Shown here: in pieces, positions 1-64,000 of the stretch
How the letters are laid out: every line of letters starts with the position of its first letter
How positions within the stretch are numbered: position 1 is the first letter of the stretch
Source of the DNA: a bacterium
GTDB lineage: Bacteria; Bacteroidota; Bacteroidia; Bacteroidales; FEN-979
DNA: 64,000 nt
Assembly: GCA_043806735.1 (NCBI GenBank)
Contig: JAZDGR010000023.1
Coordinates: forward strand, 6,977 to 70,976
Reading direction: 5' to 3'
The notes under the pieces: generated by a model
The model's input: the letters and a program-made list of their open reading frames with translations, nothing else
The model's database searches: none
Told to the model about the DNA's origin: nothing
Made by a program: the position numbers and the translations under genes

Positions 1-2808
1 GCATGCGCACCTTTTTTCCGATGAACTGGTTCATCTCCGTCGCCATGATCTCTCCCCTGAACGAAGTTTCGAGCAGGTCGAACCAGGTATGGGTGACGGG
101 CCAGCCGAGCAGCTCGATTTCGTCGTAAACCTCTTCAAGCTGGGATTGCCAGAGCGCCGGAAGCTCGAAGCGTTTGGTGGGGACAGAATTGACAATTGAC
201 AATTGACAATTGACAATTGGATTTGCGGACCTGTGATCGGTGACTGGTGACTGGTGACTGGCGACTGGTGACTGTGGACTGTGGACTGTGGACTGGCAAC
301 TGCCAACTGCCAACTGACTCTTCCCCAGCAGCATATGCGCCTCCCACAGCAGCGTAGCCTTGGGTTTGCCGGTGAAACGGAAGGCGCCGACGCGGATGAG
401 GATGACGAGCTGTTCGATGGTGATGGGAACACGGGCAACAAAATCCTCTAAATCCTGGAAATCGCCATTCGCAGCTCGCTCCTCGCTAATCGCTTTTCCG
501 AGGTGATACTCCAGGTTCGCGATGTGGATAAAGCCCACATAGATGTCCTTTTCTCCGCGCAGGCAGGTCTTGTAGTCGCCGTTGTTCACACAGGGGAGGT
601 GCATTTGTGCTCCCCAGTTTTTGGCTTCGTTCATGTAGACCCAGGATGGATAAAACCCACCGAAGTTGTTGATCACCCCTACCATAAACTCCAGCGGGAA
701 GTGGGCTTTCAGGTAGAGGCTCTGGTAGCTCTCCACCGCGTATGAGGCCGAGTGGGCTTTGGAGAAGGAGTACCCGGCAAAGGATTCGATCTGCCGCCAT
801 ACCTCTTTGGTGACCTCTTCGGGATAGCCGGATTCTTTACAGTTGCTGAAGAACTTGTCGATAATCCGCTGGAGTTCTTTCTTTGAACGGTATTTGCCGC
901 TCATGGCCCGCCGGATCACATCCGACTCGCTCAGGTCGAGGCCGGCAAAGTGGTGGCAAATCTTCAGCACATCCTCCTGGTAAATCATCACACCATAGGT
1001 CTCTTTCAACTGCGCCTCCATAATGGGATGCAGGTATTTAAACTTCCCGGGGTTATGAAAGCGGTAAATATACTCCTTCATCATACCTGAACGGGCTACT
1101 CCGGGCCTTATGATCGAGCTGGCTGCCACCAGGGTGCGGTAGTCGTCGCACCGGAGCTTTTTCAGCAATCCGCGCATAGCCGGACTCTCCACATAGAAAC
1201 AGCCGATGGTGCAGGCCGACTGGAGCAGCTTCTTCACCTCCGGATCCTGCTTGAACTGCTTCACGTTGTGCACATCCACGCTGATGTTGCGGCTTTTCTT
1301 AACGATCCCGACGGTCTCGAAAATATGTCCGATCCCGCGCTGACTGAGGATATCTAGTTTTTCAAATCCGATATCCTCGGCTACATACATGTCCCATTGA
1401 GTGGTGGGAAATCCTTTCGGAGGCAGGTCGAGTGCTGTGTAGCAGGTGATCGGCTTCTCCGAAATCAGTACCCCGCCGGCATGGATGCTCCGGATGTTAG
1501 GGAAGTCGACCATCATCTCCCCTATTTTACTGATTTTCTCAATGATACTGCTGCGGTTGATGGACTCTTCGGGGTGTTTCAGGAAGGCATCCATCTCTCC
1601 TTTCGGAAGTCCGTGTACTTTCCCGAGTTCCCGGTAAATCGAGTTTCCTCTGAAGGTCGACATGGCGCCGAGCAGGGCGGTATGTTCGTGTCCATACCGT
1701 TTAAATATGTAGTCCAGCACCTCGTCCCGCTCTTTCCACGAATAGTCAATGTCGAAGTCGGGGGGCGAAGTCCGCTTTGGGTTGATGAACCGTTCGAAGT
1801 AGAGGTCGAGTTCGATCGGATCGACGTTGGTGATCTTCAGGCAATAGGCTACGATGCTGTTGGCGCCGCTGCCCCGTCCCACGTGATAAAACCCACGCGC
1901 CATGGAGTACCGGATGATGTCCCAGGCGATAAGGAAATAGGCAGCAAATCCCATTTTGCAGATGATGTCGACCTCATGGCGGATCCGGTTCCGGGCTTCC
2001 ACATGCTCCCTACCGTACCGGTATTCCAGTCCGTCGAGCGCCAGTTTTTCCAGCAGAATCTGGTCGTCGTAGATACTTCCGGTGAAAGTTCGTTTGTTCT
2101 TGCATTCCCGGAAGTCGAAGTCAATGCTGCATGCATCCATCAACTTTTCCGTATTCCGGATGATCTCCGGGTACTCCCGGAAAGGGTCCAACAGTTCATC
2201 CAGTGGTTTCATCACCTCTTCGGAAGAAGCCAGGTGATGCGGTTCAAGTCGCGTGAGCAGTATGTTATGATCAATGGCCCGCAGGTTCCGGTGCAGCTCC
2301 CAGGTAGGTTCATCAGCGAGTGTAACCGGCGCCATGATGACCATACGCGGGATCAGGTGGCGATGGCGGGAGAGGATGATGGGATTCATGTCAGAGGGGC
2401 GGATGCCGACTACCTCACCCCCCAACCCCCTCTCCTTGAGGAGAGGGGGAGAAGGGGGTGAGGTGAATGGACGTACTACCACCACATTCTCAAACTCCGG
2501 CGGGCGGTCCGGCAACGGGATATTGCGCAGCGTATGGTGGCTTAGAAATTCGTTCAGTTCGCGGAAACCTTCGTTGTTTTTTGCCAACCCTACATAGAGT
2601 AGCCGGTCTTTCCGGCGAAATTCGATCCCGGCGATGGGCTTGACCCCCTTCTCCTTACAGGCTGCCACGAAGTCCATGATTCCAGTAGAGTTGTTGATGT
2701 CGGTCAAGGCCATGGCAGAAACACCGTATGTTGCAGCCTGCTCCGCCAACTTTTCAAGGGAGAGGGTGCCGTAGCGGAGGGAGTAATAAGAGTGGCAGTT
2801 GAGGTACA
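1..2808 (-). CDS. dnaE2: DnaE2-type (error-prone) DNA polymerase III alpha subunit, first ~936 codons; 3' end runs off the left window edge
   Basis: Own minus-strand translation; the frame is missing from the ORF track because it has no stop inside the window. TTG start at 2808: LYLNCHSYYSLRYGTLSLEKLAEQAATYGVSAMALTDINN (PHP domain), GRGSGANSIVAYCLKITNVDPIELDLYFERFINPKRTSPPDFDIDY, IGCFYVESPAMRGLL, IIRPGVARSGMM, FAGYSFSKAHSASYA. I checked the frame codon by codon and it is open from 371 down to position 2. Synteny with a Y-family polymerase and a LexA-like gene favours DnaE2 over the replicative DnaE. Confidence 0.85.
183..220. repeat. Heptamer array AATTGAC (about 5 units) inside the dnaE2 reading frame
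   Basis: gacagaa ttgacaa ttgacaa ttgacaa ttgacaa ttgg; gives four CAATTG palindromes at 7-nt spacing (193, 200, 207, 214). Confidence 0.9.
233..316. repeat. Twelve phase-locked heptamers NNNACTG (84 nt) inside the dnaE2 reading frame
   Basis: gtgatcg gtgactg x3 gcgactg gtgactg tggactg x3 gcaactg ccaactg x2. Read on the minus strand it encodes SQLAVGSCQSTVHSPQSPVASHQSPVTDH between conserved DnaE blocks. Confidence 0.95.
2412..2464. repeat. GC-rich nested palindrome (REP/MITE-like) embedded in frame in dnaE2
   Basis: Outer arms ACCTCACCCCC (2412-2422) / GGGGGTGAGGT (2454-2464). Inner arms CCCCCTCTCC (2426-2435) / GGAGAGGGGG (2440-2449), loop TTGA. Encodes TSPPSPPLLKERGLGGEV on the minus strand. 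Confidence 0.8.
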
Positions 2809-2840
2809 AATGACGTATTTTTAATCATTTTTCCGACAGT

Positions 2841-2859
2841 AATATAATCATTATCTTTG
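2841..2859 (+). promoter_or_regulatory. Promoter plus candidate operator, copy 1 of an identical 19-mer AATATAATCATTATCTTTG
   Basis: Exact 19/19 match to 4518-4536. Contains a TATCTTTG -7 box (2852-2859) and the imperfect palindrome AATATAAT-C-ATTATCTT. Lies 32 nt upstream of the ORF at 2891 and 33 nt from the divergent dnaE2 start. Confidence 0.5.
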
Positions 2860-2890
2860 TCTGCTGTTTAAAAGAAAAAAAAAATTAAAA

Positions 2891-3238
2891 TTGCCGGGTT
2901 CATCCGTTGCTGGTGGTTTCTGGTTGCTGACGGCCATTCTTTTCCTGCTTGCTGCAGCGCTTTATCTCCTGAAACCCGGATTCTGGTGGATTCCCGGCGC
3001 CATGGCGGTGATGCTTTCCCAGATCCTGATCATTCTAAGCTGGAAGGATGCCCGGTTTGGAACAATCGCCAATGTGATTATCCTTCTACCGGAATTCCTG
3101 CGATACACTGGTGCCGAAGATTCTTTTACATCCGGGCGGCTCTTTTCGGTCTTCCTTTCGACGGACTGCATGTGTACATATGCCTATGCAAAGTTTAACC
3201 TGCAGGAGATTGAATATAACTGCACAGAGTTAAAGTAA
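2891..3238 (+). CDS. Small predicted membrane protein (2-3 TM), function unknown; TTG start
   Basis: Hydrophobic segments GGFWLLTAILFLLAAALYLL, FWWIPGAMAVMLSQILIILSW and FGTIANVIILLP. Preceded by the duplicated promoter/operator. The C-terminal 45 residues look non-conserved, so the true end is uncertain. Confidence 0.35.
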   Translation: MPGSSVAGGFWLLTAILFLLAAALYLLKPGFWWIPGAMAVMLSQILIILSWKDARFGTIANVIILLPEFLRYTGAEDSFTSGRLFSVFLSTDCMCTYAYAKFNLQEIEYNCTELK

Positions 3239-3279
3239 CTTTTAATTTCCAAAGTTACCCCAGATAGGTATAGATGTCT

Positions 3280-4443
3280 TTACTGATCTCCATTTTTAAT
3301 AGCCACTCCCCTCCTCACAATCTTCTGCCCATACTTCCTGCGAATCCGGTCAAGCGCCTGGTAAAGATTGACCATCTCCACCTTGTCTTCGAATATGTTG
3401 AGCTGCGGACTTCCCGATATAAGCCCGCTGAAGCGCACGCCGATGAGGCGGATCAACATGCGGCGCTGGTAGAGGCGGTCGAAGAGTTCCTTCACCACCG
3501 GGATCAGCACATGGTCGAATGCGGTGTAGGGAATCTGTTTCTGCAACGTATGGGTATCGAAATTCGAGTAACGAATCTTTACGGTCACACAAGAGGTCAG
3601 TTTCTGCTTGTCGCGCAGCTCAAAGGAGATCTTCTCGACCATCTTCACCAGGATCTCTTTCATCCGCACGATGTCGATGCTGTCCTGATCAAAGGTAGTC
3701 TCGGTACTCACCGATTTGGCTTCATGGTAGGGATGGACAGCGGTACGGTCGATGCCGTTGGCTTTCTCCCAGATCACAATCCCGTTCTTTCCCAGTACCC
3801 GCTCCATCATCTCCACCGGCATCCGGCTCAGGGTATCGATGGTGACGATGCCCATCGAGCGCAGCAACCGGTATGTCTTCTCCCCGATCATCGGGATCTT
3901 GCGGATAGACAGGGGCGACAGAAACGGTTTCACCGTATCCTGCGGCACAAATAACTCCCCATTCGGTTTCGCCTCCCCCGTTGCAATCTTTGAAACGGTC
4001 TTATTGACCGACATGCCGAATGAAATAGGCAGTCCCGTGTTCTTCATGATCGCCTGCCTCAACTCCTGCGTCCATTTCAGCAACCCGAAGAAGCGGTCCA
4101 TACCGGTTACATCGAGGTAGTGTTCGTCGATCGACGCTTTTTCATACAGCGGCGCCCGCTCGGCGATGATATCCGTCACCGTGTGAGAATAGTTGGAATA
4201 GAGCTCCATGTCGCCCCGGATAAAAACAGCATCGCGGCACAGCATCCGGGCCATCTTCATCGGCATCCCTGCATGTACGCCAAACTTCCTCGACTCATAA
4301 CTGCAACTCGCCACCACCCCCCGGTCGGAAGTCCCTCCAATGATCACCGGCTTCCCCTCCAGTTCGGTATTCACCAGCCGCTCCACCGACACGAAGAAGG
4401 TGTCGAGATCGAGGTGGACGATATTGCGGTTCAACATCACCAT
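3280..4443 (-). CDS. dinB: Y-family DNA polymerase (DinB / Pol IV type) with intact catalytic motifs
   Basis: NIVHLDLDTFFVSVE (catalytic DxD), SIDEHYLDVTGMD (catalytic DE), GLPISFGMSVNKTVSKIATGEAKPNG, little-finger region; 387 aa. Confidence 0.9.
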   Translation of the reverse strand: MVMLNRNIVHLDLDTFFVSVERLVNTELEGKPVIIGGTSDRGVVASCSYESRKFGVHAGMPMKMARMLCRDAVFIRGDMELYSNYSHTVTDIIAERAPLYEKASIDEHYLDVTGMDRFFGLLKWTQELRQAIMKNTGLPISFGMSVNKTVSKIATGEAKPNGELFVPQDTVKPFLSPLSIRKIPMIGEKTYRLLRSMGIVTIDTLSRMPVEMMERVLGKNGIVIWEKANGIDRTAVHPYHEAKSVSTETTFDQDSIDIVRMKEILVKMVEKISFELRDKQKLTSCVTVKIRYSNFDTHTLQKQIPYTAFDHVLIPVVKELFDRLYQRRMLIRLIGVRFSGLISGSPQLNIFEDKVEMVNLYQALDRIRRKYGQKIVRRGVAIKNGDQ

Positions 4444-4468
4444 TTCACCATATTCACCATATCACCAT
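4437..4468. repeat. Four copies of TCACCAT (ATGGTGA on the minus strand) at 8-9 nt spacing
   Basis: Copies at 4437, 4445, 4454 and 4462. The dinB ATG (4443-4441) is part of the first copy. Confidence 0.85.
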
Positions 4469-4517
4469 TTAATTTTTATTATATCTTTGCCGTGTTTTTA
4501 ATCAAATTGTCGATTAC

Positions 4518-4536
4518 AATATAATCATTATCTTTG
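4518..4536 (+). promoter_or_regulatory. Promoter plus candidate operator, copy 2 of the identical 19-mer AATATAATCATTATCTTTG
   Basis: Exact match to 2841-2859. TATCTTTG -7 box at 4529-4536, 21 nt upstream of the LexA-like ATG (4557). Confidence 0.55.
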
Positions 4537-4556
4537 CAACAACAAAATTTTCAACC

Positions 4557-5360
4557 ATGTTTTTCAATTCAAACATTAAATTTTTACGGAAACGGAGGGG
4601 GTGCACTCAGGATGATGTAGCCCTGGCACTCGAAATAAAGCGTTCCACCCTCAGCGGATACGAAAATAACATCGCGCAACCCGGCATGGAGACCCTGATC
4701 TCCTTCTCCAACTACTATAAGATTGCTATCGACACGCTCATCCGTGTGGACCTTCAGGGTCTTCCCGAAAGCCAGATGCGCCAGATCGAGCGGGGGTATG
4801 ATGTATTCCTGAAAGGGTCAAACCTTCGTATCCTGGCTTCGACCGTTGGAAACGACAACGAAGAGAACATCGAATTGGTCTCAGAAAAGGCCAAAGCAGG
4901 TTATGCCAGCGGGTTTGCCGATCCCGAATACATCCGGATTTTACCTACGTTCCGGCTTCCGTTTCTTTCAAAACAGAAGAAATACCGGACGTTCCAGGTT
5001 AGCGGGGACTCCATGCTGCCCATTCCGCACGGGGCTTATGTGACCGGAGTGTTTGTCCAGGACTGGACCACTATCCGCGATAAGGACGCTTATATACTTC
5101 TTACCAGTGAAGAAGGAATTGTATTTAAGGTGGTGGAAAACCGTATCAAGCATGACGGGAAACTTGTGTTGCATTCCCTGAATCGTCTATACGATCCGTT
5201 TGACCTGGCGGTAGCGGATATCCGCGAAGTATGGCAATTCGTCCATTACATTAGTCAGGAGGTGCCGGCGAATGTGACATCGGAAAATTATCATCTTGCT
5301 GAAACTGTAAAAAAACTCAGGCAGGATGTTCAGGCGATTCAGACAAAGCTAAATCTCTGA
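4557..5360 (+). CDS. LexA-like repressor: XRE-type HTH fused to an S24 self-cleaving peptidase domain
   Basis: N-terminal HTH LRKRRGCTQDDVALALEIKRSTLSGYENNIAQPGMETLISFSNYY. C-terminal S24 with Ser in VSGDSMLP and Lys in IVFKVVENRI. Divergent from dinB. Confidence 0.85.
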   Translation: MFFNSNIKFLRKRRGCTQDDVALALEIKRSTLSGYENNIAQPGMETLISFSNYYKIAIDTLIRVDLQGLPESQMRQIERGYDVFLKGSNLRILASTVGNDNEENIELVSEKAKAGYASGFADPEYIRILPTFRLPFLSKQKKYRTFQVSGDSMLPIPHGAYVTGVFVQDWTTIRDKDAYILLTSEEGIVFKVVENRIKHDGKLVLHSLNRLYDPFDLAVADIREVWQFVHYISQEVPANVTSENYHLAETVKKLRQDVQAIQTKLNL

Positions 5361-5435
5361 ACGGGAAATAAGTAATTGACACATTCCTGCTTATAAATAT
5401 TTAAGGTCCCCGGAGTTTTTTTTACTTCATATTGG

Positions 5436-5443
5436 TATCTTTG
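5436..5443 (+). promoter_or_regulatory. Bacteroidota -7 promoter box TATCTTTG upstream of ugd
   Basis: Matches TAnnTTTG, 46 nt upstream of the ATG at 5489. Confidence 0.45.
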
Positions 5444-5488
5444 CCTGCTTAAACCATAAATTCATTCTAACCGCTAAATAAAACCGCT

Positions 5489-6814
5489 ATGAAAATTGCC
5501 ATTGTCGAATCCGGATATGTAGGATTGGTAACCGGAACTTGCTTTGCCGAAGTTGGGATCGATGTCATCTGCGTAGATATCGACAAGAAAAAAATTGACA
5601 ACCTGAAACAAGGGATTATTCCGATTTATGAACCCGGACTTGAAGAGATGGTGCACCGGAACATGAAGAAGGATAGGCTTAACTTCACTACGAGTATCAA
5701 GGAAGCCCTGGTTGATTGTGAAGTGATCTTCAGTGCAGTGGGCACGCCCCCCGACGAAGATGGAAGCGCAGACCTGCAATATGTCCTGGGGGTTGCCAGT
5801 GATGTAGGCAAACACATGGAGGATTATATTCTGATAGTCACCAAAAGCACGGTTCCCGTGGGTACTGCCGAAAAAGTCAGGAAAGCCATTCAGGATCAGC
5901 TGGATAAAAGAAAGGTAAAACTGGAATTTGACGTTGCATCAAATCCCGAGTTCCTGAAGGAGGGTGCTGCCATCGACGATTTTTTAAAACCTGACCGGAT
6001 TGTGGTCGGATGCGATTCCCCACGCGCCGAAAAACTCATGTCGGCAATTTACAAACCCTTTACCCTGAATGGACATCCGGTTATTTTCATGGATATCGTC
6101 TCTGCTGAAATGACCAAGTATGCAGCGAACTCCATGCTGGCAACCAAGATCAGTTTCATGAATGACATGGCAAACCTTTGTGAAATCGTGGGGGCCAATA
6201 TCAACCTGGTTCGTCAGGGAATCGGGTCTGATTCACGAATCGGACGAAAATTTATCTACCCTGGGGTGGGTTACGGAGGAAGCTGTTTTCCGAAAGATGT
6301 TAAAGCGCTTGTCAAAACCGCAAAAGAGTATGGCTATCCACTCCGTGTCCTGCAAGCTGTTGAAGCCGTCAACGATGACCAGAAATTGGTGATGTTCAAC
6401 AAGATCAAGAAGCATTTCAAAGGAAACCTGAAAGGCAAAACCATCGCACTTTGGGGGTTGTCCTTCAAACCCCAGACCGATGACATGCGGGAAGCTCCTT
6501 CCCTGGTGATGATCAAGCACTTTAAAGAGGCCGGGGCCAAGGTGAAAGCATACGACCCGGTTGCTATGGAGGAGGCGAAACGGATCCTAGGGAATGGCAT
6601 CGAATTCTCTCAGGATCAATACGATGCCCTGATTGATGCCGATTGCCTGCTGATGGTCACCGAATGGCCCGAGTTTAAATTCCCCAACTGGAACGTGGCG
6701 AAAAAACTTCTGAAGAAGCCCGTCGTATTTGACGGACGCAACATCTATGATGCGAACGAGATGAAACAAAAGGGGTTCGCGTACTATTGCATAGGGGTCG
6801 ACACTTTGAAATAA
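5489..6814 (+). CDS. ugd: UDP-glucose 6-dehydrogenase
   Basis: [23 protein letters not shown] Rossmann start, GGSCFPKDV catalytic Cys motif, 441 aa. Confidence 0.93.
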
Positions 6815-6824
6815 TCTTTCTTTT

Positions 6825-7766
6825 ATGATCAAGAAAAAAATCCTGGTCACCGGGGGAGCCGGCTTCCTCGGGTCCCATCTTTGTGAACGGTTGTTGAATG
6901 AAGGGAACGAGGTTGTTTGTCTGGACAACTATTTCACAGGGCAGAAACAAAACGTGGTTCACCTCCTCGACAACCCATTTTTCGAGTTGATACGCCACGA
7001 TGTGACGATGCCATTTTTTATTGAGGTAGACGAGATTTACAACCTGGCCTGTCCGGCCTCTCCTATTCACTACCAGTATAATCCCATCAAAACCGTAAAA
7101 ACATCGGTCATGGGAGCCATCAATATGCTCGGACTGGCCAAACGGATCAAAGCAAAGGTGTTGCAGGCTTCCACCAGCGAAGTCTATGGAGATCCAGAGA
7201 TCCACCCGCAAACCGAAAATTACTGGGGCCATGTCAACCCGATCGGTCCGAGGTCTTGCTATGATGAAGGAAAGCGAGTTGCCGAGACCCTCTTCATCAA
7301 TTACCACCAGCAGAATAAAGTCGGGATCAAAATAATCCGCATATTCAATACCTACGGCCCCAGAATGCATCCGAATGACGGACGCGTGGTTTCCAATTTT
7401 ATCGTTCAGGCGCTCAATGGGGAACCAATCACCATCTATGGCGACGGCTCTCAAACCCGGAGTTTTTGTTACGTGGATGACTTGCTGGATGGGATGATCC
7501 GCCTGATGAACTCCCGGGAAGATTTTATCGGTCCGGTCAACGTTGGGAATCCGGGTGAATTTACCATACTTGAACTGGCGGAACTTGTACTGAAGTTGAC
7601 CGGTTCCCGTTCAAAAGTGATCCATCTTCCATTACCCGCAGATGATCCGACACAACGTCAGCCCAATATTGATCTGGCCAGAAAAGAACTTGGATGGCAA
7701 CCGAGTATTCCTCTCGAAGAGGGATTGAAACGAACAATCGGATATTTCAAATCCATTGTTTCATAA
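6825..7766 (+). CDS. UDP-glucuronate decarboxylase (UDP-xylose synthase), SDR family
   Basis: [47 protein letters not shown] (YxxxK); 313 aa. Confidence 0.9.
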
Positions 7767-7776
7767 CCTGATCCCT

Positions 7777-10365
7777 ATGAAGATCCTGATTACAGGGGCC
7801 AAAGGCCAGATGGGAAACGAATTCCAGGTTCTGAGCAAACAGGACAACTCGAATCAATTACTTTTTACTGACATTGACGAGCTTGATATTACCAATGCCA
7901 AGGCCGTTTCGGCTTTCCTTACCGTTGAAAAGCCAGATGTCCTGATCAATTGTGCGGGATACACCGCTGTGGACAAAGCGGAGCAGGAGCCGGAGAAAGC
8001 GTTTCTGATCAACGGCACTGCCGTGGAGATCCTCGCCAAAGCCGTTTCCCTCTCCAATACACTGCTCATTCATATCTCCACCGACTATGTATTCAATGGC
8101 AATTCAAATATACCCTATAGGGAGGAGGATTCCCCGGGTCCAATTTCAGTTTACGCCAGAAGTAAATATGAAGGAGAACGGGCGGTTGAGAAATATGCCA
8201 AACGGGGAATCATTATCCGAACTTCCTGGCTTTATTCCGCTTTTGGCCAGAACTTTGTCAAGACGATCCTGAAATACGGAATTGAACGAGGAACCCTGAG
8301 GGTTGTTGTTGACCAGATCGGGAGTCCAACCTATGCAAGGGATCTGTGTAAAGCCATCCTGGATATCCTCCCGGTCTTGGGAAAGCATCAGGGTGTTCAG
8401 GTATTCCACTTTGCAAATGAAGGGCTTGCCTCCTGGTTTGATTTTGCTAAAGCAATCGTTGGTTTTGCGGGCATCCCGTGTGAAGTCTACCCGATAGAGA
8501 CCAGGGATTATCCCCTGCCGGCTACACGTCCCTTCTATAGTGTGCTGAACAAAGAGAAAATCAAAGCAACCTTCGGGCTAACCATCCCATACTGGCGGGA
8601 CAGCTTGCAGGATTGTATTCATATGTTCGAGAAAGTGGATCCTAAAGTAATCAGTAGGGCCCAAGCCTGGTTAGAGGGAACATTTGATGAAGAGACAAAG
8701 GCACGGGTCAACGATTTGCTGGAGGACGATCCTGCGGAACTGACCGATGCCTTTTACCGCGATCTGGAGTTTGGCACCGGGGGATTACGCGGCATCATGG
8801 GAGTCGGGACTAACCGCATGAATAAATACACGGTAGGGATGGCAACCCAGGGGTTGGCGAATTACCTTAAAAAAATGTTCCGGGAAGTTCCTCAGATCCG
8901 CATGGCCATTTCCTATGATAGCCGGAACAACAGCCAGTTTTTTGCGCAAATCACTGCAGAAGTTCTTGCCGGGAACGGATTTCTGGTTTACCTTTTCAGG
9001 GAACTTCGGCCCACTCCGGAACTTTCTTTTGCCATCCGTCACCTGGGATGCCAAAGTGGTGTGATGATCACTGCGTCACACAATCCCAAAGAATACAATG
9101 GCTATAAGGCTTACTGGGATGACGGAGCCCAGATGATCGCTCCCCACGACATCAATGTCATCCAGGAGGTTCAGAAGATTACCTCCATCGATCAAGTGAT
9201 CTGGCAGGGGAACAGCGGAAATATCCTGACTATCGGCGACGAAATGGATGAGGTATACTTGAATAAAATTCTTGAATTGCGGCTTTCTCCTGAAATCATG
9301 GAACGGCAAAAAAAGCTTAAAATCGTCTATACTCCCCTTCACGGAACCGGGCAGACGTTAGTTCCCGTAATTCTCAGCCGGTTTGGATTTACAAATGTAA
9401 CCGTTGTGCAAGAGCAAGCAGTTCCCGACGGAAATTTCCCGACCGTCCACTCCCCGAATCCCGAAGAACCTGATGCATTGGATCTTGCTATCAAACTGGC
9501 CACTCAAACCGATGCTGAACTGGTGATGGCCACCGATCCGGATGCTGACAGGGTTGGGATTGCCGTAAAAAACGACCAGGGTGAATTTATCCTCCTCAAC
9601 GGGAATCAGACAGCCTCGCTTCTGTTTTACTATATCCTTACCCGGTGGAAGGAACTCGGGAAGTTAACCGGGCGGGAATATATCGTTAAAACAATCGTCA
9701 CGACCGAGCTTCTGCGAGACATTGCAAGGTCGTTTAACGTGGAGTACTATGATGTTCTCACCGGTTTTAAATTCATTGCGGATATCATCAAAAAGAATGA
9801 ACAGGAAAAAACCTTTATCGTGGGCGGGGAGGAGAGTTACGGATACCTTGTGGGGGATTTCGTCCGGGACAAAGATGCAGTCAGTGCATGTGCCATGATC
9901 GCTGAAACTGCTGCCTGGGTCGCAGATCAGGGGAAATCACTCTTCGATTTATTGATGGAAATCTATACAGGTTTTGCTTACTACAAAGAAAGTCTGCTTT
10001 CGGTTACCAAAAAAGGAAAATCGGGAGCCGAGGAGATCCAGGAGCTGATGATCGGGTACCGCGAGCGACCTATGACTTCGATCAACGGCATCCGGGTCAC
10101 CGGGCTGAAAGATTACCTGACCCTGGAAGATAAAGACCTTATTCTTGGAACCTCAAAACCTATCCACCTCCCAAAGTCCAATGTTCTTCAGTTTATTCTG
10201 GAGGACGGTAGTGTGATCAGTGTCCGTCCTTCCGGCACGGAACCCAAGATCAAATACTATTTCGGAGTCAGGGAAAGCTTACAGGATCGGTCTTATTACA
10301 ACCAGGTAGACGAAATTCTCCAGGAAAAAATCAACGGTATCATCCGATCTTTGAATTTGCAATAA
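7777..10365 (+). CDS. Single ORF fusing dTDP-4-dehydrorhamnose reductase (RfbD-like, ~282 aa) head-to-tail to a phosphoglucomutase/phosphomannomutase-family mutase (~580 aa)
   Basis: N-terminal part: MKILITGAKGQMGNEF...STDYVFNG...YARSKYEGE...YWRDSLQDCI. It continues without a stop (checked 8581-8670) into HMFEKVDPKVISRAQAWLEGTFDEETKARV...LEFGTGGLRGIMG...TASHNPKEYNGYK. An internal in-frame ATG lies at 8623. Confidence 0.8.
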   Translation: MKILITGAKGQMGNEFQVLSKQDNSNQLLFTDIDELDITNAKAVSAFLTVEKPDVLINCAGYTAVDKAEQEPEKAFLINGTAVEILAKAVSLSNTLLIHISTDYVFNGNSNIPYREEDSPGPISVYARSKYEGERAVEKYAKRGIIIRTSWLYSAFGQNFVKTILKYGIERGTLRVVVDQIGSPTYARDLCKAILDILPVLGKHQGVQVFHFANEGLASWFDFAKAIVGFAGIPCEVYPIETRDYPLPATRPFYSVLNKEKIKATFGLTIPYWRDSLQDCIHMFEKVDPKVISRAQAWLEGTFDEETKARVNDLLEDDPAELTDAFYRDLEFGTGGLRGIMGVGTNRMNKYTVGMATQGLANYLKKMFREVPQIRMAISYDSRNNSQFFAQITAEVLAGNGFLVYLFRELRPTPELSFAIRHLGCQSGVMITASHNPKEYNGYKAYWDDGAQMIAPHDINVIQEVQKITSIDQVIWQGNSGNILTIGDEMDEVYLNKILELRLSPEIMERQKKLKIVYTPLHGTGQTLVPVILSRFGFTNVTVVQEQAVPDGNFPTVHSPNPEEPDALDLAIKLATQTDAELVMATDPDADRVGIAVKNDQGEFILLNGNQTASLLFYYILTRWKELGKLTGREYIVKTIVTTELLRDIARSFNVEYYDVLTGFKFIADIIKKNEQEKTFIVGGEESYGYLVGDFVRDKDAVSACAMIAETAAWVADQGKSLFDLLMEIYTGFAYYKESLLSVTKKGKSGAEEIQELMIGYRERPMTSINGIRVTGLKDYLTLEDKDLILGTSKPIHLPKSNVLQFILEDGSVISVRPSGTEPKIKYYFGVRESLQDRSYYNQVDEILQEKINGIIRSLNLQ

Positions 10366-12360
10366 ATGCAACAGAGATATCCGGCGGTCTTATCCTTTCT
10401 TTTTATTTTGCTTTTCATCTCACTGGTGCACCAGCTTCATGCACAGAGAAGTGGAAAACATCAAGGAATTCCGAAAACGTTTCTAAAGTATGATACCCTG
10501 GTATTGGCTCCCGGGGTCTACTTCATCAATCCATACGAATATTGTATTATCGCGAAAGATACTACCATAATTCTGGCATGTTTCCGGAAATTATCAGTCG
10601 AAGAGGCAAACAAGCTTAGGAGTGAATCATTCTATGATTCCATTTATGCTAAACTTGGTGCGAACCAGTTTACCAGCTTGCTTTATGACATTGCCTTTGT
10701 TTCACCTAAGGTCAGTACCCTTCCTGACACAGTGCAGACACAAAAAATTGAAATTCCATTTCTGCCATACGCCGGGAAAGTTATCCGTGAAGTCAGGATC
10801 AAGACGTTGGATCCGTTCGGTCCTACCATTTTTGATACGACCGGCCAGGCTGATACGAAGCTTGGCGCCTTCGGTAACAAGCTACACATCACGACCCGAA
10901 AGATGGTCATCAGGAAGAACCTGATGTTCAAACCGGGTCAACTCGTGGATCCCGCTAAGATTGCCGACAATCAACGCATTTTGAAAGATCTGCCCTACAT
11001 TGATGATGCCCGGATCGTGCTAACGGAGACATCCCCAGGAAGTGATACAGTAGATGTAACTGTCATTGCAAAAGATGTCTTCCCTGTTGGAGTAACACTT
11101 ACCATCCTGGACCCGATCAATTATCGCGGAACGATTTACGATCGGAACCTGTTAGGGACAGGTGATCAGTTTGGGATACATCTTTCCGTAAAAGAGGCCC
11201 GGGCTCCATTTTTTAAATTCGACGGATTTTCCTTTAATCTAACGAATATCGGTGGTTCCTTTTTGAACGGACAGATCTATTTTACACGGGATGACGGAGG
11301 AAACCAGCAATGGTTCCTGGGAATAACCAGACCCTTTTACAGTTATTCGGTAAAAGTGGCAGGCGGACTGAACTTTAGCCTGCAGACGACTGTGAATCCC
11401 GTCAATGACACAGTCACCAATGTCGGGAAGTTCCATCAGGAGTACGGCTGGATTGGGTATTCATCCCGGTTATCGGATGCGGATTCAATCACACGAATTG
11501 TATTTACGGAGGGAGTTTATAACCGTTATTATACGACACGTCCCATCGTAACCATTGATTCCAACAGCGGCTACTACAATACAACCTATTTTCTTACGGG
11601 GATAGCTCTGTCTAAAAACAGATACTACAACGCTGATTATATCAACCAATTCGGGAAGACCGAATTGTTACCTTATGGTCATCTCTATCAGCTTATTCTT
11701 GGGCCCGTTATCACCGAATATTATACCCGGTTCTACATGGACATGGATCTTTCGGCAGGGAATTTTATTAAAAAATTCGGGGGGCTATACGGGCACATTA
11801 ATTTGGGTGGGTATCTCAACAAGGATCACTTAGAGGATTGTCTGCTAAAAATAAAACTAGGATATATGACCCGGTTATACTTATCGAAATCCAAGAGTTA
11901 TAAATTCAGATCTTTTCTTAACCTGCAATATATATATGGATTCAATGAGCGGTCAAACAACGAAGACTATGCCGACCTGTCGACAGAAATGGGGATCCCC
12001 CATATAAATATCGATTCTCTCTTCAGGGGCATTAACCAGCTTGGCTTCAACCTGTCGTCAATTGCTTACACTCCTTGGTATTTTTATGGATTCAGATTTG
12101 CATTGCAGGCATCTGTCCAGGGCGGACTTGTTGCAGGACAAGGTCAGCCACTCTACCGCAGGCCATTTTACTGTGGCATCGGCGTGGGGATCCTGATCAA
12201 AAACGACAACCTGGTATTTCCGACGTTTTTCTTCTCGTGTTTTGTTTATCCCACCGTACCGGGTGTTTCCTGGATCCAGTTCAACGGTTACGAAACGGGT
12301 TCACTTGGTGTACCTGATTTTAATGTAAATCCTCCGGTTCTACAAACCATGCAGAATTAA
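10366..12360 (+). CDS. Outer-membrane protein with a POTRA-like domain (Omp85/BamA-family-like)
   Basis: Signal peptide LSFLFILLFISLVHQLHAQ. The POTRA-like segment is VIREVRIKTLDPFG...MVIRKNLMFKPGQLVDPAKIADNQRILKDLPYIDDARIVL. The C-terminal region is aromatic-rich and beta-barrel-like. Confidence 0.55.
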   Translation: MQQRYPAVLSFLFILLFISLVHQLHAQRSGKHQGIPKTFLKYDTLVLAPGVYFINPYEYCIIAKDTTIILACFRKLSVEEANKLRSESFYDSIYAKLGANQFTSLLYDIAFVSPKVSTLPDTVQTQKIEIPFLPYAGKVIREVRIKTLDPFGPTIFDTTGQADTKLGAFGNKLHITTRKMVIRKNLMFKPGQLVDPAKIADNQRILKDLPYIDDARIVLTETSPGSDTVDVTVIAKDVFPVGVTLTILDPINYRGTIYDRNLLGTGDQFGIHLSVKEARAPFFKFDGFSFNLTNIGGSFLNGQIYFTRDDGGNQQWFLGITRPFYSYSVKVAGGLNFSLQTTVNPVNDTVTNVGKFHQEYGWIGYSSRLSDADSITRIVFTEGVYNRYYTTRPIVTIDSNSGYYNTTYFLTGIALSKNRYYNADYINQFGKTELLPYGHLYQLILGPVITEYYTRFYMDMDLSAGNFIKKFGGLYGHINLGGYLNKDHLEDCLLKIKLGYMTRLYLSKSKSYKFRSFLNLQYIYGFNERSNNEDYADLSTEMGIPHINIDSLFRGINQLGFNLSSIAYTPWYFYGFRFALQASVQGGLVAGQGQPLYRRPFYCGIGVGILIKNDNLVFPTFFFSCFVYPTVPGVSWIQFNGYETGSLGVPDFNVNPPVLQTMQN

Positions 12361-12391
12361 GTTTGTTATGTAACTTTACTGAAAAAAGATC

Positions 12392-12952
12392 ATGAGTATA
12401 ACCACATCAGGGGAATCTCCCATCAAATCAAAACAGGTATTGGAGATGCTGACCGTTGCCAACGATTTTTGCCTGTTTATTGAGAAAGCAGGAGAGTATA
12501 CCCCGGACCAGATTCTGACTTACCTGCAGCGCGTTTTTCCTGTACTCTATTTGAAAGCCTCTCTTCTGCCTGAACTAGAGATGGAAGATGAAGATGCCAT
12601 TGAGCATTATGTAACCGAAGAACAATGGGAAACGGTTTTCAACGAGCTTCGTTCCAAGCTGGGAGAAGAAGATTTATACTATTATATTGATCTTCATGAA
12701 AAAACGCAGCAGGATGCTGTCAGGGCAAGTATAGCTGAAAATGTCGCCGATCTCTTTCAAGACCTGAGAGATTTTGTCCTCCTTTACCAGAAACCTTTAC
12801 AGTCATTCCAGGAAAACGCTGTAAAAGAATGCCGGCGTCTTTTCGAAACCCGTTATGGTTACAAGCTGGTCAATTGTCATACAGCGATTCATTACCTCCT
12901 TTATCAGGAAGGAATTAACGAAGATTTTTCAACGTTTGAGAATCTATTCTGA
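12392..12952 (+). CDS. Conserved hypothetical protein, resembles DUF5063
   Basis: VLEMLTVANDFCLFIEKAGEYT...LQRVFPVLYLKASLLPE pattern recalled from DUF5063 proteins. Assigned from memory only. Confidence 0.4.
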   Translation: MSITTSGESPIKSKQVLEMLTVANDFCLFIEKAGEYTPDQILTYLQRVFPVLYLKASLLPELEMEDEDAIEHYVTEEQWETVFNELRSKLGEEDLYYYIDLHEKTQQDAVRASIAENVADLFQDLRDFVLLYQKPLQSFQENAVKECRRLFETRYGYKLVNCHTAIHYLLYQEGINEDFSTFENLF

Positions 12953-12991
12953 AAATCTTATATTTGCTTCGTCAACCTAACACATGATTCC

Positions 12992-13336
12992 ATGCTTGAT
13001 CGTAACAGATTCAATGAAAACTTTGTGTACCTCGATAAAGAAGTTATTGTTGAGATCATCGATATTTTTCTTGGTGAATACCAGGACCGGTTCAATAAAA
13101 TCCAGAAAAACCTCTCTGAAAACGACATTAACCAGCTGAGATTCAATGCGCATAGTCTGAAAGGAGTAATCGCCAATTTCATGGATCCAGTGACGATTGA
13201 ATTATCACGCCTGCTGGATGAAAAAGCAAAGCAAAATGATACTACCGACATCCAGGAATTAGTCGACAATCTGAAGCAAGAGTCAGAATCTCTGGCGGAG
13301 GAATTGCGTGTGATACGGGGCGAACTTACTTCCTGA
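12992..13336 (+). CDS. Stand-alone histidine phosphotransfer (HPt) domain protein
   Basis: RFNAHSLKGVIANF (phospho-accepting His in HSLKG), 114 aa, helical. Confidence 0.7.
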   Translation: MLDRNRFNENFVYLDKEVIVEIIDIFLGEYQDRFNKIQKNLSENDINQLRFNAHSLKGVIANFMDPVTIELSRLLDEKAKQNDTTDIQELVDNLKQESESLAEELRVIRGELTS

Positions 13337-14351
13337 GTGCGGATTTGTCCAGTCGGTTTAAACCCTCAATTGCCCTTTCGTTATTCACATCCAGGCCCAG
13401 CGTTTTTTGGTAATCCTTGTATGCTTCTTTCAATTGGCCGTTCAATTCAAATGCATACCCCCGGTTGAACCAGGCGTCGACATACCCTGAGTCAATCCGG
13501 ATTGCATTGGTAAATGCATCAATGGCCTTGGGAAAATCATTCAGGTAGACCAGATAGATATATCCTTTGTTGTATGGGGCATTCCGGAAATCCGGTGCGG
13601 CCTTTGACAGTCGGTCATAGGTTATAAAAGCCTTGTCGTACTGCCCGGTATTCTGATAATACATGCCCAGCATATAGAGCGCCTCTTTACTCGCAGGCTT
13701 AATTCGCAAGGCATTGGTCATGTAACCTTCGGCCAGAGGATCATTGCTCAACGAAAAAAGCTCTCCAAGCTGGAGATAGGCTTCGAAATATTGTTGATCC
13801 TGATCCGCCGCCTTCATCAGATCTCCAACTGCCCTGGTCGTATCCCCTTTTTCCAGTAACGCAATGGCCCGGAGAAAATAGGCTTTGGGATTGTATTCGT
13901 CCTGTTTGATCATCTCGTTTAACACCTGAAATGTTCGGGAGTGGTTTTTTAGAATCAGGTACAGTTTCGCAAGCTTCAGGCGTGCTTCATCGTCGGCCGG
14001 ATCAAGAGAGAGAGCCTGGTTCAAGGCATCCATGCAACTCTGGGATTGTCCGAGAAACAATTGAATATCGGAAAGAGTAATGTAAAATGCAGGATTCTTT
14101 TCATTCAATGAAATGGCTGTATTGATATCTTTCAGCGCTTTGTCAAATTCCAGATCATTCAAGTAGAATTTTGATCTCTGGTTATATAAATCCGGATTTT
14201 TTCGATCTTTCTCAATGTCCTCGTTCAGCCTGACAAGCGTAATTGCGGCAGAATCCGATCCATTGTCTTGATCTGATTTTGGCTGGTCAAACCCACAACC
14301 TGAAAAAATGGCCATGCACATCAGGAGCAACCCGGGAAGAAATAACCTCAT
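13326..14351 (-). CDS. TPR-repeat lipoprotein
   Basis: Start moved to the internal ATG (14351): MRLFLPGLLLMCMAIFSGC lipobox. Multiple TPR units (AYFLRAIALLEKGDTTRAVGDL, ALYMLGMYYQNTGQYDKA, AWFNRGYAFELNGQLKEA). Confidence 0.75.
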   Translation of the reverse strand: MRLFLPGLLLMCMAIFSGCGFDQPKSDQDNGSDSAAITLVRLNEDIEKDRKNPDLYNQRSKFYLNDLEFDKALKDINTAISLNEKNPAFYITLSDIQLFLGQSQSCMDALNQALSLDPADDEARLKLAKLYLILKNHSRTFQVLNEMIKQDEYNPKAYFLRAIALLEKGDTTRAVGDLMKAADQDQQYFEAYLQLGELFSLSNDPLAEGYMTNALRIKPASKEALYMLGMYYQNTGQYDKAFITYDRLSKAAPDFRNAPYNKGYIYLVYLNDFPKAIDAFTNAIRIDSGYVDAWFNRGYAFELNGQLKEAYKDYQKTLGLDVNNERAIEGLNRLDKSALRK

Positions 14352-14352
14352 A

Positions 14353-15390
14353 TTACTTTTGCTCCTTGAGCGTTTCCATGATTTTGCCTTCGAGTTCATC
14401 CGCAAGTTCAGGGTTATCCAGGAGGATTTTTTTCACGGCATCCCTCCCCTGCCCGAGCTTGGTATCCCCGTAGCTGAACCACGAACCGCTCTTCTTGATG
14501 ATATTCAGATCCGTTGCCAGGTCAATGATCTCAAAGCCCCGTGAAATCCCTTCCCCAAAAATAATATCAAACTCGGCTTTCCTGAACGGAGGGGCGACCT
14601 TGTTCTTAACCACTTTCACTCTGACCCGGTTCCCGACAGCATTGTCGCCTTCTTTAATCTGATTCAGTCTTCGGATATCCAGGCGGACCGATGCATAGAA
14701 TTTCAGGGCGTGTCCACCTGTCGTGGTTTCCGGGTTCCCGAACATGACCCCGATCTTTTCCCTGAGCTGGTTGATAAAAATACAGCAGGTGGCTGTCTTG
14801 GATATTGTGGAGGTGAGTTTTCGCAAGGCTTGTGACATCAGTCTTGCCTGCAACCCCATTTTGGAATCCCCCATCTCCCCTTCAATCTCGCTTTTCGGGG
14901 TCAATGCGGCAACCGAGTCAATCACAATGATGTCAATCGCCCCTGAACGGATCAGGTTCTCTGTAATTTCAAGGGCTTGTTCCCCGTTATCAGGCTGGGA
15001 TACCAGCAGGTTTTCCACATCCAGTCCCAGTTTCTGCGCATAGAACCTGTCGAAGGCATGCTCCGCATCAATGAAAGCGGCAATACCTCCTGCTTTCTGC
15101 GCTTCCGATATCGCATGCAAAGCGAGTGTGGTTTTCCCCGAAGATTCAGGGCCATAAATCTCAATCACCCGGCCACGTGGCAATCCACCTATTCCGAGGG
15201 CTGCATCCAGACCAATGGAGCCTGTCTTGATCACCTCTACATGCTCAATGGCCGAATCCCCAAGCTTCATAACTGTTCCCTTGCCGTATGTCTTCTCGAG
15301 CTTGTCGAGCGTCAACTGCAGTGCTTTTAGCTTTTCCTTGTTAACTTCTGCATCTTTTGTCATAAGTCCTCCTTTTTGATTTTTTCCCAT
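14353..15390 (-). CDS. recA: Recombinase RecA
   Basis: [15 protein letters not shown] Walker [33 protein letters not shown]. An alternative ATG lies at 15363. Confidence 0.95.
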
Positions 15391-15431
15391 TAATCCGGGA
15401 AAGGGTCAAAAGGTTATATCGATTTGTGAAT

Positions 15432-15439
15432 CAAAAGTA
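15432..15439 (-). promoter_or_regulatory. Candidate -7 box TACTTTTG for recA
   Basis: The plus-strand sequence caaaagta is the reverse complement of TACTTTTG. It lies 42 nt upstream of the 15390 ATG. Confidence 0.35.
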
Positions 15440-15481
15440 AAAAATATAATAGGGAGGAACTGTTTTTCATCCGCAGAGTTA

Positions 15482-16132
15482 TTAACAAACCGATTGTTGT
15501 TCCCTCCTGAAGTATTTGCAAAAACCTGATATCCCGCATTCTCCGCATGCCGGTTTCCGCGCCTTACACACATACCTTCCGTGCAAGATCAGCCAATGGT
15601 GCGCACGCGGGATCAATTCGGGGGAGATATACCTGACCAGTTGCATTTCCGTCTGGTACGGATTTTTGGCGCCGGTAGTCAAGCCAATCCGTGCCGAGAC
15701 TCTGTGTACATGCGTATCCACCGCCATGGCCGGTTTATTGAAAAGCACAGCTGCAAGAACGTTGGCAGTTTTCCGGCCAACTCCCGGAAGTTTCTGAAGA
15801 GTGTCTATATCGGATGGCATAATCCCGTTAAAGTCCTGGGTCAGAACCTGCGCCATACCTATCAGGTTTTTGGTTTTGTTGTTGGGATAGGAACAACTTT
15901 TTATCAACTCGAAAACCTCTTCAGGAGTTGCGCCAGCAAGCTTCTTTGCCGTGGGAAATTTCTTATAAAAAGTAGGCGTGGTCTGATTTACCCTCTTATC
16001 GGTGCATTGAGCTGAAAGAATTACTGCTACGGCAAGCTGGTAGGGATCGTGGTAATGAAGTTCCGTACCGGCATCGGGATTGTGCTCCTGGAAATAGCGG
16101 ATAACCTGTTCAAATCGTTCCTTTCTTGTCAT
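15482..16132 (-). CDS. nth: Endonuclease III
   Basis: YQLAVAVILSAQCTDKRVN, HhH LPGVGRKTANV, catalytic region DTHVHRV, C-terminal 4-Cys FeS cluster CKARKPACGECGISGFC. Start set to the ATG at 16132. Confidence 0.9.
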   Translation of the reverse strand: MTRKERFEQVIRYFQEHNPDAGTELHYHDPYQLAVAVILSAQCTDKRVNQTTPTFYKKFPTAKKLAGATPEEVFELIKSCSYPNNKTKNLIGMAQVLTQDFNGIMPSDIDTLQKLPGVGRKTANVLAAVLFNKPAMAVDTHVHRVSARIGLTTGAKNPYQTEMQLVRYISPELIPRAHHWLILHGRYVCKARKPACGECGISGFCKYFRREQQSVC

Positions 16133-16169
16133 GGCGGTGGGATGAAAACGCAAGGCGCTATGATTCTAT

Positions 16170-17282
16170 TTAAAATCCGCGGCCAAGAATGGTGATTGAG
16201 CCCCTGAAGATTTCTTCGTCATAGAGCCCCTGACATTTGAGGATATAGAAGTAGACACCGTCAGGACAATTCCCACCATCCCAATCGCCACTCTTGTAAT
16301 TGATTGCGGAGAATACTTTTTTCCCCCACCGGTCAAAAATCACCATTTCGTTTCCGAGGTAAGCATCGCGGAAATCAACCTCGGTATTGCCTTCGATCTG
16401 GATCTTGAACTGATCGTTTTTCCCATCACCGTTTGGTGTAATGGCATAAGGTATCTTCAATTGTGCAATTTTTACCCGGATATCATGTACCACCGTGGTA
16501 TCACAGCCATTCAGATCGGTGATTGTCAAAAGAATTGGATACTCCCCCGTTTTGGCGTAGGTATGAGTGGTCGGATTGACGTTTGATACCGTGATTTCAT
16601 CAGCGAAATCCCATTCCCAGTTGACGATTGAATCGAGATATTCGGGAGGAAATTCAACTGTAACCAGTGGATTTGTAAGGTAGAACGTATCCTGCGGGTG
16701 GGCGTAATCGTGGAGATAGGAAATAAACGAGATTCCAGGCGATCTAAGGACATCTACATAGTAGGCGCTATCGAGTATGCATCCGGCCGAATCATATACT
16801 TTCAGCCGGTAGTTACCCATACAGAGACCGAATACGATCGTATCCTGGGAATATCCGCCTCCCCAGACAAAGTCGTATGGAGGAGTGCCTCCGGAGACCA
16901 GCGCTTTAAACTGGCCTTTGCAATCGGCCCGGCATCCCAACGCGTTATACCTGTAAAGTGTATCAAACTTCATGGCAGGGTGCATGCGAAGATGCGCGTC
17001 GTTGCTGGTATCGATGGTTATTCCGTTGGAAACGATACACCGGTAAAATCCGGTATCCGATTCCAGGGCGTGTGAAAAGGAAAGGGTATCGTTGTTTCCC
17101 GGAATATCTATCCCGTTTTTTTGCCAACGGAAGGTAATTGCCCCTGTGTCGGTAACCGAAGCGATAAAGGCCATGCTATCGCGGTAACAAATTAGGGTAT
17201 CTGACGGGGTCACCACGCAAATTAACTGGGCCTGTGAGAAGAAAGGAAAATAAGTGATAAGCAACGGGAGGAATCGTCTCAT
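16170..17282 (-). CDS. Secreted Ig/PKD-domain protein with T9SS type B (gliding-motility CHU_C-like) C-terminal sorting domain
   Basis: Signal peptide MRRFLPLLITYFPFFSQAQ. C-terminal domain ITPNGDGKNDQFKI...MVIFDRWGKKVF...WDGG...DGVYFYILK. Confidence 0.75.
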   Translation of the reverse strand: MRRFLPLLITYFPFFSQAQLICVVTPSDTLICYRDSMAFIASVTDTGAITFRWQKNGIDIPGNNDTLSFSHALESDTGFYRCIVSNGITIDTSNDAHLRMHPAMKFDTLYRYNALGCRADCKGQFKALVSGGTPPYDFVWGGGYSQDTIVFGLCMGNYRLKVYDSAGCILDSAYYVDVLRSPGISFISYLHDYAHPQDTFYLTNPLVTVEFPPEYLDSIVNWEWDFADEITVSNVNPTTHTYAKTGEYPILLTITDLNGCDTTVVHDIRVKIAQLKIPYAITPNGDGKNDQFKIQIEGNTEVDFRDAYLGNEMVIFDRWGKKVFSAINYKSGDWDGGNCPDGVYFYILKCQGLYDEEIFRGSITILGRGF

Positions 17283-17420
17283 CAGTAGGATCGTGGTTTG
17301 CATTGCAAAAGTAAGAATTATTTCTAAACCGGTCAAAAATGCCTTTTTTGAGCGAGAAGGCTGTCAAATTATCCGTGATGTGCCTGAATTTGTTCAACGG
17401 CAAGGTTTTTGCCAACCGGC

Positions 17421-17466
17421 ACCAGGGTATCAGGTTACCAGGGTACCAGGTTACCAGGTTAACAGG
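17421..17466. repeat. Octamer array TTACCAGG (6 units)
   Basis: accagg gtatcagg ttaccagg gtaccagg ttaccagg ttaacagg. Contains the palindromes GGTTACC, GGTACC and GTTAAC. Lies in the divergent spacer before clpB. Confidence 0.9.
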
Positions 17467-17473
17467 TCATAAG

Positions 17474-17508
17474 TAATTTTAATTTTTAATTTTGAACTTT
17501 TAATTAAA
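17474..17508. repeat. AT-rich heptamer array AATTTTN (5 units) directly upstream of clpB
   Basis: taatttt aattttt aattttg aactttt aattaaa. Confidence 0.7.
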
Positions 17509-17512
17509 TAAA

Positions 17513-20104
17513 ATGAATTTCAACAACTTCACAATCAAGTCACAGGAAGCGGTTCAGAAAGCCAAGGAGATAGCCCAGGCTTTTCAGAATCAAGCTATTG
17601 AGACATCTCATTTGCTGAAAGGAATCCTGACAACGGATGAGCATGTCACTCCTTACCTGTTGAAAAAACTACATGTCAATATTCCCATTTTTACCAAAGC
17701 GCTCGACAAACTGATCGAATCTTACCCGAAAGTCTCTGGTGGAGAGGCTTACCTGAGCAGGGAGGCCAATCAGGCCTTGCAGAAAGCGTTGGCTTATTGT
17801 CAGGAGATGAAGGATGATTTCGTTTCGATTGAGCACCTCCTTCTGGGAATCCTGTCGGTAAACGATGCTACCTCCCGGATGTTAAAAGATAGCGGTATTA
17901 CGGAAAAAGACCTGATGGCTGCCATCAAGCAACTCCGTCAGGGCAGTAATGTAAAAAACCAGTCGGCCGAAGAGAATTACAACGCCCTGACGCGATATGC
18001 CAGGAATCTAAATGAAATGGCGCGGGATGGGAAACTCGATCCGGTGATCGGGAGAGATGAAGAGATCCGTCGTGTTTTACAGATCCTGAACCGGAGGACC
18101 AAGAATAATCCGATTCTTATAGGGGAGCCGGGTGTGGGGAAGACGGCTATTGCCGAAGGGTTGGCTCACCGGATCATCGACGGAGATGTTCCGGAGAACC
18201 TGAAAAGCAAGCAAATCTATTCCCTGGATATGGGAGCTCTGATGGCGGGAGCCAAATACAGGGGGGAGTTTGAAGAACGTCTGAAAAGCGTTGTGAAGGA
18301 GGTGATCAGCGCCAACGGGGAGATCATCCTCTTCATTGATGAGATTCATACCCTGGTTGGAGCCGGGGCGACCGAAGGAGCGATGGATGCAGCCAATATC
18401 CTGAAGCCGGCCCTTGCGCGGGGCGAGCTGCGGGCCGCTGGCGCAACCACCCTCAAGGAATATCAGAAGTATTTTGAAAAAGACAAGGCGCTTGAACGCC
18501 GTTTTCAGCCTGTCCTGGTCAACGAACCCGATACCCTGGATGCGATCAGCATCCTCCGGGGGCTCAAGGAACGGTATGAAACGCACCATCATGTCAGGAT
18601 CAAGGATGAAGCGATCATTGCTGCCGTAGAACTTTCCCAGCGGTATATTTCAGACAGGTTTCTCCCCGACAAGGCCATTGACCTGATCGATGAAGCTGCT
18701 TCGAAACTCCGGCTGGAAATCAATTCCCTGCCTGAAGATCTGGAGAAGATAGAGCGAAAGATCCGTCAGCTTGAGATTGAACGCGAAGCGATCAAGCGTG
18801 AAAATGACAAAGACAAACTGAAGGAGCTTAATGAAGAGATCGCCAACCTGAGCGACGAGCGGAATGAGATGAAGGCAAAGTGGCAGTCAGAGAAGGAACT
18901 GGTGGAGCAGATCCAGAACCAGAAAAAAGAAATTGAGTTTTTGAAACTGGAAGCTGAGCAAGCCGACCGGAACAGCGACCTGGGAAAGGTGGCAGAGATC
19001 CGTTACGGAAAGATTCCTGCCGCAGAGAAAGCGATCGAATCGACCAAACAGAAATTATCGGAGATCCAGAAGGACTCTCCGATGGTGAACGAGGAGGTAG
19101 GCGCTGAAGAGATTGCCGAGATCGTATCACGATGGACCGGCATTCCGGTTACCCGGATGCTTCAGAGTGAACGGGAGAAGCTTATGGATCTTGAAACCGA
19201 ACTCCACATGAGGGTTGTCGGACAGGATGAGGCCATCAGCGCCATTTCAGACGCCATCCGAAGAAGCCGGGCCGGTTTACAGGATGCCCGCCGCCCGATT
19301 GGGTCGTTTATTTTCCTGGGGACCACCGGGGTTGGCAAAACGGAGCTGGCCAAAGCGCTCGCTGAGTTTTTGTTTAACAACGAGAACAACATGGTGCGGA
19401 TCGATATGTCGGAATATCAGGAACGTCACACGGTCAGCCGGTTGATTGGCGCCCCTCCGGGATATGTAGGGTACGACGAAAGCGGTCAGCTGACCGAAGC
19501 CGTCAGAAGGAAACCCTACTCGGTGGTACTTCTGGATGAGATCGAAAAAGCCCATCCCGATGTCTTCAACATTCTGCTCCAGGTCCTTGACGACGGCCGT
19601 TTGACGGATAATAAAGGGAGGACGGTCGATTTCAAGAACACGATCATCATCATGACCTCCAACATCGGATCGCACATCATCCAGGAGAACCTCGAGAAAG
19701 TAAATAACACCAACCGGGAAGAGATCCTGAACAATACGCGCCGCCAGGTGTTTGACCTGCTGAAGAAAACCATCCGGCCGGAATTCCTGAACCGTATTGA
19801 TGAGATCATCATGTTCCAGCCCCTGACCCGGGAGGAGATCCAACAGGTTGTCAGACTGCAACTGAGCCTGGTGGCCAAAATGCTGGAAAAGAACGATATC
19901 AGGCTGACCGCAAAAGAAAAAGCGATCGATTTCATCGCCAACATCGGGTTTGATCCCCAGTACGGTGCACGGCCAATCAAACGGGTATTGCAGAAACAGG
20001 TTCTCAACGAACTCTCCAGGATGCTTTTGCAGGGGAAGGTCGATCGCGACTCGGAGATCATGGTAGACGTCAAAGATGGCAACCTCATCTTTAAAAACAA
20101 ATAA
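17513..20104 (+). CDS. clpB: ATP-dependent disaggregase ClpB
   Basis: Two AAA+ modules ([10 protein letters not shown]; [13 protein letters not shown]), a long coiled-coil middle domain, 863 aa. Confidence 0.95.
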
Positions 20105-20105
20105 A

Positions 20106-20146
20106 GGACTGCCAACTGCCAACTGCCAATTGTGGACTACGGATTG
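20106..20146. repeat. Heptamer array (ggactg ccaactg ccaactg ccaattg tggacta cggattg) filling the whole clpB/MORN convergent spacer
   Basis: Same CCAACTG/TGGACTG units as 275-316. Bounded by the clpB stop (20102-20104) and the MORN gene stop (20147-20149). Confidence 0.9.
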
Positions 20147-20851
20147 TTATTTCAATGGAAATTCTTCTGATTTCAAAAGTATCCCCATATCGTAGTGCTC
20201 TTTGAGTTTTAAGTTCCCGTTTTCGTCATAAAACGACCAGGTCCCGTCCTGGTGCCCGTTTTTGTACTGGCCCGTACCAAGCAGGTTGCCCGAAACGAAA
20301 AAGGTTTGGATTAACCCTTCCTTTTCATCATTCAGATAGGTGCCCTTGATTTTCAGAGCGCCATCGTCATAGAATTGTTCCCAGGGGCCTTCTTTCTTCC
20401 CATCCTTCCAGGTAATCGTTTCAGCCAGCCCTTTTCCCGGATAATAGACCTTTTCGATACCCACTTTCATCCCATCTTCGTAAAATTCTTCCGACACCAG
20501 TGTCTCGTCAAATTCGCTGAAAAACTGCCATAAGCTGTCACGTTTTTCATTGACGTATTTCCCTTTTGCCATCATTTTGCCGTTCGGGAACCAGGATGTT
20601 GTTCGGGCAACCCGGCCCTCTTCTGAAATCAATGAGACAGCTCTGACTTTTCCGCTCCGGTATAAATAGGTGAACTTCCCGTACGGAATATTATCCTTGA
20701 ATTGCCCTTCGTAAATCCGATAACCACCTTTATCGTATTTGCGCCAGAAGCCTTGTTTCCGGCCCGCCAGATCGGTTTGATTGACCGTGTCCTGTGAGAA
20801 CGAGGAAGAGATCAGAAACCCAATGCCGATAAACAGGAATATCCGGAGCAT
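20147..20851 (-). CDS. MORN-variant repeat protein (YwqK-like) with signal peptide
   Basis: Repeated G.W..Y..G units: GFWRKYDKGGYRIYEGQFKDNIPYGKFTYLY, GPWEQFYDDGALKIKGTYLNDEKEG, GTWSFYDENGNL. Confidence 0.7.
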   Translation of the reverse strand: MLRIFLFIGIGFLISSSFSQDTVNQTDLAGRKQGFWRKYDKGGYRIYEGQFKDNIPYGKFTYLYRSGKVRAVSLISEEGRVARTTSWFPNGKMMAKGKYVNEKRDSLWQFFSEFDETLVSEEFYEDGMKVGIEKVYYPGKGLAETITWKDGKKEGPWEQFYDDGALKIKGTYLNDEKEGLIQTFFVSGNLLGTGQYKNGHQDGTWSFYDENGNLKLKEHYDMGILLKSEEFPLK

Positions 20852-20865
20852 TTCCGATGATTATA

Positions 20866-20873
20866 TATCTTTG
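20866..20873 (+). promoter_or_regulatory. -7 promoter box TATCTTTG upstream of recR
   Basis: Matches TAnnTTTG, 27 nt upstream of the TTG start at 20900. Confidence 0.4.
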
Positions 20874-20899
20874 CAAAGTAAAGTAATTCGCGTCAGATT

Positions 20900-21514
20900 T
20901 TGTACAATTTCCCTTCAAAACTCCTTGAAAACGCCGTAAATGAGCTCTCCAAACTTCCGGGCATCGGCAAGAAGACAGCTCTCAGGATGGCATTGCATTT
21001 GCTCAGATGTTCGCCTGAAGAGGTAGAAACATTCGGTTCTTCGGTGATCAAACTGAGGAAGGAGGTTATCTACTGTCAGCGGTGCGGCAATATCTCTGAC
21101 AAGGCACTTTGCGATATCTGTGCGAGTCCGCGCAGGGACCATTCAATTATTTGTGTCGTAGAGGACATCCGGGATGTCATGGCTATCGAAAATACCGGTC
21201 AGTATACCGGCGGTTATCATGTACTCGGCGGGATCATCTCACCTATTGAGGGGATAGGACCAGAGGATTTAAACATCCATTCACTAATCTCCCGGATTTC
21301 TGCCGGGGAGATCCGGGAAATCATTCTTGCTTTGCCACCCACCATCGAGGGCGATACCACGAATTTTTACCTGTTTAGAAAGATCCAGCCAATGCATCTG
21401 AAAGTGACTATGATCGCCAGGGGAATCTCTGTTGGGGATGAACTAGAACATACGGACGAGGTCACTCTTGGCCGATCGATCCTGAACCGCACACCGTATG
21501 ATGGGATGAGGTGA
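20900..21514 (+). CDS. recR: Recombination protein RecR (TTG start)
   Basis: [20 protein letters not shown] HhH, zinc finger [16 protein letters not shown], Toprim [12 protein letters not shown]. Confidence 0.9.
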
Positions 21515-21559
21515 TGTGGTGCAATGGTGGAGTAGTGAGGTGGTGCAGTGGTGAAAATG
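21504..21559. repeat. Octamer array (TGNNNTGG / GGTGA family, ~7 units) filling the recR/21560 convergent spacer
   Basis: ggatgagg tgatgtgg tgcaatgg tggagtag tgaggtgg tgcagtgg tgaaaatg. The recR stop TGA (21512-21514) is inside a unit. Confidence 0.8.
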
Positions 21560-21799
21560 TCACGAGATTGATTCGTCGAATAATTGCAGTTGATTTACTT
21601 TTCCGTTGCCTTTGCTCATTTCCAGGTCGGCATAGTTTTCGAGCAGGGGGTGGATGGCTTTTTTAATAATTTTATTGGGGGTTGACCGTCTTGACCTGGC
21701 AAACCGTTCGAGAGAACGTTTTTGCCTGGTTGTTAGCTTAAGGGTGATAGTTTTGTACCGGATCGGTTTGCGTTTCTTTTTTACTTTTCGTCGTGGCAT
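21560..21799 (-). CDS. Small, very basic protein, possible ribbon-helix-helix fold
   Basis: MPRRKVKKKRKPIRYKTITLKLTTRQKRSLERFARSRRSTPNKIIKKAI (strand-helix-helix pattern). Starts 6 nt after the glmM stop, so it is probably co-transcribed. Confidence 0.4.
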   Translation of the reverse strand: MPRRKVKKKRKPIRYKTITLKLTTRQKRSLERFARSRRSTPNKIIKKAIHPLLENYADLEMSKGNGKVNQLQLFDESIS

Positions 21800-21804
21800 C
21801 CTCG

Positions 21805-23199
21805 TTATTGTCCGTTGATGATCTCCTTAAAATCATTGAGGATCTTCCGGGCCAGATGATCGGCTTTCTCCGCCATATCGCTTTCTGCATAGATCCGGAT
21901 GATAGGTTCGGTATTGGATTTCCGCAAATGCACCCATTCTTTATCAAAGTGGATCTTCACCCCGTCGACACGGATTATTTGGTGTCCTTTGTACCGTTCC
22001 ACGATTTGCTTAAGAACATCATCGAGCTGAATCTCTGGTCCAAATTCAATTTTATTTTTTGAAATGTAGTAACTCGGGTAACCGGCTCTGAGGTCTGAAC
22101 ACCGTTTACCTGACCTGGCTAGATAAGATAAAAACAGGGCTATTCCGACCAGGGCATCCCGGCCATAATGGAGGTTGGGGTAGATCACGCCTCCGTTGCC
22201 TTCTCCCCCGATCACCGCTTTTTTCGCTTTCATCATTTCCACGACATTTACTTCCCCCACCGCCGATGCGAAATACTTCCCTCCTGCCCGTTCTGTGATA
22301 TCCCGGAGTGCCTGGGAGGAAGAAAGGTTAGAAACCGTGTTTCCCTTCCTGTGTTGCAAAACATAATCGGCTACCATCACCAGCGTATATTCCTCTCCCA
22401 AGGTTTCTCCCAGTTCATTAATAATGGCAAGCCTGTCTACATCGGGATCAACCACAAATCCTACATCTGCACTGTGCTTCCCCACTTCGCTGCAAATAGT
22501 ATAGAGGTGCTCGGGCAGTGGTTCCGGGTCGTGGGGAAAATCACCGGTCGGATCGCAGTAAATCCGGTGTATGGAATTTACTCCCAGGCTCTGGAGCAGA
22601 AGTGGTACTGCAATCCCTCCGGTTGAGTTGACTGCATCGATAACGACGCTGAAGTTGGCATTTTTAATTGCTTCCGTGTCCACCAGCGGGAGTTCCAGAA
22701 TTTTCTCGATATGCTTCAGAATATACTGGTCGCTGGAGGAGTATATTCCCAGGTGATTCACCTCAACGTATTTACCTGCTCCTTCCTGAGCAAATTTGAG
22801 GAGCTCTTCTCCGTCTTTCGAGGATAAAAACTCCCCGGCATGATTGAGAAGTTTCAGGGCATTCCACTGTTTTGGATTGTGGCTGGCGGTGATAATGATG
22901 CCTCCGTCGGATTTACTCTCAGTCACAGCGATCTCGACTGTTGGAGTGGTGGAAAGCCCGATGTCGAGCACATCGATTCCCATCCCGATCAGGGTGCCCG
23001 TTACCAGGTTACTGACCATCAACCCGGATGGTCTTGCGTCCCTTCCGACGACGACTTTCAGTTTTTTCCCTGGTAACCGATCTTTCAGAAAACAACTATA
23101 GGCCGAAATATATTTGACAATATCAGGAGGGGTTAGGCTATCATCAGGGTTTCCACCAATCGTTCCACGGATTCCTGAAATAGATTTAATAAGTGTCAT
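21805..23199 (-). CDS. glmM: Phosphoglucosamine mutase (Bacteroidota type)
   Basis: SISGIRGTIGG, active-site TASHNPKQWNALK, GFVVDPDVDR, GGEGNGG. Confidence 0.88.
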   Translation of the reverse strand: MTLIKSISGIRGTIGGNPDDSLTPPDIVKYISAYSCFLKDRLPGKKLKVVVGRDARPSGLMVSNLVTGTLIGMGIDVLDIGLSTTPTVEIAVTESKSDGGIIITASHNPKQWNALKLLNHAGEFLSSKDGEELLKFAQEGAGKYVEVNHLGIYSSSDQYILKHIEKILELPLVDTEAIKNANFSVVIDAVNSTGGIAVPLLLQSLGVNSIHRIYCDPTGDFPHDPEPLPEHLYTICSEVGKHSADVGFVVDPDVDRLAIINELGETLGEEYTLVMVADYVLQHRKGNTVSNLSSSQALRDITERAGGKYFASAVGEVNVVEMMKAKKAVIGGEGNGGVIYPNLHYGRDALVGIALFLSYLARSGKRCSDLRAGYPSYYISKNKIEFGPEIQLDDVLKQIVERYKGHQIIRVDGVKIHFDKEWVHLRKSNTEPIIRIYAESDMAEKADHLARKILNDFKEIINGQ

Positions 23200-23313
23200 A
23201 ACGAGAAAAAGTCACACAAATGTAATGTGATTTATATCCCAGAATTCCGCTCTGTTGATAACTATTAAAACTTTGATTTTGACCCGGGTTTTCCAGCGGT
23301 TGCTGATTTTTTT

Positions 23314-23321
23314 TACTTTTG
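23314..23321 (+). promoter_or_regulatory. -7 promoter box TACTTTTG upstream of the TPR gene
   Basis: Matches TAnnTTTG, 17 nt upstream of the ATG at 23338. Confidence 0.35.
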
Positions 23322-23337
23322 CAAAGGCATTGACAAT

Positions 23338-24744
23338 ATGGAAGACCCGTTCGAACCTTTTTCGGATCCTGAACTGCTTGATCTGGTGCGTCGTTTTGAA
23401 GAGACGGTCAACAGCAAGAGTTCTCTTTTTTTCGATCTGGATGAATTTGAAGATATTCTGGAATATGCCTTGTTTCATCATCAGACCGAACTTTTTGATA
23501 CTGCCCTGGAAGCCGGCCTGAAGCAGCATCCGGGAAACCTTTCTCTTCTGTTAAAACAAACCCAGTATCTCATCAATATCAACCGGGAAGAGGCTGCCCT
23601 GAAGCTTCTGGAAGATACCGAAGGGTACCTGTCCACCGACTTTGATCATCACCTCATTCGCGGATCGTTGTTCAGCCAGCTAAACAAATACGAAAAAGCA
23701 ATTGAAGAGTATAAAAAAGGGATTCATGATTCGGCCGACATGGACGAAATCTATACAAATATTGCCTTTGAATATGAGAACCTGGGGAAATTCGACAAGT
23801 CAATGGATTACCTGATCAAGGCGTTGAACCGGAACCCCGATAATGAGGCTGCCCTTTTCGAGCTTTCCTTCTGTTGCGAAATCAACCAGCAAACCGAAAA
23901 GATCATCAGTTATTTGTTGACATTCCTTGATCATCATCCCTACAACAAATCTGCCTGGTTCAACCTGGGGATCGCTTACAGTAACCAGGAGCTTTACGAG
24001 AAGGCAATCGAAGCTTACGATTTCACAGTTGCCATCGATGAAACTTTCGCCTCGGCATACTTCAACAAGGCCAACTGCTATGCCAACCTGAACCAGTTCG
24101 GGAAAGCCATTGAAACCTATATGGAGACGTTCTTCTATGAAGACCCTGAACCACTCACCCATTATTATATTGCCGAGTGCTATGAAAAGCAACGCCAGTT
24201 CGACTTTGCCATTGAGCAATACAAAAAGGCGATTCATATGGATCCCGAATTCGCCGATGCCTGGCTTGGGGTAGGGATCTGTTTCGACGAACTTGGGAAG
24301 CCCGATACTGCTTACGCGTATTTGAAAAAAGCAGTTACCCTTTCGCCCACGATTCCTGAATATTGGTTCATTCTAGGGGACATCCAGATCAAACTGAACC
24401 GGTACACTGAAGGTATCAATTCTTATCGCAAAGTGATCGAACTCGATCCCGCTGATCCCGATATCTGGCTTGATCTCGCAATCGTTCATGCTAACCTGAA
24501 AGATTACGCAATGGCTTTGCAGACCCTGGAGGAGGGATTGAAACATCATGAGGATCATGCCGACTTTTATTACAGCATGGCCTATTTCCTGGTGTTAAGT
24601 GGAAAAAACAAACAGGCTCATAGCTGTCTGTTCAAGGCAATGAACATGGATGCGGAAGGGTATAAGCGGCTGTTTACTACTTTTCCGGAAGCCGGAAAAC
24701 ATCCTGCCGTTGTGGATATGATCGCATCCTACCGGAAAGGCTGA
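23338..24744 (+). CDS. Tetratricopeptide-repeat protein
   Basis: At least 8 TPR units, for example AWFNLGIAYSNQELYEKAIEAYDFTVAID and AYFNKANCYANLNQFGKAIETY. Confidence 0.8.
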   Translation: MEDPFEPFSDPELLDLVRRFEETVNSKSSLFFDLDEFEDILEYALFHHQTELFDTALEAGLKQHPGNLSLLLKQTQYLININREEAALKLLEDTEGYLSTDFDHHLIRGSLFSQLNKYEKAIEEYKKGIHDSADMDEIYTNIAFEYENLGKFDKSMDYLIKALNRNPDNEAALFELSFCCEINQQTEKIISYLLTFLDHHPYNKSAWFNLGIAYSNQELYEKAIEAYDFTVAIDETFASAYFNKANCYANLNQFGKAIETYMETFFYEDPEPLTHYYIAECYEKQRQFDFAIEQYKKAIHMDPEFADAWLGVGICFDELGKPDTAYAYLKKAVTLSPTIPEYWFILGDIQIKLNRYTEGINSYRKVIELDPADPDIWLDLAIVHANLKDYAMALQTLEEGLKHHEDHADFYYSMAYFLVLSGKNKQAHSCLFKAMNMDAEGYKRLFTTFPEAGKHPAVVDMIASYRKG

Positions 24745-24762
24745 TATGATAACCTGCCTTTC

Positions 24763-25509
24763 ATGAAACAGTTCGGTCTAATCGGATATCCTCTTTCACA
24801 TTCCTGGTCTGAAAAGTTTTTCACCGACAAGTTTCGCACGGCCGGACTTTCCGATCACTCGTATCACCTCTTCCCGCTCCCTCACCTGGAAGAGTTTCCC
24901 CGCTTTATTCATACTCACCCCAACCTCACCGGCTTCAATGTAACGATCCCTTACAAAGAGCGCATCATTCCTTTTCTTGACCACCTGGACAGGAGGGCGG
25001 AAGAGATTGGGGCGGTCAACACGGTCATACTAAAGCCCGGCAATGGGAAAAGGATTCTCACGGGATACAACACTGATGCTGATGGATTTCGGGATTCGGC
25101 AGATTTTTCGGGCCATTCCCAGGCACTGATACTGGGAACCGGCGGAGCCGCAAAAGCGGTCTGTTTTGCGCTCAAAGGCCTTGGAATTACTCCGATTCTG
25201 GTTTCGCGAAATCCGGCCGGACCGGGCATTATTGGTTATAAAAATCTTAACCTGAAGTTGTTAAGAGAAGTATACCTGATCATCAACACCACACCGTGCG
25301 GGATGTCCCCTGAAACCGGCTCTTTTCCCACACTTCCGTACCACCTTCTCACCCCCCGGCATTTCCTGTATGATCTGATTTATAATCCGGAGGAGACACT
25401 CTTTCTTAAAAAAGGGGCCGAATACGGCGCTAAAACACAATCGGGATATACCATGCTTCTGCTTCAGGCGGAATTTGCTTACGCATTATTTACTAAGTCA
25501 GGAAGTTAG
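24763..25509 (+). CDS. aroE: Shikimate dehydrogenase
   Basis: FGLIGYPLSHSWSEKFF, NVTIPYKE, GAVNTV, GYNTDADGF, ILGTGGAAKAV. Confidence 0.85.
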   Translation: MKQFGLIGYPLSHSWSEKFFTDKFRTAGLSDHSYHLFPLPHLEEFPRFIHTHPNLTGFNVTIPYKERIIPFLDHLDRRAEEIGAVNTVILKPGNGKRILTGYNTDADGFRDSADFSGHSQALILGTGGAAKAVCFALKGLGITPILVSRNPAGPGIIGYKNLNLKLLREVYLIINTTPCGMSPETGSFPTLPYHLLTPRHFLYDLIYNPEETLFLKKGAEYGAKTQSGYTMLLLQAEFAYALFTKSGS

Positions 25510-25568
25510 TGAGTCAGAAGGTCAGGAAGTCAGAAGGTCAGATGGTCAGGAAATTAGGAAATTTGGAA
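25497..25568. repeat. Octamer array GTCAGGAA (9 units) overlapping the aroE stop
   Basis: gtcaggaa gttagtga gtcagaag gtcaggaa gtcagaag gtcagatg gtcaggaa attaggaa atttggaa. The aroE TAG (25507-25509) is inside unit 2. Confidence 0.9.
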
Positions 25569-25585
25569 ATTCGATACATATTCAT

Positions 25586-25627
25586 CTTCCCTCTTCCCTC
25601 TTCCCTCTTCCCTCTTCCTTCTTCCCT
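25586..25627. repeat. Heptamer array CTTCCCT (6 units)
   Basis: cttccct x4, cttcctt, cttccct. It is the reverse complement of the AGGGAAG-type units at 42771-42812. Confidence 0.95.
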
Positions 25628-25692
25628 GTTCTCAGTCCGGATGACCTCAATTTTCAGGTTAGCCACCATGGCAGCAATGGCTCCGGTTTCAT

Positions 25693-25977
25693 TCATTTCA
25701 GTATATATTTAAGAAGTTTCCACTTATTTTTATAGGGCGGATACCGGACCGGAATATCGAAGAAGGTGGCTTTTTTCAGGACGGATCGAAACTGGGAGAA
25801 GGTGTCGAAGCTGAATTTCCCGTGATAACGTCCCAATCCGCTGGCACCTACGCCTCCAAAAGGCAGGTTTCCATTGGCGAAATGCATCAGCACATCGTTG
25901 ATACAGGCTCCTCCGGAGGATGTTTTTTTCAGGAATTCCCAAGGAAATAAGCTCTTCTTTGATGGATCGGTGAACAA
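25693..25977 (-). pseudogene. 5'-truncated remnant of an aldehyde dehydrogenase (class-3-like), last ~90 codons only
   Basis: KKTSSGGACINDVLMHFANGNLPFGGVGASGLGRYHGKFSFDTFSQFRSVLKK...RYPPY matches the ALDH C-terminus. The ORF opens with a non-ATG codon a few codons after an in-frame stop, and the ~370 N-terminal codons are absent. Confidence 0.6.
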
Positions 25978-26027
25978 ACAGGTAACTGGAAGTTTAAATT
26001 TTATTTGTGCGTATCAAAGAAAAATAT

Positions 26028-26035
26028 TAATTTTG
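26028..26035 (+). promoter_or_regulatory. -7 promoter box TAATTTTG upstream of rpsO
   Basis: Matches TAnnTTTG, 61 nt upstream of the ATG at 26096. Confidence 0.4.
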
Positions 26036-26095
26036 CAGCCTCGTACAGAGGGCTTTTTAGGAATTAACTAGAGAAATTGATAATCACGAATAACC

Positions 26096-26365
26096 ATGAA
26101 TTTTGCTCCAGAAGTAAAGACGAAGGCGTTTAAAGATTATGGAAAGTCAGAGTTTGACTCAGGATCGACCGAAGGACAGGTTGCTTTATTTACGATGAAG
26201 ATCCAGCACCTGACAGACCACCTAAAGAAAAACAAGAAAGACCTCGTAACGGAACGCTCATTGGTACGGATGGTTGGCAAAAGGAGACGCCTGCTTGATT
26301 ATCTCAAGCGGAAAGACATTGAGCGTTACCGTACGATCATCAAGAAGTTAAAAATCAGAAAATAA
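26096..26365 (+). CDS. rpsO: 30S ribosomal protein S15
   Basis: GSTEGQVALFTMKIQHLTDHLKKNKKD..S.R.LVRMVGKRRRLLDYLKRKDIERYR, 89 aa. Confidence 0.95.
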   Translation: MNFAPEVKTKAFKDYGKSEFDSGSTEGQVALFTMKIQHLTDHLKKNKKDLVTERSLVRMVGKRRRLLDYLKRKDIERYRTIIKKLKIRK

Positions 26366-26389
26366 ATAATATGTTTCTGGAAGACTGAA

Positions 26390-26416
26390 AGAGGCAATTC
26401 CCGGATTGCCTCTTTT
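26390..26416 (+). terminator. Rho-independent terminator/attenuator between rpsO and pnp
   Basis: Perfect 9-bp stem AGAGGCAAT / ATTGCCTCT, loop TCCCGG, followed by TTT. Confidence 0.7.
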
Positions 26417-26444
26417 AGCATCTGCCGGAACAGAGTAGAAAAAA

Positions 26445-28610
26445 ATGGATGCAATTGTAAAGAAATTTCAACTAAGCGACGGCCGCGAGATCACGATTGA
26501 GACCGGTCGTCTGGCACGTCAGGCTGATGGAGCCGTTGTAGTGAAGATGGGCGGAACTATGTTGTTGGCTACTGTTGTTGCCCGGCCGGAAGCCGGCGAA
26601 GAAGTCGACTTCATGCCCTTAAGTGTGGAGTATCGCGAAAAATACGCTGCTGCAGGAAGGTTTCCGGGCGGATTTTTTAAACGTGAAGCGCGCCCATCCG
26701 ATTACGAAGTGCTGATTGCCCGTCTGGTCGACCGGGCGTTACGTCCCCTTTTCCCCAACGATTACCATGCCGAGGTGCAGGTAATCATCACCCTCATTTC
26801 CGCAGATACAAATGTCCTTCCCGATGCGCTGGCCTGCTTAGCTGCTTCTGCCGCACTCACCATCAGCGATATTCCGTTCCAGGGTCCGATTTCGGAAGTA
26901 AAAGTTGGCCGGATCGGAGGTGAATTCGTGATCAATCCCGGCTATTCTTCTCTTCCCAAGTCGGACATTGACATCATGGTAGGTGCATCGATGGATAACA
27001 TCATGATGGTGGAAGGGGAAATGAAAGAGGTCGGCGAGGCAGATATGATCCACGCCCTGAAATTTGCACATGAGGCCATCAAGCTTCAATGTCAGGCTCA
27101 GCTTGAGCTGGCTCAACTGGTCGAAAAATCCAATGCTAAACGGGAATACTGCCACGAAACCAATGATCCTGGGTTCCGAAATGCTCTCCGAAATGCCACT
27201 TATGACAGGATTTATAACATGGCTACCACCGGTATTGCCAACAAGCAGGAGCGAAAGAAAATCCTTGAGTCAATCAAAGAAGAGTTTACCAATACATTGA
27301 GCGAAGGGGAAAAGGAAGAAAAAAAGATGATGATCTCCCGGTATTATCACGAAGTTGAGCGCGATGCGATCCGGAATGCCACCCTGGATACCAAAGTCCG
27401 GCTCGACGGAAGGAAACTGGATGAGATCCGCCCGATCTGGTCGGAAGTTGATTATCTCCCGGCTGCGCATGGCTCCGCTATATTCACCCGGGGAGAGACC
27501 CAATCGCTTACAACGGTAACCTTGGGAACGAAACTGGACCAGCAGATCATTGACGGAGTGGTAATTGAAGAGAAGTCGAACTTTATGCTGCACTATAATT
27601 TCCCTCCTTTCTCAACCGGGGAAGTCAAACCCATTAGAAGTACCAGCCGGCGCGAAATCGGCCACGGGAATCTGGCTTTGCGTGCCTTGAAGTTCGTCTT
27701 GCCAAAAGCTGAAGAAAATCTTTACACTATCCGGGTGGTTTCTGACATCCTTGAATCCAATGGATCCTCTTCGATGGCAACCGTGTGCGCAGGAACGATG
27801 GCGTTAATGGATGCCGGGGTCAAGATCCGGAAACCTGTATCAGGAATTGCGATGGGATTGATCTCCGATAACGAAACAAAGCGGTATGCAGTTCTATCTG
27901 ACATCCTTGGGGATGAAGATCATCTGGGGGACATGGATTTCAAGGTGTGCGGCACCCGTGACGGGATCACCGCCTGCCAGATGGATATCAAAGTAGATGG
28001 GTTACCTTACGAAATCCTGGCCCAGGCTCTTGATCAGGCAAAAGCGGGTCGGTTGTTCATTCTGGAAGTGATGATGAAGACCATCTCCACCCCGAGACCT
28101 GACTACAAACCTTTTGTTCCCCGGATCTTCCAGATGAAAGTGCCGAAAGAATTCATCGGCGCTATCATCGGGCCGGGAGGTAAAGTCATTCAGGAGATGC
28201 AACGGGAAACCGACACCACCATTGTCATTGAAGAGGTCGGCGAATTTGGCGTCATCGATATTGTGGCAAATAATGTGGCTTCCAAGGATGCCGTGGTGGA
28301 GAAGATCAAACGGATCTGTGCAGTTCCCGAAGTTGGCGAAATTTACAAAGGAAAGGTCAAGAACATCACCTCATTCGGCGCTTTTATCGAGATCCTGCCC
28401 GGGCTGGACGGATTGCTTCACATTTCGGAGATTGACTGGAAGCGCCTGAACAAAGTGGAAGATGCACTAAATGTAGGTGATGAAGTGGAGGTCAAACTGA
28501 TCGATGTCGATCCCAAGACTGGGAAGCTGAAACTATCTCGGAAAATATTGCTGGAAAAACCACCGCAGCATCAGGATTCGAAACCGAAAAATTTCCAGGG
28601 AGGTTCATGA
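26445..28610 (+). CDS. pnp: Polyribonucleotide nucleotidyltransferase (PNPase)
   Basis: Two RNase PH domains, [15 protein letters not shown] ([13 protein letters not shown]) and S1 ([20 protein letters not shown]) domains, 721 aa. Confidence 0.95.
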
Positions 28611-28683
28611 AACCCGAACAGGGTTAATGACGTAAAAAAGGAGACTTCGATTATCTGCAGGGTATTTTCTAAAAATAATCCGG

Positions 28684-29547
28684 ATGAGACAGCTTAAGAT
28701 CATAAAACAGGTTACCAATCGGGAGACCGCATCGCTCGACAAGTATCTTCAGGAGATCGGCAAAGTTGAACTGATTACGGCGGACGAAGAGGTGGCATTG
28801 GCGCAGCGGATCAAGCAAGGCGACCATGCTGCTCTCGAAAAACTCACCAAGGCCAACCTCCGTTTTGTGGTTTCCGTTTCCAAGCAATACCAGAACCAGG
28901 GATTGAGCCTTCCCGACCTGATCAACGAAGGGAACCTCGGATTGATCAAAGCTGCACAACGGTTTGACGAAACCCGCGGATTTAAATTTATCTCGTATGC
29001 GGTATGGTGGATCCGCCAGTCGATCCTCCAGGCGCTTGCCGAACAATCGCGGATCGTTAGGCTTCCGTTGAATAAAATCGGTTCGATCAATAAAATCAAC
29101 AAAGCTTATGCGAAACTCGAACAACAGTTCGAGCGTGAACCCAACATCGAAGAGATCGCCAAATTGCTTGAAATTTCGGAAAATGAGGTGAGGGAATCCA
29201 TGAAGAATGCCGGCCGGCATGTTTCCATGGATGCTCCATTGGTGCAGGATGAAGACAACACCATGTACGATGTGCTCAAAGGGGAAGAAAATACAACACC
29301 GGAGAATGGGTTGCTATACGAATCCCTGAAGCGGGAAATCGAACGGGCAGTCTCCACGCTAACCCAGCGGGAAGCCGACGTCATCCGCCTTTATTTCGGA
29401 CTCAACGGAAGCCACCCGATGACCCTGGAAGAGATCGGGGAGAAATTTGACCTCACCCGCGAGCGCGTCCGGCAGATTAAAGAAAAAGCCATCCGAAGAC
29501 TCAAGCATACCTCGAGAAGCAAGATATTAAAGACGTATCTAGGATAG
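28684..29547 (+). CDS. rpoD: Primary RNA polymerase sigma factor (sigma-70 family, short Bacteroidota form)
   Basis: Region 2 [47 protein letters not shown]. Region 4 [27 protein letters not shown]. 287 aa. Confidence 0.9.
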
Positions 29548-29563
29548 AAATTCGTAATTTGAA

Positions 29564-30214
29564 GTGTCTCACCTGGTAGCTCCCTCCCTCCTTTCTGCAA
29601 ACTTCCTCAAACTGGAAGCAGCGGTTACACTGGTGAACCAGAGTGAGGCCGACTGGCTGCATCTTGACATCATGGACGGAGTGTTTGTTCCCAACATCTC
29701 GTTTGGCTTCACGGTTCTGAATCTCGTGAAAGGCATCTCGGAAAAACCGATGGATGTCCACCTCATGATTGTCGATCCTGACAGGTATATTGACCGTTTC
29801 CGCGACGCCGGCGCCGATATTATCACGGTTCATTACGAAGCATGTCCCCATCTTCACCGGACCCTCCAGGCAATCAGGCAGACCGGCGCTAAAGCCGGTG
29901 TTTCCCTGAATCCTCACACACCTGTAAATCACCTGAAAGAGATCATCTGCGATCTTGACCTGGTTCTATTGATGTCGGTGAATCCAGGGTTTGGCGGGCA
30001 GCAGTTCATTGAACAGACCTACCGGAAAACCAGTGAACTGAGAGCACTGATCCATGCGTATGGCTCACCTGCACAGATAGAGGTAGACGGAGGCGTCACA
30101 CTATACAATGCCCGGACACTGGTGGATGCAGGGGTGGATATCCTGGTTGCGGGGAACACGGTTTTTGCTTCGGAAGATCCGCTCCGCACAATTCATCTTT
30201 TGAAACACTGCTGA
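29564..30214 (+). CDS. rpe: Ribulose-phosphate 3-epimerase (GTG start)
   Basis: APSLLSANF, HLDIMDGVFVPN, DVHLMI, MSVNPGFGGQQF, VDGGV. Confidence 0.9.
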   Translation: MSHLVAPSLLSANFLKLEAAVTLVNQSEADWLHLDIMDGVFVPNISFGFTVLNLVKGISEKPMDVHLMIVDPDRYIDRFRDAGADIITVHYEACPHLHRTLQAIRQTGAKAGVSLNPHTPVNHLKEIICDLDLVLLMSVNPGFGGQQFIEQTYRKTSELRALIHAYGSPAQIEVDGGVTLYNARTLVDAGVDILVAGNTVFASEDPLRTIHLLKHC

Positions 30215-30247
30215 TCGCATTTCGCATTTCGCTTTTCGCTATTCGCC
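30213..30247. repeat. Heptamer array TTTCGCN (5 units) beginning in the rpe stop codon
   Basis: gatcgca tttcgca tttcgct tttcgct attcgcc. Confidence 0.9.
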
Positions 30248-30284
30248 AATCCTTTTTTTAGTATTTTTACTAAAATTTCCCGGG

Positions 30285-30875
30285 ATGAATCTCCCCTCTG
30301 CCAAAGAGTATATCCTGCAACGACTGCGCTTTGACCTGGATTCCAGACTGGTCTACCATAGTTACGAGCATACGGTAGATGTTTATGAAGCGGCAAGGGA
30401 ACTTGGAAACCGTGAAGCCGTCCCGGAGGAGGATCAGATCCTGCTGGAAACTGCCGCTCTATTCCATGACTCGGGAATGCTGACAGGCTATCTGGATCAT
30501 GAAGAAAAATCCGCTTCCTTTGCTTCAGAAAAATTACCTGAATTCGGATATACGAACGATCAGATCAGCAGGATCCGACAGCTGATCCTCTGCACCAGGT
30601 TGCCCCAAAAGGCAGAAACCAGGCTGGAACAGATACTCTGCGATGCAGACCTTTATTACCTTGGGCTGGATGTTTTCTTTATCAACTCTTTCAAACTCAG
30701 ACTGGAATGGAAACTTTTCCAGGTTCATGATTATTCGCTTCTCCAATGGTTTGAACTTCAGCAGAAATTTCTTGCCGCTCACCGGTATTTTACAGACACT
30801 GCAAGAATGGAGCGGGAATCCGGGAAAAAGAAGAATCTGGCCGAAATCGGATCAATTTTACATCATCCACATTAA
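30285..30875 (+). CDS. HD-domain phosphohydrolase
   Basis: YHSYEHTVDVYEAAREL ... LETAALFHDSG (H..HD motif). Confidence 0.7.
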   Translation: MNLPSAKEYILQRLRFDLDSRLVYHSYEHTVDVYEAARELGNREAVPEEDQILLETAALFHDSGMLTGYLDHEEKSASFASEKLPEFGYTNDQISRIRQLILCTRLPQKAETRLEQILCDADLYYLGLDVFFINSFKLRLEWKLFQVHDYSLLQWFELQQKFLAAHRYFTDTARMERESGKKKNLAEIGSILHHPH

Positions 30876-30892
30876 TATCAAATTATCGTACC

Positions 30893-31771
30893 ATGGAAAC
30901 AAAAAACAACAAAAAATTCAACAACATCGTCCTGATCCCAACTGATTTCTCTGAGGTATGCGATAACGCGGTGCATCACGGGATCGAGCTTGCTAAGTCC
31001 CTGAAATATAAGGTTTGTGTGCTGCATGTAATCAACCGTGAAACCAAATCGAAGCTTACGAAAGAGGATTATGACATCTCTTATATTGAAAAGAAACTTC
31101 AGGCTTACAAGGAAAAGTACGAGAAAAACTTCCAGGTTGACATTGAGACAAAATGGGTTAAAGGGAGTATTTTCTCGAAGATCAGAGAGGTTGCTACCGA
31201 TCTGAGGGTAAACCTGATGATACTGGGAACGCACGGGAAGAAAGGATTGCAGCATCTGTTCGGCAGCTATGCACTGAAAGTCGTTCTGGAGTCTCCGGTA
31301 CCGGTGGTCGTGGTCCAAAAGAAGTCATTCGGAAAGGGTTACAAGAATATCATATTCCCGGTGAACAATGATGTGGAATCTCGTCAGGAAGTGCAGTGGG
31401 CCAAGTTAATCGTTAACCTGTTTAATGCGAAGGTGCATATTTTCAGAAGCCTGGAGAAAGACCAGGTCATGAACGAACGGCTGGAGATCATTACCCGTCA
31501 GATCACCGATGTGTTTAACAAGGAAAAGTTACAGTACTCGGTAAAAGTAGCTGATAAAGCAGGTGATTTTGCTGACCAGGTACTCTCCTATGCTGTTCTC
31601 AATAATGCCGATATGATCATGATCATGACCCGTCCCAATATTGATCTTCCCGGTTTCAGCCTTTCCGGCTGGGATGAGCGGTTGATGTTCAATGATGCCC
31701 AGATTCCGGTAATGTGTATCAACCCGGTGGAGATTGGCACATATTACTGGGATTGGGTGGTTCAGTTTTAA
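30893..31771 (+). CDS. Tandem universal stress protein (UspA family)
   Basis: Two Usp-like halves; MILGTHGKKGLQHLFGSYALKVVLESPVPVVVV. Confidence 0.75.
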   Translation: METKNNKKFNNIVLIPTDFSEVCDNAVHHGIELAKSLKYKVCVLHVINRETKSKLTKEDYDISYIEKKLQAYKEKYEKNFQVDIETKWVKGSIFSKIREVATDLRVNLMILGTHGKKGLQHLFGSYALKVVLESPVPVVVVQKKSFGKGYKNIIFPVNNDVESRQEVQWAKLIVNLFNAKVHIFRSLEKDQVMNERLEIITRQITDVFNKEKLQYSVKVADKAGDFADQVLSYAVLNNADMIMIMTRPNIDLPGFSLSGWDERLMFNDAQIPVMCINPVEIGTYYWDWVVQF

Positions 31772-33844
<2,073 letters not shown>

Positions 33845-33847
33845 GGT

Positions 33848-34588
33848 TCAATCTTCTTTTCTGACACTGCTGGCGCCGGAGGTATAAACATCCACGTTGG
33901 CGCTTCCTTTATACCGCACATCGCATGCACCGCTTGCCTTGACTTTTAAGGTTCCCGTGACGTTCACGTTCGCCTCATTGGCACCGCTGGCGTACAGGTT
34001 GAGGTTTTGAACGACAAAGTCAAACGCGTTCAATTCCGATGCACCCGAGGCCTGAATGCTCAGGTCTTGGCCTGTGCCCTGGAGACTGAGTTCACAAGCT
34101 CCACTCATCTCCATTTCCATTTTTACGACGGAAAGGTTGAGGTCAGCTTCCACGGCTCCACTAATTTCGACATCCAGGTCGTTGGCTTTCACCTGGTTTT
34201 CAAATTTCACCTCCACGGCGCCGCTCAGATCCAGGGATGTCAGGTCGGCTACGGTGATGTAAACGTTCATGGTTTTGACATGATTCAAGCAAGCCCCGGG
34301 GGCTTTTTTCATTCCGATCTTCAGAATTCCGCCTTCCACTTCGGTCTCAATATATCCAATGATATCCTCATCGGCTTCAACGACTACAGACGGGGTTCCT
34401 GTCTGCGTGATATAGATCTCAAAAGCGCCGCCTACCTGGATCCCTGTAAAAGATCCTACCTGGCGGGTCTCTTTTTTCACAGCTACGTCTCCTCCTTTAT
34501 AAAAGGAATGGCACCCGGCAAAAAGCGATGTGAGTCCGGAAAGAATAAAGATGAAGAGAAATGTCGTGATTTTTTTTGTTGTTTTCAT
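33848..34588 (-). CDS. DUF2807 / head-GIN-domain lipoprotein (putative beta-helical envelope protein)
   Basis: Start set to the ATG at 34588: MKTTKKITTFLFIFILSGLTSLFAGC lipobox. FTGIQVGGAFEIYITQTG, then repeated SGA.E.. units. Confidence 0.6.
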   Translation of the reverse strand: MKTTKKITTFLFIFILSGLTSLFAGCHSFYKGGDVAVKKETRQVGSFTGIQVGGAFEIYITQTGTPSVVVEADEDIIGYIETEVEGGILKIGMKKAPGACLNHVKTMNVYITVADLTSLDLSGAVEVKFENQVKANDLDVEISGAVEADLNLSVVKMEMEMSGACELSLQGTGQDLSIQASGASELNAFDFVVQNLNLYASGANEANVNVTGTLKVKASGACDVRYKGSANVDVYTSGASSVRKED

Positions 34589-34611
34589 AGTATTGGGTTT
34601 TAGGGTTATTT

Positions 34612-35652
34612 TCAAAGGGTGATATTGCCAAATTCAGTACGAATTGTCACGGTTGCTGCAGGGTTGTTTCCGACGGTTCCCCTGAAAACCTGTTTCTGAT
34701 CAGAAATCTCCCGGTAAGTAAACTTCGCATTGCTTTCGGGAAATTTAATCCCTCCGAACTTAGATTCTGCATCCAGGTTATAAGCAGCATCTGGAGGCAG
34801 ATCCAGTTCCACGCTGCCGAACTTGTTGCCGACAGTTATTGATTTAAAGCCGGCAGAGACATGATCCACTTCAATATTCCCATACTGGCAATCAAGGTTC
34901 AATTTTTCTTCCAGCACCTCTACGTTGAAATTGGAGAATTTGGTTTTCACCGTCATGACAGATACCTGTCCCAGGTATATATGACCTCCTTCAAAAGCGC
35001 CGTCCAGCACAACGACCTTCCCGGCCTGCATATCGGAGAACTTGGAATCGATCTTCAAGCTGCCCGCATAATCAAGGGTCAACCTGGAATACTGGATCGT
35101 TATAACAGCTCCTTTAGCGGTGCCGATGGTTGCTGAGCCGAATTTAACATCCACCAGATTATCCCCGTGATTCAAGTTCTCCAGGTTCGCGTTTCCATAG
35201 GCTACACGAAAAGTTCCTTTTCCATTGAGGTCTTCGATAAAGACATCGCCGAAATTATTGGTCAGGTCGATGGAGACCCATGCCGGCATCCACACCTTGT
35301 AATCGACGTTAAACGGGCCCTTTGAATTGAACTCCTTGGTAAACTCCGTCCGGGCTTCTACCCTGTTCGGATCTCCCTGAAAACGGATCTCAATGTTGTT
35401 GAAGACTTTCTGGGCCTTTTCTTCCGATTTTGTTTCGACGGTGATGGTCACTTCAATTAATACCTCGTTTTTATCCCAGTTTATGCAGGTGATATCACCG
35501 AACTTGTTGTTCAGAAGAAGGGTTGCATCCCGTTGAATCGCAAACTGCTTTTTCATGGTCTTGGAGATGCCATCCCTGGTTTTCGCTCCGGCGACAAGCG
35601 GAATGATCAGAAGCAGCAGGGCAAAAAATCGGGTAGATACATGTGGTTTCAT
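34612..35652 (-). CDS. DUF4097-like beta-strand-repeat protein (LiaG/YvlB-type)
   Basis: Start set to the ATG at 35652 (signal peptide MKPHVSTRFFALLLLIIPLVAGA). Repeated NFGDV.I / FGS..L / YGNIEV units. Confidence 0.55.
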   Translation of the reverse strand: MKPHVSTRFFALLLLIIPLVAGAKTRDGISKTMKKQFAIQRDATLLLNNKFGDITCINWDKNEVLIEVTITVETKSEEKAQKVFNNIEIRFQGDPNRVEARTEFTKEFNSKGPFNVDYKVWMPAWVSIDLTNNFGDVFIEDLNGKGTFRVAYGNANLENLNHGDNLVDVKFGSATIGTAKGAVITIQYSRLTLDYAGSLKIDSKFSDMQAGKVVVLDGAFEGGHIYLGQVSVMTVKTKFSNFNVEVLEEKLNLDCQYGNIEVDHVSAGFKSITVGNKFGSVELDLPPDAAYNLDAESKFGGIKFPESNAKFTYREISDQKQVFRGTVGNNPAATVTIRTEFGNITL

Positions 35653-35653
35653 A

Positions 35654-36205
35654 CTATTTTTTTGTTTTACAATTTTCCATATTTGCCTGAAGCAGGTAAC
35701 TGTCGAGCAGAGATTCACGGGCCTGGTAATTTTGAACCAGGGCAGCTTGCACGCGGCTGTCAGAAGGATTCTCCTTCAACGAAACGACGAGGTCATTCAG
35801 GTTTTTATCAAGTTGGGCCAGATCACGGTTAGTAGTGTTTCTAGATCCGGTCGGTTCCGGACAGTTTTGTGCCAGGTTTTCGATCTCCAGAAGCCGCTGA
35901 TCCGATCTTTGCTGATAATAGCTGATCACTTCGCGGATATCGTCGGGAAGACCGAGCGCTGCTGCCTCAAAACCTGTTCGTTTCGTGAAGTCGTTGGTCG
36001 CCAATTCAAAGACCGCCAATCCGGCTGTGACCAGGACCAGGAGGCCGGCTGCAATCTTCATCCATAGCTGAACCGGTCGAAGTCGCACTCTTTGATCCTG
36101 CAATTGTGCTAACCGGGTTTCAAACCGTTCAAAGTGACCGTCAAGCGGTTCTTCACTGTCAAACAGTTCCTGGTTATCCCTGATAAAATGTTCCAGCTTT
36201 TTCAT
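35654..36205 (-). CDS. Probable anti-sigma factor, single TM
   Basis: Lies immediately downstream of the ECF sigma gene. One TM (IAAGLLVLVTAGLAVF) sits between a short N-terminal cytoplasmic part and a periplasmic helical part. Confidence 0.5.
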   Translation of the reverse strand: MKKLEHFIRDNQELFDSEEPLDGHFERFETRLAQLQDQRVRLRPVQLWMKIAAGLLVLVTAGLAVFELATNDFTKRTGFEAAALGLPDDIREVISYYQQRSDQRLLEIENLAQNCPEPTGSRNTTNRDLAQLDKNLNDLVVSLKENPSDSRVQAALVQNYQARESLLDSYLLQANMENCKTKK

Positions 36206-36209
36206 AGGG

Positions 36210-36782
36210 TCAGTTATATATAATGGTGCGAGTTAGCCTGGATTCCTGTATGATTTCCAGCAATCTTTGACGGGCTCTCGAAAAACGTGTTCTGCTGTTA
36301 TTGTAAGTGATCTTTAATATTTCACAGACCTCCTCATGGTCATATCCTTCAAATAGGATCAGGGAAAGGATGATTCGGTAATCTTCCGGCAGTTTTTCTA
36401 TTGCCAGTTTTATCTCCTGAACCTGTAACTGGATCTCTTCCTCTGATGCCTGATCTTCCTCATCAGCAAAATCGATCCCTGCTTCCTCAATGGAGGTTTG
36501 GTCCCGCCTTTTTCGTAAGGTATCCAGTGCGTTGTTCACCATAATCCGTTTCAGCCATGAGCCAAAAGTTCCTTCCCCCGTGTAATAGTTTATTTTCCGG
36601 AATGCATCAAGAAAAGATTCCTGCATGATATCTTCCGCTTCTGCCGTGTCATTTACGATTCTCAGGCAGGTGTTATACATGGACTTGTAATATAATTTAT
36701 AGAGTTTAAACTGCGCTTCCCGGCTCCCTCTTTTGCAGGCGTCGATCAGATCCTGGTGGATGTTTTTTACTGTACTTTCCAA
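36210..36782 (-). CDS. ECF-type RNA polymerase sigma factor
   Basis: Region 2 AEAEDIMQESFLDAFRKINYY...FGSWLKRIMVNNALDTLRKRR. Region 4 LPEDYRIILSLILFEGYDHEEVCEILKITYNNSRTRFSRARQRL. Confidence 0.85.
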   Translation of the reverse strand: MESTVKNIHQDLIDACKRGSREAQFKLYKLYYKSMYNTCLRIVNDTAEAEDIMQESFLDAFRKINYYTGEGTFGSWLKRIMVNNALDTLRKRRDQTSIEEAGIDFADEEDQASEEEIQLQVQEIKLAIEKLPEDYRIILSLILFEGYDHEEVCEILKITYNNSRTRFSRARQRLLEIIQESRLTRTIIYN

Positions 36783-36869
36783 GAAGCAAGATTTTGGTCG
36801 AATGACTAGATCCCGTTCCGAATGTTACAACATTTTTCTAAAAGTATTTAAAAAAGTAATTTAGCCGCC

Positions 36870-37763
36870 TTGAAAAAGCCAGTTATTCCTGTCCATTTGT
36901 ATGCCCTTGCCGCCATGCTTTTCTGGGGCATGTCGTTTGTATGGTCATCCATTCTGCTCAAGTATTATCAGCCTGTGACGATCATCCTGATCCGGCTGAT
37001 TCTCTCATCCCTATTCCTGTTTTTTATCATGTTGGCCTTCGGGAAATTTCAACGGATCCGGCGATCCGATCTGAAGTGGTTCCTGCTCAGCTCCCTGTTC
37101 AATCCTTTCCTTTATTTTCTAGGCGAAAACTACGGATTGAAATATTCCTCAAGCACCATTACCGCCGTAATCATTGCGACGATTCCGATCTTTTCTCCCC
37201 TGGCCGGGTACCTGGCTTATCGTGAGAAGCTGAGGTGGTTCAATTTTGCAGGCATCATCCTCTCCTTCGGGGGTATCACGGTAATGTTGCTTTCGAAAGG
37301 GTTCCAACTGGAAATTTCCGTATCAGGGCTTCTGTGCCTGGCCGGAGCGGTCTTTTCCGCACTCCTGTATTCGGTCATCCTGAAAAAGCTTTCCGCATCT
37401 TACGCCCCGCTGAATATCATCGCCATCCAGAATAGTATTGGCGTTTTCCTGTTTCTTCCCCTGTTCCTGGTCTTCGAATACAAGGAAACGATTTCCGTCA
37501 TTCCCACCCGCGAAATCATCTCCTCTTTTTTATTTCTGGCCATTCTGGCCTCTTCCCTCTCGTATGTATTTTATGCACATTCGGTCAAAATTCTCGGGAT
37601 CAGCAAAGCCAATATTTTCTCCAACCTGATTCCCGTTTTTACCTCCATCTTTTCTTTCTTCATCCTCCGAGAAGCGTTTACATTGCAGAAAATTGCCGGA
37701 ATGGCTATTGTGATAGCCGGTGTGTACCTTTCGGAGATTACGCGGAAAAAGAGGGGAACCTGA
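36870..37763 (+). CDS. DMT-superfamily (EamA-like) transporter, TTG start
   Basis: About 10 TM segments in two EamA-like halves. Confidence 0.75.
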   Translation: MKKPVIPVHLYALAAMLFWGMSFVWSSILLKYYQPVTIILIRLILSSLFLFFIMLAFGKFQRIRRSDLKWFLLSSLFNPFLYFLGENYGLKYSSSTITAVIIATIPIFSPLAGYLAYREKLRWFNFAGIILSFGGITVMLLSKGFQLEISVSGLLCLAGAVFSALLYSVILKKLSASYAPLNIIAIQNSIGVFLFLPLFLVFEYKETISVIPTREIISSFLFLAILASSLSYVFYAHSVKILGISKANIFSNLIPVFTSIFSFFILREAFTLQKIAGMAIVIAGVYLSEITRKKRGT

Positions 37764-37812
37764 GTTCGGCGGGAAATTTGTAAATTTGTCATCCATCTCC
37801 CATTCCGGCAGA

Positions 37813-39240
37813 ATGATATTCAAACCCGAACAGTTGCGCATAAAAGACCAGCGGATGAAGCCTTTCATTGACCCTGCTGAACTATGGAATCTCATCCATC
37901 CCACGCGAAGTTCGAAACAGCGGATCAGGGAGGTGATCTCAAAAAGTCTTGCCAAGAACCGCCTGACCCTGGAAGAAACGGCAATACTGATTAATGCGAC
38001 CGATCCCGAACTGATCCATGAAATTAAGGAGGGGGCCCGGTCGCTGAAAGAGAAGGTATATGGTCAGCGAATCGTTCTGTTTGCCCCTCTTTACATCGGG
38101 AACCTATGTACGAACAACTGTACCTACTGCGGCTTCAAAGCCGATAATCTAACCGTGAAGCGGGTTACGCTGAGCCGGGATGAGCTTGTTGAACAGGTCA
38201 AAGCCCTGGAAGATGCAGGTCAGAAAAGGCTGATTCTTGTGTATGGAGAACATCCAAAATACGATGCGCGGTTTATCGCAGAGACTGTCGGAATTGTATA
38301 TTCCGTTAAATCAGGTCCCGGGGAGATCCGCAGAGTCAATGTCAACGCGGCCCCTCTTGATGTTGACGGTTTCCGCATCGTCAAGGACGCCCGGATCGGG
38401 AGCTATCAGATCTTCCAGGAAACCTATCATGAAGAAACCTATAGCAAAGTTCACCTGAGTGGAGTCAAGCGGAATTACGAATGGCGGCTGACAGCTCTGG
38501 ACCGCGCCCAGGAGGCCGGGATCGACGACGTAGGGATAGGCGCTCTGTTTGGCCTGTATGACTGGCGTTTCGAGGTACTCGGACTGGCGCGTCACACGAA
38601 CCACCTGGAGGCAGTTTACCATGTTGGGCCCCACACGATCTCTTTTCCCAGGGTCCAGTATGCTTCGCAGCTGAATATGGACAAAAGGCACCTTGTCAGC
38701 GATGCCGATTTTACGCGGCTGGTCGCTATCCTGAGACTGGCCGTGCCCTATACCGGACTGATCCTTACAGCGAGGGAGCCGGCGGAAATCCGGAACGAGA
38801 TCCTTCAATTCGGGGTATCACAGATTGATGGCGGTACCAACATTGAGATGGGCGGGTACGCAAACAAGATGGCACATGAACAGGATCTTGACCTGGAGCA
38901 GTTCCAGATCAACGACAACCGCTCGCTGAATGAGATTATGGATGAACTGATCGAACATCATTATATCCCCTCGTTTTGTACCGCCTGCTACCGGTTGGGC
39001 CGGACAGGCGAGCACTTTATGGAATTCTCCGTACCGGGATTCATCAAGCGGTATTGCCAACCGAATGCGTTGATGACCCTTGCGGAGTACCTGGAGGACT
39101 ATGCACCGGCGGCAACAAAAGAAAAGGGATACCGGTTGATCGAGGAAAAACTACATGCAATGGAGCCGGATAATTTCAAGGAAAAGCTGTTGGGTAAATT
39201 GCAGGAAATCAAAAAAGGTAAACGGGATCTGTATTTATGA
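37813..39240 (+). CDS. hydG: Radical-SAM [FeFe]-hydrogenase maturase HydG (ThiH-like tyrosine lyase)
   Basis: CTNNCTYCGF radical-SAM cluster motif. C-terminal second-cluster motif IPSFCTACYRLGRTGEHFMEF, typical of HydG. Start set to the ATG at 37813; 37855 is also possible. Confidence 0.78.
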   Translation: MIFKPEQLRIKDQRMKPFIDPAELWNLIHPTRSSKQRIREVISKSLAKNRLTLEETAILINATDPELIHEIKEGARSLKEKVYGQRIVLFAPLYIGNLCTNNCTYCGFKADNLTVKRVTLSRDELVEQVKALEDAGQKRLILVYGEHPKYDARFIAETVGIVYSVKSGPGEIRRVNVNAAPLDVDGFRIVKDARIGSYQIFQETYHEETYSKVHLSGVKRNYEWRLTALDRAQEAGIDDVGIGALFGLYDWRFEVLGLARHTNHLEAVYHVGPHTISFPRVQYASQLNMDKRHLVSDADFTRLVAILRLAVPYTGLILTAREPAEIRNEILQFGVSQIDGGTNIEMGGYANKMAHEQDLDLEQFQINDNRSLNEIMDELIEHHYIPSFCTACYRLGRTGEHFMEFSVPGFIKRYCQPNALMTLAEYLEDYAPAATKEKGYRLIEEKLHAMEPDNFKEKLLGKLQEIKKGKRDLYL

Positions 39241-39270
39241 CCACAGAACTTAGAATATGATAGACCTGTC

Positions 39271-40545
39271 ATGAGGAAAAAAGACAAGAAACTACTCAGC
39301 AAGGAGTTCCTGAATTACTACCTGATCTCATCCATCCCCTCTATGAGGTGGGGATTGATTGCAAACCTTCTGTTATTTGTTGTGTTTGCTGTCATCAATG
39401 AAGTTGTCTTCCCTGACCTGGCAAGCAAAAAGTTTTTTCTAAAGTTTGGGATTATCATTCCCTTCTTTTTACTCGCTATTGTGGTCTTATATATCCGGAG
39501 ACTGCGGCCATGGCTTTCTGCCATCTTTCTTGTGATTAACCTGATTCTCTGTGCTGCAATTTTCTGGGTCGGATTTTCTTCAGACACAATGCAACCAGGC
39601 TATGAGTATTATTTTGCCTGGGTGATTCTCATGATCATCGGTTTGTTCACTTTTTACCGGCTCCGGTTTTCCACTTTGCTTATCCTTGGAGGGCTTCAGC
39701 TTATTGCCTATTTACTTGCCACCATTTTGAATCACTCGTTCAGAGACCATTTTTCCGAATCCCTGAACAACCTCTTCTTTATCCTTGGGGCTTCAACCGT
39801 GGGTTTTTTTATTGCCTATACATTTCAGCTATTGAACAAGAAGAACTTTCTTCATCAGAAATCTTTGGATGCACAGTACCGAAGACTCATGAACGATTAC
39901 AAGGAGAAGGTCGTCATGGAAAAAGAACTGCTGGAAGCATCTCAACAGAAGGTGATCATGATGAAGGAGATCCATCACCGGGTCAAGAACAACCTGGCAA
40001 TTGTTATCAGCATGCTCAGCCTCCAGATGCGGCACAATCCCAATCCTGAGCTTCGAAAGATCATCCGCGACATTGAAATGAGGATCCGCTCGATGGCCCT
40101 GATCCATGAGCACCTGTACCGGTCGGAGAACCTTAACCGGATTCCCCTGGATCAGTACCTGAGGTCTCTTTCAACTATCATACTAAGTACGTTCTCCGCA
40201 TCGGAAATCAATCTTGACCTGGATTTAGATCCTCTCGAAGCATCCATTGAAACGGCTCTTCCCATTGGTCTGATCACCAATGAACTGATCACCAATTCGG
40301 TAAAATACGCCTTCGCCGAGGGAGTCGAAGGCTCTATCCGGCTGTCTCTTAAGCGGCAGAAATCCAATCAGATTGAGCTGGTTATTTCGGATAATGGGAT
40401 CGGATTGCCGGCGAACTTTGATTTTACCAAGGCAACCACCTTGGGGATGTTCATCACCCGGCTCCTGGTCGAACAGCTGAATGCCAAGCTGACAGTCGGA
40501 AAGGGGAATGGGGCCTCGTTCTCGATCGTATTTACACAAGTGTGA
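39271..40545 (+). CDS. Membrane sensor histidine kinase, HisKA_2/HWE-like
   Basis: About 6 N-terminal TM segments. H-box EIHHRVKNNLAIVISMLSLQ. HATPase ITNELITNSVKYAF ... DNGIGLP. Confidence 0.8.
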   Translation: MRKKDKKLLSKEFLNYYLISSIPSMRWGLIANLLLFVVFAVINEVVFPDLASKKFFLKFGIIIPFFLLAIVVLYIRRLRPWLSAIFLVINLILCAAIFWVGFSSDTMQPGYEYYFAWVILMIIGLFTFYRLRFSTLLILGGLQLIAYLLATILNHSFRDHFSESLNNLFFILGASTVGFFIAYTFQLLNKKNFLHQKSLDAQYRRLMNDYKEKVVMEKELLEASQQKVIMMKEIHHRVKNNLAIVISMLSLQMRHNPNPELRKIIRDIEMRIRSMALIHEHLYRSENLNRIPLDQYLRSLSTIILSTFSASEINLDLDLDPLEASIETALPIGLITNELITNSVKYAFAEGVEGSIRLSLKRQKSNQIELVISDNGIGLPANFDFTKATTLGMFITRLLVEQLNAKLTVGKGNGASFSIVFTQV

Positions 40546-41473
40546 TCCTCGTACCGCCGTTATCGATTCCCAGCATGGTGGTTTTTGTAATGATGGTGTC
40601 TTTCCCCGACCGTTCTACAAAATGAATGGCAGCCCTGATTTTCGGGCCCATGCTTCCATCGGGAAACTGGCCTGCTTCCAGGTATCTTTTGGCTTCTGCA
40701 ATGGGTATCCTGTCCAAACTCTTTTCCTGGGGGGTATTATAATTGATGCAAACTTTCGGCACATCGGTAAGAATAAATAATTTATCGGCGTTTATCTGGG
40801 AAGCGAGCAAAGCCGATGCCAGGTCTTTGTCAATGACCGCATCAATTCCCTGAAGTTTGTTCGGGGCCACGAAAAAAACAGGAATTCCGCCCCCTCCAAC
40901 CGCGATGACAATCTGTCCCTCCCGGGCAATCCGCTCGATGGTTTTCCGGTTCATGATCACCAGGGGCGTGGGGGAGGCGACCACTTTTCGCCAGCCCCTT
41001 CCCCTGGCGTCTTCGGCGAAGAGGGAACCGGTGTCTTTCGACATCCGGTCGGCCTCTTCCTTTGTGTAATAGGGGCCGATTGGTTTTGTGGGTTTCTCGA
41101 ACGCAGGATCGTCTTTATTCACCAGTACCCGGGTTGTTATTGTGATGACATCCCGCTCAATGTCATGTACCTGCAACACATTCTTCAGCTGTTGTTCGAT
41201 GATGTAGCCAATGAAACCCTGGGAGTAAGCTACGCAGATATCGAGGGGCATTTCGGGGATGCCGAACAGTTTATCACCGGCCGCATTGGCCAGCATGATA
41301 TTCCCAACCTGCGGACCATTTCCATGAGTAATGACGATATTGTATCCCCGTTTGAGCAGTTTTACCAGACATTCGGAAGTCGCTGCCGCATTCGTTTCCT
41401 GGTCGTCGATTGTCCCTTTCTGCCCGCTTTGCAACAGCGCATTGCCTCCTAAAGCAACTACAGCAAGTTTCAT
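40532..41473 (-). CDS. arcC: Carbamate kinase
   Basis: MKLAVVALGGNALL, ITHGNGPQVGN, GWRKVVASPTP, GGGGIPV. Confidence 0.9.
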   Translation of the reverse strand: MKLAVVALGGNALLQSGQKGTIDDQETNAAATSECLVKLLKRGYNIVITHGNGPQVGNIMLANAAGDKLFGIPEMPLDICVAYSQGFIGYIIEQQLKNVLQVHDIERDVITITTRVLVNKDDPAFEKPTKPIGPYYTKEEADRMSKDTGSLFAEDARGRGWRKVVASPTPLVIMNRKTIERIAREGQIVIAVGGGGIPVFFVAPNKLQGIDAVIDKDLASALLASQINADKLFILTDVPKVCINYNTPQEKSLDRIPIAEAKRYLEAGQFPDGSMGPKIRAAIHFVERSGKDTIITKTTMLGIDNGGTRITLV

Positions 41474-41541
41474 GATTGTTTTCTATATGTGTTGCAAAGG
41501 TAGAAATTTTTTATGAATCAATTTTCTTACTTTCGCTCCGC

Positions 41542-42420
41542 ATGAAAAACCAGCGGAAAGCCTACCTCTTTGCCCTGAGCGCCATACTGTGCTGGTGCAC
41601 TATTGGTTCGGCGACCAAACTCTCGTTGAGGTACATCGATTTCGTCCAGTTGCTATTGTTCTCCAACCTGGTGGCTGTCCTCGTGTTGTTTTGTACACTA
41701 TGGGGACAGAAGAACCTGGCGTTGCTGGCCTCTTTTTCACGGCGAGCCTGGTTTCGTTCCGCTTTCCTGGGTTTGCTCAATCCATTTCTTTACTATATTG
41801 TGCTGTTTGTTGCCTACGATTTGTTGCAGGCTCAGGAGGCCGGAACCCTGAATTACATCTGGCCTATCCTGCTGGTTCTCCTGTCCATTCCGCTTCTCCA
41901 TCAAAAAATCAGCCTTTGGAGCATTGCAGCGATCCTGATCAGTTTTACCGGGCTTTTTATCATCTCCACGCACGGAGATATTCTCGGACTTTCGTTCTCC
42001 AGTCCGCTCGGAGTGCTCCTGGCTTTCGGAAGTGCGGTTTTCTGGGCTTTATACTGGATCCTTAATATGAAAGATCCGCGGGATGACGTAGCGAAACTGT
42101 TTCTCAACTTCCTGTTTGGATTCCTTTACATCCTCATTGTCTACCTGGCGAGAGCAGAATTCAGCATCCCTTCGTGGCAAGGAATTGCCGGATCCGTCTA
42201 TCTAGGTATTTTCGAAATGGGCCTTACATTTTTGCTCTGGTTACGGGCGCTGAGTTATTCGGTGACAACAGCAAAAGTTTCAAACCTCATTTATATTTCT
42301 CCCTTCCTGTCACTGATCATCATCCGGTTTGCTGTAGGGGAAACTATCCTGGTTTCAACCGTAACCGGACTTGTTTTTATCGTCGCAGGGATTATTCTGC
42401 AGCAATATCTTCGGAAGTAA
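41542..42420 (+). CDS. DMT-superfamily (EamA-like) transporter
   Basis: Start set to the ATG at 41542. 10 TM segments in two EamA halves. Confidence 0.75.
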   Translation: MKNQRKAYLFALSAILCWCTIGSATKLSLRYIDFVQLLLFSNLVAVLVLFCTLWGQKNLALLASFSRRAWFRSAFLGLLNPFLYYIVLFVAYDLLQAQEAGTLNYIWPILLVLLSIPLLHQKISLWSIAAILISFTGLFIISTHGDILGLSFSSPLGVLLAFGSAVFWALYWILNMKDPRDDVAKLFLNFLFGFLYILIVYLARAEFSIPSWQGIAGSVYLGIFEMGLTFLLWLRALSYSVTTAKVSNLIYISPFLSLIIIRFAVGETILVSTVTGLVFIVAGIILQQYLRK

Positions 42421-42441
42421 TTACTTCCGTATTTTTGCAGG

Positions 42442-43713
42442 ATGAAACCCACCATCGCGTTTCACCATTTTGGCTGTAAAGTAAATTTTGCGGAGGCCTC
42501 AGCCCTTTCCCGGCAGTTCAGAGAAAAAGGATATCTTCTTGCCGGCTTCCACGAAAAAGCCGACATTTATGTGATCAGCAGTTGTGTGGTGACGTCGGCT
42601 GCAGAGAAGAAATGCAAGGCGGCGATCCGTCAGGCAAACCGGTTGAATCCGGATGCCCGTATTGCGGTCATCGGCTGCTTCCCCGAACTCAAAGCCGATG
42701 AAGTCGCAGCGATGCAAGGTGTGGATGTCGTGTTGGGGCACAGCGCAAAATTTAATCTATTGGAGGAATTAGAGGGAAGAGGGAAGAAGGAAGAGGGAAG
42801 AAGGAAGAGTCATGATTTCATCCCTGCGTATTCTTCGGAAGAGCGAACGCGCGTCTTTCTGAAAATCCAGGACGGATGTGATTACTATTGCGCCTACTGT
42901 GCGATTCCCCTGGCACGGGGAAACAGCCGGAGCGACACCATTGATCATCTCTTGAAGGAGGCGGCTGAAATCGTTTCATCAGGTGTTAAAGAGTTTGTGC
43001 TGACAGGTGTCAACATAGGAGACTTCGGGAAACAAAACGGGGAGACATTTTACGAGCTTATATCCCGCCTTGAGCAAGAGATATCTGTGCCGCGGATCCG
43101 GATTTCATCCATCGAACCCGATCTTTTATCGGATGAGATTATTGAGCTGGTCGCTTCCTCCGGAAAGTTTCTCCCCCATTTTCATATCCCCCTGCAATCA
43201 GGTTCCAATAAGATCCTGAAAGCCATGAAACGGAAATATACACAGGAACTATATGCCGACCGTATTGACAAGATCCGTTCACGGATGCCGTTTGCCTGTA
43301 TTGCTGCGGATGTGATAGTGGGTTTCCCGGGAGAAACGGATGAGGATTTCACCGAGACTGTTGACTTTGTGAAAACGACTGCCGTTTCGTATGTGCACGT
43401 TTTTTCATATAGCCGCAGGGAAAACACCCTCGCGGCAAAATCAGCCGAAAACTGCTCTCCGGCCGAAAAGAAAAGAAGAAGTGACCAATTGCATGATTTG
43501 TCGGACAGAAAGAAAACCCGGTTTTACCAATCCAACAGAGGACGGGAAGTCTCTGTTTTGTTCGAATCTGATAATAAGGATGGCTTTATGCATGGATTCT
43601 CAGAGAACTATCTCAAGGTGAAAACGCCCTATACCCCACGACTGGTGAATGAGATCCGGCGAGTGAAACTGGAGCAGCTAGAAGAGGATCTGACGTATGT
43701 GGTGAGGTGGTGA
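42442..43713 (+). CDS. mtaB: Radical-SAM methylthiotransferase, MtaB type
   Basis: N-terminal MTTase domain (FHHFGCKVNFAEA), radical-SAM CDYYCAYCAIP, C-terminal TRAM-like region. Carries a 42-nt heptamer array in the interdomain linker. Confidence 0.85.
   Translation: MKPTIAFHHFGCKVNFAEASALSRQFREKGYLLAGFHEKADIYVISSCVVTSAAEKKCKAAIRQANRLNPDARIAVIGCFPELKADEVAAMQGVDVVLGHSAKFNLLEELEGRGKKEEGRRKSHDFIPAYSSEERTRVFLKIQDGCDYYCAYCAIPLARGNSRSDTIDHLLKEAAEIVSSGVKEFVLTGVNIGDFGKQNGETFYELISRLEQEISVPRIRISSIEPDLLSDEIIELVASSGKFLPHFHIPLQSGSNKILKAMKRKYTQELYADRIDKIRSRMPFACIAADVIVGFPGETDEDFTETVDFVKTTAVSYVHVFSYSRRENTLAAKSAENCSPAEKKRRSDQLHDLSDRKKTRFYQSNRGREVSVLFESDNKDGFMHGFSENYLKVKTPYTPRLVNEIRRVKLEQLEEDLTYVVRW
42771..42812. 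repeat. Six heptamers AGAGGGA/AGAAGGA (42 nt) in frame inside mtaB
   Basis: agaggga agaggga agaagga agaggga agaagga agagtca. Encodes part of ELEGRGKKEEGRRKSH. Confidence 0.95.
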
Positions 43714-43740
43714 TGTGGTGATATGGTGATATGGTGTAAA
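43701..43740. repeat. Octamer array GGTGANNT (5 units) spanning the mtaB stop
   Basis: GGTGA recurs at 43701, 43709, 43717 and 43725 (GGTGT at 43733). The mtaB TGA (43711-43713) is inside unit 2. Confidence 0.85.
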
Positions 43741-43773
43741 GTGCTGATTGATAAGTAGATTATTTTGGATTCT

Positions 43774-43794
43774 TAATTCGTAATTCATAATTAA
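43774..43794. repeat. Heptamer triplet TAATTCN just upstream of lgt
   Basis: taattcg taattca taattaa. Confidence 0.7.
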
Positions 43795-43797
43795 ACC

Positions 43798-45738
43798 ATG
43801 TTTCCCCGAATCAGTGACTTACTCAACTATTTGCTTGGGACAAACCTGGACATCCCCATCCAGAGCTATGGCTTCCTGGTGGCCCTGGCGTTTGTTGTCG
43901 CGGCTCTTGTGCTCTATCTCGAACTGAAACGGAAAGAAAAGGTCGGACAGATTGCTTCTCAGCAGAAAAAAATACTGAAGGGAGGACCTGTTTCATTCCA
44001 GGAGTTGTTTTTTTCTTCGTTGTTCGGGTTCCTTCTCGGGTGGAAAGGGGTTGGTTTGATCCTGGATTACTCTGTGTTCAGCCAGAATCCCCAGGATTAT
44101 ATCCTCTCCGGGGAAGGCAGTTTGCTGGCGGGGATTGTGCTTGCTGCTGCGTTTGCCGGTTATGGGTATTCCAAGAAACGGAAAGAACGGCTTGAAAAGC
44201 CCGTTTGGGTTGAAGTAACCGTCCATCCCTACCAATTGACCGGAAATATCCTGCTTGTCGCCGCAATATTTGGACTGATCGGATCGAAAATTTTCGATAC
44301 TATCGAACACCTGCAGGACCTTTTTCAGGATCCTGTCGGGAACCTGTTTTCCTTTTCAGGGCTCTCATTTTACGGGGGATTAATCGTAGCAGCAGTTACC
44401 GTCGTTTGGTATGCAAAAAAACACGGCATCCGGTTTCCTCATATCGCCGATACCGTGGCACCGGCATTGATCCTTGCATACGCAGTCGGCCGCATCGGAT
44501 GCCAGCTCTCCGGCGACGGATGCTGGGGGGTAGAGAATCCTCATCCGATGCCGAATTGGCTTCGTTTTCTTCCGGAGTGGGTATGGAGGTTTCAGTACCC
44601 TCATAACGTAATTGACGACGGGGTCCCGATTCCGGATTGTACGGTCTCCCATTGCTTTGTCTTACCGGCTCCGGTTTACCCAACTCCCCTGTATGAAACC
44701 CTGATGGGATTGGTCATTTTCGCGATCCTTTGGAGTATCCGGAAGAAACTGAAGACTCCGGGGTATCTCTTTTCGGTTTACCTTATTCTGAACGGTTTCG
44801 AACGATTCCTGATTGAACAGATCCGAATCAATAAGCCCTATGATCTGTTTGGCATGAAACTGACGCAGGCGGAAGGGATCGCCATGGTGCTGATGCTGCT
44901 GGGAGCGGTGGGGTTTTGGTATTTCACGATTCACGATTCACGCAAAACTATGATTAACCTAGAACAGTTAACCTTTTCCGTTTGCCGGCTTTGCGAGGAG
45001 ACCGGAGAGTTCATCCGGCAGGAAGCGCATCGGTTTAAACAGTCGGATATCCGGGAGAAGAGTCCTGCCAACTTCGTCACTTATGTGGATGAGCAGGCCG
45101 AGCAACGGCTGATGGAAGGCTTATCGCGGCTCATTCCGGGGAGCGGTTTCATCGCAGAGGAGAGTCGGCCGATTCCCGCGGGTGAGTTTACCTGGATCAT
45201 CGACCCGCTCGACGGAACCACCAATTATATCCACGGAATCCCCCTCTACAGCATCAGTGTGGCGCTAATGAAGGGCGATGTTATCGTATCCGGCGTCGTT
45301 TACGAAGCGAGGCAGAACGAGTTGTTTTTTACCTGGGAAAAAGCTCCGTCTCATCTCAACGGACGGGTGATAAGGGTTTCCGAAACCTGCCTGATCAGCG
45401 ATGGTTTGTTCGCCACGGGGTTTCCCTATTACGATTACAGCCGGCTGAATGAATACATGGAATTCTTTAAGTTCCTGATGCAGCATTCCCGGGGTGTCCG
45501 ACGCCTGGGGTCCGCTGCTGCTGACCTGGCTTACGTAGCCTGCGGGCGGTTTGATGGATTTTATGAATACGGACTCAGTCCCTGGGATGTAGCAGCAGGT
45601 TCCTTGCTGGTCAGGAATGCCGGAGGCAACGTCTGTGATTTCAAAGGAGGTGAACATTTCCTGTTTGGAAAGGAACTCATTGCAACCAACCAAAATGTTC
45701 ACCAACTTTTCCTTGAAAACTTTGGAGACTATTTTTAG
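43798..45738 (+). CDS. lgt: Read-through ORF: prolipoprotein diacylglyceryl transferase (Lgt, ~375 aa) joined to an inositol-monophosphatase-family protein (SuhB-like, ~262 aa)
   Basis: Lgt part: SFYGGLIVAAV, ILAYAVGRIGCQLSGDGCWG, YPTPLYETL. SuhB part follows the internal in-frame ATG at 44950: FVTYVDEQAE, WIIDPLDGTTNY, GSAAADLAYVACGRFDGFYE. They are joined by FTIHDSR, encoded by 3 heptamers. Confidence 0.8.
   Translation: MFPRISDLLNYLLGTNLDIPIQSYGFLVALAFVVAALVLYLELKRKEKVGQIASQQKKILKGGPVSFQELFFSSLFGFLLGWKGVGLILDYSVFSQNPQDYILSGEGSLLAGIVLAAAFAGYGYSKKRKERLEKPVWVEVTVHPYQLTGNILLVAAIFGLIGSKIFDTIEHLQDLFQDPVGNLFSFSGLSFYGGLIVAAVTVVWYAKKHGIRFPHIADTVAPALILAYAVGRIGCQLSGDGCWGVENPHPMPNWLRFLPEWVWRFQYPHNVIDDGVPIPDCTVSHCFVLPAPVYPTPLYETLMGLVIFAILWSIRKKLKTPGYLFSVYLILNGFERFLIEQIRINKPYDLFGMKLTQAEGIAMVLMLLGAVGFWYFTIHDSRKTMINLEQLTFSVCRLCEETGEFIRQEAHRFKQSDIREKSPANFVTYVDEQAEQRLMEGLSRLIPGSGFIAEESRPIPAGEFTWIIDPLDGTTNYIHGIPLYSISVALMKGDVIVSGVVYEARQNELFFTWEKAPSHLNGRVIRVSETCLISDGLFATGFPYYDYSRLNEYMEFFKFLMQHSRGVRRLGSAAADLAYVACGRFDGFYEYGLSPWDVAAGSLLVRNAGGNVCDFKGGEHFLFGKELIATNQNVHQLFLENFGDYF
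44922..44942. repeat. Three heptamers (T/A)TTCACG (21 nt) forming the lgt|suhB junction
   Basis: tttcacg attcacg attcacg. Confidence 0.9.
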
Positions 45739-45746
45739 CTACGTAT

Positions 45747-46262
45747 ATGCATCCACGAATCGAAATTATTCAGGGAGATATTACTCAACTTCCGGTTGAC
45801 GCGATTGTCAATGCAGCCAACCGAAGTTTACTCGGCGGAGGGGGCGTCGACGGAGCCATTCACCGGGCTGCCGGGAAGCAGCTTCTTGACGCCTGCAAGC
45901 TACTGGGGGGATGTGAAACAGGGAAGGCAAAGATTACTCCCGGATTTAATCTTCCGGCCAGGTTTGTAATCCATACAGTTGGACCTGTATGGAACGGAGG
46001 AAACTATGGTGAAGCGGCGCAACTGGCAAACTGTTATCGCATTTGCCTGATGCTGGCCTCTGAAAATGAATGCCGGACCCTTGCCTTTCCGAACATCAGC
46101 ACCGGTGTATACAGATTTCCGAAGAGGTTGGCAGCGGAAATCGCAGATAAAGAAGTGAAAAAGTATCTTATGCATTACAAAATCCCGGAAAAAATTTTCT
46201 TTGTTTGCTTTGATGCAGAGAATTATGAAATATATCGGGAGCTGATTGATCGTGAATCGTGA
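45747..46262 (+). CDS. Macro-domain protein (O-acetyl-ADP-ribose deacetylase, YmdB-like)
   Basis: IEIIQGDITQLPVDAIVNAANRSLLGGGGVDGAIHRAAG, FPNISTGVYRFP. Confidence 0.85.
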   Translation: MHPRIEIIQGDITQLPVDAIVNAANRSLLGGGGVDGAIHRAAGKQLLDACKLLGGCETGKAKITPGFNLPARFVIHTVGPVWNGGNYGEAAQLANCYRICLMLASENECRTLAFPNISTGVYRFPKRLAAEIADKEVKKYLMHYKIPEKIFFVCFDAENYEIYRELIDRES

Positions 46263-46264
46263 GA
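46244..46264. repeat. Three heptamers (gattgat cgtgaat cgtgaga), reverse complement of the ATTCACG family
   Basis: Spans the macro-gene stop (46260-46262) and the GTG start of the next gene (46259). Confidence 0.75.
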
Positions 46265-48694
46265 ACTACTTTATTCATACTCGTATTTCTTCCTCTTACT
46301 CTTGCCGGAATTTCTCAGGCTCCGCGGAAAATTGTGCAAGCAGTACCGATCAAGGAAACGATAAAAATTGACGGGGTTCTGGATGAAACGAGCTGGCAAC
46401 TGGCTCCCGTTGCAACCGATTTCATTCAGCAAAGACCTTATAACGGAAAGCCGGCATCCCAAAGGTCGGAAATCAGGTTTATGTATGATAACTCGGGATT
46501 ATATGTCGGGGCTTTATTGTATGATCCCCACCCCGACAGTATACTTACTCAACTGGGCCTGAGAGATTCCGACGAATTGAATGCCGACTTTTTTACGTTG
46601 ATGCTGAGTCCCTATGATGATGGCCTGAACGCCTTTGCATTCCGGGTTTATGCGTCGGATGTTCAGACGGATTATACGGTTTCGAGCGAATCTGATTTCC
46701 AGATGGATGTGAGTTGGAATGCGGTGTGGCAAAGCAACGCAAGAAGTAACGAACTGGGTTGGGTGGTCGAGATGAAGATCCCTTATTCAGCATTGAGGTT
46801 CCCTGAAACAGAGGTTCAGACGTGGGGTATGAATTGTCAAAGGGATGTAAGGCGGACGCGTGAGTTATCTTCCTGGAATTTCATTGATGCCGCGGTTAAG
46901 GGAATTATTAACCAGTCGGGGATTCTGACCGGAATAGAGGGGATCAAACCTCCATTACGGCTTTCTGTCACTCCATATCTTTCCGGCTATGTGGAAAAAA
47001 ATCCCGATTACAAAGAGTGGCAGTTTTCCTATAACTACGGCGCCGACCTGAAATACGGAATCAACCAGAGCTTCACTCTGGACATGACCCTGATCCCCGA
47101 TTTCGGGCAGGTACCGTCAGACGACAAGGTGTATAATTTCTCGCCGTTTGAAATCCGCTATGATGAACAGCGACAGTTTTTTACCGAAAGCGTTGAATTG
47201 TTTGACAAAGGGGGGATTTTTTATTCCCGGAGGGTGGGTAGTACACCGGAAGGATATGGGGAGGTCTATGAACAGCTTGACAGCAATGAGGTTGTCAAAG
47301 AAAATCCAATGCAAACCAAGTTGATCAACGCGACAAAGGTTTCGGGCCGGACCAGCAAAGGACTTGGGATCGGAGTTTTCAACGGGATGTCGGCAAATAC
47401 CTGGGCAACGATTGAGGACACTGTAACCGGTGAGAAACGGCGCTTTCTAACCCAGGGGTTTACCAACTACAATATGTTCGTATTTGATCAGGCGCTTAAA
47501 AACAACTCCTTCTTTTCCGTTCTTAACACGAACCTGTACCGTACTGACGTCGGGTATTGTGCCAATGTGTCGGGGATCGACTTCAGGTTTGCCAATAAAG
47601 CCTATACCCATTCGGCAACCGGTAATCTCTTTATCAGTCAACTATATAACGCTCATGGATCTCCTGATGTGGGATACCATTACCAGTGGGAGGCAGGAAA
47701 GATCAGTGGGAATTTCCGGTATTTATGGGTTCAGATCCTGGAGAATGATACCTATGACCCCAATGCCCTGGGATTTGATCCCCAGAACAACCGGTTCACA
47801 AACGTCCTGAACCTGGAATACAACATCTATGAACCTTTCTGGAAAGTGCTGGATTGGTACAATTGGGTAACCTTCGTCTATTCTACCCTGTATACAGGAC
47901 TCAACTTCACCTCCTTTGAGATTGAAGCAGAAACCCGCACGACTACTCAGAAATACCTGACGCTGGGGAGTGGTTTTGAAATCAAACCCGACGGATACGA
48001 TTATTACGAACCCCGGGTGGAAGGCTGGAAGTACTGCACTCCGGGATATGCTGGAATTGGCCTATTTGTATCAACTGACTACCGGAAGAAATTGGCTCTT
48101 GACGTCAACCTGTCCTATGCCTATTCAGCCCGCTACCTTACTTCTTATTTTGAGTTGGAATTGGAGCCGAGGTACCGTCCAAATGACAGATTGCTTTTTA
48201 TCTATTCATTCTACATGGACCGGTTGAACAACGATGCCGGTTACGTGTTCGATTCGCTGAATGCCTCGCAACAGGAGGTGATCCTTTTTGGCCGCCGCGA
48301 CATCCAGACCATCACAAATGTGCTGGAAGCGAATTACATGCTCCGCAGCAATATGAGCCTGAATCTGCGGGTTCGTCAATATTGGGTTTGGGCTCATTAC
48401 CTCTCCTTTTATACCCTTCAGCCGGATGGTTTCTTACATCCTGCAAATTACAACGGAAACCAGGACGTTGATTTCAATCTGTTCAACATCGATCTCGGAT
48501 TTATCTGGAATTTTGCTCCCGGAAGCCAGTTATCCTTCCTCTGGAAAAATGCGGTCAACACCTTTGACGACATCATAGATTACAGTTTCTTCCGGAACCT
48601 TGATAAAACCCTCAGCTCCCCGGCTGCGAACAGTTTCTCCATCCGGGTACTCTATTATATAGATGCGATGTATTTTAAGAAGAAAGTAAAATAA
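46259..48694 (+). CDS. Large outer-membrane-type protein, CBM9-like N-terminal domain plus DUF5916-like barrel
   Basis: Signal peptide, then IKIDGVLDETSWQLAPVATDFIQQRPYNGKPASQRSEIRFMYDNSGLYVGA. C-terminal region is aromatic-rich. Family assigned from memory. Confidence 0.65.
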   Translation: MRTTLFILVFLPLTLAGISQAPRKIVQAVPIKETIKIDGVLDETSWQLAPVATDFIQQRPYNGKPASQRSEIRFMYDNSGLYVGALLYDPHPDSILTQLGLRDSDELNADFFTLMLSPYDDGLNAFAFRVYASDVQTDYTVSSESDFQMDVSWNAVWQSNARSNELGWVVEMKIPYSALRFPETEVQTWGMNCQRDVRRTRELSSWNFIDAAVKGIINQSGILTGIEGIKPPLRLSVTPYLSGYVEKNPDYKEWQFSYNYGADLKYGINQSFTLDMTLIPDFGQVPSDDKVYNFSPFEIRYDEQRQFFTESVELFDKGGIFYSRRVGSTPEGYGEVYEQLDSNEVVKENPMQTKLINATKVSGRTSKGLGIGVFNGMSANTWATIEDTVTGEKRRFLTQGFTNYNMFVFDQALKNNSFFSVLNTNLYRTDVGYCANVSGIDFRFANKAYTHSATGNLFISQLYNAHGSPDVGYHYQWEAGKISGNFRYLWVQILENDTYDPNALGFDPQNNRFTNVLNLEYNIYEPFWKVLDWYNWVTFVYSTLYTGLNFTSFEIEAETRTTTQKYLTLGSGFEIKPDGYDYYEPRVEGWKYCTPGYAGIGLFVSTDYRKKLALDVNLSYAYSARYLTSYFELELEPRYRPNDRLLFIYSFYMDRLNNDAGYVFDSLNASQQEVILFGRRDIQTITNVLEANYMLRSNMSLNLRVRQYWVWAHYLSFYTLQPDGFLHPANYNGNQDVDFNLFNIDLGFIWNFAPGSQLSFLWKNAVNTFDDIIDYSFFRNLDKTLSSPAANSFSIRVLYYIDAMYFKKKVK

Positions 48695-48748
48695 CAAGCA
48701 ACCCTATAGCGTTTTTCATGTTTAACTATACAAAGTATTAAGGACATT

Positions 48749-50461
48749 ATGAAAAATTATACACTCCCACTTTTTTTAGCCATTTGTTTTGTGGTGTTCA
48801 GTCCGGTTCTCACCAGCGCCCAACATGATAATAATCAACCTAACCGAAAGGTAATTATGCATCAGGAGGTACCTGATGACCCTTACCTGCCATATAGTTC
48901 TGCAGAATCCAACACTTCTCCTGCACAATTCCATAAAAGCGCAATTTTTACCATGACCCAGGTAAATGTGAACGCAAACGGAGAAAATATTATCGGAGAT
49001 GCGGCAAACGAACCTTCTATTGCCCTGGATCCCACAAACCCCGACAAGATGGTCATCGGCTGGCGTCAATTTGACAATGTGAACAGTAATTTCAGGCAGG
49101 CCGGTTACGGATATACGTCCGACGGCGGACAAACATGGACTTTTCCCGGTGTCATCGAGCCCGGTATTTTCCGTTCCGACCCCGTGCTGGATTATGATTC
49201 GGAGGGAATCTTTTATTATAACAGTCTGACCTCTCAAAGCTCGGTTTACTCATGTAATGTGTTTAGAAGCACTGATGGGGGCGCAGGATGGGATGCAGGG
49301 ATTTATGCGCACGGTGGGGATAAGCAATGGATGACCCTCGACCGGAGCGGCGGAGTGGGTGCAGGTAACATTTACTCATTCTGGACAATGTATTACAGTT
49401 CCTGCCTCCCCGGGGCATTTACCCGGTCAACAAACGGAGGTAACAGCTATGAACCCTGCGTGATGGTAGACGGGAATCCTTACTGGGGAACTATGACAGT
49501 AAACAATGACGGGGAATTATATATTGCAGGTGCTGGAGAATGGGGAGGAATTGTAGTGGCAAAATCCTCTTCTGCCCAGGTTCCGGGGGGCACAGTTGAC
49601 TGGGATTTTTCCACCGAAGTCGATATGGATGGCTCCCTCGGAGGATGGTCGCCGGTGAATCCGGAAGGATTGCTTGGCCAGGCCAATGTGGATGTGGACC
49701 GTTCGACGGGGGCGGGACAGGGGAATGTATATGTACTCGCCACTGTAGAGCGATATTCGAACGGAGATCCGGCTGATGTCATGTTTGCCGGGAGTACGGA
49801 TGGCGGGCTCACCTGGAGTTCCCCTGTCAGGATCAACGACGATCCGGGTACGAACGACTACCAGTGGTTCGGCACTATGTCTGTGGCTCCGAACGGCCGG
49901 ATTGATGTGGTCTGGCTCGATACCCGTGAAGCTCCTTCAGGCACTTACCTTTCTGCTTTGTACTACTCTTATTCCGATGACCAGGGGGAAACCTGGTCGG
50001 TCAATGAAAAACTATCCGACTTGTTCGACCCACATTCAGGCTGGCCACAGCAACAGAAAATGGGGGATTATTTCGATATGGAATCGGATGAAACGGGAGC
50101 ACGTCTCGCCTGGGCCAACACATTAAACGGGGAACAGGATGTTTATTACAGTTATATTATACCCCAATATACCGGCATCGACAACGACCCGAATTATCAG
50201 GACTTGCTGTCACTTGCCTGTTTCCCTAATCCCTGCCATGGTCAAACAACCATCAGGTATATCATTCCAGTGTCCAGTTTCGTCAAGCTTGATATCTGTA
50301 GCATCTATGGCAAAGAGGTCCGGCCCCTCGTCAATGAAGTCCAGCAACCGGGCTTGTATTCCGTGGATTATTCCACCGGTACACTTCCGGCAGGTTACTA
50401 CTATTGCCGGTTAACTGCCGGATCAAACGTAATAACCACCGGGCTTGTGGTGATAAAGTAA
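48749..50461 (+). CDS. Secreted BNR/Asp-box repeat (sialidase-fold-like) protein with T9SS type A C-terminal sorting domain
   Basis: Asp-boxes TSDGGQTW, STDGGAGW, STNGGNSY, STDGGLTW, SDDQGETW. C-terminal domain CFPNPCHGQTTIRY...GYYYCRLTAGSNVITTGLVVIK. Confidence 0.75.
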   Translation: MKNYTLPLFLAICFVVFSPVLTSAQHDNNQPNRKVIMHQEVPDDPYLPYSSAESNTSPAQFHKSAIFTMTQVNVNANGENIIGDAANEPSIALDPTNPDKMVIGWRQFDNVNSNFRQAGYGYTSDGGQTWTFPGVIEPGIFRSDPVLDYDSEGIFYYNSLTSQSSVYSCNVFRSTDGGAGWDAGIYAHGGDKQWMTLDRSGGVGAGNIYSFWTMYYSSCLPGAFTRSTNGGNSYEPCVMVDGNPYWGTMTVNNDGELYIAGAGEWGGIVVAKSSSAQVPGGTVDWDFSTEVDMDGSLGGWSPVNPEGLLGQANVDVDRSTGAGQGNVYVLATVERYSNGDPADVMFAGSTDGGLTWSSPVRINDDPGTNDYQWFGTMSVAPNGRIDVVWLDTREAPSGTYLSALYYSYSDDQGETWSVNEKLSDLFDPHSGWPQQQKMGDYFDMESDETGARLAWANTLNGEQDVYYSYIIPQYTGIDNDPNYQDLLSLACFPNPCHGQTTIRYIIPVSSFVKLDICSIYGKEVRPLVNEVQQPGLYSVDYSTGTLPAGYYYCRLTAGSNVITTGLVVIK

Positions 50462-50520
50462 ATTGCGCATGAATTGTCATGTATTGCCATTTATTGCCAT
50501 ATATTGCCATGAATTGCCAT
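50461..50520. repeat. Decamer array NNATTGCCAT (6 units) starting in the stop codon of the BNR gene
   Basis: aattgcgcat gaattgtcat gtattgccat ttattgccat atattgccat gaattgccat. Confidence 0.9.
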
Positions 50521-50531
50521 CAATCTTTAAA

Positions 50532-50587
50532 CGTCCCTCGTCCTACGTCTCACGTCCTTCGTCCCTCGTCCTACGTCTCAGGTCTCA
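50532..50587. repeat. Heptamer array CGTCNNN (8 units) overlapping the 3' end of the ABC-F gene
   Basis: cgtccct cgtccta cgtctca cgtcctt cgtccct cgtccta cgtctca ggtctca. On the minus strand it encodes the last residues VRPET plus the stop of the ABC-F protein. Confidence 0.9.
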
Positions 50588-52439
50588 CGCTTAGCTCTAA
50601 CCATCGGTCTCCCTTAGTATCCAATTCCTGCAAAACTGCTGCAAAGCGGTTGGATCTTTCCTGTAATTCCTCCGGAGTGAGTGCGCCGGAATGAAGTGCT
50701 GCTTCTATGGTCGCCTTTTCGGCTTCCAACTCCCCGATTTCCCGCTCCAGGGTTTCCAGTTCCTGCTTCTCTTTGAACGTCATTTTTTTCGGATCTACGG
50801 GTTTGTTTAACGGTTTCGCAGGCGCGGATGGCTTTTCAGCTGCTTTTACCTGTCGCTTCCGACGTTCGCTATAATCCCGGTACTGGGTATAGTTCCCCGG
50901 AAAATCTTTGACCACCCCATTTCCTTCAAAGACAAACAGATGATCCACGATCTTGTCGAGGAAATACCGGTCGTGTGTGACCACGAGTACGCATCCGTTG
51001 AACGATTCGAGGTACTCCTCAAGGACGTTGAGTGTGAGGATGTCGAGGTCGTTGGTAGGTTCATCGAGAATGAGGAAGTTCGGACTATGCATCAGTACCG
51101 TGACGAGATAGAGGCGCCGCTTCTCCCCGCCGCTGAGTTTGTATACCGGCTGATGATGAACCGGATAGGGAAACAGAAAGTAGTTCAGGAATGCTGCGGC
51201 TGAGATGGTATCGCCGTTACCCAGTTTTACCACATCGGCGATCTCCCGTACTACATCGATCACCTTGGTATCGGGATTGAAAGAGATCCCTTTCTGGTTG
51301 TAATAGCCAAACCGAATGGTCTCCCCTTTTTTTACAGATCCCCTTGCCGGCCGGAGTTTTCCGGTGATGATGTCGAGAAAAGTCGATTTGCCGGTTCCGT
51401 TATTCCCGATGATGCCGATTTTCTCATTCCGTTTGAAGGTGAAAGTAAATCCCTTCAGGATGGGCAAGTCGTCCCAGGAAAAAGATACATCGTTGACTTC
51501 GAGGATCTTTTTTCCCATCCTGCTACCCTCAATATGGATCTTCATCCGTTCATCCGGTGTTTTCCTTCCGGCGGTCTCCTTCAGCCCGTAAAAACTATCG
51601 ATCCGGGCTTTTGCTTTGGTGGTGCGGGCTTTGGGCATCCTGCGCATCCACTCCTGTTCCTTTCGCAGCAGGTTCTTGGCTTTTTCGGTCTCCTTAGTCA
51701 GGATATCTAATCTTTCAGGCTGCTTTTCGAGGAAGTAAGAGTAACCTCCCCGGTAGCGATGGATGCCGGTGTGGTCCAACTCTAAAATTTCGTTGCACAC
51801 CCGGTCGAGAAAATACCGGTCGTGTGTGACCATGATAAAGGTGATCTTCCGATTTGAAAGGTGTTCCTCGAGCCATTCAATCATTTCGACATCCAGGTGG
51901 TTGGTGGGTTCATCGAGGATCATGAAGTCGGGTTCCGTAATAAGCACCTTGGCCAGTGAGATCCGCTTTTTCTGCCCGCCCGAGAGTTCTCCAATCTGTT
52001 TCTCCAGTTCCGGGATCTGAAGCCGGGAAAGGATCTGTTTGATTCGGGTTTCATATTCCCAGCCGTTGAGGGCATCCATCCGTTCGATGGCCTGGTGGAT
52101 TTCGGTTTTATCCTCCCCGCGAACTGCCTGCTCGTACCGGTAAATCGCAGACAGCACTTCGTTGGAGGTGATATAGACTTCATTGAAGACCGTATGGGAG
52201 GGGGTCAGGTCGGGTTCCTGTTTCAGGTATCCAAGCGAGGCCTTGTTGAAAAGTGTCACACTTCCGGCATCGGTGGGTTCAAGTCCGGCTATGATGTTCA
52301 GCAGACTGGTTTTTCCGGCGCCATTACGGGCGATCAGAGCTACTTTCTGAAACTGGCTGATCACAAAGGAGATATCCTCGAAGAGCACGTTGTCTCCGTA
52401 ACTACGGGAAAGGTGTTCGACGGTGAGAATGGTGGACAT
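50571..52439 (-). CDS. ABC-F family ATPase (Uup/YheS-like, no transmembrane domain)
   Basis: Two ABC cassettes (ARNGAGKTSL ... LSGGQKKRISLA ... ILDEPTNHLD; GNNGTGKSTF ... LSGGEKRRLYL ... ILDEPTNDLD), C-terminal coiled coil. Start set to the ATG at 52439. Confidence 0.9.
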   Translation of the reverse strand: MSTILTVEHLSRSYGDNVLFEDISFVISQFQKVALIARNGAGKTSLLNIIAGLEPTDAGSVTLFNKASLGYLKQEPDLTPSHTVFNEVYITSNEVLSAIYRYEQAVRGEDKTEIHQAIERMDALNGWEYETRIKQILSRLQIPELEKQIGELSGGQKKRISLAKVLITEPDFMILDEPTNHLDVEMIEWLEEHLSNRKITFIMVTHDRYFLDRVCNEILELDHTGIHRYRGGYSYFLEKQPERLDILTKETEKAKNLLRKEQEWMRRMPKARTTKAKARIDSFYGLKETAGRKTPDERMKIHIEGSRMGKKILEVNDVSFSWDDLPILKGFTFTFKRNEKIGIIGNNGTGKSTFLDIITGKLRPARGSVKKGETIRFGYYNQKGISFNPDTKVIDVVREIADVVKLGNGDTISAAAFLNYFLFPYPVHHQPVYKLSGGEKRRLYLVTVLMHSPNFLILDEPTNDLDILTLNVLEEYLESFNGCVLVVTHDRYFLDKIVDHLFVFEGNGVVKDFPGNYTQYRDYSERRKRQVKAAEKPSAPAKPLNKPVDPKKMTFKEKQELETLEREIGELEAEKATIEAALHSGALTPEELQERSNRFAAVLQELDTKGDRWLELSVRPET

Positions 52440-52565
52440 GCAGGCGGTTATTGACGCCGGCAAAGATAAGTTGTTTTAATATTGTGAATAAGTACTTTGG
52501 TAATTGTACATGGCAAATAAAGAAAATTAGTTATTTTGCAGCCTGTTTTAAACAAACTGAAATAG

Positions 52566-54314
52566 ATGCACAATCATATGAAAAATCAAACGCCCCTGGC
52601 GGTGATCTTTTTGGTATTTTTCGGATCATCCGTCTTTTGCCAAACAGCTTCGCTCCCTACTGTAACAGCTAATCCGGGAGAAAACGTAACGCTGCCCATT
52701 ACCGTTACGAACTTTATAAATATTGGCGCGATTACTCTGTATATCCAGTTTGATCCAGCCGTCCTGACGTTTATCACGTTGACAGGACAGCCTTCAGGGA
52801 CTCTGGCGGGCATTATTGGGGGCAACATCCTGAGCATAGCTTGGTCGGACCTCACGCCTCTGACGATCAGCAGCGGAACCCTGATGAACCTGGTATTTAC
52901 ATACAACGGCCCGGGAACCAGCCCATTGACGTTTCTTCCGGGTTGTGAGGTCGCTCAGATGGTGGGAATTATTCCGATCCCGATAGTAGTAGCGTACACC
53001 AATGGACTGGTCTCACCCAATCTGTCAAATCCTACCAAAGCCACCCTGCTTGCACCCTGTGCAATCACCGGCACAGCGGTTTCCGTTCCCATAAAATACG
53101 AAGGGTTTGGCAGTAATGTGGGATCGATAACCCAGAAGATCCAGTATGATCCTGCAAAACTTACTTATACCAGTGTTACGATGACAGGCAACCTGGCAGG
53201 CGGAAGCGCTAACGCCAGTGGGGGTATCATCACCATTGCATGGTCTAATCCATCCGGCGCTTCAATCAATTACCCCGGTAACCAGTTTATCCTGAATTTT
53301 ATCTACACCGGAACCACAGCCACCAACCTGATCTTTTATCCCGGGTGCCTCATTACAACCAATGCGACAGTCAACATACCGGTTAGTTATTTCGACGGGA
53401 CCATAACCCCCTCTCTGGTTCCTTCCCCTCCTGTAGTGACAGTCGTAGATGGTTGTGGAAGTTCCGTACTCACAGCCAGCGGAGTTCCAGGCGCTTCCTT
53501 TGCCTGGAGTACGGGGGCTACCACCGCCTCCATCACAGTTTACACACCCGGGGCTTACACCGTTACTCAATCCCTGGGCGGTTGTACCAGTCCTTCGGGA
53601 ACAGGCACGGCTGCACCAATCATTGTTCCGGCTCCAACCGTGTCAGTCGCGAACAACTTTGGATATTCCATCCTGACGGCCGGTGGATATACCGGGAGCC
53701 TTTTATGGAGTACAGGAGCCTCTACTGCTTCCATTACCGTAACTACTGCCGGCACCTACACGGTAACACAAACCGTGAGTGGTTGCACGAGTCCGCCAGG
53801 CAGTGGTACCGCAGCTCCTATCACGGGCTATAACGTTTCGGGACAGGTAAAGTATGACAACACGCCAGGAACTCCGCTAAACGGTGTCAATGTTGAGTTA
53901 AAGAACCCTGCAACAGGCGCAACGATTGCCACTGCAACGACTGCCCCGGGTGGTTCCGGTCAACAAGGATTTTACTCCTTCGACAACCTGGCGCCAGGAA
54001 GTTACCGGTTAGCAGCCAATTACAACGGCACCTGGGGAGGTAACAATGCCACCGATGCTTTAGACGTTCAGTTGAACCTTGTCGGAATGTGGCCGTTGTA
54101 TTTTCTAAAAGCTATCGTGGCAGATGTGAGTGCAAGTGGAACTATTACTTCGCTGGATGCTCTTTTAATCAAACAACGGGTGGTTGCAATCATCACATCG
54201 TATCCTGCAGGTGACTGGAAATTTACTGATACGACGTTTACTGTTTCTACGAATGCCAGTATTTTATTGAAAGCTCTCTGTACGGGTGATGTAAATGGGT
54301 CCCATATCCCTTAG
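52566..54314 (+). CDS. Secreted multidomain protein: two cohesin-like domains, two ~65-aa Cys-containing tandem repeats, a CarboxypepD_reg-like domain and a dockerin-like C-terminus
   Basis: Cohesin-like NVTLPITVTNFINIGAITLYIQFDPAVLTF and AVSVPIKYEGFGSNVGSITQKIQYDPAKLTY. Repeats ...WSTGATTASITVYTPGAYTVTQSLGGCTSPSGTGTAAPI / ...WSTGASTASITVTTAGTYTVTQTVSGCTSPPGSGTAAPI. Dockerin-like NATDALDVQL, ADVSASGTITSLDALLIKQ and GDVNGS. Confidence 0.55.
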   Translation: MHNHMKNQTPLAVIFLVFFGSSVFCQTASLPTVTANPGENVTLPITVTNFINIGAITLYIQFDPAVLTFITLTGQPSGTLAGIIGGNILSIAWSDLTPLTISSGTLMNLVFTYNGPGTSPLTFLPGCEVAQMVGIIPIPIVVAYTNGLVSPNLSNPTKATLLAPCAITGTAVSVPIKYEGFGSNVGSITQKIQYDPAKLTYTSVTMTGNLAGGSANASGGIITIAWSNPSGASINYPGNQFILNFIYTGTTATNLIFYPGCLITTNATVNIPVSYFDGTITPSLVPSPPVVTVVDGCGSSVLTASGVPGASFAWSTGATTASITVYTPGAYTVTQSLGGCTSPSGTGTAAPIIVPAPTVSVANNFGYSILTAGGYTGSLLWSTGASTASITVTTAGTYTVTQTVSGCTSPPGSGTAAPITGYNVSGQVKYDNTPGTPLNGVNVELKNPATGATIATATTAPGGSGQQGFYSFDNLAPGSYRLAANYNGTWGGNNATDALDVQLNLVGMWPLYFLKAIVADVSASGTITSLDALLIKQRVVAIITSYPAGDWKFTDTTFTVSTNASILLKALCTGDVNGSHIP

Positions 54315-54349
54315 ACTTTATTGATCCAAAGAAACCGTGGATAACAAAA

Positions 54350-54384
54350 GCCCCTCCCTAGCGGGGGCGGGATTGGGGAGGGGT
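54350..54384 (-). terminator. GC-rich hairpin, probable terminator of tRNA-Gly (and 3' boundary of the convergent cohesin gene)
   Basis: Arms CCCCTCCC (54351-54358) / GGGAGGGG (54376-54383). On the minus strand the hairpin is followed by CTTTTGTT. It shares the GGGGTGAG/CCCCTC composition with the palindrome at 2412-2464. Confidence 0.5.
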
Positions 54385-54385
54385 G

Positions 54386-54458
54386 AGCGGAAAACGGGAG
54401 TCGAACCCGCGACCCTCAGCTTGGGAAGCTGATGCTCTACCAACTGAGCTACTTCCGC
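54386..54458 (-). tRNA. tRNA-Gly, anticodon CCC; no encoded CCA
   Basis: Minus strand GCGGAAGTAGCTCAGTTGGTAGAGCATCAGCTTCCCAAGCTGAGGGTCGCGGGTTCGACTCCCGTTTTCCGCT. The cloverleaf folds by hand: 7-bp acceptor with one G-U pair, D arm GCTC/GAGC, anticodon loop TTCCCAA, T arm GCGGG/CCCGT. Confidence 0.9.
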
Positions 54459-54498
54459 GATTCGGCTGCAAAATTACACAATTTCATTTCCAGTATTT

Positions 54499-54506
54499 TA
54501 TCTTTG
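54499..54506 (+). promoter_or_regulatory. -7 promoter box TATCTTTG upstream of the methyltransferase gene
   Basis: Matches TAnnTTTG, 17 nt upstream of the ATG at 54523. Confidence 0.4.
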
Positions 54507-54522
54507 TAATAAAAAACAGCCT

Positions 54523-55086
54523 ATGCCGCTTCCTAACCTGGTTATCCTCCTGTCGTTTACAGTTCTTGGAGTTGCTATGTTCGTTCTCGGCGCCCGGTAC
54601 CGGGGCCAGAGAATCAAATTCTGGGGAAAACCTACTATCGAAAACGTATATTTTGTCACGGGAAAAGTCAGCCTGTTCTCTTCCTGGGGGCTTTTGCTGT
54701 TGAAGTCGATCCTCACCCGGTGGAACTGGAATCAGGTGCCTGAAGGAGTTGCCTGGTTTGCAGCGCTGCTGAGTTGCCTCGGAACAGGGATCATGATTGT
54801 ATCCTTTTACGATCTGGGAGCTTCCGTGCGGGTCGGACTTCCTGAAACGGTTACAAACCTGCAGACAAAAGGCATCTACCGGATCAGCCGGAATCCCATG
54901 TACCTGGGAGTATTCCTGGTCTGTATCGCTTCCTCCACCTTCTTTCCAAACCCGGTCAACCTTGGTTTGGCGTTGTACGGTATGATCATTCATCATCGCA
55001 TCATCCTGGGGGAAGAAAAGTTCCTTGAGGAACGGTTTGGCCCCGAATGGCAGCGATATAAAGAACGGGTGCGCAGATACGTATAA
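54523..55086 (+). CDS. Membrane methyltransferase of the isoprenylcysteine carboxyl methyltransferase (ICMT/PEMT) family
   Basis: GIYRISRNPMYLGVFL ... HHRIILGEEKFLEERFGPEWQRYKERV; about 5 TM segments. Confidence 0.8.
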   Translation: MPLPNLVILLSFTVLGVAMFVLGARYRGQRIKFWGKPTIENVYFVTGKVSLFSSWGLLLLKSILTRWNWNQVPEGVAWFAALLSCLGTGIMIVSFYDLGASVRVGLPETVTNLQTKGIYRISRNPMYLGVFLVCIASSTFFPNPVNLGLALYGMIIHHRIILGEEKFLEERFGPEWQRYKERVRRYV

Positions 55087-55160
55087 TACAAGCGTCAAGT
55101 TTCAAGGAATTCAATATTTGTTCGTATTTTCACATCTTTATATCACAAAAATCGCGTGGG

Positions 55161-55550
55161 ATGGATTTCTCTGATAAAACAATTCTGGTTGTGGATGACG
55201 ACAAGGATTTTTGCTTCCTGATCCGTATGATGTTTAAGAAAACTAGGGCAAAACTAGTGTTTGCCTATGACGGGAAGGAGGCTATCCGGATCATCCGGAA
55301 TTCCTTCCCTTCGGAACCGGTATCCGTGGTCCTTCTCGACATCCAGATGCCCAGAATTAGCGGGTATACGGTCATTGAAACATTGAAGGAACTACAACCT
55401 GATCTCCCGGTTCTTGCACTCACTGCCTTTGGTATGACAGGAGAACGGGAGAAGTGCCTGAAACTAGGTTTTGACGAATATCTCGCGAAGCCTTTTGAAG
55501 AACAGGATCTTTTTACCATTATCCGTCGATTAACGAACAAGCGTCTATGA
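55161..55550 (+). CDS. Single-domain response regulator (receiver only)
   Basis: ILVVDDDKD, phospho-acceptor VLLDIQMP, ALTA, KPF. Confidence 0.85.
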   Translation: MDFSDKTILVVDDDKDFCFLIRMMFKKTRAKLVFAYDGKEAIRIIRNSFPSEPVSVVLLDIQMPRISGYTVIETLKELQPDLPVLALTAFGMTGEREKCLKLGFDEYLAKPFEEQDLFTIIRRLTNKRL

Positions 55551-57997
55551 AAGAAAAAAAACCTGATTCCGGGATCCTGGAGGAATTAAGGGAAAGCAAG
55601 CGAATGCTTGAAACCCTCATTTCGAATCTTCCCGGTGTCGCTTACCGTTGTAAAAACGATCAGAACTGGACTATGGAGTTCATCAGTGTCGGATGCTTCG
55701 ACTTAACCGGGTATTCCGCTGATGATCTGATTCACAACAAAAAACTTCCGTACAATGACCTGATCGTGAGCGAGGACCGGGAACGAATCTGGCAGGAAGT
55801 GGAAGAACGAGTGCATAAGCATCTTCCGTTTATCCTGGAATACAGGATACGAACAGCCGATCAGAAAATCAAATGGGTCTATGAAAAAGGGAGAGGGGTG
55901 TTCTCAAACCAGCAAGAATTGTTGTTTTTAGAAGGATTTATCACCGATATTACCGAGGAAAAAAGGTCACACCAGGTTGGCAATGTCGTCTTCCAGATCT
56001 CAAAGGCAAGTTATACCGTTACCTCTATAGATGAGTTTCTTCCAATTATACACCGGGAACTCGGGAAGATTCTTGATACCACAAATTTCTTTGTGGCCAT
56101 GTACGACAAGGCAACCAACTCCATCACCCTCCCCTATCACGTGGATTTCAAGGATAAATTTGCCTCCTTCCCTGCAGGAAAAACCATGACCGGACATGTC
56201 ATCCAGGAAAAAAGGCCAATTCTGGCAACAGAACAGGACATGCTGAAACTGGTTGAAGATGGAGTGATTGAAATGATTGGGGCTCCTTCGAAAGTGTGGA
56301 TGGGGGTTCCCCTTATGGTCAATAATGAAGTGATCGGGGTACTTGTCGTGCAAAACTATTCAGATCCTAAAAGCTATACGGAAGAAGACCTGGACCTCCT
56401 GACATTTGTTTCCAACCAGGTTGCCGGTCTGATCAGGAGACTGCGGGCTGAAGAGAAGCTGCTTGAAGAGCGCGCCTATCTTGACCAGCTTTACCAAAGT
56501 TCGACGGAAGCCATCGTCATGATTGACAATCATGGTATTGTCAAATCGATCAACAAAGAATTCACGAGATTGTTCGGTTATACCCAGGAGGATCTTAAGG
56601 GAAAAATCCTTGATGACACCATCGTTCCGAAGTACCTGCATGATGAAGGAGTAAGAAGTACCAACCGCGCTCTCACAAACGAACGGGTGGAGATGGAATC
56701 GGTCAGACAGCACAAGAACGGGTTGCTGATTGATGTCTCCATTCTCGTAACACCCATCTTTATCGAAGGACAAATTGTAGGCGCTTATGGCATCTACCGC
56801 GACATCACCGAACGAAAACGGATCGAAAAAAGCCTCGTTCTCGCCAAAGAGAAAGCTGAAGAGTCGGACCGGTTGAAGTCGGCTTTCCTTTCCAATATGT
56901 CGCATGAGATCCGGACACCGATGAATGCCATCCTGGGATTCTCGAGCCTGCTTTCCGATCCTGATACGACCCCGGAAGAACGGGAAGAGTATATCAACAT
57001 AATCAAAGAACGCGGCAACGACCTGATGAGAATCATCAGCGACATCATTGACGTAGCCAAAATTGAATCAGGCCAGTTGAACATCAGTATCAAGGATTGC
57101 AAAGTCAACCAGCTGATGAACGACCTCCATGCCGTATTTAAACTAAGCATGCAGAAACAGGGGAAGGTACAAGTCGATCTGAGAACATCCCTGGAAAGTA
57201 ACGATCTTGATTTTACCATCCTTTCCGATCCCCAGCGACTCCGCCAGGTAATCTCAAATTTGTTGGAGAACGCGATAAAATTTACCGAAACCGGAACTAT
57301 TGAATTCGGCTATTCCATCCGCAACGATTTCGGCATGGGGAAATCAATCATCTTCTTCGTCAGGGATACCGGTATCGGCATTCCGCCAGAGATGCATACG
57401 GTTATCTTTGAACGTTTCCGGCAGGTAGACGACTCCCATACACGAAAATATGGAGGTACGGGTTTGGGATTAACAATCTGCAAAAACGTGGTTCACCTGA
57501 TGGGAGGAGATCTTCTCGTGGAATCAGAGGTTGGGAAAGGAACTTTGTTTAAGCTGGTTCTTCCGATGTGGACAATCACCCCTGCAAAAGAAGAACCTTC
57601 ACCGGCAAAACCGAAAATCCTGCAACAAGCGTGGAAAGACAAAGTGATCCTTGTCGCGGAAGACGAAGAGTCAAATTTCACTTTCCTTGACCATATCCTG
57701 AAACGTACGGGAGTCAGATTACTGTGGGCAAAAAACGGTGTAGAAGCTGTAAATATGGCTCATTCCGAGAAGGTGGACCTGATTCTCATGGATATCCGTA
57801 TGCCGGGAATGGATGGATACGAAGCAACAGAGCTGATCAAAAAGGAGCGCAAAGACCTGCCCGTTGTCGCACAAACTGCCTATGCCCTGAAAGGCGAAAA
57901 AGAGCTTAGCATCTCGGCCGGATGTGACGATTACATATCAAAACCGATCGACATCCAGGAGCTCATGACCGTTTTAGATAAATATCTCAACAGATGA
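55547..57997 (+). CDS. Hybrid sensor histidine kinase: PAS-GAF-PAS-HisKA-HATPase-receiver
   Basis: H-box FLSNMSHEIRTPMNAI, N-box NLLENAIKFT, G-boxes DTGIGI and GGTGLGLTI. C-terminal receiver ILVAEDEE...LILMDIRMPGMDG...KPI. Confidence 0.9.
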   Translation: MKEKKPDSGILEELRESKRMLETLISNLPGVAYRCKNDQNWTMEFISVGCFDLTGYSADDLIHNKKLPYNDLIVSEDRERIWQEVEERVHKHLPFILEYRIRTADQKIKWVYEKGRGVFSNQQELLFLEGFITDITEEKRSHQVGNVVFQISKASYTVTSIDEFLPIIHRELGKILDTTNFFVAMYDKATNSITLPYHVDFKDKFASFPAGKTMTGHVIQEKRPILATEQDMLKLVEDGVIEMIGAPSKVWMGVPLMVNNEVIGVLVVQNYSDPKSYTEEDLDLLTFVSNQVAGLIRRLRAEEKLLEERAYLDQLYQSSTEAIVMIDNHGIVKSINKEFTRLFGYTQEDLKGKILDDTIVPKYLHDEGVRSTNRALTNERVEMESVRQHKNGLLIDVSILVTPIFIEGQIVGAYGIYRDITERKRIEKSLVLAKEKAEESDRLKSAFLSNMSHEIRTPMNAILGFSSLLSDPDTTPEEREEYINIIKERGNDLMRIISDIIDVAKIESGQLNISIKDCKVNQLMNDLHAVFKLSMQKQGKVQVDLRTSLESNDLDFTILSDPQRLRQVISNLLENAIKFTETGTIEFGYSIRNDFGMGKSIIFFVRDTGIGIPPEMHTVIFERFRQVDDSHTRKYGGTGLGLTICKNVVHLMGGDLLVESEVGKGTLFKLVLPMWTITPAKEEPSPAKPKILQQAWKDKVILVAEDEESNFTFLDHILKRTGVRLLWAKNGVEAVNMAHSEKVDLILMDIRMPGMDGYEATELIKKERKDLPVVAQTAYALKGEKELSISAGCDDYISKPIDIQELMTVLDKYLNR

Positions 57998-58233
57998 CAA
58001 GACCTGCCAACATTTTACTGGTCGAGGATGAACGCATTGATATGGAACTTGCACTGGCCGCATTTCGCCCGGTAAGACTTGGCAACACCATCCGGATTGC
58101 GACCACTGGAGAAGAAGCCCTGGATTATATTTTTGGTAAGGGGAAATATGTAGACCGAAAAGAATTTCTACTCCCCGACCTCATCCTGCTTGATCTGAAT
58201 ATACCCGGAATCAATGGATTTGATTTAACGTGA
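57994..58233 (+). pseudogene. 3'-truncated response-regulator receiver domain (79 codons)
   Basis: ILLVEDERIDMELALAAF...LILLDLNIPGINGFDLT then stop. It lacks the conserved Thr/Ser and Lys of beta4/beta5. The stop is the first unit of the heptamer array at 58231. Confidence 0.55.
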
Positions 58234-58258
58234 GACGTAAGACGTAAGATGTAAGAGG
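58231..58258. repeat. Heptamer array TAAGACG (4 units) filling the spacer up to the dgkA ATG
   Basis: tgagacg taagacg taagatg taagagg, then atg at 58259. It is the reverse complement of the CGTCTCA units at 50546-50587. Confidence 0.9.
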
Positions 58259-58615
58259 ATGAAGAGAAGGTTGAGAAGTTTTGGATTTGCGTTCCGGGGA
58301 TTGGTTCTCTTGTTCAGTGGTCAGCCGAATGCCTGGATTCACCTGTTTGCAGCAGTTGGAGTAATAGCGGCAGGGATTGCACTGGATATTACAGCAACAG
58401 AGTGGTTACTGGTTGTATTTGCCATCGGTTTTGTCTTCACTGCCGAGTTATTCAATTCTGCCATCGAGGAACTCGTCAACATCGTGTCGCCTGACCGGAA
58501 TTCCGCTGCCGGAAAGATCAAGGATCTGGCCGCCGGAGGGGTGCTGTTGGCTGCGATAACCGCTGCAGTCATCGGATCCATTATTTTTATCCCAAAAATC
58601 CTTTCTCTTTTTTAA
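58259..58615 (+). CDS. dgkA: Diacylglycerol/undecaprenol kinase, DgkA family
   Basis: FAFRGL, three TM segments, TAELFNSAIEELVNIVSP, KIKDLAAGGVLL. Confidence 0.85.
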   Translation: MKRRLRSFGFAFRGLVLLFSGQPNAWIHLFAAVGVIAAGIALDITATEWLLVVFAIGFVFTAELFNSAIEELVNIVSPDRNSAAGKIKDLAAGGVLLAAITAAVIGSIIFIPKILSLF

Positions 58616-58663
58616 CGAACACTGATGACACAGAAGCCTTCGGCAACACAGATAAGCACGGAT

Positions 58664-58678
58664 TTTCGCTATTTCGCT
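58664..58678. repeat. Two units of TTTCGCT, same family as 30213-30247
   Basis: tttcgct atttcgct, just upstream of the ATG at 58686. Confidence 0.5.
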
Positions 58679-58685
58679 ACTTGTT

Positions 58686-59525
58686 ATGATCCTCATTGCT
58701 GACAGTGGTTCCACTAAAACCTTCTGGGCTTTGGTTGTGGAAGGAATCGAAAAGAAGATCATCCAGACACAGGGTTTGAACCCCTATTTTACCTCGCCCG
58801 GCCAGATCAAAGAGATCCTTCACGAAGAGCTGGTTCATAACCTGGTGTGTGATGAGATCACGGATATCTTTTTCTATGGTGCGGGATGTTCAACAGAGAA
58901 TAACAACAACCTGGTCGGTGAGCAGCTCAGGAAATTCTTCAGAAAAGCCGGGATCAACGTTTTTCATGATATTCTTGGTGCCGCCCGGGCCTTGTTCGGA
59001 AACAGGGACGGCATTGCATGTATCCTTGGAACAGGATGCAATTCCTGCTTTTATAACGGAACAGAGGTGTTCTCCGAAATCCCATCGCTTGGGTATCTGT
59101 TCGGAGACGAAGGAGCCGGTTCTTCGCTCGGAAAGAAGTTATTGGCGAAATATCTGAAAAAGGAGCTTCCGGAAGAGTTGAAAACGGCTTTCGATCAGGC
59201 TTACCGGTTCCGGCTCGAAGACATCCTGAATTCCCTCTACAACAAGCCATTTCCCAATCGTTACCTGGCTTCGTTCAGCCCGTTCATTCATGCACATATA
59301 AATCATCCTGTAATTCACGACCTGGTTTATTTTTCCTTTGTGGAATTCTTTGAGACACATGTCACGAAGTATGCCCATTATGCATCCCATCCGACAGGAT
59401 TTATCGGGTCCATCGCATTTTACTACCAGGATATATTACGCGAAGCAGCCGCTTCCGAATCCATCACGGTATCGAAGATCCTGCAATCGCCGGTTCAGGG
59501 ATTGATTGAGTACCATTTAACATAA
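58686..59525 (+). CDS. BadF/BadG/BcrA/BcrD-type ATPase (N-acetylglucosamine-kinase-like)
   Basis: MILIADSGSTKTFW, FFYGAGC, ILGTGCNSCFYNG, GYLFGDEGAGSSLGKKLL. Confidence 0.75.
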   Translation: MILIADSGSTKTFWALVVEGIEKKIIQTQGLNPYFTSPGQIKEILHEELVHNLVCDEITDIFFYGAGCSTENNNNLVGEQLRKFFRKAGINVFHDILGAARALFGNRDGIACILGTGCNSCFYNGTEVFSEIPSLGYLFGDEGAGSSLGKKLLAKYLKKELPEELKTAFDQAYRFRLEDILNSLYNKPFPNRYLASFSPFIHAHINHPVIHDLVYFSFVEFFETHVTKYAHYASHPTGFIGSIAFYYQDILREAAASESITVSKILQSPVQGLIEYHLT

Positions 59526-60412
59526 TTTACGATTTCGTCTAGGTTTTCTGGCTCAAACCATGTTATCTCTTTGTCCCTGTTAAACCAGGTAAGTTGCCGT
59601 TTGGCATAACGCCGTGTGTTTGTTTTAATCTTTTCAACCGCAGTCGGGAAATCTGTTTTCCCATCCATAAAATCAAACAGTTCTTTGTATCCGACTGTGT
59701 TCAACGCGTTCAGATGTCTGAACGGGTACAGGGAACGGGCCTCCTCAAAAAGTCCGGAAGCAATCATCTGATCGACTCGGAGGTTGATCTTCGTATAAAG
59801 CTTTTGACGGTCCGTATTCAACCCAATCTTTACGGTCCTGAAGGGCCGGATTCGGGGTCGGGATTTCCGAAAAGAGGAATAGGGCCTTCCCGTGGTGAGG
59901 CACACTTCCAGCGCCCGGAGCAGGCGTTTCGGGTTGTGTTTATCCACGATCCGGAAATAATCCGGATCCAGTTCCCGGAGCTGATCCTGCAAGCGTTCCA
60001 CACCTTCTGATTCCAATTTCTTATTAAGCTGGCCCCGGAGGCCGGGATCCGGATCGGGAAGGTCATCAATGCCATGCGTAACTGCATGGATGAAAAGACC
60101 GGATCCGCCGGCCAGGATCACGAAATTACTCCTGGAAAAGAGCTTTTCTGTCAGCTTCATGACATCGGCTTCAAAACGGTAAACATTATAGGGATCGTGC
60201 ACTGATAGAAATCCGATCAGGTGATGCGGTATGACGGCCAGTTCCTCTGCAGTGGGCCGTGCGACCCCGATGGCAAGTTCGCGGTAAAACTGCCGGGAAT
60301 CGCAGGAAATGATCTCTGCTGACAACTTTTTGGCTAGCTCAATGGCAACGCGGGTTTTCCCGATGGCAGTGGGTCCTGTGACAACCACAAGAGATGGAGA
60401 AAGATCATTCAT
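59495..60412 (-). CDS. miaA: tRNA dimethylallyltransferase
   Basis: VVVTGPTAIGKTRVAIELA, SCDSRQFYREL.IG.A.P, GGSGLF, LLRALEV, YAKRQLTWF. Confidence 0.92.
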   Translation of the reverse strand: MNDLSPSLVVVTGPTAIGKTRVAIELAKKLSAEIISCDSRQFYRELAIGVARPTAEELAVIPHHLIGFLSVHDPYNVYRFEADVMKLTEKLFSRSNFVILAGGSGLFIHAVTHGIDDLPDPDPGLRGQLNKKLESEGVERLQDQLRELDPDYFRIVDKHNPKRLLRALEVCLTTGRPYSSFRKSRPRIRPFRTVKIGLNTDRQKLYTKINLRVDQMIASGLFEEARSLYPFRHLNALNTVGYKELFDFMDGKTDFPTAVEKIKTNTRRYAKRQLTWFNRDKEITWFEPENLDEIVNYVKWYSINP

Positions 60413-61220
60413 CGTCGGAGCCGTCGCCGTGCCCGGAATATTTCATTCCGATTTGATCAATGTTATCGTAATCCTCAATGTGGTCCATTCCTTCGTTAAG
60501 ATCTTCGACTTCATCGGTATCCCCATCGGATTCCTCCAGGTCTTCATCGTCAACATCCGCGGTGGCTTTTGTTTTTTTGCGCGACGGTACTTCTTCCTCC
60601 GGCTTCTCGCCGAATAAAAAGTCAACCAGGTTGCCTTCGATCTTTGCGATCTCCGATTCATCTTCTTCGATCCCATCAAGCTTGGACAATGCCGGGAGGT
60701 CAGGCAAAACCAGTTTAGGCCGTATCTCTTCTGTTTTCTTTTCTTCCCGAACGGGTGGTGCAATGATAACCTCCGGTTTCTTTGGAAGTTCGCCGACCCA
60801 TTTTACACATCTGGGGAAGAAATCTTCGCCGTTTGAATCTGTGATCTTGATCAATTCGATCAGAAAGGTATAATTGGTTTTCCCTTGAAACTCATAGATC
60901 AGGCGTTGGTGCGGATCTTCAATGAAATCCTTGAGTTTTGAATCCTTCATCCGTCTGGGAGTCAGGGTCACCATAACCATATCATCCAATTCCGGATCAT
61001 ACCGTTTCACCTGTTTCTCCACCGTATGGAGACTGATCTCCTTGTCCTTCTTGTATTTCTTATCCGTAAGAAAGAAAGATGCCTGCTTACAAAGGAATAA
61101 ATCCGCGGATTCCAGCAGGCACATGTGAAAATCCAGAAATTTCTGACTGGGTTGTATCACCACCTCCCGAAGGAATTCTTCGTATTCTTCCGACGTAATC
61201 TTAAACCGGTAAACTAACAT
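60405..61220 (-). CDS. Hypothetical protein: N-terminal domain reminiscent of the pRiA4b ORF-3 / MM3350-like fold, long acidic C-terminal tail
   Basis: YRFKITSEEYEEFLREVVIQPSQKFLDFHMCLLESADL...ASFFLTD...QRLIYEFQGKTNYTFLIELIKI. The C-terminal 60 residues are rich in D/E. Family assignment is from memory only. Confidence 0.4.
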   Translation of the reverse strand: MLVYRFKITSEEYEEFLREVVIQPSQKFLDFHMCLLESADLFLCKQASFFLTDKKYKKDKEISLHTVEKQVKRYDPELDDMVMVTLTPRRMKDSKLKDFIEDPHQRLIYEFQGKTNYTFLIELIKITDSNGEDFFPRCVKWVGELPKKPEVIIAPPVREEKKTEEIRPKLVLPDLPALSKLDGIEEDESEIAKIEGNLVDFLFGEKPEEEVPSRKKTKATADVDDEDLEESDGDTDEVEDLNEGMDHIEDYDNIDQIGMKYSGHGDGSDDE

Positions 61221-61256
61221 TCCTCAGATCTTCAAATTCAACTCCAAATATAAATA

Positions 61257-62693
61257 TTATTCAGTTACTCTTTTCAGTCCCAGTTTTTGACCCTCCGCAA
61301 GCATAAACCCGTATGCTGCCGCATATTCATTAGGGATCTCCCCTTCCAGGATCGCTTCCGTAATGGCATTTTTGATGATTCCGACGGTTTTCGACGGAGG
61401 GATCCCGAATGTTTCCATGATCAACTCTCCGCTTACCGGAGGCTGCCAGTTCCGTAACCGGTCCTTCTCATCGATCTCTTCGAGTTTCTGACGGACAATC
61501 CCGAAATTCTCCAGAAATCGCTTTACCTTATTCGGATTTTTCGAGGTGATATCCGCTTCACACAGCATCATAAGGTCATCGATGTCGTCACCTGCTTCAA
61601 AGAGCAGTCGGCGCACGGCCGAGTCGGTTACGATATCCTCCGCAAGCACGATGGGCCGGAGGTGAAGGAATACCAGTTTCCCGACATACTTCATCTTTTC
61701 ATTCATCGGAAGGCGGAGTTTCCGGAAAATCTGAGGAACCATTTTAGCTCCTTTGAAATCATGTGCATGGAACGTCCAGCCAGTCCCGGGAACAAACTTC
61801 TTTGTGACCGGCTTTGCAATATCATGCAGGATAGCTGCCCACCGGAGCCAAAGGTCATCGGAACCGGTGGCAACGGTATCCAGCACAGCCAGTGTATGAA
61901 AAAAATTATCCTTGTGCCCTTTTCCATCGATGATGGCGGTTCCTTTCAACTCAGACATCTCCGGGAAAATCAGCCTGAGTAGACCTGTCTCCTCCAGCAT
62001 GATGAACCCCACTGATGGCTTTGGCGAAAGAATGATCAGATTCAGCTCATCCGTAATTCGTTCGGCCGAAACGATGGAAATCCGTTCTGCGTTACGGTGA
62101 ATGGACGAGTAGCAGCCGGGATCGATTGTAAAGTCAAGCTGCGCGGAAAAACGGATAGCCCGCATCATCCGCAGGGGATCATCCGAAAAAGTTATATCCG
62201 GGTCCAACGGCGTACGAATGACCCTATCTTTAATATCCTGCAAACCATGGAAAGGATCAAGGAACTCTCCGTAGTGGTTGGAGTCAAGGTCTAAAGCCAT
62301 GGCGTTGATGGTAAAGTCGCGTCGACGCTGGTCATCTTCCAGCGTTCCGTCCTCCACAATCGGCTTTCGCGAATCCAACCGGTAAGATTCCTTCCGGGCC
62401 CCGACGAATTCGATCTTCCAACCCTGATACCAGAACATGGCTGTTCCGAAATTCTTGAAGAATTTGACTTCTATTTCTTTCCCCAGCTTTGCCGCTACCT
62501 CGTGGGCAAAATCGATCCCATTTCCCAACACCACGATATCGATATCCTGTTTGTTGTCACGATGAAGAAGCATATCCCTGACAAACCCACCGATAACATA
62601 GGCCGGTGTCCCTTGGGATGATGCAACTTGTGACAGTACGTGAAATAAATGATTGTTAATATATTTCCTTAATCCGGAGCGGGTGTTCATCAT
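61257..62693 (-). CDS. tRNA nucleotidyltransferase (CCA-adding / poly(A) polymerase family) with C-terminal HD domain
   Basis: YVIGGFVRDMLL, DIDIVV, RRDFTINAMA, DPLRMMRAIRF. HD region FFHTLAVLD...AAILHDIAKP. Start set to the ATG at 62693. Confidence 0.85.
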   Translation of the reverse strand: MMNTRSGLRKYINNHLFHVLSQVASSQGTPAYVIGGFVRDMLLHRDNKQDIDIVVLGNGIDFAHEVAAKLGKEIEVKFFKNFGTAMFWYQGWKIEFVGARKESYRLDSRKPIVEDGTLEDDQRRRDFTINAMALDLDSNHYGEFLDPFHGLQDIKDRVIRTPLDPDITFSDDPLRMMRAIRFSAQLDFTIDPGCYSSIHRNAERISIVSAERITDELNLIILSPKPSVGFIMLEETGLLRLIFPEMSELKGTAIIDGKGHKDNFFHTLAVLDTVATGSDDLWLRWAAILHDIAKPVTKKFVPGTGWTFHAHDFKGAKMVPQIFRKLRLPMNEKMKYVGKLVFLHLRPIVLAEDIVTDSAVRRLLFEAGDDIDDLMMLCEADITSKNPNKVKRFLENFGIVRQKLEEIDEKDRLRNWQPPVSGELIMETFGIPPSKTVGIIKNAITEAILEGEIPNEYAAAYGFMLAEGQKLGLKRVTE

Positions 62694-62775
62694 GGTGTAA
62701 AAATAGTAAAAACCTTTTTTCCTGAAATCTTGTCTCATACAAAGATTTGATTATTTTTGGGAAAAAGATATTCTT

Positions 62776-63402
62776 ATGTTCAGAGGACTTTTACCGCGCG
62801 AATATGCTTTTTACGATTATTTCGAGAAGCTTATGAGCATCAACATTGCCATCAGTGATGAATTTCTGGCGTTCGTGAAAGAAAAAAAGCATCCGGAAGT
62901 GGCCACAAAAGCGATCAAACGACTGGAACGGGAAGCGGATAGGCTAACCCACGAATGTACCGATTTGCTGCACCGGACCTTCATTACCCCGATTGATCGG
63001 GACCAGATCCACGAGCTGATCATCGGGTTGGATAATTTTGCTGATCAGATGAACGCCGCCACGTTTCGGATGTTCTATTACGGCATTGAAGAAATCCGGC
63101 ACGAAACGCTGGACTTTGCAAAGATCATCAGCCAATGTAATTCGGAACTGGAAAGCGCTGTCATCGGACTCAGGAACATCAAAAAAAACAGCAAATCCAT
63201 CCGGGGGAAATGCAGTCACATTCACGAACTGGAAAACCAGGCCGACGACATTTCCAGAGTGGCAGTCACTGAATTGTTCAAGACAAACGACATTTTGATG
63301 ATCATCAAATGGAAAGAGGTTTTTGAACGGCTGGAAAAAGCGGTAGACCGCATGGAACGTGTCGCCAATACCATTGAAAGTATCCTCATCGACAACGCTT
63401 AA
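62776..63402 (+). CDS. DUF47 (PhoU-like, TIGR00153-type) phosphate-transport regulator
   Basis: MFRGLLPREYAFYDYFEKL, EREADRLTHE, ITPIDRDQIHELI..LD..AD. Lies upstream of a PiT transporter. Confidence 0.8.
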   Translation: MFRGLLPREYAFYDYFEKLMSINIAISDEFLAFVKEKKHPEVATKAIKRLEREADRLTHECTDLLHRTFITPIDRDQIHELIIGLDNFADQMNAATFRMFYYGIEEIRHETLDFAKIISQCNSELESAVIGLRNIKKNSKSIRGKCSHIHELENQADDISRVAVTELFKTNDILMIIKWKEVFERLEKAVDRMERVANTIESILIDNA

Positions 63403-63431
63403 TACCCTGGTACCCTCCAACCCGCAAACCC
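63403..63431. repeat. Short 7-8 nt array (taccctgg taccctcc aacccgc aaaccc) filling the DUF47/PiT spacer
   Basis: TACCCTGG is the reverse complement of CCAGGGTA, which is present in the 17421 array. Confidence 0.55.
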
Positions 63432-64000
63432 ATGGATTCAGTCCTTGTAATAGTTATTGTTGCCATAGCGGTCGCTCTGCTATTCGATATCATCAACGGA
63501 TTTCATGACGCAGCCAATTCCATTGCGACCATCGTTTCAACCAAAGTGCTTTCGCCAAAATTTGCCGTTTTCTGGGCAGCCTTTTTCAACTTTGCCGCTA
63601 TGTTCGTATTTGCACCCAAGGTGGCCAATACCATTTCGAAAATCGTCATCATCGATGCGGCCGACCCTGCGTTTATTTATGTGATACTTACCGGCTTGCT
63701 GGGAGCAATTATCTGGGACCTGATCACCTGGTGGTATGGATTACCCTCCAGTTCTTCACATGCTCTCATTGGAGGGCTTGTAGGTGCAGGATTGGCATAC
63801 AAAGGCGCTGAGATCATCCAGTGGAAGAAAGTGATCGAAACAGCGACGTTCATCCCGATAGCTCCCTTAATCGGAGTGGCTCTCGGTTTCCTGCTGATGG
63901 TTCTGCTGATCTGGATATTTCACAGGATGTCGCAGAAAAAAGTCGATAACATTTTCCGCCGCGGACAGATTCTGTCGGCCGCACTTTATTCTTTAGGCCA
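63432..64000 (+). CDS. Inorganic phosphate transporter, PiT family (5' part; runs off the right window edge)
   Basis: Own translation: MDSVLVIVIVAIAVALLFDIINGFHDAANSIATIVSTKVLSP...SSSHALIGGLVGAG. Not in the ORF track because there is no stop in the window. Confidence 0.85.
   Translation, partial: MDSVLVIVIVAIAVALLFDIINGFHDAANSIATIVSTKVLSPKFAVFWAAFFNFAAMFVFAPKVANTISKIVIIDAADPAFIYVILTGLLGAIIWDLITWWYGLPSSSSHALIGGLVGAGLAYKGAEIIQWKKVIETATFIPIAPLIGVALGFLLMVLLIWIFHRMSQKKVDNIFRRGQILSAALYSLG

Follow-up and report, generated by a model that had tools for sequence, protein, structure and literature searches.

The window, the whole 64-kb stretch of DNA that was analyzed, contains short tandem arrays that we regard, at a probability of roughly 70%, as lineage-specific heptamer and octamer microsatellites of the "long simple sequence repeats" (SSR) type (Mrazek et al. 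2007), with cyanobacterial STRRs as its classic example, persisting where insertions are tolerated. Between near-identical strains, the arrays changed length by whole units, and between species, they turned over. The host is a Marinilabiliales/Prolixibacteraceae-like Bacteroidota MAG, as the preliminary description had correctly assigned it to phylum.

Tandem arrays in the window

TRF, run for periods of 6 to 10 nt and at least 3 copies, yielded 16 merged arrays in the window. The mean for 100 dinucleotide-preserving shuffles was 0.36 and the largest shuffle count was 3, so the enrichment expected for the proposed phase-locked 7-, 8-, and 10-nt arrays was found. Nearly all TRF arrays showed 0% indels and are thus in register. 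Among the approximately 20 arrays of the preliminary description, 16 of 20 were solid and 4 were marginal (Table 1). The array at 46244-46264, thought to comprise three copies, has only two and was not reported by TRF, whereas the one at 58664-58678 is an octamer in two copies, a level also reached by shuffles. TRF was silent at 63403-63431, and the array claimed there is therefore unconfirmed. Those at 43774-43794 and 21504-21559 are present but have low TRF scores. An array also exists at 4437-4468, but with units of 8, 9, and 8 nt, it is not strictly phase-locked.

Table 1. Tandem arrays of the window, with the interval recovered by TRF; strand is given as "." for all 20 arrays
Position	Unit and copies	Strand	TRF interval	Context	Basis
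183-220	AATTGAC x4.7, perfect	.	187-219	in frame in dnaE2-like ORF (minus), linker part after HHH_6	TRF, translation, Pfam
233-316	NNNACTG x12 (GTGACTG > TGGACTG > CCAACTG)	.	239-316	in frame, dnaE2 linker; encodes 7-aa repeats of SHQSPVT / QLAVGS type	TRF, translation
4437-4470	TCACCAT(T/A) x4, units 8-9 nt	.	4437-4470	divergent spacer, imuB-like / LexA-like genes; minus-strand units ATGGTGA overlap start codon of imuB-like gene	TRF
17421-17467	ACCAGG(G/T)T octamer x5.9	.	17421-17467	clpB 5' leader, 3' of conserved TGGCA-N6-TTGC-like motif; 16-nt higher-order period	TRF
17474-17508	TAATTTT x4-5, AT-rich	.	17477-17505	ends 5 nt ahead of clpB ATG	TRF
20106-20146	ACTGCCA x3.1, perfect, plus degenerate units	.	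20108-20129	whole 42-nt convergent spacer, clpB / MORN gene	TRF
21504-21559	degenerate GGTG-rich octamers, 70% match	.	21516-21553	includes recR stop codon	TRF
25497-25571	GTCAG(G/A)A(A/G) octamer x9	.	25497-25571	from aroE stop codon, convergent spacer; 24-nt higher-order repeat	TRF
25585-25631	CTTCCCT x6.7	.	25585-25631		TRF
30213-30247	TTTCGC(A/T) x5	.	30215-30246	begins within rpe stop codon	TRF
42771-42812	AGAGGGA / AGAAGGA x6	.	42771-42809	in frame in MtaB, linker from UPF0004 (aa 5-99) to Radical_SAM (aa 141-310)	TRF, Pfam
43697-43740	GGTGA(T/G)NT octamer x5	.	43697-43736	includes mtaB stop codon	TRF
43769-43794	TAATTCN x3.4, weak	.	43769-43792	ends 4 nt ahead of lgt ATG	TRF
44922-44942	TTCACGA x2.9, perfect	.	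44923-44942	end of lgt	TRF
46244-46264	CGTGAAT CGTGAGA, 2 copies, marginal	.		macro-domain gene stop / next gene start junction	
50461-50520	ATTGCCATNN decamer x5.8	.	50462-50520	from stop codon of BNR/T9SS gene, convergent spacer	TRF
50531-50589	CGTC(C/T)(C/T)N heptamer x8	.	50531-50589	overlaps ABC-F gene 3' end (minus); block of at least 21 nt duplicated, giving 28-nt higher-order repeat	TRF
58228-58258	T(A/G)AGA(C/T/G)G x4	.	58228-58256	ends 1 nt ahead of dagK ATG	TRF
58664-58679	TTTCGCTA x2, marginal alone	.		family of 30213 array and L007 octamer array	
63403-63431	degenerate array as claimed	.			unconfirmed, no TRF detection

Arrays covered 16% of the 3,491 non-ORF bases compared with 0.46% of ORF bases, an enrichment of about 35-fold. 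The statement that almost every nontrivial spacer contains one was wrong: a TRF-level array was present in 9 of the 31 spacers of at least 25 nt, with a corresponding value of 0.02 for shuffled spacers. All four plain convergent spacers of the window carried arrays, and a preference for convergent spacers held across loci (13/27 versus 19/101 for other types; odds ratio, 4.0; P = 0.005). Arrays inside conserved domains, raised earlier as a point against this placement, were not seen in the window, where ORF-embedded arrays all lie outside Pfam domains and are confined, in frame, to linkers and tails (DnaE2, MtaB, and Lgt). The array at the end of lgt stands where a C-terminal tail of Lgt, a stop codon, and a spacer are normally found, and the lgt ORF therefore continues in frame into the suhB-like gene.

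Turnover between strains and species

Copy-number polymorphism, suggested earlier as a check, was evident between strains. L084 and L085 are about 99.7% identical across 9.2 kb and differ by two indels in total, both within arrays: one of 42 nt (6 x ATCCCGC) and one of 54 nt in an AAATGGTG array. Pairs of DnaE2 proteins at least 99% identical differed by indels of 7, 14, 16, 7, and 13 aa, all of them whole repeat peptides. Differences in arrays longer than approximately 100 nt may partly be assembly artifacts. None of the six arrays shared by L082 and L083 (99.97% identity) had changed, which speaks against extreme instability. That multiunit blocks were duplicated is shown by higher-order periods of 14, 16, 24, and 28 nt.

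Orthologous spacers differed in unit or had no array. The spacer 5' of clpB contains ACCAGGTT in the window, ACTGGGTT in L003, AAAGTCAC in L007, TATCTTG/CATCCAG in L028, and AAACGTC in L035, and it is without an array in L002, L004, L018, L025, L033, L034, and L058. Identical arrays in distant relatives had been named as evidence against slippage-driven turnover; at two sites, the dnaE2 linker and the recR 3' end, the unit family was indeed kept across species, although with other copy numbers and variants. At the recR site, the orthologous array of L002 is the shorter one. Across 537 kb of Bacteroidota sequence, periods of 7 (n = 23) and 8 (n = 13) were found along with their multiples 14, 16, 21, and 24, compared with no array of period 7 or 8 in 979 kb of non-Bacteroidota loci containing the same clpB gene. 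Several relatives with conserved gene order were array-free.

We propose that an array would start as a tandem duplication of a short sequence and would then expand, contract, and be partially homogenized through slipped-strand mispairing, involving one or several units, while DNA is replicated or repaired. Selection would purge arrays from sites where gaining n x 7 or n x 8 nt is harmful, so that they would accumulate at tolerant sites. Such sites would include convergent-gene spacers, 5' leaders from the promoter to the start codon, and the first bases past stop codons. In proteins, they would be C-terminal tails and interdomain linkers, in which only frame-restoring changes (multiples of three units) should preserve the protein. 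The arrays would not need a dedicated function. A slippage footprint where selection tolerates it, one of two alternatives offered in the preliminary description, is favored by the whole-unit strain indels, the orthologous spacers with other or no units, and the position of ORF arrays outside Pfam domains. Slippage alone is nevertheless insufficient to account for the 7- to 8-nt preference and the all-or-none difference among relatives of the same gene order. Since only some lineages have arrays, this all-or-none presence suggests a genome-wide (trans) factor.

Recurrence of unit families

Dispersed unit families had been described, and their recurrence is real, although the CGTCTCA/TGAGACG and CCAGGGTA/TACCCTGG pairings rest on one unit each. 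Doubled units were shared by 19 pairs versus 2.6 expected. Positions 21495-21529 and 43694-43728 are identical at 28 of 35 nt, and TTCACGA at 44923 is the reverse complement of the unit at 46249. In two pairs, the order of unit variants is common as well: 290-316 with 20106-20132 (25/27 identical) and 25585-25615 with 42771-42801 as reverse complement (30/31). AACTGCC occurs twice in the window and in L035 and L081, while AGCATCC was found in L007, L028, and L082. The TTTCGC(A/T) family of 30213-30247 reappears as ATTTCGCT in L007 and AGCGAAA in L081; GTAATTC, the unit at 43769-43794, is also located 3' of dnaE2 in L081. Recurrence within and between genomes goes beyond local slippage, and because families occupy distant loci, some nonlocal copying or sequence preference must exist.

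These families, on both strands and across genomes, could reflect a lineage-specific or dedicated trans-acting process that seeds and disperses arrays, with slippage modulating only their length. Such a process might insert sequence templated by existing arrays while breaks are repaired, or it might rely on an enzyme preferring CAGT-core heptamers, possibly shared with Cyanobacteria and Beggiatoaceae by horizontal transfer. We consider this unlikely. The shared variant order, the side-by-side clustering of different arrays, and the array-rich or array-free state of relatives with the same gene order would agree with it, but multiunit higher-order repeats speak against unit-by-unit templated synthesis. 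The genes of the window are ordinary housekeeping and repair genes, with no candidate array-making enzyme identified. The most overrepresented unit tetramer was ACTG/CAGT (10/48 arrays versus 3.2 expected), a borderline enrichment once corrected for multiple tests (P = 0.0005 uncorrected and about 0.07 corrected). The same core is found in STRR units, reportedly CCCCAGT for STRR1 and CAACAGT for STRR3 in the 1990 work of Mazel. It is also part of TAACTGA (PMC4679880). On the other hand, testing whether units combine a conserved core with variable positions gave no significant result (Fisher P = 0.52), and canonical STRR units, TAACTGA, and G4 heptamers were all absent as arrays here.

Structure and possible function

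Folded as RNA, the arrays were predicted to be unstructured, with z-scores mostly at or above 0 relative to shuffles. The low hairpin potential claimed earlier agrees with this, as nearly all arrays were no higher than shuffles. No terminator-like signal was found at the arrays, and none of them matched an Rfam family. The proposed boundary or insulator role gained no support: sequence and position are not fixed, terminator-like signals are absent, and relatives of the same gene order lack arrays.

More broadly, the arrays might act in cis as unstructured spacers or leaders, as platforms for single-strand-binding proteins (OB-fold, CSP, or S1-like) that tune translation, or as 3'-end boundary elements. 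Arrays end 1 to 7 nt ahead of the start codon at clpB, lgt, dagK, and the gene at 58686, and unstructured RNA would suit Bacteroidota leaders, which are not known to depend on Shine-Dalgarno pairing. The occupation of convergent spacers would also fit. Such functions are improbable, however, given that units are wholly different between arrays and between orthologous spacers, that many relatives with the same genes are array-free, that most spacers (22 of 31) have no array, and that similar arrays occur within coding linkers. Units containing stop codons, a possible three-frame stop, were counted by eye in about 5 of 14 intergenic arrays, which is near chance. MacGregor (2015) proposed a similar function for TAACTGA repeats located 5' of start codons in Beggiatoaceae (PMC4679880).

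Variation of the dnaE2 linker

Among the first 60 orthologues compared, the dnaE2 linker ranged from 35 to 108 aa. Its periodicity was 7 aa, 8 aa, and multiples thereof, with none at 5, 6, 9, or 10 aa. Since neither 7 nor 8 is a multiple of 3, a change by one unit shifts the frame, and in naturally occurring dnaE2 variants, the points of splitting or truncation coincide exactly with array sites. Split genes were found on one contig each as P0300 and P0309, P0261 and P0327, and P0265 and P0328; in P0293, P0296, and P0311, the DnaE2 tail is out of frame, beginning in the array.

Coexistence of these forms with in-frame length variants raises the question of contingency (phase-variation) loci, in which gain or loss of one unit in dnaE2 would switch the error-prone polymerase off or on and promoter or leader arrays would adjust expression. 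There are precedents elsewhere for control of expression by seven-base repeats, e.g., the TTTTGAT heptads of ctxAB (bioRxiv 10.1101/2021.05.14.444153). We nonetheless think this quite improbable: dnaE2 of the window is intact, the frameshifted alleles may be decaying pseudogenes or result from misassembly of arrays 115 to 157 nt long, and the neighbors of most arrays are housekeeping genes (clpB, recR, aroE, and rpe) with no obvious need for switching. Moreover, switching would be an outcome of slippage and leaves the ubiquity of arrays unaccounted for.

Although the window is a metagenome-type contig and tandem repeats are prone to misassembly, it is hardly credible that the arrays as such are assembly or sequencing artifacts, as those of the window are at most 84 nt long, shorter than typical short reads, similar ones recur across dozens of independent assemblies made in various projects with various assemblers, L082 (JGI) and L083 (ENA) have identical arrays, and ORF-internal arrays keep the reading frame.

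Relationship to known repeats

The analogy with STRRs drawn in the preliminary description is apt: both are head-to-tail heptamers, mostly intergenic, with families dispersed over several loci in both orientations and no established function. Canonical units in heterocystous cyanobacteria, reportedly CCCCAGT, TTGGTCA, and CAACAGT according to Mazel et al. in 1990, are absent here. The microsatellites of this Marinilabiliales-like Bacteroidota member further differ in that octamers and decamers are mixed in, arrays are short (3 to 12 copies), and in-frame protein-linker arrays are documented. What is novel is the host lineage and not the system, as cyanobacteria and other bacteria were already known to have such repeats. 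STRR-like arrays in Bacteroidota had been presented as a taxonomic surprise; the phylum is right, but the surprise is smaller than implied because heptamer-rich long SSRs are known in prokaryotes, including five Bacteroidetes with reported heptamer arrays, i.e., Flexibacter, Paludibacter, Gramella, Aequorivita, and Elizabethkingia (PMC4679880, citing Mrazek 2007).

As summarized in PMC4679880, heptamers are the commonest class of long SSRs, and polymerase slippage was the proposed cause (Mrazek 2007). In the summaries of PMC4679880 and PMC4692102, repeats with 5- to 11-nt units are overrepresented between genes and have a patchy phylogeny (Mrazek, Guo, and Shah 2007), and the top ten genomes given there belong to Burkholderia, Cyanobacteria, Actinobacteria, and Xanthomonas, with no Bacteroidota. 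The window fits the class so outlined, but here octamers nearly equal heptamers in number.

TAACTGA repeats of marine Beggiatoaceae, Cyanobacteria, and the five Bacteroidetes (MacGregor 2015, PMC4679880) likewise occur directly 5' of start codons and occasionally in frame in ORFs, and related species lack arrays in the same spacer. There, one unit is dominant genome-wide, whereas the window has many unrelated units, with an inconsistent position relative to start codons. Related Xanthomonas species carry heptamer repeats at the same intergenic sites, with differing length and sequence (Rehm et al. 2015, PMC4692102). Our arrays share this placement and variation, but the GGGAATC / GGGGA(T/C)T repeats of Xanthomonas and Nostoc (PMC4692102) form G-quadruplexes and belong to one consensus family, while G-runs are mostly missing here. 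SSR contingency loci of host-adapted pathogens usually have 1- to 5-nt units in surface or restriction-modification genes, in contrast to our arrays, which belong to an environmental bacterium and mostly separate housekeeping genes. Common to both are copy numbers altered by slippage and frameshifts by nonmultiples of 3 nt, as in the split dnaE2 alleles.

Tandem arrays in the window

The arrays reported in the preliminary description were recovered by Tandem Repeats Finder (TRF) at their original positions, and their sequences were also read directly. In the window, TRF yielded 16 merged arrays with a period of 6 to 10 nt and at least 3 copies, totaling 662 nt, whereas 100 dinucleotide-preserving shuffles of the window contained 0.36 arrays on average and 3 at most, confirming the enrichment over shuffled controls. 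The arrays have a period of 7, but also of 8 and 10 nt, and comprise 3 to 12 copies. Indels amount to 0% in nearly all of them, and the earlier term "phase-locked" is therefore accurate. Most of the 20 arrays originally claimed were recovered, but four are marginal (see the table).

Using a greedy longest-ORF gene map, we found that arrays occupy 16% of the 3,491 bases located outside ORFs in the window versus 0.46% of ORF bases, an approximately 35-fold enrichment. Of the 31 spacers with a length of 25 nt or more, nine carry an array, compared to 0.02 in shuffled spacers. The enrichment in spacers is thus very strong, although the statement that almost every spacer contains an array was exaggerated. 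Overall, the initial observation is real and mostly accurate.

Features of the window and of related sequences (positions are those of the window unless a locus is named)
Position	Strand	Feature	Remark
183-316	minus	arrays in dnaE2 linker	CAGTTGG / CAATTGT
46244-46264		marginal array	two copies only
58664-58678		marginal array	two octamers
63403-63431		claimed array	undetected by TRF
43774-43794		marginal array	weak
21504-21559		low-match array	only 70% matched
4437-4470		array with uneven units	units 8-9 nt
290-316; 20106-20132		ACTGCCA family	match 25/27, preceding GGACTG variant included
25585; 42771		CTTCCCT/AGGGAAG family	match 30/31
44923; 46249		TTCACGA family
4437; 21504; 43697		GGTGA-type units	arrays at 21495 and 43694 have flank CGTATG in common
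2413-2468	minus	imperfect 23-nt inverted repeat in dnaE2	CCTCACCCCCCAACCCCCTCTCC / GGAGAGGGGGAGAAGGGGGTGAGG, in frame
2811-2859; 4488-4536		49-nt direct repeat	80% identical
7756-10365		869-aa ORF	RmlD (aa 8-290) + phosphomannomutase/phosphoglucomutase (aa 338-843)
about 17400-17420		TGGCA-N6-TTG(A/C) upstream of clpB	also carried by L004, L005, L025, L033, L035, L058, L062, L070, L072, L073, L075
17513-20104		clpB
25693-25977	minus	94-aa ORF	matches profile positions 410-461
43798-45738		Lgt + SuhB-like ORF	646 aa
54385-54458	minus	tRNA-Gly (CCC)
L084, 2379-3427		octamer family, three occurrences	around dnaE2 start
		dnaE2 alleles split/truncated at array sites	P0293, P0296, P0300+P0309, P0261+P0327, P0265+P0328, P0311

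Placement relative to gene orientation

All four plain convergent spacers of the window harbor arrays; the fifth, the one sizeable convergent spacer without an array, contains a tRNA-Gly gene. Across 11 array-bearing loci, arrays were present in 13 of 27 convergent spacers, compared to 7 of 35 divergent and 12 of 66 tandem ones, corresponding to an odds ratio of 4.0 for convergent spacers (P = 0.005, based on crude gene calls). This preference fits tolerance, since convergent spacers contain neither promoters nor translation start regions. Alternatively, arrays may have a role at 3' ends. Arrays of the window are located upstream of starts, downstream of stops, and within ORFs.

Recurrence of unit families

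As first described, unit families recur at distant loci and in either orientation within the 64-kb window (see the table). Some extend to loci fetched from other genomes: AACTGCC is common to the window, L035, and L081, and AGCATCC to L007, L028, and L082. With doubled units and complexity filtering, 19 shared pairs were counted compared to 2.6 expected. Sharing at the level of consensus units was weak (21 versus 12.6 pairs), because AT-rich low-complexity units inflate the null, and the doubled-unit test is clearer. The most enriched tetramer, ACTG/CAGT, was present in the units of 10 of 48 arrays versus 3.2 expected, which is borderline after correction. Local slippage leaves these recurring families unexplained, so some non-local copying or sequence preference exists.

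Identities considered and rejected

The arrays are neither CRISPR nor classical terminators or REPs, as had been stated before. CRISPR repeats are 23 to 50 nt long and alternate with unique spacers of similar length, whereas the units found here measure 7 to 10 nt and follow each other head to tail without spacers. Every array was folded with ViennaRNA, on both strands where relevant. Minimum free energy z-scores were mostly at or above 0 relative to shuffles, arguing against intrinsic terminators and REP-type palindromes. The exception is the dnaE2 linker, where the two arrays can pair (z = -3.3 with dinucleotide shuffles as the reference, but -0.9 with mononucleotide ones). Scans for terminator-like and promoter-like sites returned counts at the level of shuffles, with no site overlapping an array, and no array matched Rfam, the tRNA-Gly being the only known RNA family in the window.

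A conserved 4-nt core with variable positions, which would suggest recognition by a protein, was not supported by a permutation test on 22 arrays (Fisher P = 0.52). Insulators providing stops in three frames were rejected because, on inspection of the sequences, stop codon units occur in about 5 of 14 intergenic arrays, which is near chance. On inspection, the array sequences had no consistent pattern of G/C bias between strands and, downstream of genes, none of a C-rich strand resembling rut sites. Nor do the arrays have the anatomy of a mobile element: their flanks have neither a motif nor a target-site duplication in common, and the arrays are not part of any larger repeated element.

Distribution among lineages and turnover between species

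In 537 kb of Bacteroidota sequence, comprising the window and fetched loci, 23 arrays of period 7 and 13 of period 8, plus multiples of these periods, dominate the spectrum. No period-7 or period-8 array was detected in 979 kb of non-Bacteroidota, mostly archaeal, loci with a closely related clpB gene. Within Bacteroidota, the trait is patchy. Array-rich loci contain about 2 to 3 arrays per 10 kb (the window, L003, L007, L035, L081, L082, L084, and L085), while others have the same gene order yet no arrays (L002, L004, L005, L025, L033, L034, and L058).

Turnover between species is illustrated by the clpB 5' spacer, whose units are ACCAGGTT plus TAATTTT in the window, ACTGGGTT (9.6 copies) in L003, AAAGTCAC in L007, TATCTTG/CATCCAG in L028, and AAACGTC in L035. 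L001 and L005 possess two-copy proto-arrays, and the array is missing in seven other relatives. In every case, the array follows a conserved TGGCA-N6-TTG motif and precedes the ATG, and thus falls within the presumed leader. The motif itself, TGGCA-N6-TTG(A/C), has a sigma-54-like -24/-12 spacing and is conserved upstream of clpB across Bacteroidales relatives. The same turnover was observed at the clpB 3' spacer. At the 3' end of recR, a GGTG-rich array is common to the window (56 nt) and L002 (26 nt), one of the two relatives with the highest ClpB identity to it, and is absent from L025 and L005.

Arrays inside genes

The dnaE2-like ORF remains in frame through its array-bearing linker, which encodes ...QLAVGSCQSTVHSPQSPVASHQSPVT... 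and starts right after the HHH_6 domain (amino acids 733 to 819). In the first 60 orthologues compared, this linker is 35 to 108 amino acids long and full of repeat peptides. Internal periodicity among 117 linkers was 7 amino acids in 13, 14 in 5, 8 in 2, and 13 in 2, with none at 5, 6, 9, or 10. Three heptamers encode seven residues; likewise, a period of 8 fits three octamers. Q[SL]AVGS, as translated from CAGTNGG units, stands at the start of many linkers, and heptamer arrays were confirmed in the DNA of L081 and L082.

Other parts of dnaE2 carry repeats as well. The imperfect inverted repeat is positioned near the end of the PHP domain match (amino acids 3 to 95), and heptamer or octamer arrays occur at about the same protein position in L081, L084, and the P0033 cluster of DnaE2 proteins. 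In L084, one octamer family occurs three times in about 1 kb: as AAATGGTG upstream on one strand, as ACCATTTC (10.9 copies) directly before the ATG, and as TCACCATC (11.4 copies) in the gene. It is the family of the window array with uneven units that adjoins the imuB-like gene.

In mtaB, the array is located between the UPF0004 and Radical_SAM domains, and the stop codons of both recR and mtaB lie inside arrays. Three copies of TTCACGA directly follow the conserved GFWYF motif near the Lgt C terminus, with no stop codon left. They take the place of the Lgt tail, stop codon, and spacer, so that Lgt continues in frame into the inositol monophosphatase gene, yielding a single ORF. Each of the 119 listed relatives is a stand-alone Lgt protein with a length of about 360 to 400 amino acids. 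The ORF may be a genuine fusion or result from a sequencing error. A second fused ORF, joining RmlD to a phosphomannomutase/phosphoglucomutase, has no visible array at its junction.

Length change between near-identical strains

Exact matching of the window's ClpB, Rpe, and DagK yielded no strain-level twin, and copy-number polymorphism was therefore shown among relatives. Pairs of DnaE2 proteins at least 99% identical, drawn from 90%-identity clusters, differ by indels of 7, 14, 16, 7, and 13 amino acids, each corresponding to complete repeat peptides and located at one of three permissive sites. L084 and L085, which originate from two samples, are about 99.7% identical over 9.2 kb; their differences amount to 14 small blocks of substitutions plus two indels. 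One comprises 42 nt, equal to six ATCCCGC units (16.4 versus 22.4 copies). The other, of 54 nt, affects the intergenic AAATGGTG array (2 versus more than 8 copies) and is unlikely to be an assembly artifact, as this array is shorter than typical short reads. Arrays of L082 and L083 (99.97% identity) are identical, indicating a high rather than extreme rate of change. Periods of a higher order (14, 16, 24, and 28 nt) show that duplication involved blocks of several units.

The dnaE2 genes of some relatives are split or cut short precisely where an array lies, and their tails are out of frame. These alleles reflect either natural frameshifts, through gain or loss of a number of units not divisible by three, or mis-assembly of long arrays. 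The allele of the window is intact. In a phase-variation contingency locus, changes in repeat number switch a gene between ON and OFF states in a population, for which dnaE2 of these relatives would be a possible candidate.

Relation to known repeats and proposed origin

The window arrays are a known kind of repeat. Short tandemly repeated repetitive (STRR) sequences of heterocystous cyanobacteria, proposed earlier as the closest analogue, proved an apt comparison: the window likewise contains tandem heptanucleotide arrays, and unit families dispersed at several loci in either orientation, a defining STRR feature, are found within 64 kb. The host, however, is a member of the Bacteroidota, and the canonical units CCCCAGT, TTGGTCA, and CAACAGT are missing. 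No doubled canonical STRR, TAACTGA, or G4 heptamer was present in the window or any fetched locus. More than 30 years after STRR-type heptamer arrays became known, they have, to our knowledge, no accepted origin or function.

According to the summaries in PMC4679880 and PMC4692102, Mrazek et al. (2007) defined long simple sequence repeats (SSRs) with units of 5 to 11 nt, heptamers being the commonest class, and proposed polymerase slippage as their cause. The window arrays resemble these repeats in being longer than composition predicts, in unit size and predominance of heptamers, and in their enrichment outside coding sequence. Likewise, arrays of relatives change copy number by whole units between near-identical strains, with slippage as the probable mechanism. 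MacGregor (2015) described heptamer arrays, of TAACTGA and other units, from Beggiatoaceae, Cyanobacteria, and five Bacteroidetes, some beside start codons and some translated within ORFs, with close relatives lacking them (PMC4679880). TAACTGA repeats are mostly located a few nucleotides upstream of starts there, whereas the window has no TAACTGA doublet. In Xanthomonas, heptamer arrays between the same genes of related species vary in length and sequence (Rehm 2015; PMC4692102), and a 2025 survey found a high density of short tandem repeats in Bacteroidota (PMC12699852). New are the uncultured Marinilabiliales-like lineage, its own unit vocabulary, and the near equality of octamers and heptamers.

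We consider slippage-driven microsatellites filtered by selection the best explanation, with a probability of about 0.7. A rather improbable alternative is a lineage-specific process, perhaps shared by horizontal transfer, in which arrays are seeded from a limited, partly conserved, CAGT-biased vocabulary and fragments of arrays are copied to new permissive sites, for instance as templated patches in break repair. Such seeding would explain the recurrence of unit families and variant orders at distant loci and between genomes, the all-or-none difference between relatives of the same gene order, and the 7-nt period common to Cyanobacteria, Beggiatoaceae, and Bacteroidota; as a side effect, it would render the error-prone polymerase gene dnaE2 switchable.

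This Bacteroidota clade is useful for comparison, as array-rich and array-free genomes agree in gene order and numerous environmental strains can be drawn upon. With three permissive sites, dnaE2 preserves the history of its arrays in the encoded protein. A comparison between array-rich sister genomes and array-free ones could point to a genome-wide factor behind the preference for 7 to 8 nt, candidates being differences in a polymerase, in flap processing, or in mismatch repair. Arrays make protein linkers hypervariable, may fuse or split genes (Lgt-SuhB in the window, dnaE2 in relatives), and likely cause annotation and assembly errors in metagenome-assembled genomes (MAGs).

Organism and gene context

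Type IX secretion sorting domains identified with Pfam fit an origin in Bacteroidota. The window otherwise encodes ordinary housekeeping functions (ClpB, RecR, RecA, Nth, LigA, RpoD, PNPase, S15, Rpe, AroE, MtaB, Lgt, and MiaA). Its ClpB is 90 to 91% identical to that of uncultured Prolixibacteraceae MAGs, and gene order around clpB is kept in about a dozen related MAGs. ClpB also has 75 to 82% amino acid identity to the proteins of many Methanoregula, Methanospirillum, Methanocella, and Bathyarchaeia genomes (loci L008 to L080), including the complete chromosomes L009, L032, and L046. These identities suggest a transfer of clpB between Bacteroidales and archaea. The 94-aa ORF matches only the C-terminal end of aldehyde dehydrogenase and probably represents a remnant gene; at this position, L002 contains about 1 kb of additional sequence.

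The window begins, at its left end, with a cassette that combines genes for a LexA-like protein and a Y-family polymerase with the dnaE2-like gene, whose relatives carry the JGI name "error-prone DNA polymerase." Of the two copies of the 49-nt direct repeat, one precedes orf115 and one precedes the LexA-like gene. The repeat ends in TAtcTTTG, resembling the Bacteroidetes -7 promoter element, and is probably a shared promoter/operator of this SOS-like cassette.
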